Assembly: GCF_021869535.1 (NCBI RefSeq)
Contig: NW_026262604.1
Coordinates: 19,468,001 to 19,532,000, forward strand
DNA: 64,000 nt
Source of the DNA: Mytilus californianus
Lineage: Eukaryota
Direction: 5' to 3'
In this document: piece after piece, positions 1 to 64,000 of the stretch
Position numbering within the stretch: the stretch's first letter is position 1
Layout: every line of letters begins with the position of its first letter
The notes under the pieces: model-generated
Database searches by the model: none
The model's input: the letters and a program-made list of their open reading frames with translations, nothing else
What the model was told of the DNA's origin: nothing
Translations under genes and position numbers: made by a program

Positions 1-143
1 TGTTGTTGGGCTCATTTTGATTGAATGATAATAGATATGACTACAAATTATCCACTACAAAATCCGTGTTGCTATTCAAAGATTCTTCATACTAATGTCA
101 TAGTTATGTTAAAAAGAAACTTCATTTATTCATTACTGAGAAT

Positions 144-340
144 TATTGAGAATGGAAATGGGGAAAATGTCAAACACCAAAGAGCAGAAAACAGCCTAAG
201 GCCACCAATAGGTCTTTAACATAGCGAAAAAATCCCGCATCCCTAGGCGGGCTTCACCTGGCCCCTAAACAAAACTGTGTACTTGTTCAGAGAAAATGGA
301 CGTCACACTAAACTCCGACACATATAAATGAACCAAATAA
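144..340 (+). mobile_element. Short interspersed repeat, family C (TTGAGAATGGAAATGGGGAA... family)
   Basis: The same sequence recurs at ~17605-17690 (+), ~37420-37630 (-) and ~55330-55550 (-). Confidence 0.8.
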
Positions 341-1494
341 GTAGGCCCGGTAAGATCCCTATTTGGTCCCAAAATATAGCATTTTTACAAATTTGTTGAA
401 ATGTGAACCTTTAACTATTTATTGGAAAGTAGAATACTTTTGTTCCATTAATATGAGCTGCTTTTGATAATGCACTGCACATGCATTAGGTACTAGCATT
501 ATAAATTTATGCAAAACTACTAACATTTTCACAATTTTATCATTTAAGTTTAAAATTAATTACAAATTTACATCGAATTTTATCGATAACATTTCAAGGA
601 AATTGAGGCGCGGAAGTTAATATAGGACATAATGAATGTTTTGTTTTAAATTGATAAACAGTAAACACCAGTGCTTAAAGCGTGCAAACGGACGGCACTA
701 ATAAAGCACCGACCATTCATTTTCTATGGTAGTGAGGGGGGAGGGGGACGTTATGTTTTTTGCTTGAATTGTTTGATTTTTTTTCTTGGATTGAATAATT
801 TATTTTAGAAGGGAAAACAACAAAAATAGTCTGTATCCATTATTTCACTTAGAAAAAGGGAAAAATATGACGCTTGTATTGCTGTTCCTCATCTCAAAGA
901 CACAGTGAGGCCTTCAACGCGGAGAAAAAAAACTCACTTCACTGCAAGTTTAAGACGGCCCCTAGCACCGGCTTGAGCGTAATTCGTTGCAAAAATAATT
1001 CGGATAGACTTTGTAAGATGAAACACCACCGAATCGGGCCAGGTCAAAAGAAGTACATATTTAAAACAAATTAGTATGGTCTGGAAATTAATAGGTTTTT
1101 TTTTAAGTTGAATTTTGTTCTTGTCCAGCGTAAAAAATACCCCTTAAACGAGAATTGTTTGTGCGTAAAGTAAATTGCAATGATGAATAGTACTGCATAG
1201 TAAACAGCAGTAAATTCAAATATTTATCAAGGGGAGATAACTCACATTTACAAGTTTAAATAACGAATAGTCATGTATGGTGAACTATTGTATACGATCC
1301 AAGATTCCTTAAATATATCAATAATTTCAGAATATTCTGATAAATGATTATATCTACTCGTCATCAAAACAAACAAACAGATGTTTACTTGGCACTAGAA
1401 TCTACATTTTCCAGAACTATAAATGTTATTCCAACAAAATCCGCAATCAAGATTTCCATATATGTTTAATTGAATGAATTGAGTCATATATTAA

Positions 1495-1667
1495 AGGTGT
1501 AAGAACTAAAAAATCAAACAGACAATTTTTATTGAATTGTAAGGTTACAGGTACAACATGTACATGTGTCATGACAAAGTACACAATTCTGATAAATGTG
1601 TCATGACAAAAACACAATTCTGATAAATGATATCATAATCATTGTACACACCGTCTGTGCATCACCT
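1495..1667. mobile_element. Possible Kolobok-type non-autonomous element
   Basis: TTAA|AGGTG...CACCT|TTAA boundaries, but only a 5-bp terminal inverted match. It contains an internal ~30-bp direct repeat (TGTCATGACAAA..CACAATTCTGATAAATG). Confidence 0.3.
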
Positions 1668-1912
1668 TTAAGACAATGCATAGACTATTTAAAACCTAAA
1701 ACCTTCATTTTATTTTGCTTTGGAAAACAGATGCAAACTATAGATGTCAACTTGGCATTTGTTATAGGATGAATGAAATGTGTTGACATTTGAAAAAAAA
1801 ACCGATGTGATTTGATAAAATCATAATCATTTCATGGCAGAACTGACATAAATGTTAGTTCTATCTTATAGCTTAGCTGCTAATGTATCAATTATCCAGA
1901 ACATGGTTAGTC

Positions 1913-2183
1913 ATGGAGAAGATGGGTTCAGTTTTTGTTTTGGTGATTTTGGTAACATGTAGCTATAGAGTTTTGGGTTTTGGGAACCTTGCACACAAGT
2001 ATAACGACTATGTATATCCAGGGCGGACTGCAACATCTAACACTGGCAATGGTGTTCATCCAGAGGGTACCACGACATTTAAGTTTGACCATGAGGTATA
2101 TCCAGAGGGGACACAAACTTTTAAGTATGATAATCCTGTAATACCGGAGCCAGTTAAACATGGACATACTGAGAAGAAAACAA
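1913..2183 (+). CDS. Exon R1: signal peptide plus ~4 copies of a 14-aa Tyr/Thr-rich repeat; secreted or surface protein
   Basis: M(EKM)GSVFVLVILVTCSYRVLG is a hydrophobic leader, followed by YNDYVYPGRTATSN/TGNGVHPEGTTTFK/FDHEVYPEGTQTFK. It ends at a phase-1 donor A|GTGAGT (2184) and is homologous to 5306-6095. Confidence 0.8.
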
Positions 2184-2224
2184 GTGAGTATTTAATGTTT
2201 ATAGTGTTTTATTTTGCATTAATG

Positions 2225-2530
2225 TAAAAACAAAGGGGTGAGCAAATGAGAAAAATATCCACCAGCGAGAAAATGAGTTAAATGTAAGTAAATATAAGCA
2301 ACGGTACGGTCTTCGACAATGAGAAAAACCCGTACCGTATAGTCTGATATAAAAGGCCTCGAAAAAATGCAGTAGAGAAAACTAACGGCCTAATTCAAAA
2401 CAAAACAAAACGTTTGACAAACATGAACCAACGATAACCAATGAATTTTTGGCTCCTGATTTGGTACAGGTTTCAAATGAATGTTGCGTGGTTAAAACTT
2501 GTTTTATGAGTGCTCCCCGACCCCCATAGA
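2225..2530 (+). mobile_element. Short interspersed repeat, family A (degenerate, long form)
   Basis: Similar to the copies at 4705-4880, 9015-9200, 14850-15180, 17150-17285 and 31830-32020. Confidence 0.6.
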
Positions 2531-3619
2531 TCAAAGGTTGGTGCCTTATGAAACTCGTTCTACGAATATGGAGTAATTTGAGAGTTCGAAAGGTGTTACG
2601 ATTACGCAGGCTACAGCAGCGTAACAATAGGTGAAAACGTATCGAAATGTTCTGGTTTTTTCATCAAAGCAGGATTATTGCTTTTTTCACTTTTATGTCC
2701 TGCCATATTGGCGTTTTCCTGCACATTCTATTCAATTGTTTCCGCACATCGTTTTAACGATCAAATCAAACGTTAGACTTTATCAACAAAAATGACTGAA
2801 AGTTTCTAGTAAACACGTTTAAGATAATTTCAATTCAGTTTCTACTATACCTACCAAGATTTTTACTTTTTTATTTGCTGCTAGTGATTAGCATTTCTGG
2901 ATATAAATTAAGGGAGTTTTAATTTTTACAATGTGTATTTTGATATTGTCCGTTTAAGTAAACTACAAAGTGATGATTTGTATAATTACATTGGTGTGAC
3001 TTACAAAGCATATACATTTCTATGGCATTATGTGCAGTAATCAAAACTACCGAGAAACTTTGAAGTACTAAACAAATACTTATTTTTAGCTTTCTATTGA
3101 AAATAGTTTTACGATTACTACACAATTTAAAATCAATTCTAAGGACATGTTTTTAACTTAATGTAAAACATTTAGTTGTACAGGTTATCTAAATAGCATA
3201 AAAAGTACTGTAAATTCTGAAATGATTGCGAAGTTTTTATTGATCGATAATGCGACCTTGTGATTTATGCAATAAAAAGAAGTCGCATTCTGATATCGGA
3301 TACATATACCTGTATGCAGCCTTTTCTGAAATTGCAACAATTAATCTCGCACTTTTGCCCATTCTTCAAAAATCGCAATAATAATATCACGCAATAATTT
3401 CTGAATTTACAGTATTGTAAAAGATAAGGATTTATAAACCATTTATTTTGTGTTTCCATAACCTTTTTTTCTTTTAGTTTTAATTGTCCGATCACCCTTT
3501 CACAGAAACAATATGTTTTGAAGGGGTGTGATATCTAACAGGAGATTTTTGGAAGAAACAAAAATATCTGATTGAAATGGGTAACGCTTTGGACTTTAAA
3601 ACATTGTGTTTTCCCGTAG

Positions 3620-3684
3620 GTGATTACGCCCACTATATCAATAATTTTAACGGTATAATTTCAGCTGTAATTTTAACCTTATAA
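3620..3684 (+). CDS. Candidate short terminal exon for R1 (SDYAHYINNFNGIISAVILTL*)
   Basis: Good acceptor (TGTGTTTTCCCGTAG|G), phase-1 compatible, with a short hydrophobic tail. There is no homology support. Confidence 0.2.
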
Positions 3685-4704
3685 TTTGAGGAAAATAATA
3701 AGGTTTGCTTGTAGGCCTTCACAGCGTCATTATACATAGATTCCCCTAATTACCATCCATAATCATCCAAAGCAAATAAATATCAGGATAACAAAATATT
3801 TCGATGTTTTACTGGAATACTTGCGTTTTAATTGTTAGAGACTTATTCAACTGTTACGGTTCTTATACATCATTGGCTTTCAATTATTCGGCTTTGGGTG
3901 TTCAGAAATCCAGAAAAGCGTAATTCATAAAGTCTTGTTATCATTTTTTATTCAGAAAGAAATGTTACAATATTTCTACAGCAAATATAAGGCCCATTGT
4001 TCAATAAGGTCTATAGTTGATATAGGTAAAAAGTCGTTAACGCTTTTACTGAATATTTTGTCTCTAGTGCGATAGCTGATGTCAGTGTAATAATGTGATG
4101 TTGATTTTCAAAAACTAGACCAATTATCAGTAAACTATGGAAATATGAAAAACAAACTCTTTAGTTCAATTTTGATCATGCAGAAGCGTCTGTCTAGATA
4201 TCCAGATGTCGTTAATCATAAAACAAATTTCTATTCAAGTTGGTAATATTCAATTAAGGTTGGTTATAGTTATTCATGTCTAACCCCTAACTGACTGTAA
4301 ATAGTTTCATAGTGCAACTTTTAAAGTATTACCCGTTTTCAAGATCTTGCGTTTTTACAAAAATCTATCTCAAATAATTTAATTTGTATTCACATTGAGC
4401 TCTATTAATTGAAGCATGACGTAGAAATTGACCTACCGTGAACTTACTTTCAATATTTAATTTTAGAAAAAAGTAAACCTGAGTCAAAAGGGCTAAAGTA
4501 CTATGTCCCAGATCATAGTAGCTAAACTGGAGTAAGCGTTGTTGATTTTAATCAGTTTTTTTTAATAAAAGGAATCAAGATTGGTGCATGTGTTAAATTA
4601 CATCAACAACTGATATTTTTTTTTACATTTTTGTCAACTTTTCATAAACATCAAAAGACTTAATCCATCTATCAGTAAACTGCGGGCTTCTGTCTTTATA
4701 TATA

Positions 4705-4880
4705 TAGATAGAAGATGTGGTATGAGTGCCAATGAGACAACTCTCCATCCAAGTTACAATGTGTAAAAGTAAACCATTATAGGTCATAGTACGGCCTTCA
4801 ACACGGAGCCTTGGCTCACACCGAACAGCAAGCTATAAAGGGCCCAAAAATGACTAGTGTAAAACCATTCAAACAGGAAT
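4705..4880 (+). mobile_element. Short interspersed repeat, family A (AGATGTGGTATGAGTGCCAATGAGACAAC...)
   Basis: Near-identical to the reverse complement of 9015-9200 and 31830-32020; flanked by (AT)n runs. Confidence 0.85.
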
Positions 4881-5305
4881 ATATATATATATATTTCCTG
4901 AGTTAATGATGTCTAAAATTCTTTTACCCCAGACTGATTGTAAGTGTTAACTGCAAACATAAACTTAGTTCATTTATCAGTAAAGCACTAGATAAAATAA
5001 CAACGTTTCAATATGTATCTTTAACGTGACCAAATCGTCTCTGCTTTACTTTTTCATGAGATTCTGATTCAAAACCTGATACATACATTTTATTTTTCTT
5101 TGGAAATCGTATTGGAACTATAAATGTTAAAATGGCATTTATTATTACATGAAAATAATTCATTGGCATTTTGACAAACGGTATTATCTAATAACATTTT
5201 AATTAATGGAATGTTGGTTTGTTATAAATGTTAATTCTGCCAACATATATACATTCAAATAACACAGTGGTTTAGGAGAACATATTTGTGTTCAGCCTTG
5301 ATAAA

Positions 5306-6095
5306 ATGTGTTCAGTCTTTTTCTTTGCAATTTTGGCAACTTGTACAGTTTCCAGTTTTGAAAATTTAGATAATAAGAATGTTTATGTATCTTCAGGACA
5401 AACATCAGCAAAAACGTATGACAATGGTTTATATCTAGAGCGGACATCAACATCCAACTCTGACCACGTGGTATCTTCAGGACAAACAGCAGCAAACACG
5501 TATGAAGATGGTTTGTATCCAGAGCGGACCATAACATCCATCTCTAACCACGCGGTATCTTCAGGACAAACAGCAGCATACACGTATGACAATGGTTTAT
5601 ATCCAAAGCGGACCATAACATCCAACTCTGACCACGTGGTATCTTCAGGACAAACAGTAGCATATACGTATGACGATGGTTTACATGCAGAGCGGACAAC
5701 AACTTCCAACTTTAACAACAGGGTATTTTCAAAGGGTTTCCTACTCTACGGTTATGACCACCATGTATATCCAGTAAGTTCTACACGCTCTAAGTATGAA
5801 CACGGCGGTGTTTATCTAAAGAGGACAACAACATACAAGTACGCCAATGGTGTTTATCAAGATAAGATGTCAACATCAAAGTATGGCAATGCTTTAAATC
5901 CAGAACATGTAGTCACATCCAATGTTTACCATGGTGTGTACCCAGAGGGAGCGACATTATTCAACAATGGCAATGATGTAAATGCGATGAGGACAAACAA
6001 ATCCCAACAGGATAATGATGTGTATCCAGATGGTACTACAACATATATCTATGACTATGAGCCGACTGAAGTTATAAATCTTCAGGGCCAAAGTA
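5306..6095 (+). CDS. Exon R2: signal peptide plus ~16 copies of the 14-aa repeat
   Basis: The MCSVFFFAILATCTVSS leader aligns with the R1 leader at DNA level, including upstream sequence. Repeats such as YDNGLYPKRTITSN/SDHVVSSGQTVAYT form an 84-bp higher-order array (~5380-5720). Phase-1 donor A|GTAAGT at 6096. Confidence 0.85.
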
Positions 6096-7070
6096 GTAAG
6101 TGTTTGAATACAAGTCTTGTGAAAATCGTCATCGAATCTGGTCTTATCGTATCCATTTTGTTTTTGTATGAAAATATTTTCATTCTATAAATTATTTTAT
6201 TTACAATAAATTGATACTGTAGAAATACAATAATTTTCTTTTAAGTGAATTAAGTCTAACAAAAGTTAATTAAAGGAGAATTAAGTAAATGCATTGATAA
6301 GGCCAGTTGTGTACTTATTTCAGTCACTAATTGTGACCAAAAAAAAAATGAAAATAGACATGATAGGTAGTCTGTTATTGACAATTTCCTAAATTAAATT
6401 TTGCAGACTTGACGGGTGGGTTTTATTGTTTTGTCACTGAGAATATATTTCAATACTTATTATTTTTTTTACATAATTGTTCAACCATTCATTGTTTAAT
6501 ACATTTTCAATTGGTAAGATATGAGATTGGGCCGTCAATACTTTTTTCTTTAAAATATTTTACCATTTAAGTACAGTGGGTACATATGCTCGGTTAAATA
6601 AAAGAACTTAAATTCTACCATCTGATGATTTTTTTGTTAAAATTTCAAAAGAAATATTTGTTTTTAAACTGAAATTTTACCCTTATTACAATGTGTTTGT
6701 CTGTGCAAGAAAAAGGGGACATTTTTTTTTTAAAACCAAAATATTCTGTTTATATTCTGAAATCGGATCAGTTCTATATTCTTAACGTTACATTTATTAC
6801 AGTTTGAATGTATTTGATGACATTTGGATAAATATTTATCAATTGATACAAGATTGACATAAGCGTTATTTTTAACACATGTTCAAACTACTTACATTTT
6901 TGTCCTTCCTGTCTTTAAATTCACGATCAGTGTACTAAAAAAAATAATACCAATTTACCTCAACTAATGCGCAAATGCTCCAGAAGAAAATGTTTATTGT
7001 CTGTCGTAAATGAGTTACTCCTTTGTTTTCAGAGATTAAAAGTTTCTTATTTTTATATAAAACTATACAG

Positions 7071-7550
7071 ATATAACATTGATGTTTTTAGAGCGAACCA
7101 CAAGAAACAAGTCAACTGCTCTTGGTGTAAATAATAAACGAACCAAAAGATTTATGTCTGGTTATGGCGTCTATCCAGTGCAAGCCACAACATCAATATT
7201 TGACGATAGTGTGTTACAAGAATGGACCACAAGATACAATTATGACCATGGTGTATACCCCAAGGGGACCAGAACCTCCAAATACGGTTCTGCTGTATAT
7301 CCAGAGAATACCAAAAGATACAACTTTGACCATAGTATGTACCCCAAGGGGACCAGATCCTCCAAGTATGGTTATGGTGTATATCCAGAGCGGACCACAA
7401 GATACAACTATAACCATAGTGTATACCCCAAGGGGACCAGAATCTCTAAGTATGGTTATGATGTATATCCAGATGGGACCACAGAACATTTGTATGAAAA
7501 TGATGTTACAACAGAGCCAGCTATAAGTGTAGACCCTCAGGAGAAAACAC
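7071..7550 (+). CDS. Exon R3: internal phase 1-1 exon with ~9 copies of the 14-aa repeat
   Basis: Acceptor TATACAG|AT at 7070 and donor C|GTGAGT at 7551. Repeats YDHGVYPKGTRTSK/YGSAVYPENTKRYN alternate. The exon end (EKT|gtgagtattta) matches the R1 end. No signal peptide. Confidence 0.8.
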
Positions 7551-7959
7551 GTGAGTATTTACAGAAAAGGTATCTCACTAAAGTACCTATCGTCAATATG
7601 TGTTATTAGTAAATATCCTATTTTGCATGCCTATTTGTTGTTTATGTATAGCTCCTTACTGTCATTTATTAAAAAAAAATAATAAAGATTGTTTAAACTA
7701 ATCTTTATGCTTTGGAAATATTTTGACATTGTGAAAAGAGAGAATAATAGCTAAGCTTTTATTTCGATCTTAAGTATTAAAGATGATTAGTGTTGTATTT
7801 GCAATTTTGCCAAAATTAATGTTATTATAGTTATATATTTGATGTATTCCATTTGTAATAGCTGGTAGATCAATTATGATCAATTATGATCAATTCACCG
7901 CAATATTTTTGTATTGTTTGGTCCTTTGTGAGTTGTTCCAAATAATTTATTAGCTATAC

Positions 7960-8110
7960 CTGTGCACACCCCGCTTTTTGTTTTTCATGACGTTGGTCTT
8001 GCTCAGTTTTAGTTTTCTATGTTGTGTTTTATAGACTGTTGTTTGTATTTTGGAATATCTCTGTCAGTTTATCTTTGACTGAAGTGTTTGAATAACCCTT
8101 TGACTTTTTT
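7960..8110 (+). mobile_element. Short repeat, family B (…TTAGTTTTCTATGTTGTGTTTT…), probably the 3' region of a Penelope-like element
   Basis: Other copies lie at 16890-16995, 26915-27115 (-), 30290-30470 and ~34700-34855 (-). The PLE origin is inference. Confidence 0.6.
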
Positions 8111-8289
8111 CCTGCCTCTATTTTACAGTAAAGGTCATATTTTGACGTTTGTTAAACAAATGAATGGATATCAATTATATAACAAACTTTTTTTATGCAA
8201 ACAACGAATTATAGTCATTTCGTACCCTAACCATTTCGTACCTCCCATTTCGTACCCTTGCAAAAACCATTTCGTACCCTGACCATATC

Positions 8290-8660
8290 TTACCTTGACC
8301 ATTTCGTACCTCATGGAATATATACATGTATACCATTTCGTACCTCATGGAATATTTACATGTATACTATTTCCTCATGGAAGTTTATATGTATGCCAAT
8401 TCGTACCTCATGTAAGATTTATATATATTTGCCATTCTGTATCTCATAGAAAATTTATATGTTTTTGATTTTTTGGTAAAAACTGTCTCATTGATGTGCG
8501 CCATTTTATACCTTATGGAAGAGTTATATGTATACCATTTTGTACCTCATGAAAGATTTGTATGTATGTATACCATTTTGTACCTCATGGAAGATTTGTA
8601 TGTATGTATACCATTTCGTACCTCATGAACGATTTGTATGTATGTATACCATTTTGTATA
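8290..8660 (+). repeat. Minisatellite, ~34-40-bp unit (TATACCATTT[C/T]GTACCTCATGGAA...)
   Basis: About 9 visible tandem units derived from the subterminal motif of the 8210-9745 element. Confidence 0.85.
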
Positions 8661-9014
8661 CCAGTTTAGTGTGACTTTTTATTAAAATTTTATTGCAAAC
8701 ATAGGTCAAAAAGACATTAAAATTACACCTAAGGGATTCCCCTTTACACGAAAGAATAGTTTCTACCTGTCTTGGTTTTTATCCTCCTTTATATCTTCTC
8801 AGGGAAGATGACACTGTGAATTTAGATGATCGATAAATATAACGGGAAATGGTCCTCCGTTATTATTTCTTGTATTAGTTATCAATCTTCCGACCGAGGC
8901 AGACATGAATTACCCTCCGCGGGAGTCCCGATTGATCTCGAGCCGCGTTTCCAATACTTTTAAATATACAATTCCTTGGTTAGATATTAGGATACAAAAT
9001 AAACGAACTTGTAA

Positions 9015-9200
9015 TTTAGATTAGACTGTTGGTTTTCCTGTTTGAATTATTTTACTCTAGTCATGTTTATAGCTTGCTGTTCGGTGTGAGCCAATGCTCC
9101 GCGTTGAAGGCCGCACTTTGACCTATAACTGTTAACTTTTTATACATGGTGACTTGGATGGAGAGTTTTCACATTGGCACTGATACCACATCTTCAATAT
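9015..9200 (-). mobile_element. Family A repeat nested in the foldback element
   Basis: Reverse complement of 4705-4880. Confidence 0.8.
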
Positions 9201-9779
9201 TTTCATTGTAATTTTTAAATTCAAAAGGCCATAGCAAGTTCTTTGATTGGTCACATAAGGTGCAAATTCTAATGAAAACATTCTTGGGTGAATATCAGCT
9301 TGTGTCCCTTTTCACTGCATTTCCTGACAAAAACAACTGTTAATAACTATAAAAACAGTTGCAGATAATCCTTTCTTTGATGATTAATTAATCTCTTATT
9401 TTTAGAGTTGAAAAATTAATTAAGGATAAATCCTGCTAACAAACAACGTGTAATTAAAACTATTAAAGTTTCCAAGTGCTGCTTAATCAAACCAATCATC
9501 GGTCTTTATAACATTTCTACGGCTGGATGCATTGTATTTATGTTATATTTACAAAAATTCAAATCATCTCAAAATGTTTTATATCTTAAAAAAATGTGAA
9601 CTTTTACAAATAGATGATACGAAATAGTAAAGATGTATTTTGTAAAAAATGGTAGATGCATATGGCCAATAGGGTACGAAATGGTTTTTATCGTGGGTAC
9701 GAAATGGTAAATTTTAGGTACGAAATGGCAGAGGTACGTAGTCTAAAATCATGCGAAACATGTAAAAACATTAAAAAGG

Positions 9780-10340
9780 AATACAAAAATGTTGTATGAA
9801 AAGAAAATACAAAACCAAGTAAAAACCCGTGAGAAAAAAAAATTGTTATTAAAAAGAAATGCAATTTAAATGAGTTTTAAGCTGAGATTTAAAACAATCT
9901 AGAGACTTGCATTGACTCAAACTAGAGATTGTTCCAAAGAAATGCCGCTGACCAATCAAAATATCTTTCGCTGTACGTCTTCGTCTTCGAACGGTAAGTA
10001 GTTGTGTAGAGCCTGAACGGAGAGATCGATGTGGCACGTGTGTCTTGACTAGTTCCCGATTGTACGCAGGACTGATGCCATTCAAAGTACAGTGCACATA
10101 AGTATGTTAAATTATGGTCAGTACTGAACGGGTTACCAATGCAAGTTGACAAGTATCGGTGTAATATGTTCATATTTCCTTGTCTTGTTGATTACCGAAC
10201 TGTTGTATTTTGTACTTATCTTGTTGATATTCCTGTTATCAAGTCTGGATCTTACTATAGAGTGTAATAGTGTCTCACATATATGCAGCTGTTGTTATAA
10301 AGCTGCGAATGAGTCCACTATTACTGATGTGAAATGACAA
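9780..10340 (-). mobile_element. 3' fragment of an L2/CR1-group non-LTR retrotransposon (degenerate RT C-terminus and tail)
   Basis: Minus-strand frames give RKYEHITPILVNLHW, SLRSGSTQLL, KTKTYSERYFDWSAAFLWNNL and KSLDCFKSQLKTHL, with stops and frameshifts. Confidence 0.85.
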
Positions 10341-10489
10341 CATTTGACTTTGGCAGATACTTGCTGTTCCATTGTTTTATCATAATATACTCCTAGGAGT
10401 TTTACACAGGATACGCACAGTATTGCCGACTTTGATGTGGATATTTGTTACACTTGCGTTCAAATGTTTCGGTGTGAATATGATACGTT

Positions 10490-10720
10490 CGGTTTTATCT
10501 TGATTAAGTTTTAACGTATTTTTTGACATCCATGAACAAACATCGGAAAGACACAGTTCGAGTTTTGAAAAGTAATTCTCCAGGTGTCTGCCGGCTTTAT
10601 GACCATGTATACTTGTGTATCTTCCATTTTATCTTGATTAAGTTTAACATATTTTTTTGACATCCATGAACTAATATCGGAAAGACGCAGTTCGAATTTT
10701 GAAAAGTTATTCTTAAGTTG
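10490..10720 (+). repeat. Two-copy direct repeat, ~135-bp period
   Basis: TTTTATCTTGATTAAGTTT..TTGACATCCATGAAC..ATCGGAAAGAC.CAGTTCGA.TTTTGAAAAGT occurs twice. Confidence 0.8.
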
Positions 10721-10754
10721 ATTATTTCAGCTTTCCAATTGTAGACAATCCATT

Positions 10755-10955
10755 TCTATGCAGCAACATTCTAGCAGCGCCTGCATATTGAGTAAATATC
10801 TCCCAGTCGATACGAAATTCCAGATGTCTTATCATGATTATTTGATGGAGAATAGCTGCTCACATGGAAGCTATTAAACTAAGAGTTGTAAGTAGTGAAG
10901 CTGAAATCATCTCTTCGAAAATTTTACGGACGGCACCACGGGTTGACCGTTATAA
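10755..10955 (+). mobile_element. Penelope-like element RT C-terminal fragment
   Basis: Degenerate CSNILAAPAY..NISQSIR and KLKSSLRKFYGRHH..DRY, typical of the end of mollusc PLE RTs. Confidence 0.8.
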
Positions 10956-11087
10956 ACATAAGAAAAATACAAAAACAAGAAGCTAACTTGGACAAAAACA
11001 AAAGAACACCAACATTTCCAAAATAACCATTTCTCTTTAAAATAGATATTATATACATTTTGTTTTTGTATTACTTTCTTATTTTAG

Positions 11088-12784
11088 AACTTGGAAGACA
11101 GGTGCCATGTGAAATTATCAATATAACCGATACTGTGTCGCCTAATGCCAGGGGTAGAGTACACCATGTTGAAAAGTCCAGTCGTATGTTTTGGATATGG
11201 TTTGATGACTCAAATTATATTTCAGTTGCTCTCAGCAAAAATTGTACACACCTCATGCCAGAACCATTCAGATATGTCAGTTCGAGGGACTTACAAGAAT
11301 TGTTGGAAGACTGCCGAAACGGAACAGTTATCAAAAGGTTATTATGCAACCATTCCGTGACATACAATATCAGTTTAGTCAATGCCGTTATACCCTACTT
11401 TTCCGATGTGCGTATCTTCTTTGCTGATGGAATTAACAACTGCACAGAACTTTTCAAAAAATTTATTGAATCAAAAAAAAGCATTTTATCAAATGCACAC
11501 GTCAATAATTTTCTAACTAATAGTTCAAACTGCTGGAAATATGCTTTCTTTACTAACCAAATTATCATTGGCGTACAATTGACCGAAATAAGAAATGGTA
11601 GCGGACGTATGATATCATGATACATGTATATGAATATTAAATCACTTTTACAGAGACGCATTTGGTTCATATTGAAACACAAATCATGTAGGGAACTATT
11701 TTATCAATACGCTTATTGGAATGTGAAAATGTTTGATGATAGAGCTATTCTCAGTATTGATAATATAAATACTTTTTCTCATGAAAATAATTGTTTTGAT
11801 GTTCGCTTTCCATGCCTTTTTCCGTTCTATGATATGTATGCAACTTTACCAGATTCTACAATATCATATGTAAAAATTGTAATTGCAGTTGAAATAACAA
11901 CAGTAAATAGCGTTTTTCTATCTATATTTCTGCAAAAAGAGAACCGAACACCTGTTATCATTCTTCTGTCCGTTTTGGCTGTATCTGATACTACTACCGT
12001 GCTGTTAATGACTATTCCATTGTTTACTCTCCATGAAGTACATATGAACTTCAATGAAAGATTGGCTCTTCGTTTTGTTGACTTTCCAGAATGTGTAATT
12101 TATACTTTTCTTGACGATTTACAACATTTATTCCATTTAACATCAGTCTTCATAACAGCACTTTTGTGTCTCCAGAAAACTGTAGCTCTGCTTTTGCCAA
12201 TGTGGAGCAAACGATGTTTGAATAGCAGAGTCAGTATTATATTTTCTTTTTTTGTCTTTTTCATAAGTATTTGCATGAGTTCACCAAAACTTGTGGAAAA
12301 TCTTATCAGCATTAAGAATTTCAACGGCAGATGTTGTTCAACTTTTTCTACTGATACATTCAGTTACCATTTCACTATAACTAACGCTTGTTACCTTGTA
12401 TCTTGTTTGGTAGTGGCTATATGTACTGTTTATATAATATGCAAATTAACCTGCCTGAGAAGAAATCTCCCGTGGACCGATAGTCCTGTTGTTCAGAGAA
12501 GAAACCGTATCTCAGCAATTACGGTTGTGACCATTTGTATCATATTTTTGCTATCTGAGTCGGCGCTTATTGTCGTATCTTTCACGACTATGCTTTATCT
12601 TTTTGACCCATCGTACTGGCAGATATTGTATGTTGCGAAATCTACATTGACAAAATATACGGACATTAGTCTTATGTTTGGGTTCTCTCTGAACTTCATA
12701 GTTTACATTGTAATGAGTAAGCAGATACGTGATAAATTAGTTATTGGCGTTATAAGGATTGCAAGATGCTGTAAATGTTGGTGA
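11088..12784 (+). CDS. Rhodopsin-like (class A) GPCR, FMRFamide/sex-peptide-receptor-like, with a long N-glycosylated ectodomain; interrupted by an in-frame TGA at 11618-11620
   Basis: ORFs 11060-11620 and 11624-12784 share one frame. Strong phase-1 acceptor (TTTCTTATTTTAG|AA) at 11087. Seven hydrophobic segments, LAVSD in TM2, LQK in place of DRY, conserved ECL Cys, LNFIVY in TM7. Many N-x-S/T sites. Confidence 0.85.
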
Positions 12785-12839
12785 AGAATGACAATATCTT
12801 ATGACAAACATTAATATTAAAACCGTTAATATGAAAAGA

Positions 12840-12906
12840 GAGACACAGAAAGAGAGAGAGAGAGAAAGAGATAGAGAGAGATATAAAAAAAAGAGAGAGA
12901 GAGAGA
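12840..12906 (+). repeat. (GA)n microsatellite
   Basis: Interrupted GA dinucleotide run downstream of the GPCR stop. Confidence 0.9.
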
Positions 12907-14849
12907 ATTATGTATTAAGAAATTAAAGATCAAACCTAATGTTCGATCAATTAAACATAATTGGGACATTTGTAGCTTGATATATTTTGAGTTTTTTTTA
13001 TAGATTGAATGCTTTTACTTTGTATGGTCAAAGATTAGTTTGGGAAATTATGTTGTACACTAAAAAATTAACGCTGTGATTTTATATTTTCAAAAAAAAA
13101 AAAAAAAAAAAAAAGGAAGATAAAAATTATTTAAGCCCTCCAAGGTCAGAAGTTAATGTGATTGCGAAGATAATAGCACGAGTAGGAAGTGAAGGCTGAC
13201 AGTCATTTATTGTTGTCTTACACGTTTTTCAAAACTTGTGAAATGTATTATGAAAACAGAATTGTGAGTATTGAAATATTTGAGGTTAAATTATGAATAT
13301 CAAAACCTATTTTTATTGTTTTAACCAAATTGTTATCATATTTTCAAGTTAGAAGCGTACCATGAGAAACATGCTAACTAAATGAAACACCATATTTTAC
13401 AGGTTATTGAATTATCACATATTCAAGAAGTTTAAGTTTTGAGATACCGTAGCTTTATAAGTCATTATATATTCACAAGTCATAAATCTAGTCAGAAAGT
13501 TACTGTTCAAAATCGTTATAATTAGCCCGGAATAAGATTCGTTTCATATCGGGCATTGTTATGCAAATATATGAAAATTCATGAATCTTGATCCGTCGTG
13601 TGGTTTTATGTATTAAGGTTATTTTGATTTAACGGTAAAATATTATACAATTTGGCAGTAAAACTAAATCTATGTTCAGTTTGAAAAATATAGATGCATG
13701 GGGACAATAGATAGTCTAGCGGATAGGCATTGAAGATGCAATAACAATAGCTGAATTATACGATTGTTGGAAGGGATCAAGTTCCGTAAGAAAGTTTAAA
13801 ACTGATCGCCATCATCATCAGCACCAGCAGCAGCATCGCATCGCTTCTATCTCCACAATTGTAAGATTGCGTTTTACTCTAATCAAGGTATTAAGAACCA
13901 ATTTTGTTTTCATTTAAAACCTGTCGTTTCAAATATATTTTTTAAAACCGATTATTTTAATAGCAGGATATATAAAAAGCAATGTAAAAGCTTATTGCAA
14001 ACCTTTTCTTTCTAAAGTTGGGACATACAATTTTATTCCAAAATATACAGTGGACCTTTTTGTTTTTTACATCTTGATTACAGTACAATTAAATCTTACT
14101 CTTGTGTTCATTTATGCATATCTATTTAGTACACGTGAAATGTTTATACGAAGAAGACATTTTTAAGCAATTTCATTGGACGAGAAGTATGTGCTTACTT
14201 AGGATATGTTAAGTAATTATATTTGCTAGCAATGACTTCATAGAATTGTAAATACAAATAAATTTTAGTGCTTTGGAACAGTGTTATGCTTAATAGTTTA
14301 GCAGTTAGTTAGAAACATGTTTGTTATTTACAAATGATAACATGTTTTGAGCCATATTTTTGAAGTCTATGTTATAAAATGAATATAAATAATGGGAGAT
14401 AATTTGGCAAAGGAGATAACATAAATAAGAATTTGAAGAAGTTAGGAATATCTTAGAATTTTTACTTATATTTTGGCATTGCACAAGGTCATATGTTTAT
14501 ACTGTTGTTGACGTCTTTGCAATGGATCCGTTAAATTGGTACTGTTCACTTATATTTTGGCATTTCACAAGGTCATGCGTTTAGACTGTTTTTGACGTCT
14601 TTGTAATGAATCCATCAAATTGGTACTGTTAGATACTTAAATCTGTTAGAACATCATTTATTTATAAGTAGTAATTTGCTTTGAACTAACTTTAAGTACT
14701 GCGAGTACGATTTTATCGGTGGTTTGTATCTGTTGTTTTCTACTATTGTTAGTTGTTTTTGTTCTTCATATAGATATATCTGGTTAAGCCATTTGCAATT
14801 CATTTTTACAGTCTTATCTTATATTGTGGTGTTACGGCACTATCACAGG

Positions 14850-15180
14850 TTAACGGAGAGTTCAACGCAAAATACATATGTTTAACCCGCCGAATTCGGT
14901 GTGTGTCTGTCCTAAGTCAGGAACCTGTTACTCCAGTTGGTTTCGTAGATTCATGTCAGTCATGTTTGGTTTTTATTTATTGTTTTGTTATGACCTAGGC
15001 TGTTAGATTATTTTTAGTTATTTCACAGTTGTCATGTCGAGGCCTTTTAAAGCTGACTATACAGTATAAGTTTTTCTCATTGTTGAAAGCCGTACAATGA
15101 CCGATTATGCATTACATTTTCATCATTTGAACTCTGATGGATAATTGTCTCATAGGCAATCGTACCACATCTCCTAATTT
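14850..15180 (-). mobile_element. Family A repeat, long form
   Basis: Reverse-complement match to 2225-2530 and 4705-4880. Confidence 0.7.
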
Positions 15181-15632
15181 TCAAATAGAAGATTCAGAAA
15201 TATGAAATGAATATATTTTCATGATTTAGTTACAAAGAACTATAAAATTCAATCATAGCCTTTGTGTGTGACCAAGGACATTTGTTCTTTGAGTTTTATC
15301 AGATTTGTACTATTCAAATATCTGTAAATATATTTTATCTTTATATTATTAATATTGTTGTTACTGCTATTTGCATTAAAGCTTTTATTCTTGAAAAGCA
15401 ATTTTATTCTATCCAATGAAATAAAAGATTCTTTTCCATTCGTTTGCTGTGTTTGAACTTTGGATTTTGCCATTTGATAAGGGAATTTCGGATTTGAATA
15501 TTCCTTGGAGTTCGATTTTTTTTTTCCTTTTTAGCAAAGCGATACGACTTACCGTTTCGAAAATATCAGTATGTATAGGAATGAATCCTATTGACCATCA
15601 GACTCATATGTCCAATTATGGTCAATACAGGA

Positions 15633-16028
15633 GCGTTCCTGATGAAGGTAAATCCAGAATAGCACATTGGACGCATAAAATTAATAACTTGTTGTTTTCA
15701 TTTTTTATAGCACTGGGTCGATACCTCTGATGGTGGACTATCAGTCCCCGAGGGTATCATCAGCTCAGTAGTTAGAACATCGGTATTGACATGATTAATA
15801 ACAAACTTTTTTAAAATTGTCCGTTTATAAATTTTGAAATTATAAAGAAACTAAGATTTCAACTCCCACAGGCAAAGTTGACCTTAGATGAACTTGGCTA
15901 TTTTGTTTAAGACACCTTTTTAGTCATATAGCTTTTGAACTGTTTCGGTCCTTATACATCCTCGGCTTTCAAATATTTGGATTTGAGCGTTCCTGATAAA
16001 GGTAAATCCAGAAAAGCGCTTCGGACGC
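15633..16028 (+). mobile_element. Retrozyme-like element: two type I hammerhead motifs 354 nt apart
   Basis: GCGTTC-CTGATGA-AGGTAAATCCA-GAAT-AGCACAT-TGGACGC (15633-15674) and GCGTTC-CTGATAA-AGGTAAATCCA-GAAAAGCGCTTC-GGACGC (15987-16028). The spacer matches the reverse strand at 62220-62345. Confidence 0.75.
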
Positions 16029-16889
16029 ATACAATTAATAACGTGTTGTTTTTCATTTGCTCTGGTAGCCAGTTATACACTGTCAAACCATGTCAGCCTA
16101 AACATCTAAGCCACACTTCATTGGGCACTCTTTAAGTCTGAAAAATATTCAAAATTCAAGCTGTAGTCTCAGGTTCATGTAAAGCAGTGCAAAAAACGAA
16201 ATATATCAAGATTGTTGTTAAATAATTATATAACTGTCTGCATAGCCGCCATCCAAGTATGAGATACCTCTTTTCAATGTAAAGGATGAAGGGTCATATT
16301 GATTTACATACCGGTAATAACAACAAGGAAAATGGCAAAAAGCTATCGTTTCAGTTGTCTTGTTTGAATATAGCATATAGCAATTTCAACAACTAAAAGG
16401 GAGCTTAGTTTGCCATCGCCAATTTTTATTTGAAACGGATATGTTGAGTTGAACAGCTCTTAAAAGACTGGACAATAAAAAAAGTGAGTCATATTCATTC
16501 TTTCAATCCTCTTCAGACAATTATGTGCTGTCAATTAAGATATGTTCAGCTTATGATTAGACTGTTCAGTATTTGTTATTTACCTGTACATCAAAAACAT
16601 ACTGAATTGTATAAAAAGCTACTGAACAGTACTGCAGTACTATATTAACCACAGTAAAAATAAGTCTGAAAATTGACTAAAAAAGGAATATGAATTTTAA
16701 ATAATGTTCCAAGTGCTGAAGTTGAAATCTCCGCTTGAAAATTATACGGAAATATCTGTTTCAAAAATGACGAGTGAATATGTTCCAATTGTCGAAACCA
16801 TAATCCTGTCCATTTGGCGAATGTGAATACCGAATTTGACTTATCACCGGGTTTATACTTACATGAAAAGCACGATGGTTGCCACATGT

Positions 16890-16995
16890 GTAGCAGGATA
16901 TGGTTACCCTTCCAGAGCATCTGATATCAACCCCAGTTTTTGGTCGGGTTTGTATTGCTGAGGCTTTGGTTTTCCATGTTGTGTTTTGTATAGAA
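16890..16995 (+). mobile_element. Family B repeat
   Basis: GCAGGATATGGTTACCCTTCCAGAGCATCTGATATCAACCCCAG..., as in 26915-27115. Confidence 0.7.
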
Positions 16996-17149
16996 AATCA
17001 GTTTCCAAATGCTTTAACATATACAGAATATATAGTCACATATATCCAGAGAACGACCCCTATTGATTGTGAAGCTAAAAAATGTCTCAGTTAATACAAA
17101 TAGACTTTTATTTATGCGAAAAGATTTTCATATGCTTAATCAAATAGTG

Positions 17150-17690
17150 TATATGAGAACTTTATGTCATTGTAGGCCCTCACCACTGATCAAAACCATA
17201 CCGCATATCAATCTATTAAAGGGCCCGACATAACACATGTAAAACAATTCAAACAAGAAAATTAACGACCCAATTTTCGTACAACACATATTTTGCGGCC
17301 AAACAATGACCTTGGATAGTGATGTATAGCACAACATTAGAGAAACTATAGTAATTCTTTGAAATAAGCTTGGCTTAAGACCGTATGCGTTAATAACTGT
17401 AAAGCAAAATATATGCTGTTAGGTTTTGTTAATTGACAAACTCAATGTTAGTACCGATATAAAAACCAAATTCAAAAACCTTATTACTGAATTGTTAAAT
17501 TGATAATCTTTAAGAATATGTTTATTCAAAGGTTATGGCAATTATCACTAAATATAAACTAAAATGTGGTTTTCGGATGCAAACTCAAGAACCACATATA
17601 TGATTAAAATAAAATTGAGAATGGAAATGGGGAATGTGTCAAAGAGACAACAACCCGACCATAGAGCAGACAACAGCCGAAGGCCACCAA
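17150..17690 (+). mobile_element. Family A fragment (17150-17285) and family C fragment (17605-17690)
   Basis: Direct similarity to 4705-4880 and 144-340 respectively. Confidence 0.65.
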
Positions 17691-20567
17691 TTGCACGTTT
17701 TTAGAAATATAGTGATCACAATTTATTCAAATGTCACTTTTGTCATAGTTACTAAAAAGTACTGAAATATGTGCATAGAAGTAGTTTCCGGGTGCTAATT
17801 CTTTTATTTCAAACGAATTTCGTATATGATCGCATAAAAGATAGAGACATCCCTATGGGTTATGAATTGCTATGTATAAGGTAAAGGCAAAAGGTAGACT
17901 AAAATTCGTACAGAAAAATTGTTTTATGATGCTTAATAAATACTATACTACTTATATATTATCATACATGATGAGGATAGATCCTTTTTAATTCAGACGC
18001 CATTCCGTCTAAGCTCAAAGTCATTGGTACATACACAGATTTTGTTAGACAATGTTACTGTCAAATCCTGTTAGAAGTGAATCATAACTTAATAAAATAG
18101 ATATAAAAACTATGCCATCAAGTCCCTTACAGCTTTTCCTCTTTATAAGGGGTGTGGTGATATGTTAGCTTGTTCACTTAAGGTTTTTTAATTTTGAGGA
18201 GTATATGACATCTGACCTACCATACTAGTATTACCTTTATTACGTTTTCTTGCTCAATGACCAAGCTTTTGTTGTTGGTTTTAAGAACATAATTTGAATT
18301 AAGAAATGTATTTAAGGACCATTTATCTCAGATTAAGACCGATTTAACTTTGTTATTAAAAACGTCTGTCCTTCAATATCCCATTTTCTTTAGAATTTAA
18401 AATGATGCTTCTCTAATGTAAATCATGTAGATGGAGCATATGCGTTGTATAGACACATTCTGGTTTTTTTAAGTCTGAAATAATATAAGCTCGGTAAACT
18501 TTTCGTGATAATTCAATAGTGAATTCAGTTTTACTTCCCTTAATCTATAGAATTCAATCTAGGCACTGATATATCAAAAGATTATATAAAAATAAGCATG
18601 TTATTGACAGGACATACTATAGTTTATTTCTAAGCAACAAACATTTTATTACATTTAAGTTCAAAAGTCAATGCCACCTATAATGATACAGAGTGTACCG
18701 GCATGCAAAATAATAAAATTGAATGTTAAAGGTTACCAAAATTAATATTGTCGAAACAACCAATTGTTGACATAATAACCGAGATCATAGGTCATCTTCA
18801 CTAGTAATAGACCAAAAAAAGGTACAAAAAAAGAAAAAGTAAAGATATTTATTATGTGTTAATAAGATAACATCACATTTTTCTGTTATTGGAGAGTTCT
18901 GTTGTTATCAACTTTACCTACAATCAGTATACAATATTTTCAAATACTGGAAACATTGAGAGAACATTAATAATGCATTACTGTCTACATCAATGCAGGA
19001 ATCCTCATAATTGCATAAGCAGAACAAATCATCGTGGGTAGGAAACATCAAGTCAAATCTACTCAAAAGAACATATAAGTTTTCTAATTGTAAATTGCAT
19101 TTTAATTCAGTTGCGATTGAAATAAAGGAATTTCATAAAACCAAGATTTTTGTGCTAACTAGAAATATGGTAATATGAAAAGAAATTGCGTACATATGAA
19201 GTGTTCGTTTAAATGTTTTACATATATATATATCGATTTATCGGTTGCTTTGGTCCAGCTTGTTCGTAATATAAAACCGGATCACTGCATTCAATATATA
19301 CATATATGTACATGTACCAGTGTCATTTTATCACTGATAAAGTGAAAAGTATATTATATGTGCACGTACGTTGCTTATTTACATAGTGTTTGAGTAATAT
19401 TAAAATCACACATTCAGTTGAAGACGGGTTCGCAGGAAAGAATCTCGAATGGTCAACAATTATACATCGCTCAAAGTAAATAATTATTTATTATAACATA
19501 ACAACTAATTTCAACAGTAAAAATAAATAACAATACATTGTCCGATTTAAAACAAAAGTATATGATTTGTCCTACGCTTCAGAATTTATGAACTGAACTT
19601 GACATTCACTGAACATGCTGAAATTGACATTGTTACATGGTCGATTTTGTGTGTTAAACATGTACACATTCAAGTTTTTAACTCGATGATTGGCGCCGTA
19701 GAAAATGGAGTTAATCCTGCTGTTCATGTTTGTCTGTAAGAAGACAATGGGTTTAATGCATATTGCAAATGTTTGAAAACAAACAGAACGTAAATTAATC
19801 TATAGTTCGCATAAGGTCAAGAAATACGACTGCAATACACATTCTGAGGTCACGCATGTTCATACAACACTCGTCAACAGCAATACACAAACGTAGTCCG
19901 GCAGTGGGCGGACTTTTAAAGCGATATTTGTATAGTATACAGATACAGCCTAGCGATATATGTTGGGCTGTAAATGTATGATAAGACACCCAATTGCAGG
20001 ATAAATACTTCTACAAAGAGCTTACAATACTTATTTCAGTTCAATGTTTTACCTGCAAGTTTTTGACTTTATGCCGTTGGTCAACATGATATTTGTAATT
20101 AATTTTAGTTACAGTTTTTTATTTTTAGATTTGTTTTGTTCAGAAATACCTCATTCTTGGTAATAAAAGTAAATAAAACGTTGGTTGCACATTACAAGAG
20201 TTACGGATTATCATGATTATGTACATAATAGAAATCTTTATTGTTGCACGACATAATTTCTTCATAACAATGAGGATATGATTTATAGTTACAATTGGTG
20301 ACAAAACACAGACAATATGATTGAAATATATAAACACTTGAAAATATATATGGCATCAAACTTAACAAAACTATCAAACCAGACAAGAATATCATTAAAC
20401 AGCACAAAATGTTAAAGATTTCTTTTATATATTGCGTGGCTGATATGCAATTTCAAAAGGTTTGCATAGCTGTACGTCTTTCTGTCTATCTTATTACTTT
20501 GATTTTCATTCTGCATTTAAATAATTGATTAATTAAAGCTCAAATTGCGGATAAATGCATTACAAAA

Positions 20568-20772
20568 AAAAGTAAAATAACAAAAATACCGAACTCCGAG
20601 GAAAATTCAAATCGGAAATTCCCTAATCAAATGGCAAAATCAAAAGGTCAAACACATTAAAAGAATGGATAACAACTGTCATATTCCTGACTTGGTACAG
20701 GCATTTTCTTATGATGAAAATGGTGGATTAAAACTCGTTTTAAAGCTAGCTAAACCTCTCTCTTGTATGACT
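20568..20772 (+). mobile_element. Short interspersed repeat, family E (AAAAGTAAAATAACAAAAATACCGAACTCCGAGG...)
   Basis: Other copies lie at ~15420-15520 (-), ~25895-26040, ~35640-35975 and ~37165-37415. Confidence 0.85.
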
Positions 20773-20789
20773 AAAAATTTATGTTTTAG

Positions 20790-20919
20790 CTATGCCAAAA
20801 GGATATAACAGGCCACATTTTAGGAAAGAGAAATGAACATGCCCATATAGTATGCCAGAAATGCTGCAATAATTCTAATGTCTGTAATTATGATCAATCA
20901 TGTCAAAATCCAACAACAA
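20790..20919 (+). pseudogene. Copy A LU1 exon 3: LCQKDITGHILGKRNEHAHIVCQKCCNNSNVCNYDQSCQNPTT
   Basis: AG/GT bounded, CC-x4-5-CN three-finger terminus, paralogue of 59483-59612. Confidence 0.85.
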
Positions 20920-21085
20920 GTAAGTAGAAAAAATACACCAAATTTTAAAATGTTTGTCGTTAGCAAAAATACATATACGTGTATCGCGGTCTAGATCTTG
21001 CAAAAAATCAAAAAGAAAAAACCCAACACTATAACTACCCGAATTTGTGTCGAGTATTAAATCATTTATGTGTTATTTATTTCAG

Positions 21086-22746
21086 TTCCAGGACAGACAT
21101 GTCTATCATGTGATAATGTAGACAATCCGTAAGACTGCAATAATTCAATGGCATGTGCAAAAGAAGAGGTATATCTAATTCAATATATGTATTTTAAATA
21201 GTGATATTCACAATTCAGCACTTCTTCGGAATGACCGTTGACAATACTGAAACGCCATACCCATCAATTCAAGATTATTGATATGAAGAAAAAAAGAGCG
21301 GCATATGACCGTTTACACCAGGTTGAAAAAAAAAATATTTATCCGTTTTGGGGGTTAAGATATAACAGTAGTACAATTTGGTATCATATTGACTAAGATA
21401 CGTGGCTTCTTACATTATATAATTCAATATATATATACACGTATTCGAATACAGTATTTCACTTTGTTGTAGGTGTGTTTTCTCCATAAGTTTATGACTG
21501 AGACGCAGCATGTGAAATATGACCTCGGTTGCAAACATTCAACAGTATGATAAGTTCATTGGAAAAAATAAAGTCATGCTAGTTATAAAATAGATTTTAA
21601 ATTTTAAAAACTCTGATTTGCTTAACTAGTTTTTTGAAGTATGGAGTGTACTTAGAACAGATTTGAAGATAAGAAATAAGGATAATAATATCATTTTAAC
21701 AGCATCCTCTTGTTTATTTTCAAATTAATTTGATTTTTGAAAACAATTCAAAAAACAAACAAAAACAAAAATAAAAATCTAAAAAAATCTAATATCATCA
21801 GATAAAATTATCTCGAATTAAATAAAAAGCAGCATGTCTAAGAGGTCGGCAGGCTTCTTTTTTTTACCAATGTCCTTTGATTTATTTTGCTGTCAATATT
21901 AACTGCCTTTTGTTTTACTTTGCTTCATTATTGTATTAGGTCTTTCCATTTTTCTGTGGAAAGACCTATTGTATTTGTTCTGATTATTACTGTTTTTTTT
22001 CTTCTTCCGCCAAACCCTTTTCTTGCGGTATAAGGTTGTTTCGCAAGATGTCGCTTAGATATTTTGGATATTATATCGAACAGTTATTGCACTTTTAAAA
22101 CTCATTTTGTTAAAACGAAGACTTTTTTATTATTGTAAAAGTTATCTCCCCAAACACTGTTTCTCTTGTGAGTGTATCTCCTCCGTAACCAAAAAAGATA
22201 ACGACAAAATTCTTTTTCTTATTTGTTCGTTACATCCTCCAAATTTTTGGCTTATTTGGATCGAAGCGATTTGGTGAAATCTTAAAGGAGTTATGATTTT
22301 GTAACTCATAAACCGTAAGCCGTATAAACCTAGAGTCTTTTTATTTGAAATGTTTAGAAAATTGATGTGGAAAGACCTTCAATTGTCCTCTGAACAATTG
22401 GTTTTCAATTTGTTTTATTTTTGTCTTCGTTCCAGATAGAAAAACAAAATATGCAACATGAAATCAGGCAAACACTTCTTTTCTGAATGACAATCGTACA
22501 TATCATACATGTATTATGTTTTTTTCAATTTTAACTTTTTTGTTTATTACAATATGCTCATTAGATCCACTTGCCTGAATTTATGATTTATAACTAAACT
22601 GTCAACCTTTTCGTAGGTATGCCGTCATGGTTCAAGTATGAATGTTTTTGGTCGCCGAACATCTGCTAGCAAAATTTTAACATGTGAAAACTGTTGTAGT
22701 GGAACAGAGCTTTGTAACGTTGACCTCCAATGTGGACACCAGGCGC
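21086..22746 (+). pseudogene. Copy A LU2 (three exons: 21086-21168, 21473-21544, 22617-22746)
   Basis: PGQTCLSCDNVDNP*DCNNSMACAKEE / VCFLHKFMTETQHVKYDLGCKHST / VCRHGSSMNVFGRRTSASKILTCENCCSGTELCNVDLQCGHQA, with canonical splice sites and phases 1-0-0-1. Confidence 0.85.
21934..22405 (+). mobile_element. Helentron-associated non-autonomous element (HINE-like)
   Basis: 5' hairpin AGGTCTTTCC..GGAAAGACCT, 3' sub-TIR GGAAAGACCT (22369-22378) followed by stem-loop CAATTGT-CCTCTGA-ACAATTG, in T-rich flanks. Confidence 0.7.
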
Positions 22747-25005
22747 GTACGTTGCTAAAACACAATTGTATACAACAGCGCAATGCATGGCAAAACATAA
22801 TCATTGTGATTTGAAATGGAATTTTCTATTATTTACATTCTAATTTAGTTTGGAATCTCATAAAGCTAACTTTATCAAACACACGAAAAGATAAAACATA
22901 TCAATTGTGTTTATAAAGTTAGAGTAATAAATGATTTAAATAGAAATACCATGCATTAAGGAATTACTGTGTTGATTTATTATTGCGATTTGTGGAGAAT
23001 GGGCAAAAATGCAAGATTAAATATTGCAATTTCAGGAAAAGCTGCATACAGATATACACGTAAGCAGAGGTTACCATAATGCGAGTTCTGGTTATTGAGA
23101 TATTTACCTAGTCACATTATACGCATTAATAAAAGCCTCGCAATAGTTTCTGAATTTATGAGTCTTTAAATGCAGAAAAGGCAATGATGTGTAATGCCCG
23201 TCAATAAATGAATGTGAATCATTTGTTCAACTAGACTCTAGCAATGTGCTTCAATCGGGTAGTATTGGGACAATATCATTAATAATACCTGCATGAAAAG
23301 TAAATTAGTTTATATTGTTTTGGGGCGGTTTCTCACGCTTTAACCCATGTTTCATCCAAAATTTTCTCAAGAAAATACCTGTACTAATCCAAGACTATGA
23401 CACTTGTTGACTTTTCGTTCCGTTGGTTGATATAGTCAGGCTTTATGGAATGCACTCTTTTTGAATTTTGCATGGAGTTTGGTATTTTGGCTTGCAATTC
23501 CAAAATTCTGAAATTCGAATAAAATAGATAATACTAATGCAAGAGTATCTTTTTAATCGAAGAAAAAGTTTTTCAATTAATAATAAATGTGTCTTTTCAT
23601 CTTTCTCAGATCATTGGTCTGGATCTTGAAATTCAAAGTTTTTCTGGATGTGTGGTTATCACTGCCCTTCAACTTCGTTTTATCTTATCGATTTCCTACA
23701 ACTGTAAATCTATTGGCACGTATGAGTCCCATGTAGACGAAACGCGTGTTAAGTGTATTTAATTATAAGCCTGACTTAGCTGGTGAGTTTTACATGTTTT
23801 CAGCTTGGTATTCTTATTATATGTCCTGTAAATACTTCAGACAGGCTGTTGCATTTAATTTTGTCGAATTTTGTAGCACGTTTCAAATAATTTTGAACCC
23901 ACATTTTTAGTCGTTATGCCGGCTATTTATACTAAAATTATCGTAAGTAAGGAGAGATAACGGTTGCAATAACCCTTGATATGATGTTATTGATAGGAAT
24001 GATTTTTCGTTATTGAAAGGTATTCATCGAAAATTGATGGATGGATAATTAGATCCTCGATTAACATAAACCTATAAATATTCCTTGTATATTCGTGATG
24101 ACAAAATCTCAAAACAGTACGGATATATCCAATTTTTTACTGCTCCGAAGAGGATTGAAAAAAACCGGACACACTGTTATGGCTCAGAACCTGCCAGTCT
24201 TTTTCCTATTTGTTAAAAAAGAAATCTTTTAAATGTTTGTTTTGAGCACAGGACCACGACTTTGTACATCATCAATGAGAATAGAAATGACCTGGTTTGT
24301 AGTAAGCGTCACTTAACGACACAAAAAACAAAACAAACCTGAAATAGATATGTATGCATGAAGATTTATGTAAGAATATATTGAGGTTAAGCACATATGT
24401 TTTTCTATATGTAATCCTTCTATAAGTGACCTTCATGCGTAAAAAGCCTTGAAGGGAATACGTGATATGCAAAAATGAAATTGCATAACATCAGTCCTAC
24501 AATACAGGTAAGAGATCAGGAAACTGTAAATCAAAATCATCTTTAATTTCTTTTTTACAAAAGTTTGTATTGTATGAGTAAAAAAACAAGAGGTGAGCAG
24601 TATCGCTTATGTTATTATCATGAACATATTGAGCATATTATTCTCATACAGTAAAATTCGTTAATAAAAAAACATTGAGAATACGCAGAATAAGTTTCTT
24701 GAAAGACAAAAGCCAGCTACAACTTCTGATAAGAATTTTACATGAATATTCTATTTGGGATAGAATAATAGAAAAAAAAAAACAAAGGATATGAGGTATC
24801 CATCCATAACACAATGCCCATTTCTTCTGGTAATACTTTATGTTGATGCTCTGTTCATTCATGTTTGTTCTTAGTTGTTTATACCTATGAGATGATTGTT
24901 GCAATTAAAAAGGCGAAGTTTATTTCTTTTATATTTAATTAAATGAATATTTCACAAACTCCACACAATAAAAATATCTGTTGATTGATTTTTTTTATTT
25001 GATAG

Positions 25006-25124
25006 GAGCCAGGGAATGTGCTGACCTAGCAATAACAAACGATGGTATATACACTATATACCCAAGCGGTAATACTCAACCAGTTCTTGTTTATTGTGCA
25101 GTACGTCAACACGAAAATTGGACT
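25006..25124 (+). pseudogene. Fibrinogen-related domain, first exon
   Basis: RECADLAITNDGIYTIYPSGNTQPVLVYCAVRQHENWT matches the FReD start (RDC...DGxYxIYP...VYC...WT). Confidence 0.85.
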
Positions 25125-26914
25125 GTAAGTTTAAGAAAGTACATGTTTTGGATTTTTTTATTTATTGACACAATGAAAATATAATAGACAACTTTACAGT
25201 GTTGGATTCTAAAATTCACGGTCAAAATACAGTAAATGATATACATCACAGATGTTGGTAAAATATTTGCATACAACTTTAGCTCGTTGAACTATAACAA
25301 AAACGTCGAATAAATTGTACAATCGTCGAAAAACATTTACGGTATACACTATTCAAAGTAGTGTTCTAGGTTAAAAAAAAAATTCACAAAACTACGAATC
25401 AGGCGTAACGTCGACCAGTTTTTGGCTGTTAAACGTCGATTATTTAACATTTTTCACTATTAAATATAAAATATTAGAAACACCAGTATATCATTTTTTA
25501 GACAAATCTATGGATTTACAGTTGGGAATTTGATGATGTTGAGACTATTTTAAGTGAATTTTTCGTCAATTTTATGTGCTCTTTATACAAAAAGTTATCT
25601 ATTTGGAAAGATTTTAATCAGGAATACTTAAGAAAATATGAAAATGGATGTATCATTTTTCAATTATAAGTTTAAGTGCAATGAGCCTAAATTGCATGCA
25701 AAATTTTACCAAATTCTGTAAAAAAGCTAATTCACTGTACCTTGATCATTGAAAAAGTAAAGCCATTAGACAAAAACTATGACAGTAACGTTCTCAGTAA
25801 CACCTTAAAAAATAAGTTATTTTCGTCGTTATCTCATAATTAAAAGATATCTATTATATAGTCATTATAAACAAATATCATAAGACACCCTTTGCAAAAA
25901 GTAAAATAACTAAAATACCTAAAATTCAAAACGGAACGTCCTTATCAAATGGCAAAATAAAAAATTCAAGCACATCAAACGAATGAAAAACAACCGTCAT
26001 ATTCCAGAATTGGTACAGGCCTTTCCTTGTGTAGAACATTTGAATCAATCGTTTTAACTACTTTCCTCCCTTATTATTCTAGCTTTGTCTAGAAGTTTAG
26101 TATCGTAGTAATTCCGCGCTATTAAATACTTGATGCCCAAATTTGGTTTGTATCAATCGAAATTTTTCTTATTTCTTCTCGTTCTTTTATTTCATTTAAA
26201 CAAAATGATATAAATATCTATGTATTATAGATACAATGAATAAGCGTTGATTCTTGAAAAAACAACCATGAGCCCAGAGGGCCAATAGTTTGTTTTTCAT
26301 GAATCAACGCTTATTCGTTGTATATCTTACTTAAACTATTGTCTTTTCACAATTAAAAGCCTTTTCTTAATTAGAAGGTAGTGTAAGTGAGTTTTAATAA
26401 CTATTTTATCATGACCATTGTTCAATGATGCATTAATATTGCAACCCATTGGTAGACGAGAGGTTCATGTCAGTCAAACACAACAGATTTCAAGGATAAT
26501 TAAAATGTCTACAATGTTCAGATTTTGATTTAAGCATTATATTGTAATCTATTAACAACACATGGCTGCCATGACTACAACAACATCATAAAAAATGCGT
26601 TTTGTGTGAGCATTAAAGAAATGGGGCAAACAAATTGTATACAAAGATCCACTGTATATCTTCAAAAGTGTCACAAAATTCCTTCTTAAAGTTTATGAAA
26701 GATAAGTCAAAACAAAACTAATCCGAAACCTAAGTTTGGACAATGCAATATCGTCGTAAAAGAAAGATGAAAACGTAGTTGTTACAAAAGGTTTATAATT
26801 GCTGTTACTCAAGTACTATGCTTCGTCTGATATTCGGTATTCATTAACGAGTTTTAGTTGCGGTGAAAATATTGAATTGATTGTAGTTTCTACTTTTACA
26901 TGTAAAAGAGAGGC

Positions 26915-27115
26915 GAAGGATAGCAAAAGGACATTAAAACTCATAAGTAATAACAAATGACAACGCCATGGCTTAAAAAGAGAAAGACAAACAGAAAAAC
27001 AACAGTACACAAAACACAACATAGAAAACATAGGACTGTGCAACACGAACCCCACTTTGAACTGGGGGTGATCTCAGGTGCCCCGGAAGGGTAAGCAGAT
27101 CCTGCATATATTGTT
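26915..27115 (-). mobile_element. Family B repeat
   Basis: The reverse complement reads GCAGGATCTGCTTACCCTTCCGGGGCACCTGAGATCACCCCC... Confidence 0.8.
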
Positions 27116-27175
27116 AAACCTGTATCTGTTGCATAGAAATGTCTTTCAGATATTTTATATTTAAATATTTTCAAG

Positions 27176-27342
27176 GCAATGAGGATATTCATTTAAAATC
27201 TACAAACGGTCGTCACGAATTAAGTATATATATGGAAATAATAGATACAACACATCACACAGCCAATTATTCCACATTTAGAGTCAGTGATGAAAATCTT
27301 TGTACGTTCTGACAGCTTCAGGTTATAGCGGAGATACTAAAT
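27176..27342 (+). pseudogene. Fibrinogen-related domain, middle exon (frameshifted)
   Basis: NEDIHLKSTNGRHELSIYME...ANYSTFRVSDEN[fs]LYVLTASGYSGDT; acceptor at 27175, donor GTAAGT at 27343. Confidence 0.8.
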
Positions 27343-28336
27343 GTAAGTTTGTGGATAATAATGTTAAGCAGTCAAGTAATCTCTAACTACTCGTTTATTT
27401 GAAAATTTAAAAAAAATTAGTTTTGATTATGAATAAGTTTATGGTGAAAACAAATAAAAAATTATAACAAAAGTACAATGTTCTGTGAAACGTTGTCTCA
27501 TTGGCAATCATACCGCATCTCCTTATTTTCATACTGGTAAGTCGACAGGATATGTCTTTTCTGCTACATATATGCAGAAGTCAAAGTCAGATAAATCAAC
27601 ATATACTAGTAGACAACATGTTGAAATAAGGAACAGGACACAAATGCACAGATCAATCGACTTTTCTCGTAGTTGGATAAATAAGTCTTTGAGAACCTGT
27701 CATTTGTTGAGACTGAGAGACAGTTCCATCGTAGCAGTAAACCAATTCGTGCTGTAAACATTAAAACTTGCGTAGTATCATTTTTGTCGTTCTTCTTTAT
27801 AACCATATCGAAGTATTTTTTTTCATGTAAGAAACACACCTATGTTGACAATTCCGTATATTGTGTGCATTTATACTCGCAACGTTTCAATTGAGATAAT
27901 TCAACCAAACGGAACAAATGAAATGATATTGCTGCAAAATAGAAATTCGACAATGGAAATTCAGAAATTGTCACGTTTGTCATAGATCTAAAAAAGAATT
28001 GTATATTGAGTGGCAGGAAATCATCAATATATCTAAAAACGAAATAAAGGAACTTGACAAGATGCTTTATTGTCTAAAGTTTTAAATATTTTCAACCTGA
28101 CGTGAGTGCAAAAACAAGTCAACCAGTGGATCTTCACACATTAAGTTAGTATTGGAATACCAGCTGTTTGTTGAATATCATTCCAAAAACCCAAAGCACT
28201 GTTCTTGAAAATGATGCAGTAGTAATTTAAAGTACAGTAAAATGTGAAAGATTTGATATTATTACAAAACTGTAAATTGTGATTTGATATTGTTAAGTAA
28301 ATTTTTTGTTAATTTTAAGATTTATCATCGGATTAA

Positions 28337-28609
28337 GGTGGTACCAAACACATTGATTAAAATTAATTTGGCTCGTTTAATTTTCATAAAAATTTGACAA
28401 AATAGTTACTGTGACCCTTTGACAAAAATATAAAAATTTCAAAAAACTTGAACCACAAACTTATCGTAAAAATTTCATTGGATATATAGCAAATTGACAA
28501 ACACTTATTTTGATCATTGAGAAGCTTTGTATTTCATTAACATCAGAATGTGATTAAAACGTTCAGCTGATTTTTACAGAGTTATCTCCCTTTTGTGTTA
28601 TGTACCACT
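28337..28609. mobile_element. Kolobok-type MITE, 273 bp
   Basis: TTAA on both sides; imperfect TIR GGTGGTACCAAACAC / GTGTTATGTACCACT. Confidence 0.75.
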
Positions 28610-29830
28610 TTAAATGGAGTATACCACATCATCGTTTAATGTAATAAGTATGGCAGAAAGAATATTAGAAATATATTCCATAGAACATTTCGACAAGTGT
28701 GAACATTTAAACAACACGTGTATTTACATGGTTTTCTTCTTCAGGGTTTTTGTGAAATTTAAAATTTCCTGTGTACAAAATGGATATTTGCATCGTCCGA
28801 AGCAGAGCAAAACTTGTGATTTTATAAAATCTTTTTCTTGAAATATGAAGGCGTATGATAAGGATTCATTAACTTGCTGTAAATTCATAATCCTTTTGAT
28901 AGGCAATCCGCAATATGATTGTTGTCATATAAAAACAATGCTGTTTGGGACAATGTTTGCCCGCACAGGAAATACGTTATGTTAAAGTAGTTAACTGAGT
29001 TGAATGATGATAAGTAAGAATGTGAGAAAGACTTTATTAAAAAATAAATTATCACAATAAAACAGTAAGTCTACACGTCAACATATTGTTTTCGATTTGT
29101 CAATGTGTCAAGATTGAATAAGTTGTGACTGAGTTTAGGTAGATGGTAGGAGAAAACAATTAGCAATTCAAACTTCTGATTAGTCGAATATTTTCCTATT
29201 TTCTTCACCTTGACCAATAAAAGTTGTTGTAGCTGGATTGAGCTGGTTCTGTATGCCGTCAACCTACTCCTTTTTCATCTTTCAAAGATTTATGATAAGT
29301 GTACTGAGAAAACACAATGATATTGTGAGTTAAAATCCATAACTAAAACTTTTCGTTTTCACAAATACGGGAAAACAACTACAAGTATAAAAATAGTATG
29401 TATTACTTTTATGACCAAAAGAATGCTAATAGTTGCAGAAAAAGAAATCAAGCCATTCTCCTTTTACATGTTTTACTTTTGTGCGGTACAACAATATGGG
29501 TAAAAGTAATTTGGTTTGAAAAAATAAGAGTACATATTAATAACGATAAAGATGAAATACTTAACACGTACTGTTTTTTTCTGAAAAGAAATCACGGTAT
29601 TGTAGCATAGTACAATGTTAATAGAAAGTGTTAAGAACAAGCTTTACATATAATATCTCAATTATAATACAGTAAGCTCTTTATACATAAGTTTTTGCTG
29701 CAGGTAATATTATAGTTTCGTATCCTTTAAGATTATCTTAGCTGTATTTGGCAAAACCTTTCGGAATTTTGGGTACTCAATTCCCTTCAATTTCTTACTA
29801 TATTGTGCCTTTTAAACTTTTTTTATTCGA

Positions 29831-29874
29831 GCGTCACTGATGAGTCTTTTTTAGACGGAACGCTCGTCTGGCGT
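29831..29874 (+). ncRNA. Minimal type I hammerhead ribozyme motif (second family), core mutated
   Basis: GCGTCA-CTGATGA-GTCT-TTTTT-AGAC-GGAA-CGCTC-GTC-TGGCGT; GAAA is changed to GGAA. Confidence 0.7.
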
Positions 29875-30011
29875 ACACAATTTTAATCCTGTATCTATGA
29901 TGAGTTTATATAAGCTTATTCTGTCTCTCTTTCTGATTTTTCTATTCCATTTGATAATTCCTTTATGATTAGTTACATCAGTTTTAAAACTATTTGTAGT
30001 TGACTGCATAG

Positions 30012-30241
30012 ACACTGCTGATGATTACTACAAAGCTAACGGTAAACTTTTACAAATAAAGACAGGGACCATGACAAGTACAGTGATAACCTGGCAGTAA
30101 CATTTACTAGTGCTTGGTGGTATAGTCGGAATATGTATTCAGACTTCAATAGAGCATATTCAGGTTTACAGGCACAATGGTTTGGGCGTCTTGGAGTGCT
30201 GCTATATCGAAAAGTATAATGTTGATTAAAAGAACTAATTA
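30012..30241 (+). pseudogene. Fibrinogen-related domain, last exon (frameshifted)
   Basis: NGK[fs]FTNKDRDHDKYSDNLAVTFTSAWWYSRNMYSDFN...[fs]SAAISKSIMLIKRTN*. FT-KDRDxD and WWY are FReD hallmarks; the conserved Cys residues are lost. Confidence 0.8.
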
Positions 30242-30289
30242 AAAATTTCATTCAAGTGTCCTTAATTTCAAACCTCGTCCTTTTGATTA

Positions 30290-30470
30290 CCCTTCAAGAT
30301 CACCTGAGATCACCCCTGGTCTTTGGTAGGGTTCGTGTTGCTCTGTCTTTAGTTTTCTATGTTGTGTTTTTCGTACTGTTGTTTGCCTTTTAATGTTTTC
30401 CTTGGCGTTGTTAGTTTATTTACAACTCATGAATTTGAATGTCAATTTTGGTATCTTTTGCCTCTCTTTG
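30290..30470 (+). mobile_element. Family B repeat
   Basis: CACCTGAGATCACCCC..GGGTTCGTGTTGCT..TTAGTTTTCTATGTTGTG. Confidence 0.8.
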
Positions 30471-30845
30471 AAATAAAAAAAAAATTTCAATTGAGCGATG
30501 TTGATATTATACAGTGTATCAAATGCAGTAGTAGACATTAATGCTGTGTGAATATGTTTTAAACCTCTTTCTTTCCACCACATAGTCAATCTTATTGTAA
30601 TCCCTTTTATTTATCAATGAAAACCTGATTTCAGCTGCAAGACACGTATTGCTAACGCTGAAGCAAGACATTAAAATTCATTTGACTGAATAAAAACTGT
30701 TATAGAATACATCACGAAATTATTCTTTTAGCTAGATAAACGAGATATAGGATATTGACTAAGCAGCATTTAATTGTTTGCCTTCATTGCTGTGAATAAT
30801 TATTGCTAGTAAACAAAAATGCATTAGTATACACAAAAAAACAAA

Positions 30846-31226
30846 TTTTAGTCTGAAACGGTCATTTTGATCTGAACAGTACTTAAAAGATTGAACAATG
30901 AATGATTACGTCATTGTTAGTTTTTATCCAGTGCGGTAAATTCAGTACTGTTTAAACCTTTCGCTTGCGGTCAATTAAGAGATGTTCAGTATATGTTCAG
31001 ACTGTTCAGTAGTTTTTCTTTACCTGTATAGATCATCAATTTGCTGAGTTGTATGAAAAGCTACTGAACAGTACTGAATTGACTGCAAGCGAAACCTCTG
31101 AACAGTACCGAATTTACCGCAGTCAATTAATCTGAATAATGACAGAAAGATTGACATTGACATAATTATTTATTGTTTAGACTTTTTAGATGATGTCAAG
31201 ATCAAAATGACCGTTTCAGACTAAAA
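30846..31226. mobile_element. Nested inverted-repeat element (outer 28-bp perfect IR; inner ~190-bp MITE at 30932-31121)
   Basis: TTTTAGTCTGAAACGGTCATTTTGATCT at 30846-30873 with its exact reverse complement at 31199-31226; inner TIR TGCGGTAAATTC(A/G)GTACTGTT. The inner body resembles 16540-16650. Confidence 0.75.
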
Positions 31227-31829
31227 GTCGTTTACTAGTGATATGTATAGGGTAACACTTTTGATATCCTACTGACATCCAAAGTATAATCATTACTGTG
31301 TGTTTTTCTTTTAGCCCAACATTTCCGTAAAATAATCTTTCCCAGAAAGTAGATCAATTTGTTTCTGTTTTTGCTGGATGCTGTATTTTTGTGAGCACAA
31401 CGCATGCATTGGATGTTTATCATAGTTTTATGGAGGTCACTTGCTGAACATACGCATATTGTCCTCATTGCTAGAAAATTCGAAAATGTACGAAAGTTCC
31501 TTAACTTTCCTCATCTGACATAATACATTTTTTTTTCATATTAAAAAATTAATGACCCGCAAGCACCGATCGGGGAAAAATCAGCAGCTCAGAACATTCT
31601 TGCGTAGGACATTATTGCCCACTGTGTACCAGAAACTTGTGGGTGTTGAATAAATATAAAATTCAACTTATGAGCTGCAGTCAAAAAAAACATGCTTAAA
31701 AATGCCAAAAATTCCATTAGCAAATATTAACAGATAAACATCACACTGACAGAGTTTCAAATTAAATATTTTTCTAAACAACAGAAATACAAATATCCTT
31801 TAAAATATAAGTGTTTCTCGATTCTCGTT

Positions 31830-32525
31830 TTTTATATAGATTAGACCGTTGGTTTTCATGTTTGAATTGTTTTACACTAGTCATTTAAGGGCCCTTTATA
31901 GCTTGCTGTTCGGTGTGAGCCAAGGCTCCGTGTTAAAGGCCGTACTTTGAATTATAATTGTTAACTTTTTTTTGCTTGGATGGAGAGTTTTCTCATTGGT
32001 ACTCATACTACATCTTCTCAATTATACATACAATAACTCTATACTAACTTTAGAAAAAAAAATATAAATTTCACAGTATTCTCGTAGTCTAGCGTATGCT
32101 ATCCCATGTTTGTATCTAACCAGAGACCTTTATTGTGTTTTCGTGTTAAACTTCTGTATTACAGTAGGGGTTTACTTGAGGCATCAGCACAGGGAATGTA
32201 AGTTGTCGTTCCAATCTGATCATAGCAAAGGTTTTGTTGTAAAATGCACTCAGGATTCGGTAGATTTTTAACTGATGATGTATAATGGGTGTAAACGCAT
32301 GTTTGTTTTTATGTTTTAATCACAATGTTTATGATTAACCCTAATAAAAATCAATAAGTTTTGGTAAAAATTGTAGGCAATATACATTTTCCTTAGTATC
32401 AACAAAACACCTGTGCTTTGCTCATTGTCGAAAGCCGTACGGTGACCTATTGTTGTTAATTTTTTTGTCATTTGGTCTCTTGTGGAGAGTTGTCTCATTG
32501 GTAATCATACCACTTATTCTTTTGT
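31830..32525 (-). mobile_element. Two family A copies (31830-32020 and 32410-32525)
   Basis: Reverse-complement match to 4705-4880. Confidence 0.75.
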
Positions 32526-33099
32526 ATATTTATAAAACATATCTTCCATGTCATTTACCGGACAATTTTCTTTCACATTATCTATATTCAAATACCTTTC
32601 CATAGTTGGTTTTAAAACATTGCTGTTTATTCTTAAATTTCCTTTCATATACAGAATCAAATATAATTTCTTAATTTACAGAAACAACACTTTTACTTTG
32701 ACAGGTCAAGAATAACAGCTCGGCATTTACTTTATACTTAACTGTATTTTACTGTTGTACAACTCCATACTGTACATGCAATTTAATTATTACTTTACAC
32801 AGACATGCAGAACATTTTTTTTTGCCACAGCAATCTGTTGTTTGTTTTTGTTTTTTTGGCCATTATTTAACTTTAAAGAATCACAGCAAGTAATGTCGAC
32901 GCAAGATCTTGAATATATGCAAAATTTCTATTTAGTTTATCCTAATTTTATCTTGAATGTATGATACAATTGTATTGAGTTTTCATTGTATCATAACTAA
33001 AATTTCGACTCATTTTCAATCTCTATTGCTCAGCGTTCGTTTTCAAGATGAGGCCATTCTTGAATAGGTACATTGAAGCAGTGCATATTTTTTATATGT

Positions 33100-34052
33100 T
33101 AGGTTGTTGTTAGAAGTGATGGTTCTCCTGCCAAAACATTCATTTTTGTTTCCCAGATTATGATAGAAAGATATCTGTTGATTTTGCGATTACTATGTCA
33201 AAGGTGAAGGTCGTAGTAAATAAAAGTAGACTGACATCTGTGAAGGAAAGGAGTTTCCATGTTTTATCAAACGCTACATATGGGACTACAACCTTACTTC
33301 GATTTATAGTTATAGCATACAATAACTAGACGATTCCTTTTAAGTTTGAAGTCTAACGTCAAAGATCAAAGTCGTACTTCTACAAAAACACAGTTTTTTT
33401 TCTCCAGAAATTCAGTTTTATATGCTTAATAATATACAGCATATTGCAATCTTAGATATACGATCTTATATATAGCGAAAGAGATCCTCACTAATATTGA
33501 CGTCAATACCTCAAAGGTCAATGCCAAAGTTATTAAAAATAGATTGCTACGGTATTTACGTGCAACCACAAGCAAACGTAAATAAATAGAACATGACCTT
33601 TACTTCATTTTCTATTTGGTGGACCATGAACCTCAATTCAAAAGACCCTATGTCTCTATAACATATGGTTTACGATTCAAAATTATTTTTCACTTGCGTC
33701 AAAATAAAAAATGAATTTACCCTTATGGAGTCTCCGCATCGCATCGTTCAAAATTATTTGCGCCATCCTGAGGATGTAACGAGGAGTGTGGGAAGTTTTT
33801 GTTTAATATAGTTTCTGGAAGCGAAGATGCAGTATCCAAACAGTGTTTCGGGAGATAGCTCTTACAAGGAAAAGTGTTCGATGAAGCGGTATCATTTTCA
33901 AAAGCGTATACACTATTATCATTAACCACGTACCAAACATCTAAGCAAAACGACAAAACAGCGCAAGAAAAATAATTTGCCAGAAGAAAAACTAAAATTA
34001 TCAGAACAAAATCAAAAGATCTTTCCGTGAAAAAGTGGAAAGACCTAATTAT
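33100..34052 (-). mobile_element. HINE-like element, same family as 21934-22405
   Basis: The reverse complement begins ATTAGGTCTTTCCAC..GGAAAGATCT and aligns with 21934-22180. The left boundary is approximate. Confidence 0.6.
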
Positions 34053-34969
34053 CCTTACGACAGTCAATGTTATACAACCTACGTATTTCCATTTTTGATT
34101 TTATCTATTTATGTTCAATAGGTATCATTAAGTACATATTCCTATGATAAGTAGACAATCAGTTCACGTCTTGTATTCTTAAGTGTCATCACAGTATGAT
34201 AGCTTGTAAGTTTTATAAGTTTCCATATATATGCATTTATCTAGGGCATACTTTCCAATGATATCTTTCAAAGTGATGTATCCTTTTGTAATTTTAATTA
34301 CATGCTAACACGAAACAGAAAACATATGTTTAACTTAGAAGAAATTACACAATAAGATAACATTATACAGTATGTAGACATAAAGGATTGTCTTTAATAT
34401 AAGATAACGTTAACACTTAAGATCAAGCTATTGGCAGAAATAACATGTTTCTTCTTTCCAAACTTGTTACATTGAATTCGAAGATTATTTGTCTGATCAA
34501 ACTATAAGCTTTGTTCTCTCCTGGTCATGATTAAAGCATTTTACACGTAAATTACTCAAATCTATTAAAATCATGCATACATTTTTCAAATTATATATCA
34601 CTGGTTACATGTATGTGTACCCTATATCACAATGATCTAACACAATTCTCATAAACAAAAAACACATACAAAATATCTTAACATAAATTACACTTTTCAG
34701 AAATCATAGGTGAAAAAGAGGTGCGAGAAACCACTTGGAAATTCAGAATGCATAAGTCGAAGAAAAACGGACAACACCGTGCCAAAATACGAAAAACGAC
34801 GAAACACAAAACTCTAAATAGTAATCTAAAGACTTAGCAACAAAACCTCCACCGATACAATAACATACACTCATCAACTGCATTGGTAACACTTTTTTCA
34901 AATCAACGCAAGAATGCATTATCTAACCTTTGTAATATGAATGTGTTTGTTTTCACAGCATTTGGGTTA

Positions 34970-35015
34970 ATGCTTAATGGTTTAGTGTTGCTGTCGGTGC
35001 TACTGAATAGTATAA
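34970..35015 (+). CDS. Copy B putative signal-peptide exon (MLNGLVLLSVLLNSI)
   Basis: Hydrophobic leader and phase-1 donor A|GTAAAT, in frame with the exon at 36696. No homologue was found in copy A. Confidence 0.5.
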
Positions 35016-38000
35016 GTAAATATGATTTGTTTTTTTTTTTTAGATATAAGTGAAATATAGGGCAAGCTTTGTTTATCTATAAAGTTTAACACTTCCGATT
35101 GAATATATTGCAAACCTGGTCTAATTTTTTATTACGTTCCAAAATACTTAATGTTGTTCATGACATCAACAAATGCGACTTGTCAAGGATTTTTGTATTT
35201 TTTGTCATGTCAGTATAACATACCGTGTTAGAAAAGCTTAACATGTAGCATGATTAGTAAAACTTGAGTTTAGTTGAGTGTGGTTTTTTTTTGCGGGGTG
35301 GGGGTCATGTTGTTCGAACTTAAGATTTGTTTTTTCTGTCGATACACATTTATTTTTGAAATTCAAAAGGACAATAAAAATGCAGAACAGAAGTAAAAAC
35401 GGGTTCTTCGTCTTATATGTCAACTTATATTTGAATGCATTTTCTCAGTAAAGATAAATTAATACGCACGAGATCGGCGTTTGTAACAACCGTTTGTCAT
35501 TAGTATTATGTATAAAAAGATATGTAAAAATGATATCAACATAATATGATGCTTTGATTTTGATGAAATACACATAATTTAGATTGACTGGTCATCTGTT
35601 ATATATTGAAAGGAATACGTTTAAAAAGCAATCTTTTAGTAAAAAGGCAAATAACAAAAATACCGAACTCCGAGGAAAATTCTAAACAGAAAGTCCCTAT
35701 TAGGCAAGTAGCAAAATCAAAAGTTCAAACACATCAAACGAATGGATAACAACTGTCATATTCATGACTTGGTACAGTCATTTTCTTATGTAGAAAAAGG
35801 TTAAACCTGGTTTTATAGCTAGCTAAACATCTCACGTGTATGACAGTCAATAAAATTCCATGATATTGACTACGATGTGTGAACAAAACAAACAGACATA
35901 ATAAGTACACATGTCAAAAATAGGGGTACAACAGTCAACATTGTGTTATAATCTCAATCACTATAAAAACAAACAAATAAGCGGGTTTTGTCATTCTGTT
36001 TATGAGTAGCTTTTTATTGTGTATGTTTAAAGACGGGAAAAAATTTTAAGTACGTTCAACCTGTACGTTTACACCAAGTGATTGGATTTAAGAAGAAAGA
36101 AAGAATTGAGTACTGACTGCTATTTCCTATCCAAAAACTGATTATAAAAAAAACAAAAACTATAACTTAAATACAATAATACAATTTGTCAAATATTAGT
36201 TAGCAAGTTATCTTGTATGGAACACAGTAATGAATATGAGGAATGGAGTTTGTATAAAAATTTATATTCCACTAAAACCTATTCAAGCAGTGACAATATA
36301 TAAAAATAGTTTGAAGGCATCAAATACAACGTCATATCATGAATGTTGCTGTATACGGACCACTCAGTAAAAAGTAACAAAACGGTCACCAAACATGAAC
36401 AAGATTACACAGTTAACATGGTTGAAAATTGAAAATTGAAAATATTTTATATATGTTGCAGATATCGTGTAGGAATTTTTATATGTTTAAAATATATCCC
36501 ATGCCATAGATGTCTGCAAAAATCCTTTCTTATATGATTTCATATACAGTCAAGCATGGATTAGGCGACAGTAACTATAAAATGTTGTATTGTGATGTCC
36601 TGATTTAATTCTGGAATGTATATACTAATCTTGACTACGGTTAAAACATTATACATTAATGGATGTGATCTAGCATATTGGTTCTCGTTTATTAGACAGC
36701 GAACGAGTATGTTATTCATGCAGCAGTTTGAAAGAAGGCGAAAAATGTCAACATGTTATGAGCTGTAATAAAGATGAGGTAATAATATATTAGAATTCTA
36801 TAAACAGTTATTAGTTCTACACATGTACACACTTTGTAATCATTTTGACCTTCTATAAATCTACCACTGGGATGATTTTGAAATTGTATAAAAAAATTTA
36901 CATATTGTATAAAATGTGGCAAAATATTATGCCAAGAATTCTACCGAATATGTCATTATATTTTTTCTCAAGGCTTATTTGACATACTCAATCAGTTGAA
37001 TCTTCAGATTTTCTCCAAAAGAGTATGTTAAATATAGGCCTATATTTCTACTCACAACACGCTACTTATACGTTAGAGGCTATGAATTTGAAAATATCAT
37101 AATACATACTTTCCTGACGCTGATAGAAATAAATGTTCAAGTATGTTATACAAGATGTATAAAAAGTAAAATAAAAAAATACTGAACTCCGAGGAAAATT
37201 CAAAACGGAAAGTCCCTAATCAAACGCCAAAATCAAAAGCTCAAACACATCAAACGAATGGATAACAATTGTCATATTCCTGACTTGGTACAGACATTTT
37301 CTTATGTAGAAAATGATGGATTGAACCTGGTTTTATAGCTAGCTAAGCATCTCACTTGTATGACAGTCGCATCAAATTCCATTATATTGACAACGATGCG
37401 TGAACAAAACAAATAATTTTAGTTTCTTGTGTACAATTTGGAGTTTAGTATGGCGTTCATTATCACTGAACTAGTATATATATTTGTTTAGGGGCCAGCT
37501 GAAGGACGCCTCCGGGTGCGGGAATTTCTCGCTGCATTGAAGACCTGTTGGTGACCTTCTGCTGTTGTCTGTTCTATGGTCGGGTTGTTGTCTCTTTGAC
37601 ACATTCCCCATTTCCATTCTCAATTTTATTACAATAGGAAAAAATGTCAACAATAGGGGTACAGCAGTCAACATTGTGTTATCATCTTAAATACTATAAA
37701 AACAAATTAATTTTACAAAGAAGAACAAAAGGCATACAACAAAATTTAAAATCCTCATTTTGCTTTTTTCTTATACGATATTATTTATCTATGTAAAATC
37801 CACCCATAAAGGTTTGAAAGATTTTAAGTACTGGCGTAGAATCGCGCATTTGACATCACACAGGTAGATATAAAATAATGTTGTCGTTCAAAGTATGACG
37901 GGATACATGATACAGAGTTACGTCAAATGGATATCACAAAAACAGAATTAACAGTAAAAGTAATATTAATAAAATAAAATAATTTTGTCGTTCTACGTAT

Positions 38001-41000
38001 GACGGGATACATAAGTACAGAGTCACGTCAAATGAATATCACAAAAAACAGACTTAACAGTAAAAATAATATTTATAAAGACAAATAAAAGAATACCATA
38101 ACACGGTATTAAGATGATAAACAACGTCAGTATGCAGAATTTATACATCAAGACCATCATGTATTATTTGTGAAGTTGATACGGAATATTTATCAACAAG
38201 GTATTGGTACCTTCCAATGAATTTTGTTTTAGAAAAAGGACGAGACGTTCTTTGACATATTCCTGGTTCATCAACTTTCTGCTCAGACAGTGGTGACGTT
38301 TTACAAAGTCTGAGTAGGAGCTGCAAGCTCTTGAATACCTAATAAGTTGGGAAATGTATATCCCATAAGTTGGTATATTGCAACTAAGGTGGGAAAAATT
38401 GATAATTATAAAATTTAAATCGTCTCATTTGTCATAGATTCTAGTACTGAGATGACTGTGTATGTCAAATTCGAGGTATAAGTCTAAAAATGAGGCAGAG
38501 GAAGCCGTGTCTGTTGTTTCTTTAATTTCTAGTTCTGGGGGATATATTTATAGAACCCAATCAGAAAAGTTCGGATTGTCAAGGGAAATAACATCATCAA
38601 TAAATCTGATAGTGAAAGTAAATAACCTGGCTTCTTTGATCTTTTTGTTTTTGACAAGTGTCTGAAGGAACTCCGATTCATATGAAAATGAGAAGAGGTC
38701 GGCAAGGAGAGGCGCACAGTTGGTTCCCATAGGAATGTTGACAATTACGTTGAAAAAGTCTACCTCCAAATTCAACAAATATGTTGTCAATAAAAAAACT
38801 CCAGCATACTGATCACTTGTTTCTCTGTGTAGCATGTTTTACCCTTTTGTTCACTATAAACAAAATATGCCTTATGGTATCCCAAAGTAATGAATGTATA
38901 GCGTATGCTACCATTTTTATGTTGAAAAGCAACGGGATTATTCCTTTTAGACGATTTTTCTATTTCACATGGGGAATTGTGGTATACAAGGTTGAAAAAT
39001 CAAAAGTTTTGATAAAACTAATTTCAGAAAAAGACCAAGATTTAAAATTATCCAGAAGTTCTCGAGAGTATTTAAGAATTCACATATGGTTAATACCACT
39101 ACGCGAGTAAACAGTTTCACAGTATTTCTGAAGACCCTCTTTCACTGCGGACAGAATTTTTGTCAATCTAATGGACAATTCTTTAGTGGAACATGCAGAT
39201 CAGCCGGCAATGTACCGTTATTTGTACGGATTTTGTGAAGTTTAGGTATCCAATACATACAAGGTTAGTCCTCCGATTTGTTGTTGAATGCAATGATCAT
39301 TGAAGCCATGAAGGACTAATGATTCGCCAAAATCTCATCCTTATCATATGATGTTTTTGTATGTGGGATTACCTGAGTGCTAATTTATTCCTAATTATTT
39401 TACAAGACACTCGTAGTAATACGATTTACAAACAAATCTAATGTTATTTGAATCTTGGTCCACAGGAACAACAACACTATACTAAAGAGTATAGTGTGTA
39501 TTCATTCTCACTAACCATGCAACCTGAACGGTAAATTATCCAAAAGCCGACACTTGGAAAACAGGTCTTGATGGGAAATTGTTGTGAAATCAGAAGTTGA
39601 TTTACGTTCACATTTTCATTACATTTATAACTATTTTACAAACAAATAAATAAAGATTAGAAAATTTAACAGTAAACATCCTTACTTCATCCAAAACAGA
39701 TGAAGGAAAGTTACAAATGTTTGTTTGTTCAAAAGTAGAATTTTATGCTTTTTATTGCTATGTCTACCAACCATACATAAAAATCGTTGATAAATTTGAC
39801 TTACTGAAAACTGAAAACATACTTGAAAGCAACAATCTAATACAAAGCGTATTATGACTCTTTCAGAAAGCAACATTTAGATGACCTTTATAGATAAGAC
39901 TATTAGATAGTAATTAGTATTTATTTTTATTGTGTCACAGATATTTCCAGGGGGATCAAACTTCAAGCCTGTATTACAAACTTGCAAACACTGTTTAAAA
40001 ATCCTCACCTTCAGATATAGTAATAACATTATAAATATGAGCAACGGTTTTACCTAAAAGATATTTTCCCCTTTGTCTTAATAATATCTGTCTTTTAGGT
40101 AAGGTTTTGGATGTTATCTTATTTATTACAAAATAAATAAAGAGTGACATTTAGATTAAATATATTCATTTCAAAAAACAAGTTACCTTTCTGAACTCAA
40201 GTGACTAGATAATGACTTAGGAATGCTGTTTTATAAAATATGCAAACAATTGAAAAACGTGAAAAATTGGAGTACTTTTGTAATTCAGGATCAAAACAAT
40301 CGAAACCACCTTTTGTCACTTAGGATAACCGCGAAGTTTTTAAAAGTTTACAAATTAAAATACCTATTTAAGTTAAGCCGGAACATTGGAAGACAAAATA
40401 ATTCATTAGCTGATTTCAATGACGTATTTGGAAGTTGTGGGATTGATTCCCTTCTTTAATAAACTTATATTTAGCGATTGTTTTTTTTTGGTCATTTTTC
40501 AGATCTGTTTTGTTCAGAAATACTTTACCCTTGGTAATGAAACTAGATACGATTTTGGTTGTACATATCAGGAGGTAATCATTATGTTCACAAAATAATT
40601 CGTAAAGTTTAATACGAGACATTTTCTTATGATCAATGATGATATGACGCATTGTTACAATGGGTAGTATAAAACTGACAATTTGAATAACTATTTGACA
40701 ATTTTAACGAAAAACCCTGAATATATAGCCAAATAAAAATATTAGCTCTTAAACATGTTAAAAGGATGTAATTGATATTAAAAATTTCAAATGTAAAATT
40801 ATTAGATAAGCAAACAAATTTTAATACCTGAATATCTTTAAATTTACCTTCACATTTCAACATGTTAAGTAGTAGTCCGCCTAAGAATCAGGCAGATACC
40901 ACATAATTTTAGGAACATGAATTTGGTCAATCTGATGCATTATTTGTATATAAACAGTTATTCTCAACTACTTTCAGCTGACATAGTTAAAAAAGTGGTA

Positions 41001-44000
41001 TATATTATAATTTGTCTATTTTAGCATGTCAGATTGTGCCCTAATGCCTTTAATAATGTACTATAAAAGTACTGAAATATATATTTTTCATTGAAGAAAT
41101 ACTTGAGAAAACAAATAGGAAACCTTAATATCTTTACAAATTAAGAAAAAAAAGTGTCATATGTTATTAAAACAATAACTGTTTCTGAGTGTTTTTGTCT
41201 CATTAGTACACATATTGTCCTTACAAAAAGACTGGACAATGCTAAAATATAGGTTAGAGTTATCTCCCATTACCCACAATGCAATAGATTTCAACAATGG
41301 CAGCCCCCATGGGCTCCTGCTCAATTGGATTTTTTGCCTCAACAAAGTGTGGAATATCATCACTGCACCCTTCACATACAACTTTATCAAGATAAAAGGA
41401 CTGCCAGAGGAATATCCAAGCTCATTTGTTGAAAGTTGGATTGAATGCAGGTGTAACAGGAGTAGCAGACGTCACATACGAGGGGGAACTTATTTCAAAA
41501 AGAGTGGGTTTGTTCACTGTTGAGAGCGACTTCAGTGTTTGTCCATATCATAGAGATTTCCTTGGAATAAACTGGAGACAAAAGGCCTTGTGCCAATATC
41601 CAATTCATGAGGGAAAGGCCAAGCCTTATCGGAGCTTTACAACGGCCATGAGCAGACAAATGTTAGCCGACTTTTGTGTATTTGTGCCCATTGGCTCTGG
41701 TAAGTACAATGTACTTTATTTTGTTTGTATTCCAATTCATTAATTATATTGTCAAATATATACATGTTTGTTCATAACTGATACATTGAGTTTGTTTGGT
41801 AACAAACGATTGAAATCTTTAAACAGGTTCAGTATGTTGACATTTTCAAGGACACTTCTCCCTAAGTAACTGATAATATACATATATGTGTATTTTAAAA
41901 CAAAGTACACATTTTTGTATTGACAAATTACCCCTACATGTACCTTAACATTCACTTTTTTGTTTGTATTAACATATGCCCCTACATGAACTTTATTTTT
42001 TGAAATCTGCCATGTCAAGTTGATATATGATAAAGTTGTGCATGCAGGTTCTGTAGAGGCATTTAAGACCGCCCTACAAGAACACCCATAAAAATGGGGC
42101 TCTTCTCCACTGTGTATAAAAGCCATAAGCCCATAACAGGATTCTACACATACCAATACAGATACAGATACCCTCCCCCTTTTTCCACCACAAACTGAAC
42201 CCCCAAAAAATAAGTTTTACATTATATAACCACAGTTTTTTTTTTATAGGTGATGATCAAGTATTTTGAAAGGGGGACATAGCAAGTTAATGTTTTCACT
42301 TTTGATTGATACTTTTAAAAGTTTATGCATAAACATGATGAAGTTTATCATTTACTTTCAAATTTTCAAAAGTTCAGAATGTATCACCTCCTCTAAATAT
42401 CCAAAATACATCTAAATATATACTTGTATAATATGAATGTTTCTTAAATTTAAGTTTTATATGTTTGTAAATATTGTTTATGCTTCTCTTGCAAATGTCT
42501 TGGTTTTGGGATTTTATACTAAAAAAAAAATTTAATTTGACTTAGACAATACATGATTTTTAAAATAAAGTATTTATTATTATAAGCTACATATTGGAAC
42601 CCCCCTCCCCCAACTTAAATGCTTCCTATCAAAATTGATTTTGTCCCCATATTTAAGCTGAATATATAATCCATTATGACATAGACATATATATATATAT
42701 ATTCTTTATATGAATTTTATGCATTCTTTTTTCTTTTTCTTTCAAGGAATATGCAGAAAATGTAATGGAGAATACTTGAAAACATATACATCATGTACAG
42801 AAAAAAAGGTAACATAGTTTTATTACATATACCAATAGAAAACAAAATGTAGGTATAACTGCAAACGGTTTGGGTTTTCTTATACGGTATCTCCACTACC
42901 CGAGGGTTATGATTCTTTTTCTACACTTCATGTGAGGTGGATGATAATTCTGGTCTATGTAAATAAATTGCTAACGGAACCACCATTAAAATTGCATTGA
43001 ATTTATCATTTATTTTTATACGACCGCAAAAAATGTTTTGGGATCGTATAATGGTATGATGTCGTCGTCGTCCGAAGACATATTGGTTTCCGGACAAAAA
43101 CTTTAGTTTAAGTGAATGGATCTCTATGAAATTTTTTAAGAAGGTCCAATACCACAAAAGGAAGGTTGGGATTTATTGAACCATGTGAGCGAGAATAAAA
43201 AAAAAAAAAAGATGTTTATAATGACAAAAACTCTCAATCAGAAAATTAAGTAGCTTTAGGTCTGTCATTTTATTTTTGCTACCTATATACAAACATGATA
43301 AACTAGGCAGTTAGTCTTCTCAATTGAATAGTTTCATAATTTTTATGTCAGGGCCTTTCATAACAGACTATATGATATGGGTTGGTTGAAGGCCGTACAG
43401 TTGCCTGTAGTTGTTTCTATCCAATTCATTTAAACTTTGTTTGATATTTGTCTCATTAACAATTACATGTACCCGTATACCATATCTCATTAGTTTTTGT
43501 ATGTACATGTATGTATATGAAATACAATATAAAGACGCAGATGTATGCCAGAATATTGTTTATGACATAGTATACAATAGACATGATAGAATACCAACAT
43601 CTGCACCTTGAAATTTGCAGTAAAATATAATTTGCCATAATATTAAATGTTAGTAAGAATTGATTGCTTTTTTTCATATGATTTATTGTCTTCACTGTAA
43701 TTTGTAAATTGTATCAATCAAAAATTAAATATAATCAATGATAAGCATTGTATTTTTTATGTAGGATATCAATGGCAATGGTATGGATATAAAGATTGAT
43801 GATCCAAATGAAGACAAACCTTATGTTAATAAATTTGTAAGTATATTTTAGTGTGGCACACATACATATATCATGAATATTGTTCAGTATGGTGAAGTAG
43901 TAGGCAGGTGGGTGAGGGGAAACAGGGTAGATGATTTCTACAATTAAAGAAGAGCCAAATGATGTTACATGTGTATGAAGTTATAAAAGGTTGGTAAAAA

Positions 44001-47000
44001 ATATATACAAAAGGAATATTCAAACTCATAAATTGAAAACAAACATATCATGAGGGAAAGATTTTTTTTTTGGAAGAGGGGGCAATTTTTTTTCTCAATT
44101 CAGATTTCAGAAATTAACAAATAAAATTTCTTCCAATATTTTTTTCTTGTTGGCAAAATAAAGGGTGAGGGGGGAGGGTGTAACACATTTATATTTTTGG
44201 AGAGGAGGGGGGTCAATACGCAACAGCATATAGTATTGCTTAAAAGCAAAAAAAGGGGGAGGGGGGTTCAATTCGCAACAGCATAGTGTATTGCACAAAA
44301 GCAAAATATTGAATATATAAATATAAATTCAAATCATATAACCAATTCTTAGTTCTTTGATTAAAGTTATTCTGTGTCAGAAACCTATTATTGTAAAATA
44401 TTTAATTACAATCCAAATTCAGACATGTATTAAGCGTCGCCAGTAAAACTGCATTTGTGACAGTCAAATCGACAATTGACGGTGGCAACTCTTCAACTAC
44501 AGTACTGTTATTCCTTCAGTGTGCTTATCAGTCTATATGATTGTGACCTCATTTTTTTGTTCGTTTTTCAATGTTAAGTTTAGTTTTTATACGACCGCAA
44601 AAAAATTTTGCGGTCGTATATTGGAATGACGTTGGCGTCGTCGTCGACCGAAGACACATTGGTTTTCGCACTCTTACTTGAGTTTAAGTGAATGGATCTC
44701 TATGAAATTTTACCATAAGGTTCAATACCACAAAAGAAAGGTTGGGATTGATTTTGGGGGTTATGGTACCAACAGTTAAGGAATTAGGGGCCAAAAATAA
44801 GCATTTGTGTAACTTCCAGACATAACTTGTTAGTGTATGGATCTCGCTGACATTGTACCACAAGGTTCCATATCACAAAGGGAATGCTGGGATTGATTTT
44901 GGGGGTAATTGCCCCAAACGTTTTGGAATTTGGGGCCAAAAAGGGGCCAAAAAACAAACATTTTTCTAGTTTCCAGACAATAAATTGTGTTCAAGTGTAC
45001 GGATCTCTCTGAAATTGTACTGCAAGGTACCATACCTCCACATTTTAGGAATAAGGGGGAAAAAAGGGGCAACAAACAAGCATTTTTCTAGTTTTATGAA
45101 AATTACTTGTGTGTAAGTGTATGGATCTTTTTGAAATTGTACTACAAGGTTCCATATCACAAAGGAAAAAATGGAATTGAGTTTGGGGGTAATTGCCCGA
45201 AACGTTTTGGAATTTGGGGCCAAAAAGGGGCCAAAAAACAAGCATTTTTCTAGTTTCCAGACAATAACTTGTGTTCAAGTGTACGGATCTCTCTGAAATT
45301 GTACTGCAAGGTACCATACCCCAAAGGAAAGGTTGGGATTGAGTATTGGGGGGATGAATCATAAGGGGGTTCAAAAAAATTGAGGGGGGATATTTTTTTC
45401 CTTTTTTTTCTATAAAATTTTTCATTTTAAATGGGTTATTTCTAATTTATAAATAAAAGCAAAATAATAATGATATGATTTAAATAGGTAAATTGAAAAT
45501 GTTTAAGTTCTTAGACCACATTCATTCTGTGTCAGAAACCTATGCTGTGTCAAATATTTAATCACAATCCAAATTCAGTGCTGTATCAAGCTTGAATGTT
45601 GTGTCCATACTTGCCCCAACTGTTCAGGGATCGACCTCTGCGGTCGTATCAAGCTGCGCCCAGCGGAGCATTTTATTTTAGTATATGGAAGGAATGAAAC
45701 AGGTGAGAAATTTTAGTAGTTGCACTCTTGTTTTTTAGGACATGTAGGAGTAGATTTGTATAAGAGAAATATATTGTTGTTACAAAAGTCAAGTTTAAGT
45801 CAACAAACTTGCTTTCTCTATATTGTAGTCAAAATTAGTGGCTACAACAAATGATGAAGATGAGCATTGTAACTATACACTTCGCACGAGAAAGACAAAT
45901 TCATCTACCTTTGATAAGGTAAGTTAGTCACTGTAATCATAACACATTTAAGAACAATATAACCAAATAAAAAAGGTTGAAAACTTCTTGCAGAAGAATT
46001 GTATCAATCCAGATAACTTCATATTCATGGAAATTAATATTATCAGACATATAACATTAGAAAATGAATGCGCTTATTTATCTGTATATCTTGAAATAAT
46101 TCTCGCTTAAATTTAAAAAAAAAATATCTTCTCTCTTACAAACGATGTGTTATTTGGTCCAAGACAAACAGAAAGAACCCACGTGAGAAGCAGCATTCAA
46201 CAGTTGAACACAAGATAAAAAAATACTATTTCAATTATTTAAAAAAAATAAATGTGGATAGTGTCCACATGTGGACACAGATGATGCCCCCGCTTGAATA
46301 TCATATAGTTATAAAGGGACATAACTGAAGAACGGTAAAAAAGACGCTACCCAAATTTGAACTTGATCTGAGTTTTGTGGTAATAAGCATTGTGTGTAAG
46401 TCTCATAACATTTGGTTGAGGCTAACTTAAGTAGAGAACAGAAACTAAAAATTCAGCAATTTTTCTATTTGTAAACACGCATAACTCTAGAACGGTTGTG
46501 TATAAGTTTTATAACATTTGGTTGAGACAAACTAAAGTTAGAGAACGGAAATGAAAAAATCAGCAATTTTTATGTTTATAAAGGGACATAACTCAAGAAT
46601 GGTAAAAGTGTCGCCACCGAATTTCGTACTTAATCTGTATTATGTAGTAATAAGCATTGTGTATAAGTTTCATAACATTTGGTTGAGGCAAACTAAAGTT
46701 GGAAAACGGAAACCAAAAATTTGTACTTGATCTTAGTTTTGTGGTAATGAATATTGTGTATAGGTTTCATAATGTTTGGTTGGGGCAAACTTAAGTTATA
46801 GAATGGAAACTAAAAATTTTGCAATCTTTTGATTTATAAAGGGGCATAACTTAATAATGGTAACTATTAAATTCAACTTGATCTGTGTTTTATCCGTGGA
46901 AGTCAAAATTAAACATTGCATTGTATAAAGCATTGATTGTAGTTGATTCAACTATAATCATGGACAAAGGAAGATAACTCCAATTTTAAAAATAACTTGA

Positions 47001-50000
47001 TATTTAGAAGAAAATAAAAATTTTGCAATGTTTCACTTTATAAAGGGGCATAACTCTAGAACAGTTTAAGTGACGCCACCAAAATTCAAACTTGATCTGT
47101 GTTTTGTGGTAATAAGTATTGTATATAAGTTTCATAACATTTGGTTGAGGCAAACTTAAGTTAGAGAACGGAAACTAAAAATTTTGCAATTTTTCCATTT
47201 TTAAGGAGCATAACTCTAGAACGGTTTAAGTGACGCCACCAAAATTCAAACTTGATCTGTGTTTTGTGGCGATAAGCATTGTGTATTTATAAGTTTCATA
47301 ACATTTGGTTGAGGCAAACTTAAGTAAAAGAACGGAAACCAATTTTGGGACGTACGTACGTGCGTACGTACAGACGGACAAGGGTTAAACTTAATGCCCC
47401 CACCGCTACGGCGTGGGCATAAAAAGCTCTATAACAACATGAACAATATGACCTCTCATATAAAACAAAAAGTAAGACCAGATGCTCCTGACTAGTCAGC
47501 ATTACTTGATCCATTTATGGTACCTGTCATGTAGTGCAGCACCAAACACAACTTTTATTGCAAAACTATGGTTATCACAATACTATAATAAATACATGTA
47601 CATGCAGCATAAGCTTTGACAAACATCTTACAACATTGTATAAAAAAGTACAAATGTAATATAATGAGAGTCACTTCATCTGTGTCCTGTTTGTATTTTA
47701 AAGTTTCTGTTTCACTTCAATGAAGTTGAAAAAGGAAGATTTCAGCATGCTGTCTCCTGAAAAAAAAGGAATGTTGGGATTGATTTTGGGGGTAATGGCC
47801 CTAACTTTTTCGGAAAAAGGGGCCAACATCAAGTAAATACTTTTCTAATACTTCTGTATATGAATTGCTTATTTATAGATCAATTTAATTGGGTTTAAAT
47901 CAATACTTTATTCTTCTTTGGGGTTTTTATCAAAAATTGAATTCTTGGGATTCTTTGATAAGCCAAATGTAACTGTATATTCAGAATCTTAAGTATGGGC
48001 CCTGTTTCTAAATTGTTCCACATTAAGGCCCTCAAGGGTCTAAATAAAACTTTGTTTGATTTCATAAAAAATCAATTATTGGGGTTCTTTGATATGCCTA
48101 TTATTCTTACCTCATATTTATATTTTTATACACTGCCAAAAAATTTTGGAGTCGTATATTGGTATCACTTTGTTATCTGCAGTGTCAGAAGACACCTAGT
48201 TTCCGGACAATAACTTTAGTTTAAGTGAATGGATCTCTATGAAATTAACCACAAAAGGAAGGTTGGGAATGATTTCGGGGGTTATGTTCCCAACTGTTTA
48301 GGAATTTAGGGCCTAAAAAGGGGTCCAAATAAGCATTTTTATACTCCCGTTTATGGGACATATTATGGTATACTGTTGTCCGTCTGTCCGTCCGTCCGTC
48401 GTCAACATGTCGGACTTTAATTCAAAAACGCTTTAACCAATATGCATGAAACTTTGGTGAAGTGTTTATATCTATTGACGTGAGCTCCCTTTTGTTTTTT
48501 ATAAATTTGGGATTTACGTTTCAGAGTTTTGGGGTTTTATTCATTAAAAAAGGGGGGATTTTCCAGTTTTGGGACAATAACCCCAAAACAATTTCACCAA
48601 TTTGCATGAAACTTTTGTGAATGTTTTATATCTATTGACGTGAGCTCCCTTTTGTTTTTTTATAAATTTCTGATTTACCGTTTCCGAGTTTTGGGGTTTT
48701 ATTTAGGGATGTCAACGAGTACTCGAGTACTCGAGTATCGCTAGTTAGTACCGAGTATCGAATACCAAAACGATACTCGACTAATCAGTTTCCTGTTAGA
48801 ATGTTGTTGCTTTCTTAAGCTTAAACAAAAATATTTTTATTGAGAGCGCCTCCTAGAAAATAAAATATTAATCAATATTAAAATATGTCTCGAATGTGTG
48901 CGTTTAATTGTCATTTTAAATTCCTCCGAACAGAGGTAGGCTATGAACAAGAGCACCTTTCCAATGCTTACACTTTTAGTCTTATAGTCATTCCCCCTCC
49001 CCCACCTCTGTACCGTCAGAGCAAATATTTTCATCAGCAGGAATGTTAAATACGTAACAAAGGCATCAATAAGTTCTAATCATTACCCCTTTGCTGACCA
49101 TTAAATGTGTTTTTTTACGATTCCCAAATACTGTTGTTTGAGTAATCATTTTTCTAAAGATGTGTTTTAACATGATTAATTAATTGATTAGATTATTGCC
49201 AATTTACTTAATTGGTACAAGTAGTAAATGAGCTATTAATTATTTTATAAAATTCCTGGAACAATTATCTAGTCCTAGGTAATATTGTTGAGGGTTTTAC
49301 GTTAAGAAAACGACAAACAATACATAAAATAGGTATGATTTTGTGTTTCCATTTTGTAGATGTTTTTCCGAGCGACTACTTGAGTATCGCTCGGTAAATC
49401 CAACGAGTACTCGATTAGTAAATCTTTATCGAGTTGACATCCCTAGTTTTATTCATTAAAAAAGGAGGGGATTTTCCAGTTTTCTGACAATAACTCAAAA
49501 ACAATTTCACCAATTTGCAAGAAACTTTGACGACATGTTCATTTCTATCGACATGAACTCCCTTTTGATTTTTATAAATTTTAGACAATACGTTTCCGAT
49601 TTATGGGGTTTTATTCATTACAAAAATGGGGATTTTCCAGTTTTCGGACAATAACTCAAAAGTTATGAAACTTTGGTAAATTGTTTATATCTATTTTTGT
49701 AAGCTCCCTTTTTATATTTATAAATTTTTGAATTTAGGTTTCCGAGTTATAAGATTTTATTTGTTTATAGTCTTGACAACAGATTTACTTAGCATTGCGC
49801 AACAGCACAGTGTTTTGCACAACAGCAAAAAATCTTTAATTAAATATCAATTCAATTCATATAACCAATTTCAAGTTCTTCGACTTCATTTATTCAGAAA
49901 CCTATAATATGTCAAATATCTTATTACAATCCAAATTCAGACCTGTATCAAGCTTGAATATTGTGTCTATTTTTGCCCCAACTGTTCAGGGTTGGACCTC

Positions 50001-53000
50001 TGCGGGCGTATCCAGCTGCGCTCAGCGAAGCAGTTTATCCTAGTTTCCAGAAAATAACTTGTGTGTAAATGTATGGATTTTTCTGAATTTGTACCATAAG
50101 GTTCCATACCAAAAAAGGAAGGTTGGGATCGATTTTGGTGGTTATGGCCTTTTCTGTTTAGGAATTAGGGGTCAAAAACAATATTTGTATAAATTGTTTA
50201 TTTCTTGACCAATTTCAATAGGGTTTTATTCTTGAATTTTTGGGGTTCTTTAATATGCTGAATCTAACCGTGTATAACGTTTTTGGATTTTGGGCCCTGT
50301 TTTTAAAGTGGTCCACATTGAGATCCAAAGGGTCCAAAACTAAACTTTGTTTGATTTCATTAAAAATTGAATTATTAGCGTTCTTTGATATACGAATCTA
50401 TCCGTGTATTTAGATGTTTGATATTTGGTCCTGTTTTCAAACTGGGATACATTAAGGTCCGAAGGGTCCAAAATTAAACTTAGTTTGATTTTAACAAAAA
50501 ATATTCTTGATTTCTTGGGGTTCTTTGATATGCTGAATCTATACATGTATTTAGATTTTTGATTATGGGCCCAGTTTTCAAGTTGGTCCAAATTTGGGTC
50601 CAAAATTAAACTTTGTGTGATATCAACAAAAATTGAATTATTGGGGTTCTTTGATATGACGAATCTATTCGTGTATATAGATTTTTAATTTTTGGTCCCG
50701 TTTTCAAATTGGTCTTCATTAAGATCCAAAGGGTACAAAATTAAACTTAGTTTGATTTTAACAAAAATTTAATTCTTTGGGTTCTTTGATATGCTGAATC
50801 AAAACATGTATTTAAATTTTTGATTATGGGCCCAGTTTTCAAGTTGGTCCAAATCGGGGTCCAAAATAAAACTTTGTTTGATTTCAACAAAAATTTAATT
50901 ATTGTGGTTCTTTGATATGCTGAATCTAACTGTGTTTGGATTTTGGGCCCTGTTGTCAAATTAGTTAACATTGAGGTCAAAAGGGTCCAAAATTACACTT
51001 TTCTTTTATTAAAAGATAAACTTTGTTTGATTTCTGACATCAAAAATATAATTAATGTTAGTCTTTTATTTGATATGCTGAATTCTAACCATGTATATTA
51101 AGAAATTGTTGAACATCCTTACATATGATATTGTTTAGTTCTTTTTGAATGACAACTGTTACCTGCATGATTTTCTATTTATAGAATTTATACACATATT
51201 CACAAGATAGCGAGGGGCAAGTTAGTACAGTGTGCAGCAGTCAAGATTCAAGTTGGAGCCAAGGGGACGAAGCATTGCCTCTTAAAGAAATCCAAATTGC
51301 TGATATCAACAAGGCTATTTATGTTCTAGGTCAAGGTTGTATCAGTCCACTTAGATCAAAGCTGAACACAAATATAGATAAAGCAAAAGACAGAACCATC
51401 CGATACTACAAAAGAAAGGCTGAGGAAACATCTGAAGCTCTATATAATGCTATTGCACCTAAACAAGGAACTAAACTAAGGAGAATTTCTGATCAGGTTC
51501 CAGTAACGAAAGGTGATGATGACCTTCTTCATGTTGTTTCCCAGATGTGCAAAAGTATAAAGGATGCAGATGTAAAGTGTCAACTTTTGTCTCTTGTTGT
51601 GAACCAGTTTTCAAAGACTGATTTGTTGACATGGATTCCTGAGATCACAAAATATCAAATAGATAAAGCCAGAAAACATGCATTTGTTAATGGTCCTGGC
51701 TCATGTATACAATCTTCAAAGACACAACAACATAGAAAGAGAATAAACTATGTCATGTTACAGCATGCTGTAGAATTCTTCAGTGACCCATCTTTCAACC
51801 AAATATCTTCTTACACTACCCATGACCTAAAATTAGACTCGGGAGATATTCTTGTTATCCCAGATGTTGTTAGAACAGTCATCCATTCAAACTTGATTAA
51901 ACTGTATAAACTCTACTGTGCCGACAATGATTTCAATCCTCTAAGTGACTCAACACTGTATCAAGTTTTGAATGCATGTGAAGCATCCAAAAGGAAGTGC
52001 CTTAAAGGTTTAGACAACATTGCTGTAGATGGCACCACAGCAATTGACAACATTTTGTCCTTAATTTCCAAGCTGAACAAAACAGAGGACTGGAAGAGTA
52101 CATTTAAGAGCAACATTTTAAATAGTAGACTGTACTTAAAAACAGAATACAAACTGCATATAAAAAGAGAAGATGAATGTGCCTTCCATTGCCTGCAGTA
52201 TTCATTAAGTGATCCAAAAGTTGGTGCCCTTAGTGTTGGATGTGAACATGCATCAAAAGGCATGCGACAGATGTCTGCTGCTTGGAGATATTGTTGAAGA
52301 AGTTCGGTTGGCCATTTTATCCAGCTGTCCAGAGGATCAAAAAGCTTTCCTCCAAGACCTGGAAATATCAACAAGGCAGATTGAGGACTGGAGATCTCAC
52401 ATCTTGAGAACAATCTACCAAGATGATGCCAGGTTTGATCTTCTGAACAGCATACAAGGCAATGAAGTAATTATTATCATGGATTGGGCAATGAAATACC
52501 TTCCACAGATGTTTAGGGAAAGAATGAAAGATTTCTTTGGTCAAAAAGGGATGCACTGGCATGTGTGTGTTGCCATTTTTAAAGATGAAGACAACAGTTT
52601 AAAGGTAAGAGTAATATTATTTAAATGATAATCCTATTTACCATTATAATGAACCTAAATGTCATCAAACATGGCAGCCATTATTACTGAAAATTTAAAA
52701 TATATATATGCAACAAAAATCTTGAAAAACTCTGTAAACAAAAATATTACATTACAAAAATTATTATTGACCAAACAGCTAAAAGTGGCCCATTGATGAG
52801 GAAAAACTACAAGTAATGCAAAAAAAAAAAAAATCTTTAAAAAAACAATTGTTACTGAATTTCATGGAAATAATTCACCAAGCTTGGCCACCAAAATTCC
52901 TTAAAGGTGTAATACCACCATTGATTTTTCCCTATTAGTCTTTCTTAAATTTGCACTTTTCAAAAAATTGTGCAGAATTTATCTTTGTTTCAAATAAAGA

Positions 53001-56000
53001 AATACTTGGCATGAATAAAGTTTTATCATGTCCAGTACTACAGAAAAAATTTCACATAACATTTTATTGCATATAAGAAAATAACCATCACTGGAAGTTA
53101 ACCAATCAAATTTTCCCCCTTTTTAAACCTGTGTACTAGATTTAGTAACCATGTAACCTCAAGTTTCCAAAATATTTTATAGAAACCCCAAATAAAAAAA
53201 TAATGGTGCTTTGAAATACCCAAGATATATGTTTAAGACCCAGAAATGTTTTACTGCAATGAAATGTAGGATCAATTACCTACAACTGTCAAATTCAAGG
53301 GAATATTTTTTCCGACCTATTTTCGTATGCAACCGGATGTGACGTACTATGATTTGGTGGCATTACACCTAAACAAACATTTTGTTCCAAAATGATTGGA
53401 CAGTAACATGATGGCTGCATGGAACATAGTTAGGGAACCAACAAACCCTATGGGAAATTTTTTTAAGTACACATGTATGCTTTCACCAATCTGAACCAAA
53501 CTTGATAAGAATGATATTTGAAAATTCAATAAGTTTGTCAGTTACTTCGTTATCAAGCATGGTTAGGTCTGCAATTTCCCTTGAGTACTCTGGATTCCTA
53601 AAACATTGGCATTGGTGACCAATAGATAAATAAATCCATTCCCCATTTCCATTCTCAATTTTATTTATATTAAATGAGAAGACCTCATTTTGCGTGTTGC
53701 TTCTCTTTTTTCCACAATAAATTAATTATCAACCATCCGTGTCCTAACGGTACCATGCACAGTCGCATTTGTCATTCTCTTTTATGATTATTCAGTTTCG
53801 GTTATTTTGAGAGAAAAACGAAAATAAGGCGTCCAGATATTGTTTCCGTCATTGGAAAGATTTTTAAGTCATAGACAAGACTTCCGTTATATTTAGGACT
53901 GTGAAAACAACAAATAGTTTTGATAGATACTTGGGAACAGGACAATTATTTTTGCGTTACATATTCTATAAATAGAGTGTATTTGCTATTTACTGTTGGT
54001 GACACAGTGGAAAGTAAACTTTGAAATGATAGTAAATAGGAAATACACTTTATTTATAGTATATGTATGTTCATAGTAACAGAAGAATTGAATAATAGAA
54101 AACAAAAAATTACGGATTTTGGAAAAAGGAGGATGAAAGAAAAAAATTGTAATGTCAGCCTACAGAAGTTTTACATACTTTAAACCACGGTCTAAATTAC
54201 AGCTATTTCGCAGGTGTGTTTTAGTTTTATTTATTTGTAGAAAGTCATATTAAACACCATCCATACTTTGACGGTATACAATAAGAACTGATTTTTATTT
54301 TAGCACAAGACCTTTACTTATATAATGGACCATGTGAAGCAGAACTTCTTCGGTGTTTTATCCCTGTTGGAGCACACACTATCTTCTATTAAGAAACCGT
54401 TACCACAAATCACAGAGGCATACCTTAGATCTAACAACGCTGGTTGTTACCATTGTGGTCAGCTGTGGCTAGCAATACCAAGTTTGTCAGAATGAACAGG
54501 TAATATTATATCACTTTCACCGAAATACAAATATGGAGTTTTTTAGGATTTTGTTTTGGTACCATGCCCAACATAATAGGAGAGGGAGGGCATAGAAATA
54601 ACAGTGAGTTATGTCCCTTGGAAATGTTAATGACATAAATTCCTTTGTAAGGGCTCCCACATATACCATAATTGCTAGGTTTTTATAAAACTTGTATCAA
54701 ACATTGTCAAATGCTTATTCAAGAATGAGCAATTTCTGGGAAAAATTATTACAAATAGTTCAAGGTAATATTCTTTACAAAACACACAAATGTCATTATT
54801 CACCTCAAAAGCTAACAAAACCTTTAAACAGACTTATTAAGAAGGGATATGGTTATGATACTGTTGTCAGGTCATTAAAGATTGCATATTTTGGCTTTAA
54901 TATTGATTCACTTATAGGGTCTTTGCATCGGAATTAAACACATTTATTCTAAAACCAGTTGTTGGCATGACACGGGTTATGTTCTTCTCATATATTTTAT
55001 GACGGTTTAATACTAAACCCCTAACAGGAGGGATTGTGCCCGATATTCATATGATGAAGACATAATCTTGTCATAATGTCAGTAACTGCTAGTAGTCTGT
55101 TGTTATTTATGTATTATTGTCATTTTGTTCATTTTCTTTTGTTTCCTATTCTGACATCGGACTCGAACTTCTCTTATACTGAGTTTTACTTTGCGTACTG
55201 TTGTGCGTTTGTTTTTTCTACATTGGCTAGAGGTAAAGGAGGAGGGTTGAGATCTCAAAAAACATGTTTAACCCGCCGCATTTTTGCGCCTGTCTAATGT
55301 CAGGAGCCTCTGGCCTTTGTTAGTCTTGTATCATTTTTAATTTTAGTTTCCTGTGTGTAATTTGGAGTTTAGTATGACGTCCATTATCACTGAACTAGTA
55401 TATATAATTTGTTTAGGAGCCAGCTGAAGGACGCCTCCGGGTGCGGAATTTTCTCGCTGCATTGAAGACCTTGGTGGCCTTCAGCTGTTGTCTGCTCTAT
55501 GGTCGGGTTGTTGTCTCTTTGACATATTCCCCATTTATTCTAAATTTTATACATGTATATCCTGCTCCACATTTGTAAATTTTAATCCATCTCCAACATA
55601 AAGATAAATTAAGGAACAAGTGAAATGTACTGTAGGATAATATACCCTTTTAAAGGAATTTTAAAATTGGTGTATTTGCTGGACCAATTCACTAACATTT
55701 AAAGATGAATGCGAGGAAAAAATAAATATTTGAACTTCAAGCCAGTTTGTGTTAGTATCACCAAGATGTTGTTCACACTCGTTACAAAAAGTAAGTTTGT
55801 CAGGGTCATCTATCTAAAAAAAAAAGAAATAAGGTCAAAAGACACTACCATAAGCCCTCTCGACCAATCATATTATCTTATTCCTTAATATGATAATCAT
55901 ATAAGAATTATTGCAATATATATGTTTACTCTCATCAATGTTTGTAGGTTGTATCTTTATAAATAAAAAAAAAAAAAAGCATTATTTATTTTTTTAGGGA

Positions 56001-59000
56001 TACAAATCAAAAGTTATGATTATAGTGAGGCCCAGAGTGGCAAAAGCTACTGTGATCCTAAAATTGCCCATATGAGACAAAAAATGAGAATTTTCTCTGC
56101 AGAAGGCCATAACATCACTACAGCTATGCAGATGAAAGAAGCGATTGATAGTGGAGCTGGAGTTAAAGGAGTTTATGCATCAGTTGTTGATGTTGATACA
56201 AGAAAGCATCAGCTTAAAACACATTCTTGGAAAGGTGTAAGCTTTATCATGAATGTAGATTACACAAGTTCTGGAATAAAAACATGGAAAGCATACAGAA
56301 TAGGAGATGGTTGCTTTATCGAGAACAACAAGGTAAAGCAAATGTTTCGCGGTGAACAACCAGCTACTTGTTTACAGATCATCAGTGATGACTTTCAAGA
56401 TCATGAGTCATCAGGGCATATCAATCTAAAACAAGGAACATCAGCAGAAATTCATGAACAACATGTATCATCCAACCAAACTGCCTTTGCAAATGAACAA
56501 AGTTCCTCATCATCAAACCAATCAATAGTCATAGAACAACAAATTCCTCAATCATCAAATTGTACTACAGTCTTAGAAGAATTGGACACTTCCTTACAAG
56601 ACCATGAAGGCAATAATGTTGACAACGTATTCTATTGCCCAGAGTATGGCTGCACTAAGGCTTATCAGTCATTTGAAAAAATGCAAGATCACATTCTCAT
56701 TGGAAAACACTCAAAACAACTATTAAATGACTCAACTTATGACAGAGCTAAAAAGATATGGGCTGAAAAATGTGAAAATCTTCATGCTTCTACTCATGTC
56801 ACTATTGAATCGGATCCTGGAACCTCTAGCAGCAACAATTTCAATATACCTGCAATGGGTTGGGCATTAAAGAAAGAGAAAAAGTATGTCAGATTTTCAC
56901 AGAATGTGAAATCATATCTTACAGAATTATTTAAGATTGGAGAGGCTAGTGGCAAGAAAGAAAATCCAGCAGCTGTTGCTATGAACATGCGTAACATGTC
57001 AGATAATGGAAGACGAAATTTTTCCCCCAATGAATGGTTACAACCTAGCCAAATTGCATCATTTTTTTTCAAGACTTGCTATAAATGCAGGAAACACAAT
57101 AATGTGTATACACAGCTGTGATTTAGATGCTGGTGACAGTGATTTATTGGCCGTGCTGAATGAATTAGAGAATCCAGAAATCCATGAAAAATTACATTTA
57201 TAGTCAATCACTCTATTTGTCTGTTTGTAACTAAATCTTGAAGACATTTTATTTCACTATGACAAAATTTCAATGTGAGGGATATCACTCGTTTGGCTTT
57301 CATTGTTTGTACTTCAGTCGTCTGAACATAAAGTTTTGTAAGAAAGTTTATTGAAAGGTCATCTATAAAATTCACATGTTTTTATGCCCCACCTGTGATA
57401 AACACATTGGTTTTCTCACTCTTACTTTATATAAGTTAATTGATCTCTATGAAATTTTACCATAAGGTTAAATACCACAAAAGGAAGGTTGGGATTGATT
57501 TTGGGGGTTATGGTACCAACAGTTAAGGAATTAGGGGTCAAAAATAACTTCCAGACATAACTTGTGTATTAGTATATGGATCTCTCTGACATTGTACTAC
57601 AAGGTTCCATATCACAAAGGAAAAGCTGGGTTTGGGTTTGTGGGTAATTGCCCTAAACGTTTAGGAATTAGGGGCAAAAAAAACAAGCATTTTTCTAGTT
57701 TCCCGACAATAACTTGTGTTCAAGTGTATGGATCTCTCTGAAATTGTACTGCAAGGTACCATACCACAAAGGGAAGGCTGGGATTGAGTTTGGAGGTGAT
57801 GAATCATAAGGGGGTTCAAAAAATTTGGGGGGGATTTTTTTTTCCTTTTTTTTCTTTAAAATTTTCCATTTTAAATTGGTGATTTCTGATTAATATATAA
57901 AAGCAAATAATGATGATATGGTTTGAATAGGTAAATTAATTTTTTTTAAGTTCTTATACCACATTCATTCTGTGTCAGAAATATATGCTGTGTCAAATAT
58001 TTAATAACAATCCAAATTCAGTGCTGTATCAAGCTTGAATGTTGTGTCCATACTTGCCCCAACTGTTCAGGGTTCGACCTTTGCAGTAGTATCAAGCTGT
58101 GCCCAGCGGAGCATTTTATTTCCAATTTTATTTTTCCTCTAAAGCTATAGATACATATATATATAGTAGCTTGATGCAAGGTGTAGTTAGATTAAATAAA
58201 TTAGAAGGATGAAAACTACACACCCTCAAGATATCATAACAATCTGACTATCTTTTGGATTATGGCATATGAAATGTGAATTTTTTAAAAAGTGATTTTT
58301 GAAATTTTTTGCCTCCAGTTTGAGCTATTTAGGCTGTGGGCCTCTAGTTTTTAATCTTTTAAATACTCACACCCATGTAGACAACTGATTGTTTATGTTG
58401 CCATTAACTTATAATTCTAACCAAGTTCATGTTATTTTGCTGGTCTTCATTGTATGAAGCATTGTATTGTAAAATAGCAAAAAAAGGGTTCCGATGATCC
58501 CATTTTTTCTGAAATTTTAGCAGTTAGGCAATTTGTTGAAGGTCATTATATTAAGGTCAAGGTCATCAAATGTTGAAAACAATTAACAGAATTGATAACT
58601 GAAGTATTTGATTGAAAAATGTTTTGATTCAGTTTACTTAAGTAAATATTTTTTTTAATTGTCAATTTCAAGGGTCAAAATGGTTATTTGTTGTGCCGTG
58701 AAATTTGAAGTTATTTTAATAAACTTTTTTCCGGCAAAAAATAAAAAAACACGATTTTTTTTTCATCAAAATATTCAAAAACAGCATTGTTTTTAATATC
58801 AATAAATGAAATGTTCCTGTGAATGTGTTTTTTTTTAAAACCATTGTTCAAAAATGTCAAAAAACAGCCTTTATGGACAATTTCGCTTTCTCTGATTATA
58901 TGTTCAACAGAAAACATTAGTGTTAACATAGAAAGTAAGATAGGAGATGTTCATGTATAGAAATGCATTCTTAAATGTAACTTTTTATCATATACTTTAG

Positions 59001-61953
59001 TTGTTTTTGCCATTTCTTACCTGGATGTGATTATTTTGCATTCAAAATATAGTCAAATTAGTGAATTTTGATGTTTTCAATGACCTTTCAAGCAGTATTA
59101 CCTTATCTTGCGTTATCATGGAAACGGTAAAAAATTAAAAAGATTTGAACAATGAAAAATTATAATATGGGTAAGGTGTTATAAAAAGAGAACTTAAGAT
59201 GCAATTTTGTGATATCAATGTACCATGCTCTACCTGACTCTTAGCTGGAACAGTACTTAAATATTCATATTCTAATTTTTTATCTAAAGCATTGGTTAAT
59301 CAAAGAATAGTTTCTTCATGTTATTGGCTGAAAGTAACTTAAAAAAAGATTTTTGAATCTGAAAATCTTAAACTTTTTCTTAACATTTTTATAACTCCAT
59401 TCTTATTTTGTCCACAAAGAATTTGTGTATGAAGTATTTTTCTGAAATCAATGTGTTTTTGATTAACCAATCTGTTTTGCAGCTATGCCAGAAGGATATA
59501 ACAGGACATATTTTCGGAAAGAGAAACGAACATGCCCATATTGCATGCCAGAAATGCTGCAATGATTCTAATATCTGTAATAACGATCGTTCATGTGGAA
59601 ATGTAATAACAAGTATGTAGCTAAGTTACACCACTTTATATTTATATGAATTAAACATATTATAAAGTATGTTTATCACAGTCTGTTTCATTAAAAAAAA
59701 ACAGTTATAAATTATGAATAGTATTTTTTAAGATAAAACACGTAATGAGAATTTGTTTTTCAATTTCAGGACAGCAATGTCTATCCTGTGATCATGTGAA
59801 CAATCCGAACATCTGTAATTACACAATGACATGTGATAAAGGAGAAGTAATCTTTAAGTTTGACATTCTTCTTTTACTTAGGAATCAAAGCCAGGTTCTA
59901 ATTGCAATAGAACATATGCTGCAAGTGATTGACGTCACAATTGAAATTTCGAACAACACGTACGCTCCGTATAAAGATATCAATACTTACACAGCATACA
60001 CATGTTAAAATGAGCATAGAACACGGCACGACATTACCATTTTTAACAGATTTCAACTTCGCTAAAACAGCTTCGACTATAGACAAAAGCAAATCACTTT
60101 ACCTATTGATTTGGTTCGGAAGTGTACAGCAACAGACCTCATGTCATTTCAAAATATATATATATATATGAATGGGAATAAATGAATGAAATCTCTGAAT
60201 AGCTCTGCAATCACAAACGGTGTATCAACGGAGACGTCGGGTCATGCAACTTAAACATGTCGGTGTTGTGGGGTGATATAGGTAGCGTTTACAATTTTTA
60301 CATAACAAATGTGCTTTGTTAGTAACTGACGGTATAATATTGTTTATATATAAATCTTCCTATATCTATCATCATAAATACCAGGATTGAAATTTCATAT
60401 TTGCGCCAGACGCGCTTTTCGTCTACAAAAGACTCATCAGTGACGCTCGAATCAAAAAATGTTATAAAGGCCGAATAAAGTACGGAGTTGAAGAGCATTG
60501 CGGACCTAACATTCCTAAAAGTATTATATAAATACAATATTTAAATACAGAATTTCGATTTTTGCAGGTGTGTTTCCTCCATAAATATTTGACCGAAACT
60601 CAACATGTAAAATATGACCTTGGATGTAAGCACTCATCGGTATGTAACACTGAATAAGGACAAACAATGCCATGCTACATTGTAGCAATACAACATTTGT
60701 ATAATAAACTCGAATTTTTGAGTTTGAAGTAATTTTGAGATCATCTTCATGATTGCAAGTTATTTTATTTGAATATGAGTTTTAAAATAATTAGAAGAAA
60801 AAACTACCATCCAACAATCAAATGTTGAGCCCATTTTCGAACATTGCTCTTGTCTCAACTTTAAATGCATTTCAGAAATCAGAAGATTTTAATATCATCT
60901 TCACCAGTGACCTTTAATTATTTGCTTTCGTATGTTGTCAAAACATTCGAACTCTTTTTTCCTTAATTAGTATATTCAAACACTTGTTTTGTTAACATGA
61001 CATATCAAATTTTTCTGAACTGTTCCTTATTTTATAAATGTCTATGTCGTATGTGTATTCGTGTTTTACTCAATTTCTGTAAATTATGATATGTTCATCG
61101 ATTCCCTATTTCTAAATTAATCATTAATTTCTGTTCTTTCTATTTAAATGTAGTTATGTCTTCATGGTTCAAACACAAATATTTTGGGAAAACGAACATC
61201 TTCTGGCAGACATTTGATATGTGAAAGATGTTGTGATGGAACAGAGCTTTGTAACCTTGACCTCCAATGTACACACCAGCAGCGTAAGTATTTTTTCTGA
61301 TTCACAAACAAACACATAAAAATCACATAGCATTGTTAAACAAACATATGCATTTTGTTTAAATTTACACTTGAAATTTATAATGGTATGAATTAAAAGA
61401 AGAAATGGCATTTACCTTGTATTTTTGGCTTTGAATTCATCGATTTGATTTGATTTTTGGTGTTTTAACGCCCCTTTTAAGCACCGCTTTTGGGCTATTT
61501 CGTGGCGGCCAGTTTTTATTGGTGGAGGAAGCCGGCGCGCCCGGAGAAAACCACCGACCTTCGAAAGGAAAACTGACAATCCTAGTCAATTAAGATTGGA
61601 GTCGAGTGCACCCGCACGAGCGGGGTTCGAACTCACAACCTCAGCGTTGACTGGCTAGTGATTACAGTAGTAACTACTTAGACCACTCGGCCACCGCGGC
61701 CCCTTGAATTCATCGATAGGTGAATCATATGACTGTATGATAAAGTAAAGCATATAATAGATGTCTGAAAATTTTTACCAAAGCATGGAATATAGTAATG
61801 TTTATGATTTTTACAATTTTTTTAATATAGAAAAGACGATGAATGCGTCATGTAGATCAACGAATGAATGTGGCAGCAACCTCGTATGTTCGATTGAACA
61901 ATGTCGATGTGCTTCAAAAGATGATTTTTGGGACAATAAATCCAGCATTAAAA
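34970..61953 (+). CDS. Copy B: secreted LU-LU-EB(-probably FReD) protein, 8 exons in the window, 3'-incomplete
   Basis: Exons 34970-35015, 36696-36778, 40503-40574, 59483-59612, 59770-59846, 60568-60639, 61154-61283 and 61831-61953 join in one open frame (~244 aa) with canonical splice sites; paralogous exon by exon to copy A. Confidence 0.8.
36696..36778 (+). CDS. Copy B LU1 exon 1 (SERVCYSCSSLKEGEKCQHVMSCNKDE)
   Basis: TTATTAG|AC ... GAG|GTAATA; the CxxC...C...C pattern matches LU2 exon 1. Confidence 0.8.
37420..37630 (-). mobile_element. Family C repeat inserted into a family E copy (37165-37415 and continuation)
   Basis: Reverse-complement match to 144-340 and 17605-17690. Confidence 0.8.
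38141..39420 (-). mobile_element. 5'-truncated Penelope-like retroelement (degenerate RT)
   Basis: Minus frames give YWIPKLH, KTFDFSTLYTTIPH, IPMGTNCAPLLADLF, RFIDDV and GRYQYLVDKYSVSTSQIIHDGLDV*, with many frameshifts. A two-copy ~105-bp direct repeat follows at ~37885-38100. Confidence 0.9.
40503..40574 (+). CDS. Copy B LU1 exon 2 (ICFVQKYFTLGNETRYDFGCTYQE)
   Basis: TTTTTCAG| ... |GTAATC; 72 nt; paralogue of 20129-20200. Confidence 0.85.
43015..43170 (+). mobile_element. Truncated HINE family F (TTTTTATACGACCGCAAAA...)
   Basis: The 5' end matches 44584. Confidence 0.7.
44584..45676 (+). mobile_element. HINE family F, full length, with an internal tandem array
   Basis: 5' hairpin TATACGACCGCAAAA-AAA-TTTTGCGGTCGTATA, a (GTC)n stretch, internal degenerate repeats, 3' sub-TIR GCGGTCGTAT and a terminal GC hairpin before ATTTT. 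Confidence 0.8.
46250..47425 (-). mobile_element. HINE-like element carrying a ~160-bp satellite array
   Basis: The minus strand starts TTTTTATGCCCACGCC..GGGGGCATTAA, then a GTCC/GTAC microsatellite, ~6-7 units of ...GGGCATAACTCTAGAACGG..., and a 3' palindrome GTGTCCACATGTGGACAC. Confidence 0.8.
48121..50035 (+). mobile_element. Nested HINE-type elements (family F plus a second HINE starting ~48339 with a (GTCC)n microsatellite)
   Basis: Family F start at 48121 and family F-type 3' end at ~50030; the inner element has its own ~150-bp repeats. Internal boundaries are approximate. Confidence 0.6.
48704..49445. mobile_element. hAT-type MITE, 742 bp
   Basis: TIR TAGGGATGTCAAC / GTTGACATCCCTA; perfect 8-bp TSD GTTTTATT (48696-48703 and 49446-49453); subterminal (CGAGTA) repeats at both ends. 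Confidence 0.9.
50230..51100 (+). repeat. Satellite-like tandem array, ~125-140-bp unit
   Basis: About 7 units of TTCTTTGATATGCTGAATCTA...GGGCCC...GTCCAAAATTAAACTT. Related sequence occurs at ~47930-48110. Confidence 0.85.
52905..53370. mobile_element. Kolobok-like MITE in a transposase intron
   Basis: TIR AGGTGTAATACCACCA / TGGTGGCATTACACCT; TTAA is present on the left side only. Confidence 0.6.
54690..55550 (+). mobile_element. Penelope-like RT 3' fragment (54690-54940) followed by repeat sequence including a family C copy (55330-55550, minus)
   Basis: GNILYK..SPQKLTKPLNRLIKKGYGYDTVVRSLKIAYFGFNIDSLIGSLHRN* resembles a PLE C-terminus; the family C part matches 37420-37630. Confidence 0.65.
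57380..58118 (+). mobile_element. HINE family F copy, 5'-deleted
   Basis: Highly similar to 44655-45676, including the 3' end. Confidence 0.8.
59483..59612 (+). CDS. Copy B LU1 exon 3 (LCQKDITGHIFGKRNEHAHIACQKCCNDSNICNNDRSCGNVIT)
   Basis: TTTTGCAG| ... A|GTATGT; paralogue of 20790-20919. Confidence 0.85.
59770..61283 (+). CDS. Copy B LU2 (exons 59770-59846, 60568-60639, 61154-61283)
   Basis: QQCLSCDHVNNPNICNYTMTCDKGE / VCFLHKYLTETQHVKYDLGCKHSS / LCLHGSNTNILGKRTSSGRHLICERCCDGTELCNLDLQCTHQQ; no stops. Confidence 0.85.
60403..60446 (-). ncRNA. Minimal type I hammerhead ribozyme motif (second family)
   Basis: Minus strand GCGTCA-CTGATGA-GTCT-TTTGT-AGAC-GAAA-AGCGC-GTC-TGGCGC: intact core, stems I and II paired, one stem III mismatch. 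Flanks match 29740-29910. Confidence 0.8.
61445..61703 (-). mobile_element. Full-length tRNA-derived SINE (Meta/MESC-like central domain)
   Basis: Minus strand GGGGCCGCGGTGGCCGAGTGG (A box), GAGTTCGAACCC (B box), GGTGGTTTTCTCCGGG..GCTTCCTCCACCAA and an (AAATC)n tail; 14-bp TSD TTGAATTCATCGAT (61431-61444 and 61704-61717). A degenerate copy lies at ~62790-62910. Confidence 0.9.
61831..61953 (+). CDS. Copy B EB/EGF-like Cys-rich exon
   Basis: KTMNASCRSTNECGSNLVCSIEQCRCASKDDFWDNKSSIK; phase 1-1; homologous to the decayed exon at 23176-23299. Confidence 0.8.
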
Positions 61954-62219
61954 GTAAGTTCGTTTAAAAAATGAAAACAACGCATCATAAGTTGCATGCG
62001 TCCGAGGTGTATATTTGAGAACAAGTTTATAAAAGAACCAAAACAGTTGTAGAGCTATATAACAAACAGAAGTTTTAAAAACAATAGCCAAATCCATATA
62101 AGGTCACTTTTGTCTAAAAGAAATGTAACATTAGTATCCTAATAATTTCTTTATGTGTACACGGACAATCTCTAAAAGGTTTGTCATTAATCAGTTCATA
62201 AACGAAGTACAAACTCTTG

Positions 62220-62345
62220 CGCTGATGATATCAATAGGACCTGATAGTCCACAAGCAGCGGTATCGACCCAGTGCTCTAAATTACAACACTTCATAAATT
62301 TCCAAAGCGCGTTTCTGGATTTACCTTCCTCAGGAACGATCAAAT
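62220..62345 (-). mobile_element. Fragment of the retrozyme-like family of 15633-16028
   Basis: Minus strand GTTC-CTGAGGA-AGGTAAATCCA-GAAACGCGCTTT-GGA followed by spacer sequence. A further decayed copy lies at ~63325-63400 (+). Confidence 0.7.
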
Positions 62346-64000
62346 ATTATTAAAACTACTCACTATTTATATCAAAAATAGATTTGTATAACATATACCA
62401 ATTTGATGACCCGTATAACCTTACAATATTTATCAGGAGGTAAAACAAACACGTTGATTAGACATGTAAGAAAAAAATAATAATGTTTAAACCCCAATTT
62501 TCCTCAAAAGATTTCATCTATTCTGGATAACGTAATGTTCGGTTTTTAGGATGGAAATGCTTAATTCATAAAAAACGTTTGATTGTTGGGGTTCCCAATG
62601 AGTATAAGAAACACATGTCTAATAAAAATATTAGAGGCAATACATGCACAAGTACAATACGTTTGAAAAATACACAAAGACGTACATACTGTATATCATC
62701 TTTCTTTGAAATTTATATTACGAAAAAAACCTACTCTCTTAATCTGAAGTTCTTTATATGCATAAAAAGATCCTCAATTATTTGATTTTGTGGCGATCAG
62801 TTTTTATTGGTAAAGGACAGAAAACTCACTCTCTTAGTCAATTAATATTAAAATTGATCGCACCTGCCACATGCGGAATTTTAACTTCAGTGTTGACAGG
62901 CTAGTAATATAGTAGTGGGATGTGATAAAAGACACATAGAAAACTACATTATTCATTGTAGTTCATTAGATACAATACGAAACATATAAAAATAGATAAT
63001 AATTTTCGTTACACTTAAAAATATTCGTGTTTTTTTTTTTCTCTAAATGCGATGAGGAAGATTCAATCGGTTGTACCGAAGAAAAAAAACATATTTGGGT
63101 CTTTTCAAATATCATATCAATAAAATGAAAACTTTAGTGATGGTCACATATCAGTTTAAAGAATTATCGTATGAAATGGAGTAAGAATAAATTAAAGTAA
63201 AATTGGCATTTGTTTTAGATATTGCCATGTTATTTTTTAAACATATGTTACCATTTTCCGAATATTAAGTTACAAATTTTGAAAAAAGAATATGCAGACC
63301 AATGCGTAAATACTCAATATACTTGGCTTTCAAATATCAGGCTATGAGTGTCCTTGAAGACGGAAAATCCAGAAAATCGCTTTAGACGAAAAAATTTTAT
63401 TACGTTTGGTTTTAATTTTGTACATATCTGTAACATTAACAAGACAATTATAACGTTACTTCAGTCTCGATTGGTCTAACGAATGACTTTAAAATTGGCA
63501 TTTGCTGCTTCTCCACCCATTAGGCTGCATTCTGCAGTACGAGAAAAGATGGGTACACTAAAATGCCTTATAGATATCATGGCGGTCTGCTTAAATATGA
63601 ATCATGTTCACCTATAATTATATTTCAAGGGAAATGTTCCGTCAACGTTACGAGCTCCAATCGTACATTTTTTATGAAGTTCAAGATTTTTGGTAGAATG
63701 GTTTAAACGCATGGATTATATAAGCTTATGGATGTAATCCTATTATGTTTCAGTCTCGTTGAATTCTAGTTCGGGAATTATTCTAAAAACATGTGATACA
63801 AGTGGAAAATATCAATGAATTTAAAAAAATTATAATCAAACCAAACTCTGGGAAAAAATTGTGTACTTTAAATAAGTAGTTTTTGAGTAATACAATTTTC
63901 AACTTTTATAATCAGTCCGGTCAGAGTCATCTTCCAAATAATAGTTTCTGTCTTTAGAAAAGTCTCTAGAAACAAATTAAAGTAGTTATACCAAAGAAGT

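Follow-up and report, generated by a model that had tools for sequence, protein, structure and literature searches.

At this Mytilus californianus locus, exons encoding signal peptides and tandem 14-residue repeats lie upstream of a single large exon for a candidate seven-transmembrane (7TM) receptor, which raises the question of whether these parts are spliced into one receptor and whether this copy can produce it. The window considered here is the whole stretch of DNA that was analyzed (64,000 nucleotides), with positions counted from its first letter. Our best explanation, held at a probability of roughly 0.7, is that the locus is one unit of a tandem cluster in a family, so far known only from Mytilus, of very divergent rhodopsin-type (class A-like) receptors, repeat-tailed in this subfamily, and that this particular copy is disabled.

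Repeat exons and the receptor exon

Three repeat exons, termed R1, R2, and R3, precede the receptor exon (Table 1). The 84-nt tandem repeats that they contain (2 x 14 aa) are real and keep a single 14-residue register across all three exons; R2 and R3 together hold about 28 units, where the sequence-only reading had counted ~25. By direct reading, each exon ends in a phase-1 donor (R1, ACAA/GTGAGT after 2183; R2, AGTA/GTAAGT after 6095; R3, ACAC/GTGAGT after 7550), and the acceptor of R3 is likewise in phase 1. For this acceptor, the previously proposed position 7071 is in phase, as is 7092 (tttttag/AG), which is the better fit to paralogues and to the M. coruscus gene models P0006 and P0013. 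R1-like exons that bear a signal peptide and an identical donor also occur in the unit upstream of the window, in a paralogous unit (L003), and in M. coruscus.

Table 1. Features of the locus, in window coordinates.
Feature	Position	Strand	Remark
R1, signal-peptide exon (MEKMGSVFVLVILVTCSYRVLG...) with ~4.5 repeat units of 14 aa	1913..2183	+	ATG at 1913
R2, second signal-peptide exon (MCSVFFFAILATCTVSS...) with ~17.5 repeat units	5306..6095	+	ATG at 5306
R3, internal phase 1-1 repeat exon with ~11 units	7092..7550	+	Acceptor 7092 or 7071
Intron from R3 to receptor exon, swollen by high-copy repeats	7551..11087	+	
Receptor exon, first part: ~255-aa extracellular region, modeled alpha/beta domain	11088..11854	+	
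In-frame TGA nonsense codon	11618..11620	+	GGA (Gly) in twin copy
7TM domain, helix 8, and conserved C-terminal CCKCW, then stop codon	11855..12784	+	

Several further observations made from the DNA at the outset were borne out. R1 and R2 each carry their own signal peptide, and the DNA upstream of the two is homologous (74% between 1687-1791 and 5067-5171). The receptor exon opens at a strong phase-1 acceptor (tattttag/AA, first base 11088) and is without a Met or signal peptide. The description of the last intron as derived from transposable elements fits the copy depth over much of 7900-9700 and 10700-11099, which runs from thousands to 488,000 against ~25 for single-copy sequence; this intron contains a satellite-like array (8216-8667) and an extremely abundant element (8900-9300).

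Receptor class and outer domain

The 7TM part is, as modeled, a bundle of seven helices followed by helix 8, and its fold resembles that of class A peptide and chemokine receptors. The AF2 model (outer domain plus 7TM; pLDDT 81.6) was made for an intact twin copy of the receptor exon, which lies 251 kb upstream, is 99.4% identical, and is open throughout. It places the helices at residues 256-280, 288-317, 334-368, 379-406, 422-459, 466-505, and 507-542, with helix 8 at 544-563. Foldseek matched this model to CCR5, NMUR2, CMKLR1, and opioid receptors (E 7e-8 to 2e-6), with a probability of 1.00 for these and NTSR1, and a target-normalized TM-score of ~0.6-0.73. At the level of sequence, the 7TM reading frame in the window scores 26 bits against Pfam 7tm_1 (E 7.6e-6), below the gathering score of 30.5, and 16 of 22 family members match this profile at E<0.01 (best 1.6e-8). 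Profile searching of the PDB sequences reached E 3.8e-5 at best.

Read against the class A signature (N1.50, D2.50, the TM3-ECL2 disulfide, D/ERY, CWxP, and NPxxY), the family alignment (A1) gives a mixed picture: N273 and D300 (LAVSD) are invariant, and Cys335 and the 'CC' of ECL2 (415/416) nearly so; a conserved LQK stands in place of DRY and NFxxY in place of NPxxY, and CWxP is absent. The Pfam search returned no match to GAIN/GPS, by which class B2 would be recognized, and none to the LRR or LDLa domains of LGR-type receptors; the 7TM part resembles class A.

The outer domain (~250 aa) contains conserved Cys, and eight N-glycosylation sequons fall within the first 176 residues of the extracellular region. 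Its model is confident (pLDDT 83.9, pTM 0.81) and predicts an alpha/beta fold without detectable structural relative: comparison with the PDB gave no Foldseek match and a best VIA Z of 4.1 (no neighbor with Z >=5), and neither the shape-based nor the feature-based comparison with the ESM Atlas produced a convincing match. Among 1.84 billion proteins, just 26 representatives match the outer domain, and every named one is from Mytilus.

A large extracellular region in front of a class A 7TM domain is shared with the LGR/glycoprotein-hormone and relaxin receptors. However, the Mytilus family has no LRR or LDLa, its outer domain matches no solved fold, and its 14-residue repeats are of low complexity. 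Where a Tyr adjoins acidic residues, the sequence is reminiscent of the sulfated Tyr in the TSHR hinge and in the N-termini of chemokine receptors. The adhesion GPCRs (class B2, such as EMR/CD97, with mucin-like Ser/Thr-rich stalks) also display a long, probably glycosylated and repeat-rich extracellular region on a 7TM domain; in the Mytilus family, in contrast, the 7TM domain is class A-like, and GAIN/GPS was not detected. The repeats were initially taken for a stalk, but they lie beyond the folded domain, at the extreme N-terminal end, and not between that domain and the membrane. A literature search found no description of this receptor design.

Probable joining of repeat exons to the receptor exon

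In this family, exons encoding signal peptides and repeats very probably splice onto the one-exon rhodopsin-type receptor. We infer the order R2 (and/or R1) to R3 to receptor exon, and count the splicing as inference because the one RNA run gave no junction reads. In 13 of the 14 paralogous loci examined, which are spread over four chromosomes, repeat exons lie upstream of a receptor exon on the same strand, and there were no minus-strand repeat-exon matches in these 14 loci. Every intact repeat exon in them terminates at a phase-1 donor of the form GT[AG]AG. Genome-wide, nearly all matches to the repeat exons are upstream of a receptor exon with which they share the strand; in these searches the exons were queried one by one. 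Furthermore, public gene models from three species combine repeats, outer domain, and 7TM domain in one protein (P0001, P0006, and P0013 from M. coruscus, P0003 from M. galloprovincialis, and P0048 from M. edulis), and P0013, the M. coruscus orthologue, joins ...EKT-K-LGRQ..., exactly the predicted junction. These models may be ab initio and exploit the same phase compatibility, and as evidence they are not fully independent.

Alternatively, the locus could comprise two separate genes, with stand-alone secreted Tyr/Thr-rich repeat proteins on one side and, on the other, a receptor that uses another, unrecognized signal-peptide exon, their linkage persisting only through joint duplication as a cassette. 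We consider this improbable. It agrees with the RNA result: in the run examined (X6, 6% read), the interval 5700-11699 drew no reads on R2 or R3, ~4 on the receptor exon, and no joints. It is also in keeping with the early stops met by unspliced read-through past each repeat-exon donor (within a few to ~30 codons), such that intron retention could yield a secreted repeat protein, and with a few repeat matches (C2:24.23 Mb, C132) that have no nearby receptor among the matches listed. Two separate genes are, however, difficult to reconcile with strong phase-1 donors kept at the exact ends of all intact repeat exons, even on other chromosomes where the receptor exons are only ~50% identical, and with the short distance, no more than ~0.4-0.8 kb, that separates the receptor exon from the last repeat exon in three paralogous units (~550 nt from donor to acceptor in the L003 unit). 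The receptor exon moreover requires an upstream signal-peptide exon with a phase-1 donor, as in an NCBI model from M. trossulus, where a 79-nt phase-1 signal-peptide exon is followed, after a 6.2-kb intron, by one receptor exon. A terminal exon of their own (3620-3684) had been named as a possible splice partner of the repeat exons; this mini-exon shows no special conservation beyond that of its flank, and was rejected.

Other collections were searched as well. Three further runs (X3, X4, and X1) showed no junctions over 5700-11699, and X3 and X4 behave as DNA. With the receptor exon as query, the run search returned no RNA data set containing it. A 201-aa piece of P0013 matched no junction-spanning short proteins in a public collection, and residues 430-760 of P0006 matched solely M. 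coruscus models. Logan contigs of one family member (P0014) look transcript-sized, yet are unspliced.

How R1 and R2 share the role of first exon is a separate matter. The data allow two layouts. In the first, the two would serve as alternative first exons, an arrangement with parallels, at the level of DNA layout, in the variable-first-exon loci of protocadherin and UGT1A: tandem signal-peptide exons, homologous upstream DNA, the same donor phase, and shared downstream exons. Unlike in those loci, only two such exons occur per unit (four if one includes the partial unit that immediately precedes the window), and the 5' exons are more uniform between units (97% at the nucleotide level) than the receptor exon (79%). 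In the second layout, R1 would be exon 1 and R2 exon 2, entered at an internal phase-1 acceptor (tcttcag/GA) that skips the R2 signal peptide; R1 and R2 would then not be mutually exclusive, and the R2 signal peptide would be a relic of exon duplication. Models P0006 and P0013 splice R1 into the interior of R2 in this way, and a potential acceptor of this kind is present in each of the 84-nt repeats of R2. Nevertheless, the twin unit has lost R1, leaving R2, with its ATG and signal peptide, as the sole signal-peptide exon in the 12 kb upstream of the receptor exon, and the R2 ATG and signal peptide are retained in all intact units and in M. coruscus. We regard this second layout as doubtful.

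The interrupted copy and the family in Mytilus

The lengths of R2, R3, and the receptor exon do sum to 2967 nt, as first reported, but the frame is not open: the TGA at 11618-11620 cuts the receptor exon between the outer domain and TM1, and consequently no 988-aa product can come from this copy. The proposed order of signal peptide, 14-residue repeats, Cys-containing ectodomain, and class A-like 7TM domain is thus supported as the design of the gene family but not for this copy, which is interrupted before TM1. At best, a secreted protein of ~600 aa (repeats and most of the outer domain) would be made. Removal of the TGA by a short intron was considered and rejected, as the available sites (donor 11598 or 11607 with acceptor 11653) would excise 56 or 47 nt, neither a multiple of three, and paralogues read straight through.

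Most likely, this copy is a recently disabled duplicate, or a null allele, of the intact twin, and annotation should flag it as interrupted. The two receptor exons differ at merely 10 positions in 1697 nt. Nearly every substitution between recent copies is nonsynonymous, with counts of 10 of 10 for the receptor exon and 6-7 of 7-8 for R1; this pattern can be explained by relaxed constraint no less than by diversifying selection. It is possible, although we regard it as doubtful, that the locus is intact in the species, the TGA being a private null allele in the animal sequenced or an assembly base error, or the twin being the other haplotype kept in the assembly. The small number of differences is in line with this, as is the colinearity of the 64-kb window and 10 kb upstream of it (at least 74 kb) with C24:19.203-19.278 Mb at 88-99%, which may lie within the range of allelic haplotypes in mussels. 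In two other DNA data sets the contigs show only G at 11618, and the M. coruscus orthologue has Gly; however, contigs lose rare variants, and the absence of T in other animals is weak evidence. Against an intact locus, some 180 kb of other sequence, with further family units that lack twins, lies between the two blocks, and the blocks differ by large rearrangements, namely the loss of R1 and a hybrid R2 in the twin unit.

The 7TM part has 109 matches in the M. californianus genome, most of which sit in open frames of 570-640 aa that start just before a conserved Cys motif and have no signal peptide; in the most distant members, the signal peptide is within the same frame. Public models of the family are fragmentary or merge adjacent units. 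The proposed family design is one large exon that would encode a folded, Cys- and glycan-rich outer domain (~250 aa) and seven helices. In most members, this exon would begin at a phase-1 acceptor, with the signal peptide supplied by an upstream exon whose donor is in phase 1. The most distant members have no intron, which makes it probable that one was acquired behind the signal peptide. In the present subfamily, the signal-peptide exon has, on this reading, expanded into a long array of 14-residue Tyr/Thr/Ser-rich repeats, and such exons have been duplicated. The mature receptor would begin with a flexible repeat tail of ~400 aa, in which O-glycosylation is probable and modification of Tyr possible, and the folded outer domain would sit atop the 7TM bundle.

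Molluscs and other Lophotrochozoa have lineage-specific class A GPCR expansions, whose members are candidate chemoreceptors (PMC11886862). Like the Mytilus family, these expansions are large, fast-evolving, tandem, and lineage-restricted, with many pseudogenes, few orthologues between genera, and a coding region that is largely one exon (PMC11886862). In contrast, we found no mention in that paper of receptor outer domains or N-terminal repeat arrays, whereas the Mytilus family adds a folded orphan domain of ~250 aa, to which upstream exons of one subfamily contribute a further 200-500 aa of 14-residue repeats.

A bolder proposal, and a long shot in our estimation, is a mussel-specific class of class A receptors without DRY that senses through the orphan-fold domain and a Tyr-rich tail supplied by interchangeable signal-peptide exons. 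This tail could be resized by unequal crossing-over, might carry Tyr sulfation, DOPA, or O-glycans, and the receptor would report contact with surfaces, microbes, or secretions of conspecifics. As the stop codon of the present copy is in the last exon, its message should escape nonsense-mediated decay, and it could then yield a secreted decoy consisting of tail and outer domain. If transcripts confirm the joining of these exons, the family would provide a rare example of a class A receptor whose repeat-rich N-terminus spans several hundred residues, as well as a confidently modeled structure for a new extracellular domain known so far only in Mytilus. The family represents a different route to new receptor function than the bare 7TM chemoreceptor candidates of the molluscan expansions.

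Exons and repeats of the window

Direct reading of the + strand between 1883 and 12784 yields four long open frames in a background of 30-36% G+C, and the coordinates, phases and arithmetic that a sequence-only reading had assigned to the three repeat-bearing exons (R1, R2, R3) and the receptor exon were borne out. For R3 there are two in-phase acceptors, 7071 (the one previously chosen) and 7092 (tttttag|AG). The R2 repeats include four 84-nt copies with 88% identity, and the DNA 5' of R1 is homologous to that 5' of R2. Once the signal peptides are subtracted, 464 aa of repeats remain, composed of 12.7% Thr, 10.6% Tyr and 8.4% Ser, with no Cys; 31 of its 49 Tyr residues are within three residues of an Asp or Glu.

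Coordinates of exons and neighboring repeats in the window
Feature	Position	Strand	Characteristics
R1	ATG 1913, last base 2183	+	hydrophobic signal peptide, then 14-residue repeats; donor ACAA|GTGAGT, phase 1
R2	ATG 5306, last base 6095	+	signal peptide related to that of R1; ~17.5 repeat units; donor AGTA|GTAAGT, phase 1
R3	acceptor 7071 or 7092, last base 7550	+	no start codon; donor ACAC|GTGAGT, phase 1
Receptor exon	first base 11088, stop 12782-12784	+	acceptor tattttag|AA, phase 1; no Met or signal peptide
Satellite-like array	8216-8667		periods of 16-76 nt
(AG)n microsatellite	12833-12906		~35 units, directly 3' of the receptor stop codon

An extremely abundant repeat is present at 8900-9300, and also at 7900-8700 and 10700-11099, with a summed contig depth of 150,000-488,000 in two DNA data sets, compared with ~25 for single-copy sequence. 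This repeat was also the chief target of the few RNA reads.

An interrupted copy in a probably duplicated block

The receptor exon is not open: its bounds and acceptor phase hold, but an in-frame TGA at 11618-11620 had been overlooked. Of the outer domain, 176 codons precede this stop, and TM1 begins ~80 codons after it; R2, R3 and the receptor exon of this copy would together yield a protein of ~600 aa with no transmembrane helix. Excision of the TGA by a mini-intron was rejected: the candidates (47 or 56 nt) do not preserve the frame, and paralogues are uninterrupted at this place.

The 7TM part has 109 matches in the same genome, the best of which is a twin copy (C24:19.22 Mb) on this contig, 251 kb further upstream, with 98% protein identity and an uninterrupted frame (...MISGYMYMN..., versus ...MIS*YMYMN... 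in the window). The receptor exons of the window and the twin (L002) differ at 10 of 1697 bases, one of which is the GGA>TGA change. Contigs from two further DNA data sets have only G at position 11618, and the M. coruscus orthologue has Gly at the position of the TGA. The window copy is interrupted and, given that the twin, both DNA data sets and M. coruscus all lack the stop, the interruption is young and has so far been seen only in this assembly. All 10 differences between the two receptor exons are nonsynonymous (none synonymous), and R1 copies carry one synonymous versus six to seven nonsynonymous changes; this excess reflects either relaxed constraint or diversifying selection, the sites being too few to separate them.

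The whole window and the 10 kb upstream of it (L031) are colinear with G000:C24:19203266-19278249, the other arm of the duplication, ~254 kb upstream of the window arm. Over the 74 kb or more of the block, the two arms are 88-99% identical and differ by indels of kilobase size. The second block may be a retained haplotype; a real segmental duplication is favored, because one family unit lies between the two blocks and has no twin.

Probable joining of repeat exons to the receptor exon

The proposed fusion of repeats and GPCR is probably right for the family, although the window copy is interrupted. Comparison among family members gives strong support to the joining of repeat exons and receptor exon. 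In paralogues down to ~35% identity, the frame opens at a polypyrimidine-AG immediately ahead of a conserved Cys motif, with no signal peptide, and the NCBI annotation of M. trossulus contains a model in which a phase-1 signal-peptide exon of 79 nt is separated by a 6.2-kb intron from a single receptor exon; together, these indicate that the receptor exon depends on an exon further 5'. Only the most distant members (L040-L043, 28-30% identity), which are apparently intronless, encode a signal peptide in one frame with the receptor, while closer members (L036-L038, L044-L047) start at a phase-1 acceptor, a distribution which suggests intron gain after the signal peptide, earlier than the repeat expansion.

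The genomic arrangement points the same way. Nearly all genomic matches to R2 and R3 are upstream of a receptor exon on the same strand, and in 13 of the 14 loci examined, on four chromosomes, repeat exons lie 5' of a receptor exon in this orientation. The intact repeat exons in these loci all end in GT[AG]AG in phase 1; there are no antisense matches. The same layout holds for a clade whose repeat differs (GVSSEQTTTYIDDG) and sits on one signal-peptide exon, 13-15 kb upstream. In three units, the gap between the last repeat exon and the receptor exon is only ~0.4-0.8 kb; in a compact paralogous unit (L003), ...AAAACAA|GTGAGT is ~550 nt from ...TTATTTTAG|GA.

Repeats, outer domain and 7TM also occur together in public gene models from M. 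coruscus (P0001, P0006, P0013), M. galloprovincialis (P0003) and M. edulis (P0048), which count as agreement rather than proof because they are possibly ab initio predictions. P0013 is orthologous to the window gene, and its sequence ...GEKT-K-LGRQMTCDIINITD... corresponds exactly to the predicted 7550>11088 junction. P0013 and P0048 fuse two adjoining units into a single protein, in which two rounds of repeats plus outer domain precede one 7TM; current Mytilus genomes annotate the family wrongly.

That the repeats are instead a secreted protein family of their own is less likely, in view of these shared models and layouts, and the candidate private terminal exon at 3620-3684 named in the sequence-only reading is conserved no better than the surrounding intron. 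Two repeat-exon matches, G000:C2:24226783-24229720 (-) and G000:C24:32365430, have no receptor match listed nearby; these may be repeat genes in their own right, or units with an unscored receptor.

The suggested junction check was carried out on one raw RNA run (6% read) and revealed no joints: there were zero reads on R2 or R3, and the ~4 reads that fell on 11100-11699 came from either an allele or a closely related copy. Among indexed RNA runs searched with the receptor exon, no run containing it was found; a search for short junction-spanning proteins found none, and Logan contigs from another member of the family, though of transcript size, were unspliced.

Both signal-peptide exons, with ATG and donor, are preserved in intact units and in M. 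coruscus. An additional intact pair, R1'/R2', lies directly 5' of the window (L031 5251-5613 and 8544-9401; G000:C24:19463251-19467401), and both of its repeat exons carry a signal peptide and a phase-1 donor, but neither an R3 nor a receptor exon belongs to the pair. The twin has no R1, and its R2 (a 410-aa frame) is an R2'/R2 hybrid, a sign of unequal crossing-over within the repeats. As R2 is the only signal-peptide exon near the intact twin, it must be capable of serving as first exon. R1 may be an alternative first exon, or it may be an upstream exon spliced into internal tcttcag|GA acceptors of R2, as in the M. coruscus models.

Receptor type and relation to known systems

At the sequence level, support for a class A assignment is weak: the window 7TM scores 26 bits against Pfam 7tm_1, under the cut-off of 30.5, 16 of 22 family members match this profile at E<0.01, and a profile search of PDB sequences gave a best E of 4e-5. 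Modeled with AF2 (pLDDT 81.6, pTM 0.76), the intact twin has seven helices and helix 8, and the model matches solved structures of CCR5, NMUR2, CMKLR1, opioid receptors, SSTR2 and NTSR1 with probability 1.0. The family alignment (A1) conserves N1.50, D2.50 and the TM3-ECL2 cysteines, with DRY changed to LQK and NPxxY to NFxxY. Most of its members terminate in a conserved ...CCKCW or ...CKCW that immediately follows helix 8 (window 12767-12781); a role of this motif in lipidation or sorting is possible.

The outer domain is modeled with confidence as an alpha/beta domain (pLDDT 83.9, pTM 0.81). Foldseek against the PDB returned no match at E<=0.001, exhaustive VIA-align gave a best Z of 4.1, and the ESM Atlas gave a best TM-score of 0.28 and a best feature score of 0.87. 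Among 1.84 billion proteins, the domain profile recovered only 26 representatives, and all named ones are from Mytilus.

Adhesion GPCRs have GAIN/GPS, which the Mytilus family lacks, and its 7TM is class A-like; LGRs have leucine-rich repeats, which are likewise absent. Both were ruled out on these grounds. Lineage-specific expansions of class A GPCRs have been described in bivalves, including Mytilus (PMC11886862); in the published literature, we found no description of an outer domain or repeat tail on such expanded receptors. The original observation at this locus is largely right, and its interpretation, repeat exons joined to a class A-type receptor, is probably right for the family.

Follow-up and report, generated by a model that had tools for sequence, protein, structure and literature searches.

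Two neighbouring paralogs of a Mytilus family with tandem three-finger domains, EB modules and a fibrinogen-related head, one disabled and one open as far as it was read

Mussel immunity leans on very large and variable families of soluble lectins. In gastropods, the FREPs of Biomphalaria glabrata join IgSF domains to a fibrinogen-related domain (FReD) and form an expanded, lineage-specific family for which somatic diversification has been described. The Mytilus family considered here resembles the FREPs in placing a lectin-type FReD head behind one or two small disulfide-rich beta domains; however, the N-terminal domains of FREPs have an immunoglobulin fold, whereas those of the Mytilus family are predicted to have a three-finger fold. 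With the Ly6/uPAR proteins (PSCA, GPIHBP1, Lypd6b, Lynx2, uPAR, the ectodomains of TGF-beta-family receptors, and elapid toxins) the Mytilus domains, called LU below, share this predicted fold, the N-terminal CxxC and the C-terminal CC-x5-CN, as well as a multi-exon domain bounded by phase-1 introns. They differ in having twelve cysteines instead of 8-10, with an extra C-terminal Cys, in lacking a GPI signal and a Pfam LU match, and in being fused to lectin heads.

Closer relatives are found within Mytilus. Single-LU-FReD proteins, annotated as "microfibril-associated glycoprotein 4-like" (e.g., XP_071140473.1 and XP_076072755.1), have a homologous LU followed by a FReD, but they have a single LU, lack the EB stalk and retain the NC...C disulfide in a FReD of canonical type. 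Complete LU-FReD ORFs of 318-340 aa on contigs of about 1 kb are most simply explained as transcripts of this single-LU subfamily. Closest to the locus are VDI03422.1 of M. galloprovincialis (P0003), XP_063408749.1 of M. trossulus (P0046) and XP_071139519.1/XP_071139520.1 of M. edulis (P0037 and P0001), which agree with it in domain order, exon plan, a Gly-Lys/Arg-Arg loop and a cysteine-less FReD. The locus differs from these models in that copy A is disabled, and copy B, read up to its first EB module, is interrupted by an 18.9 kb transposon-bearing intron that is absent in M. edulis. The public names of the family's entries are "uncharacterized", "hypothetical" or "Fibrinogen C-terminal domain-containing".

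Our literature search on three-finger and fibrinogen-related proteins in bivalves returned one relevant paper (PMC13719153; Acta Naturae 2026), whose Fig. 2B(5) presents a mollusc protein with LU and FReD as an architecture unprecedented among three-finger proteins. The likeness lies in LU and FReD joined in a mollusc, and it is drawn from a one-sentence text description that gives no function; in contrast to the Mytilus family, that description does not mention a tandem LU pair with an EB stalk. The initial annotation of the locus took the combination to be unrecognised and possibly a new class of receptor. This is not the case, because public gene models of the LU-EB-FReD family exist for four Mytilus species and LU with FReD in a mollusc has, by the description just cited, already been published.

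Two paralogs and their domains

The window, that is, the whole 64,000-nucleotide stretch of Mytilus californianus DNA that was analysed (contig NW_026262604.1, positions 19,468,001 to 19,532,000), contains two neighbouring paralogs on the + strand: copy A at 18993-30242, and copy B from 34937 to beyond 64000 (Table 1). The exons named in the initial annotation are present on this strand in the order it gave, with similarity far above chance (the exon-3 peptides of A and B match at E 3e-24 and 2e-18), and its outer bounds lie on real exon borders, 20041 next to the start of LU1 exon 1 of copy A and 61953 exactly at the end of the copy B EB exon. We are largely confident that the two form a tandem pair of old Mytilus paralogs, in which A would be a dead ortholog of VDI03422.1 and B an ortholog of XP_071139519/20, open over eight exons, under purifying selection, and most likely continuing with EB and four FReD exons past the window.

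Table 1. Exons, exon remnants and the long intron of copies A and B, in window coordinates.
Feature	Position	Strand	Evidence and state
Copy A, homolog of VDI03422.1 first exon	18993..19073	+	tblastn with residues 1-27, 70% identity; in-frame stop at 6th codon (~19008)
Copy A, LU1 exon 1 remnant	20040..20110	+	deletions, frameshift, stops, no GT donor; aligned as DNA to copy B, L001 and L002
Copy A, LU1 exon 2	20129..20200	+	in-frame TAA (~20174) opposite Tyr of VDI03422.1; donor GT changed to TT
Copy A, LU1 exon 3	20790..20919	+	open; CCxxxxxCN motif; 80% identity to copy B (E 3e-24), 86% to VDI03422.1
Copy A, LU2 exon 1	21092..21168	+	in-frame TAA at 21130-21132, AAC in copy B (alignment); tblastn of VDI03422.1
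Copy A, LU2 exon 2	21473..21544	+	open; 88% identity to copy B, 84% to VDI03422.1
Copy A, LU2 exon 3	22617..22746	+	open; similarity to copy B and VDI03422.1, sequence read
Copy A, decayed EB/EGF-like exon	23176..23299	+	against copy B, 1-nt and 7-nt deletions and 9-nt insertion; two in-frame TAG within match to VDI03422.1 235-260
Copy A, possible further EB exon remnant	23573..23665	+	weak tblastn match, E 0.002 in restricted region; stop and insertion
Copy A, FReD exon 1	25006..25124	+	open, phase 1 to 0; Pfam Fibrinogen_C positions 3-48; 59% identity to VDI03422.1; splice sites read
Copy A, FReD exon 3	27176..27342	+	1-nt frameshift in A run near 27295; Pfam positions 74-118; match to VDI03422.1 448-505 over two frames
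Copy A, last FReD exon	30000..30242	+	two 1-nt frameshifts (~30047, ~30166); stop codon 30240-30242; match to VDI03422.1 509-587 over three frames; Pfam positions 151-187; ficolin-2 alignment
Copy B, signal-peptide exon (inferred)	34937..35015	+	ATG to phase-1 GTAAAT donor; hydrophobic N-terminus of relative P0007 and equivalent stretch in L002
Copy B, LU1 exon 1	36696..36778	+	phase 1 to 0; homology; weak Pfam Toxin_TOLIP, E 0.0078
Copy B, LU1 exon 2	40503..40574	+	phase 0 to 0; homology; peptide 100% identical in M. edulis
Copy B, 18.9 kb intron	40575..59482	+	transposon-like ORFs and repeats; ~650 nt in M. edulis (L001 exons 10761-10832 and 11485-11613)
Copy B, LU1 exon 3	59483..59612	+	phase 0 to 1; RNA contigs (runs X1, X7) with a GT..AG joint from 59612 to 59770
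Copy B, LU2 exon 1	59770..59846	+	phase 1 to 0; RNA joints 59612 to 59770 and ~59844 to 60566
Copy B, LU2 exon 2	60568..60639	+	phase 0 to 0; RNA joint in X7
Copy B, LU2 exon 3	61154..61283	+	phase 0 to 1; GT..AG joint 61283 to 61831 in X1 and X7
Copy B, EB/EGF-like exon	61831..61953	+	phase 1 to 1; five Cys; Pfam EB E 0.0013, under cut-off

As its sequences predict, the family encodes a secreted protein made of a signal peptide, two LU domains, an EB/EGF-like stalk of one to several modules and a C-terminal FReD, each LU domain being spread over three exons and each EB module occupying one exon with phase 1 at both ends. In both VDI03422.1 and XP_063408749.1, two LU domains are followed by at least four EB repeats and a FReD, and the latter protein adds a signal peptide to the layout of the former. 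That tandem three-finger domains, EB and FReD belong to one type of gene, as the initial annotation had it, is borne out by these two intact predicted proteins, by the synteny of copy A and by the FReD exons downstream of the M. edulis ortholog of copy B. Searching with a profile built from the four exon-3 peptides retrieved 36 proteins; all the named ones that were checked are from Mytilus.

The four LU domains of the window, together with 44 instances in relatives, fit one cysteine pattern with a CxxC-type start at the N-terminal end and CC-x(4-5)-CN at the C-terminal end; C, CC and CN are invariant in the alignment. The assignment of these domains to the three-finger fold is supported by an AlphaFold2 model of the M. 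edulis ortholog of copy B LU2 (P0037:86-178; mean pLDDT 81.9, pTM 0.74). In a Foldseek search with this model, the best 50 PDB matches were all LU, receptor-ectodomain or three-finger-toxin folds, with top TM values of 0.57-0.67 and every E-value above 0.001; at the top stood the Ly6/uPAR proteins listed above, the receptor ectodomains being those of BMP and activin receptors. Sequence profiles, by comparison, are nearly silent. A single-exon Pfam search of the window gave weak FReD and EB matches and none for LU: no window exon matched the LU models (UPAR_LY6, Toxin_TOLIP) above cut-off, the sole LU-type hit being a weak one to Toxin_TOLIP on copy B LU1 exon 1 (17.4 bits, cut-off 21.2), and whole relatives had no Pfam LU match at E 0.1 or better.

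An invariant Gly-Lys/Arg-Arg loop is exposed on the LU cassette. As heads, the cassette has a FReD at this locus, EGF plus a C-type lectin in XP_076111664.1 and, according to PMC13719153, C1q.

The exon called EB-like in the initial annotation is probably a module of the EGF/EB type; in copy B its match to the EB profile (PF01683) reaches 19.2 bits, under the cut-off of 24.3, and it has five Cys where the orthologs have six. VDI03422.1 scores 21.6 bits, and XP_063408749.1 passes the cut-off with 25.2 bits over four stretches.

Copy B and its probable continuation past the window

Copy B is open over its eight exons, which comprise a signal peptide, two three-exon LU domains and one EB/EGF-like exon. 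The initial annotation had the order up to EB right, but it missed that copy B begins well before the cluster at 59 kb, with the exons at 34937, 36696 and 40503 and then the long intron. Rule-based scans for signal-peptide exons found none, and the candidate in copy B was recovered solely through homology to P0007. Exon by exon, copy B matches the gene at the M. edulis locus (L001), which was reached by a contig search with isoform P0037; isoform P0001 as query gave no match. The comparison with M. edulis, summed exon by exon over 225 codons, yields a dN/dS of 0.15, by which copy B is under purifying selection. RNA contigs of related mussels (X1 and X7) contain three of the copy B splice junctions as GT..AG joints, but no reads fell on copy B exons in X21, the sole RNA run of the source organism, in the 6% of the run that was read.

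The X1 and X7 contigs run 372 nt and 241 nt past the EB exon into sequence that matches nothing in 61954-64000, and the EB exon is not the last exon in the transcripts of these mussels. We found no FReD exons of copy B within the window, up to 64000. At the M. edulis locus, EB-like exons and FReD exons 1-4 lie at 18.2-29.4 kb, the four FReD exons falling 7-15 kb downstream of the EB exon; the FReD of copy B is therefore expected outside the window. Most likely, further EB exons and four FReD exons of copy B follow several kb beyond the window end.

The alternative that survives best is that the copy B protein has no working FReD, because it ends soon after EB or because the EB exon is spliced straight to the last FReD exon. 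In the M. edulis models XP_071139519/20, the last FReD exon does follow the EB exon with nothing in between, so that they contain a partial FReD (Pfam positions 134-191); since all exons concerned are in phase 1, such a skip stays in frame. The 372 nt by which the X1 contig extends past the EB exon fit the last FReD exon with a 3'UTR about as well as three more exons, and the relative P0005 consists of two LU domains and EB, stopping after the EB module. However, at the M. edulis locus every EB and FReD exon in between is an open tblastn match, which argues for their use, the FReD is complete in the models of M. trossulus and M. galloprovincialis, and one third of a FReD is unlikely to fold. 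We consider a headless copy B product unlikely, albeit the least unlikely of the alternatives discussed here, and retain the reading of copy B as a gene with a complete FReD past the window.

Copy A as a decayed ortholog

Upstream of copy A, window positions 10973-14811 match positions 4-5048 of the M. galloprovincialis locus (L002), which lie upstream of the VDI03422.1 gene; the copy A exons then follow in order, and the first of them is collinear with L002 9661-10080. By this collinearity, copy A is the positional ortholog of VDI03422.1, in M. galloprovincialis an intact protein with two LU domains, four EB repeats and a FReD. The copy A exons, FReD exons among them, match VDI03422.1 at E 1e-10 to 1e-21. 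Searches of the copy A region recovered neither FReD exon 2 (profile positions ~48-74; tblastn with VDI03422.1, restricted region) nor the remaining EB repeats of VDI03422.1 (tblastn), and a homology search found no signal-peptide exon for copy A. A suspected decayed FReD exon at 25291-25420 was discarded: it is without support from Pfam or tblastn and resembles a short repeat.

The lesions of copy A in the assembly amount to four in-frame stops by substitution, the loss of GT at two donors, five or more frameshifting indels and absent exons; three 1-nt frameshifts fall in the FReD exons. These are multiple independent disabling changes relative to an intact homolog in a gene whose intron-exon layout is retained, and they mark copy A as a multiply disabled pseudogene. 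The claim that copy A links the LU pair, EB and FReD thus holds for order and splice phase, the EB donor and the acceptor of FReD exon 1 at 25006 both being in phase 1, but not for an open gene; the sole copy in the window with the full domain order is, on its sequence, a pseudogene.

The FReD of copy A is recognised as three fragments of Pfam PF00147 (15.6-23.1 bits) and not as a complete profile match, whereas the intact orthologs match the profile at 9.4e-49 (VDI03422.1) and 6.2e-38 (XP_063408749.1). The disulfide at the ligand pocket (NCA...C in ficolins, tenascins and tachylectin 5A) has both Cys replaced in copy A, VDI03422.1 and P0037; where tenascin-R and ficolin-1 have NCA and NC or DC, VDI03422.1 has NRA and ND, as does copy A. 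We considered the loss of these cysteines as a sign of decay and rejected it, as intact orthologs also lack them. The missing disulfide is, judging from these alignments, a trait of the subfamily with two LU domains.

The FReD exons at 25-30 kb might instead be part of another fibrinogen-lectin gene or pseudogene, located downstream of copy A without being joined to it. Stand-alone FReD genes are numerous in Mytilus, a separately called model of 255 aa at the M. edulis locus begins at an EB exon, and no transcript linking the copy A EB exon to the FReD exons was seen, the RNA reads having been aligned to copy B. Nevertheless, we regard this explanation as very improbable: the copy A FReD exons are 59-70% identical to the FReD of VDI03422.1, which is itself fused to two LU domains and four EB repeats, the whole copy A unit with its upstream flank is collinear with the VDI03422.1 locus, the splice phases agree, the unusual cysteine-less FReD variant is common to both, and no signal-peptide exon was recognised at 23.3-25.0 kb. 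Weakest of all is the idea that copy A works and looks damaged through errors of assembly or consensus, which we practically dismiss: although the lesions were read in the assembly sequence, and two of the three FReD frameshifts fall in A or T homopolymer runs, a typical long-read error, the four stops are base substitutions (one requiring two changes), GT is lost at two donors, indels of 7 nt and 9 nt lie in the EB exon, the searches failed to recover FReD exon 2 and most EB repeats, and in the same assembly the eight exons of copy B and two nearby ORFs of ~350 codons are free of such damage.

Proposed role of the family

We suggest that the proteins of this family may act as secreted pattern-recognition lectins; secretion is assumed from the signal peptide that is present in XP_063408749.1 and inferred for copy B. 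The FReD would be the recognition head of such a humoral lectin, with a binding pocket that is probably altered in the two-LU subfamily, given that this subfamily lacks the disulfide beside the acetyl-binding site. The EB stalk may serve as a spacer whose length would shift by gain and loss of in-frame exons. The LU pair, like the IgSF part of the snail FREPs, could provide a second interaction surface, through which the protein would associate with itself or dock on a partner of haemocyte or microbial origin.

The locus documents a Mytilus-restricted branch in which three-finger domains precede the fibrinogen head, where elsewhere coiled-coil, collagen or IgSF parts are found. This branch turns over fast: one paralog, intact in M. 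galloprovincialis, is dead here, while a transposon insertion of 18.9 kb has lengthened the other. As Pfam does not detect the LU domains, public annotation conceals the family behind labels like "MFAP4-like" and "uncharacterized". A practical gain is correct annotation, along with a defined set of intact orthologs for functional work. More speculatively, and with rather low confidence, Mytilus may hold modular humoral receptors in which one twelve-cysteine LU cassette was placed before alternative lectin heads through phase-1 exon shuffling; the LU domains could then be a shared effector, docking or cleavable element, and the FReD of the two-LU proteins may have a specificity unlike that of classical acetyl-binding FReDs.

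Copy B and its surroundings

The window is AT-rich (about 32% G+C) and contains no runs of N. Six-frame reading and self-comparison reveal two diverged copies of one exon series, copy A and copy B, both on the plus strand. The exon-3 peptides of their four cysteine-rich domains, here termed LU domains for their Ly6/uPAR-type three-finger character, share ten invariant positions when aligned, including CC and CN, and the matches between copies A and B (E-values of 3e-24 and 2e-18) point to a similarity that is far above chance.

Copy B is a coherent open gene, with AG and GT on every exon border when the splice sites are read. The initial annotation had recognized the exon cluster at 59-62 kb, which stands, but had missed the first three exons; these are located 19-25 kb upstream because an 18.9 kb intron (40575-59482) splits LU1 between exons 2 and 3. 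The intron, which is full of transposon-like sequence, is about 650 nt long in Mytilus edulis. Long ORFs are found in it at 51230-52297, 52209-52628 and 56072-57121, with no match to any Pfam family.

Exons of copy B
Feature	Position	Strand	Phase
Signal peptide exon	34937-35015	+	0 to 1
LU1 exon 1	36696-36778	+	1 to 0
LU1 exon 2	40503-40574	+	0 to 0
LU1 exon 3	59483-59612	+	0 to 1
LU2 exon 1	59770-59846	+	1 to 0
LU2 exon 2	60568-60639	+	0 to 0
LU2 exon 3	61154-61283	+	0 to 1
EB/EGF-like exon	61831-61953	+	1 to 1

RNA contigs from two related mussels (runs X1 and X7) contain the GT..AG joints 59612 to 59770 and 61283 to 61831 and a further one mapped to about 59844 to 60566; three of the predicted junctions are therefore used. 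These contigs continue for 372 nt and 241 nt beyond the EB exon, which thus is not terminal, and the additional sequence matches nothing in 61954-64000. A homology search of the same interval found no sequence resembling a fibrinogen-related domain (FReD), and the FReD exons of copy B, if there are any, would lie past the window end. No reads fell on copy B exons in X21, the sole raw RNA run of the source organism, of which about 6% was read. The divergence of copy B from its M. edulis counterpart (dS 0.37, dN 0.056, dN/dS 0.15; 225 codons, summed per exon) indicates purifying selection. The copy B EB exon encodes five cysteines; a sixth is present at the aligned position in copy A and in the orthologs.

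One repeat family with a cysteine-rich open frame occurs in three copies (44.3-45.7 kb, 49.9-50.2 kb and 57.4-58.15 kb), and the copy ending near 58120, which shows loose ends rich in poly-A/T, is covered by X21 RNA reads to the very high depth of about 1660. tRNA-derived SINE-like repeats at 61435-61700 and 62800-62920, with GGGATTCGAACTC within the loose-end consensus, have very high depth in all RNA contig sets and produce artefactual joints (61600 to 62887, for example).

The lesions of copy A

Copy A extends over the same exon series from 18993 to 30242, but with many breaks. The homolog of the first exon of VDI03422.1, a M. galloprovincialis protein, carries an in-frame stop. In LU1 exon 1, 17 nt are gone from the acceptor region, and there are other deletions, a stop and no donor; LU1 exon 2 has TAA where relatives encode Tyr, and its donor reads TT. 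In LU2 exon 1 a TAA at 21130-21132 takes the place of AAC in copy B. Compared to copy B, the EB exon has deletions of 1 nt and 7 nt and an insertion of 9 nt, and its homologous frame is interrupted by two TAG codons. The ortholog has three further EB exons; a search of copy A for them recovered one doubtful remnant and none of the rest. FReD exon 1 (25006-25124) has an open frame; the exon for the VIQRR-to-EYWLG stretch was sought and not found, and frameshifts are required in exon 3 (one) and in the last exon (two).

Two of the FReD frameshifts fall in homopolymer runs and may be consensus errors. However, such errors cannot explain the stops that arose by substitution, the loss of donors and of entire exons, or the larger indels, and in the same assembly copy B and two nearby ORFs of about 350 codons are undamaged. 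On the assembly sequence, copy A is therefore judged to be a pseudogene.

The LU-EB-FReD family in Mytilus

A profile built on the exon-3 peptides of all four LU domains, searched exon-wise with the exons unjoined against 1.84 billion proteins, matched 36 proteins; in the 20 clusters that were looked up, all named matches were from M. galloprovincialis, M. edulis, M. trossulus or M. coruscus. VDI03422.1 (588 aa) contains two LU domains, four EB modules and a FReD (Pfam, 9e-49). XP_063408749.1 from M. trossulus (604 aa; Pfam FReD 6e-38) has the same layout with a signal peptide and more EB modules, with a Pfam EB match above the cut-off. In a second subfamily, annotated as "microfibril-associated glycoprotein 4-like", a single LU domain directly precedes a canonical FReD; its complete ORFs (318-340 aa) are found on contigs of about 1 kb, which are most simply single transcripts. 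Another family protein, P0009, consists of three tandem LU domains and nothing else. The M. galloprovincialis protein XP_076111664.1 ("neurocan core protein-like") carries this LU module together with a pair of EGF domains and one C-type lectin domain (Pfam Lectin_C, 1e-17); the LU cassette has therefore been joined to more than one lectin head.

The M. galloprovincialis locus of VDI03422.1 (UYJE01001602.1) is collinear with the window, from the upstream flank (10973-14811, corresponding to locus positions 4-5048) onward through the copy A exons. Copy A is thus the dead positional ortholog of an intact gene whose product has paired LU domains, four EB modules and a FReD, and the possibility that the FReD exons at 25-30 kb form a separate gene is rejected by this collinearity. 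The first exon of the VDI03422.1 model lies far upstream and encodes no signal peptide, and the 5' end of the model is therefore probably mis-annotated; a signal-peptide-like exon at locus positions 14992-15046, homologous to the first exon of copy B, is unused by it.

The M. edulis locus, on OY782966.1, matches copy B exon for exon. Its first EB exon is followed 4-15 kb downstream by two additional EB exons and by FReD exons 1-4, each of them open; the FReD exons start at about 7 kb. The RefSeq isoforms XP_071139519/20 (299 and 301 aa; locus positions 10001-29432) splice the first EB exon straight to the last FReD exon, skipping two open EB and three open FReD exons that are covered by a second model of 255 aa. 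This gene may be split or under-annotated.

In both loci the family member is followed by a minus-strand gene encoding SH3 and AIG1 (GIMAP-like GTPase) domains (37775-39432 in M. edulis, 39157-44184 in M. galloprovincialis). At this locus M. galloprovincialis has one A-type gene, and the window has the A pseudogene followed by copy B, which suggests copy-number differences among species or haplotypes.

The proposal that this architecture represents a new class of pattern-recognition receptors does not hold: the closest known relatives, the LU-EB-FReD gene models of Mytilus, are already public, and a single sentence in PMC13719153 (2026) reports, under "architectures not previously observed", a three-finger protein from a mollusc that carries a fibrinogen-like domain. 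Our literature search on three-finger and fibrinogen-related domains found no other paper combining the two. Gastropod FREPs, which join IgSF domains to a FReD, are analogous, but their N-terminal part is not homologous to the Mytilus LU domain. The locus adds one more, partly dead, member to a known but uncharacterized family.

The LU domain and the proposed product

Pfam provides no support for the three-finger identity of the N-terminal domain; the cysteine framework does (12 Cys, with an initial CxxC and a CC-x5-CN close to the end, seen in 44 instances). An AlphaFold2 model built from a 29-sequence domain alignment, with the M. edulis ortholog of copy B LU2 in the first row, has a mean pLDDT of 81.9 and a pTM of 0.74. 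Every one of its 50 top Foldseek matches among PDB structures is a Ly6/uPAR protein (PSCA, GPIHBP1, Lypd6b, Lynx2, uPAR), a BMP/activin/TGF-beta receptor ectodomain or an elapid three-finger toxin, with TM-scores up to 0.67 and all E-values above 0.001. Prediction is poor in a single stretch, residues 56-63, which sits immediately before a Gly-Lys/Arg-Arg motif and runs into it; in this motif Gly63 is invariant and Arg65 nearly invariant among the 29 relatives. The motif is found in exon 3 of all four LU domains (20790-20919, 22617-22746, 59483-59612 and 61154-61283) and may act as a site of the convertase or amidation type, or as a binding loop.

The product would be secreted. In invertebrate humoral lectins the recognition head is usually a FReD, and the FReD would have this role here. 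In ficolins, tenascins and tachylectin 5A a disulfide flanks the acetyl-binding pocket; in the subfamily with two LU domains both of its cysteines are replaced and the residue after the second also differs. Given the loss of this disulfide and the change next to it, these residues make a ligand preference unlike that of classical FReDs likely. Each EB module is one exon of phase 1-1, and the stalk can therefore vary in length with the frame kept; a variable EB stalk would fit the module counts of relatives, which range from zero to about six. The two LU domains may together provide a second surface, for binding or assembly.
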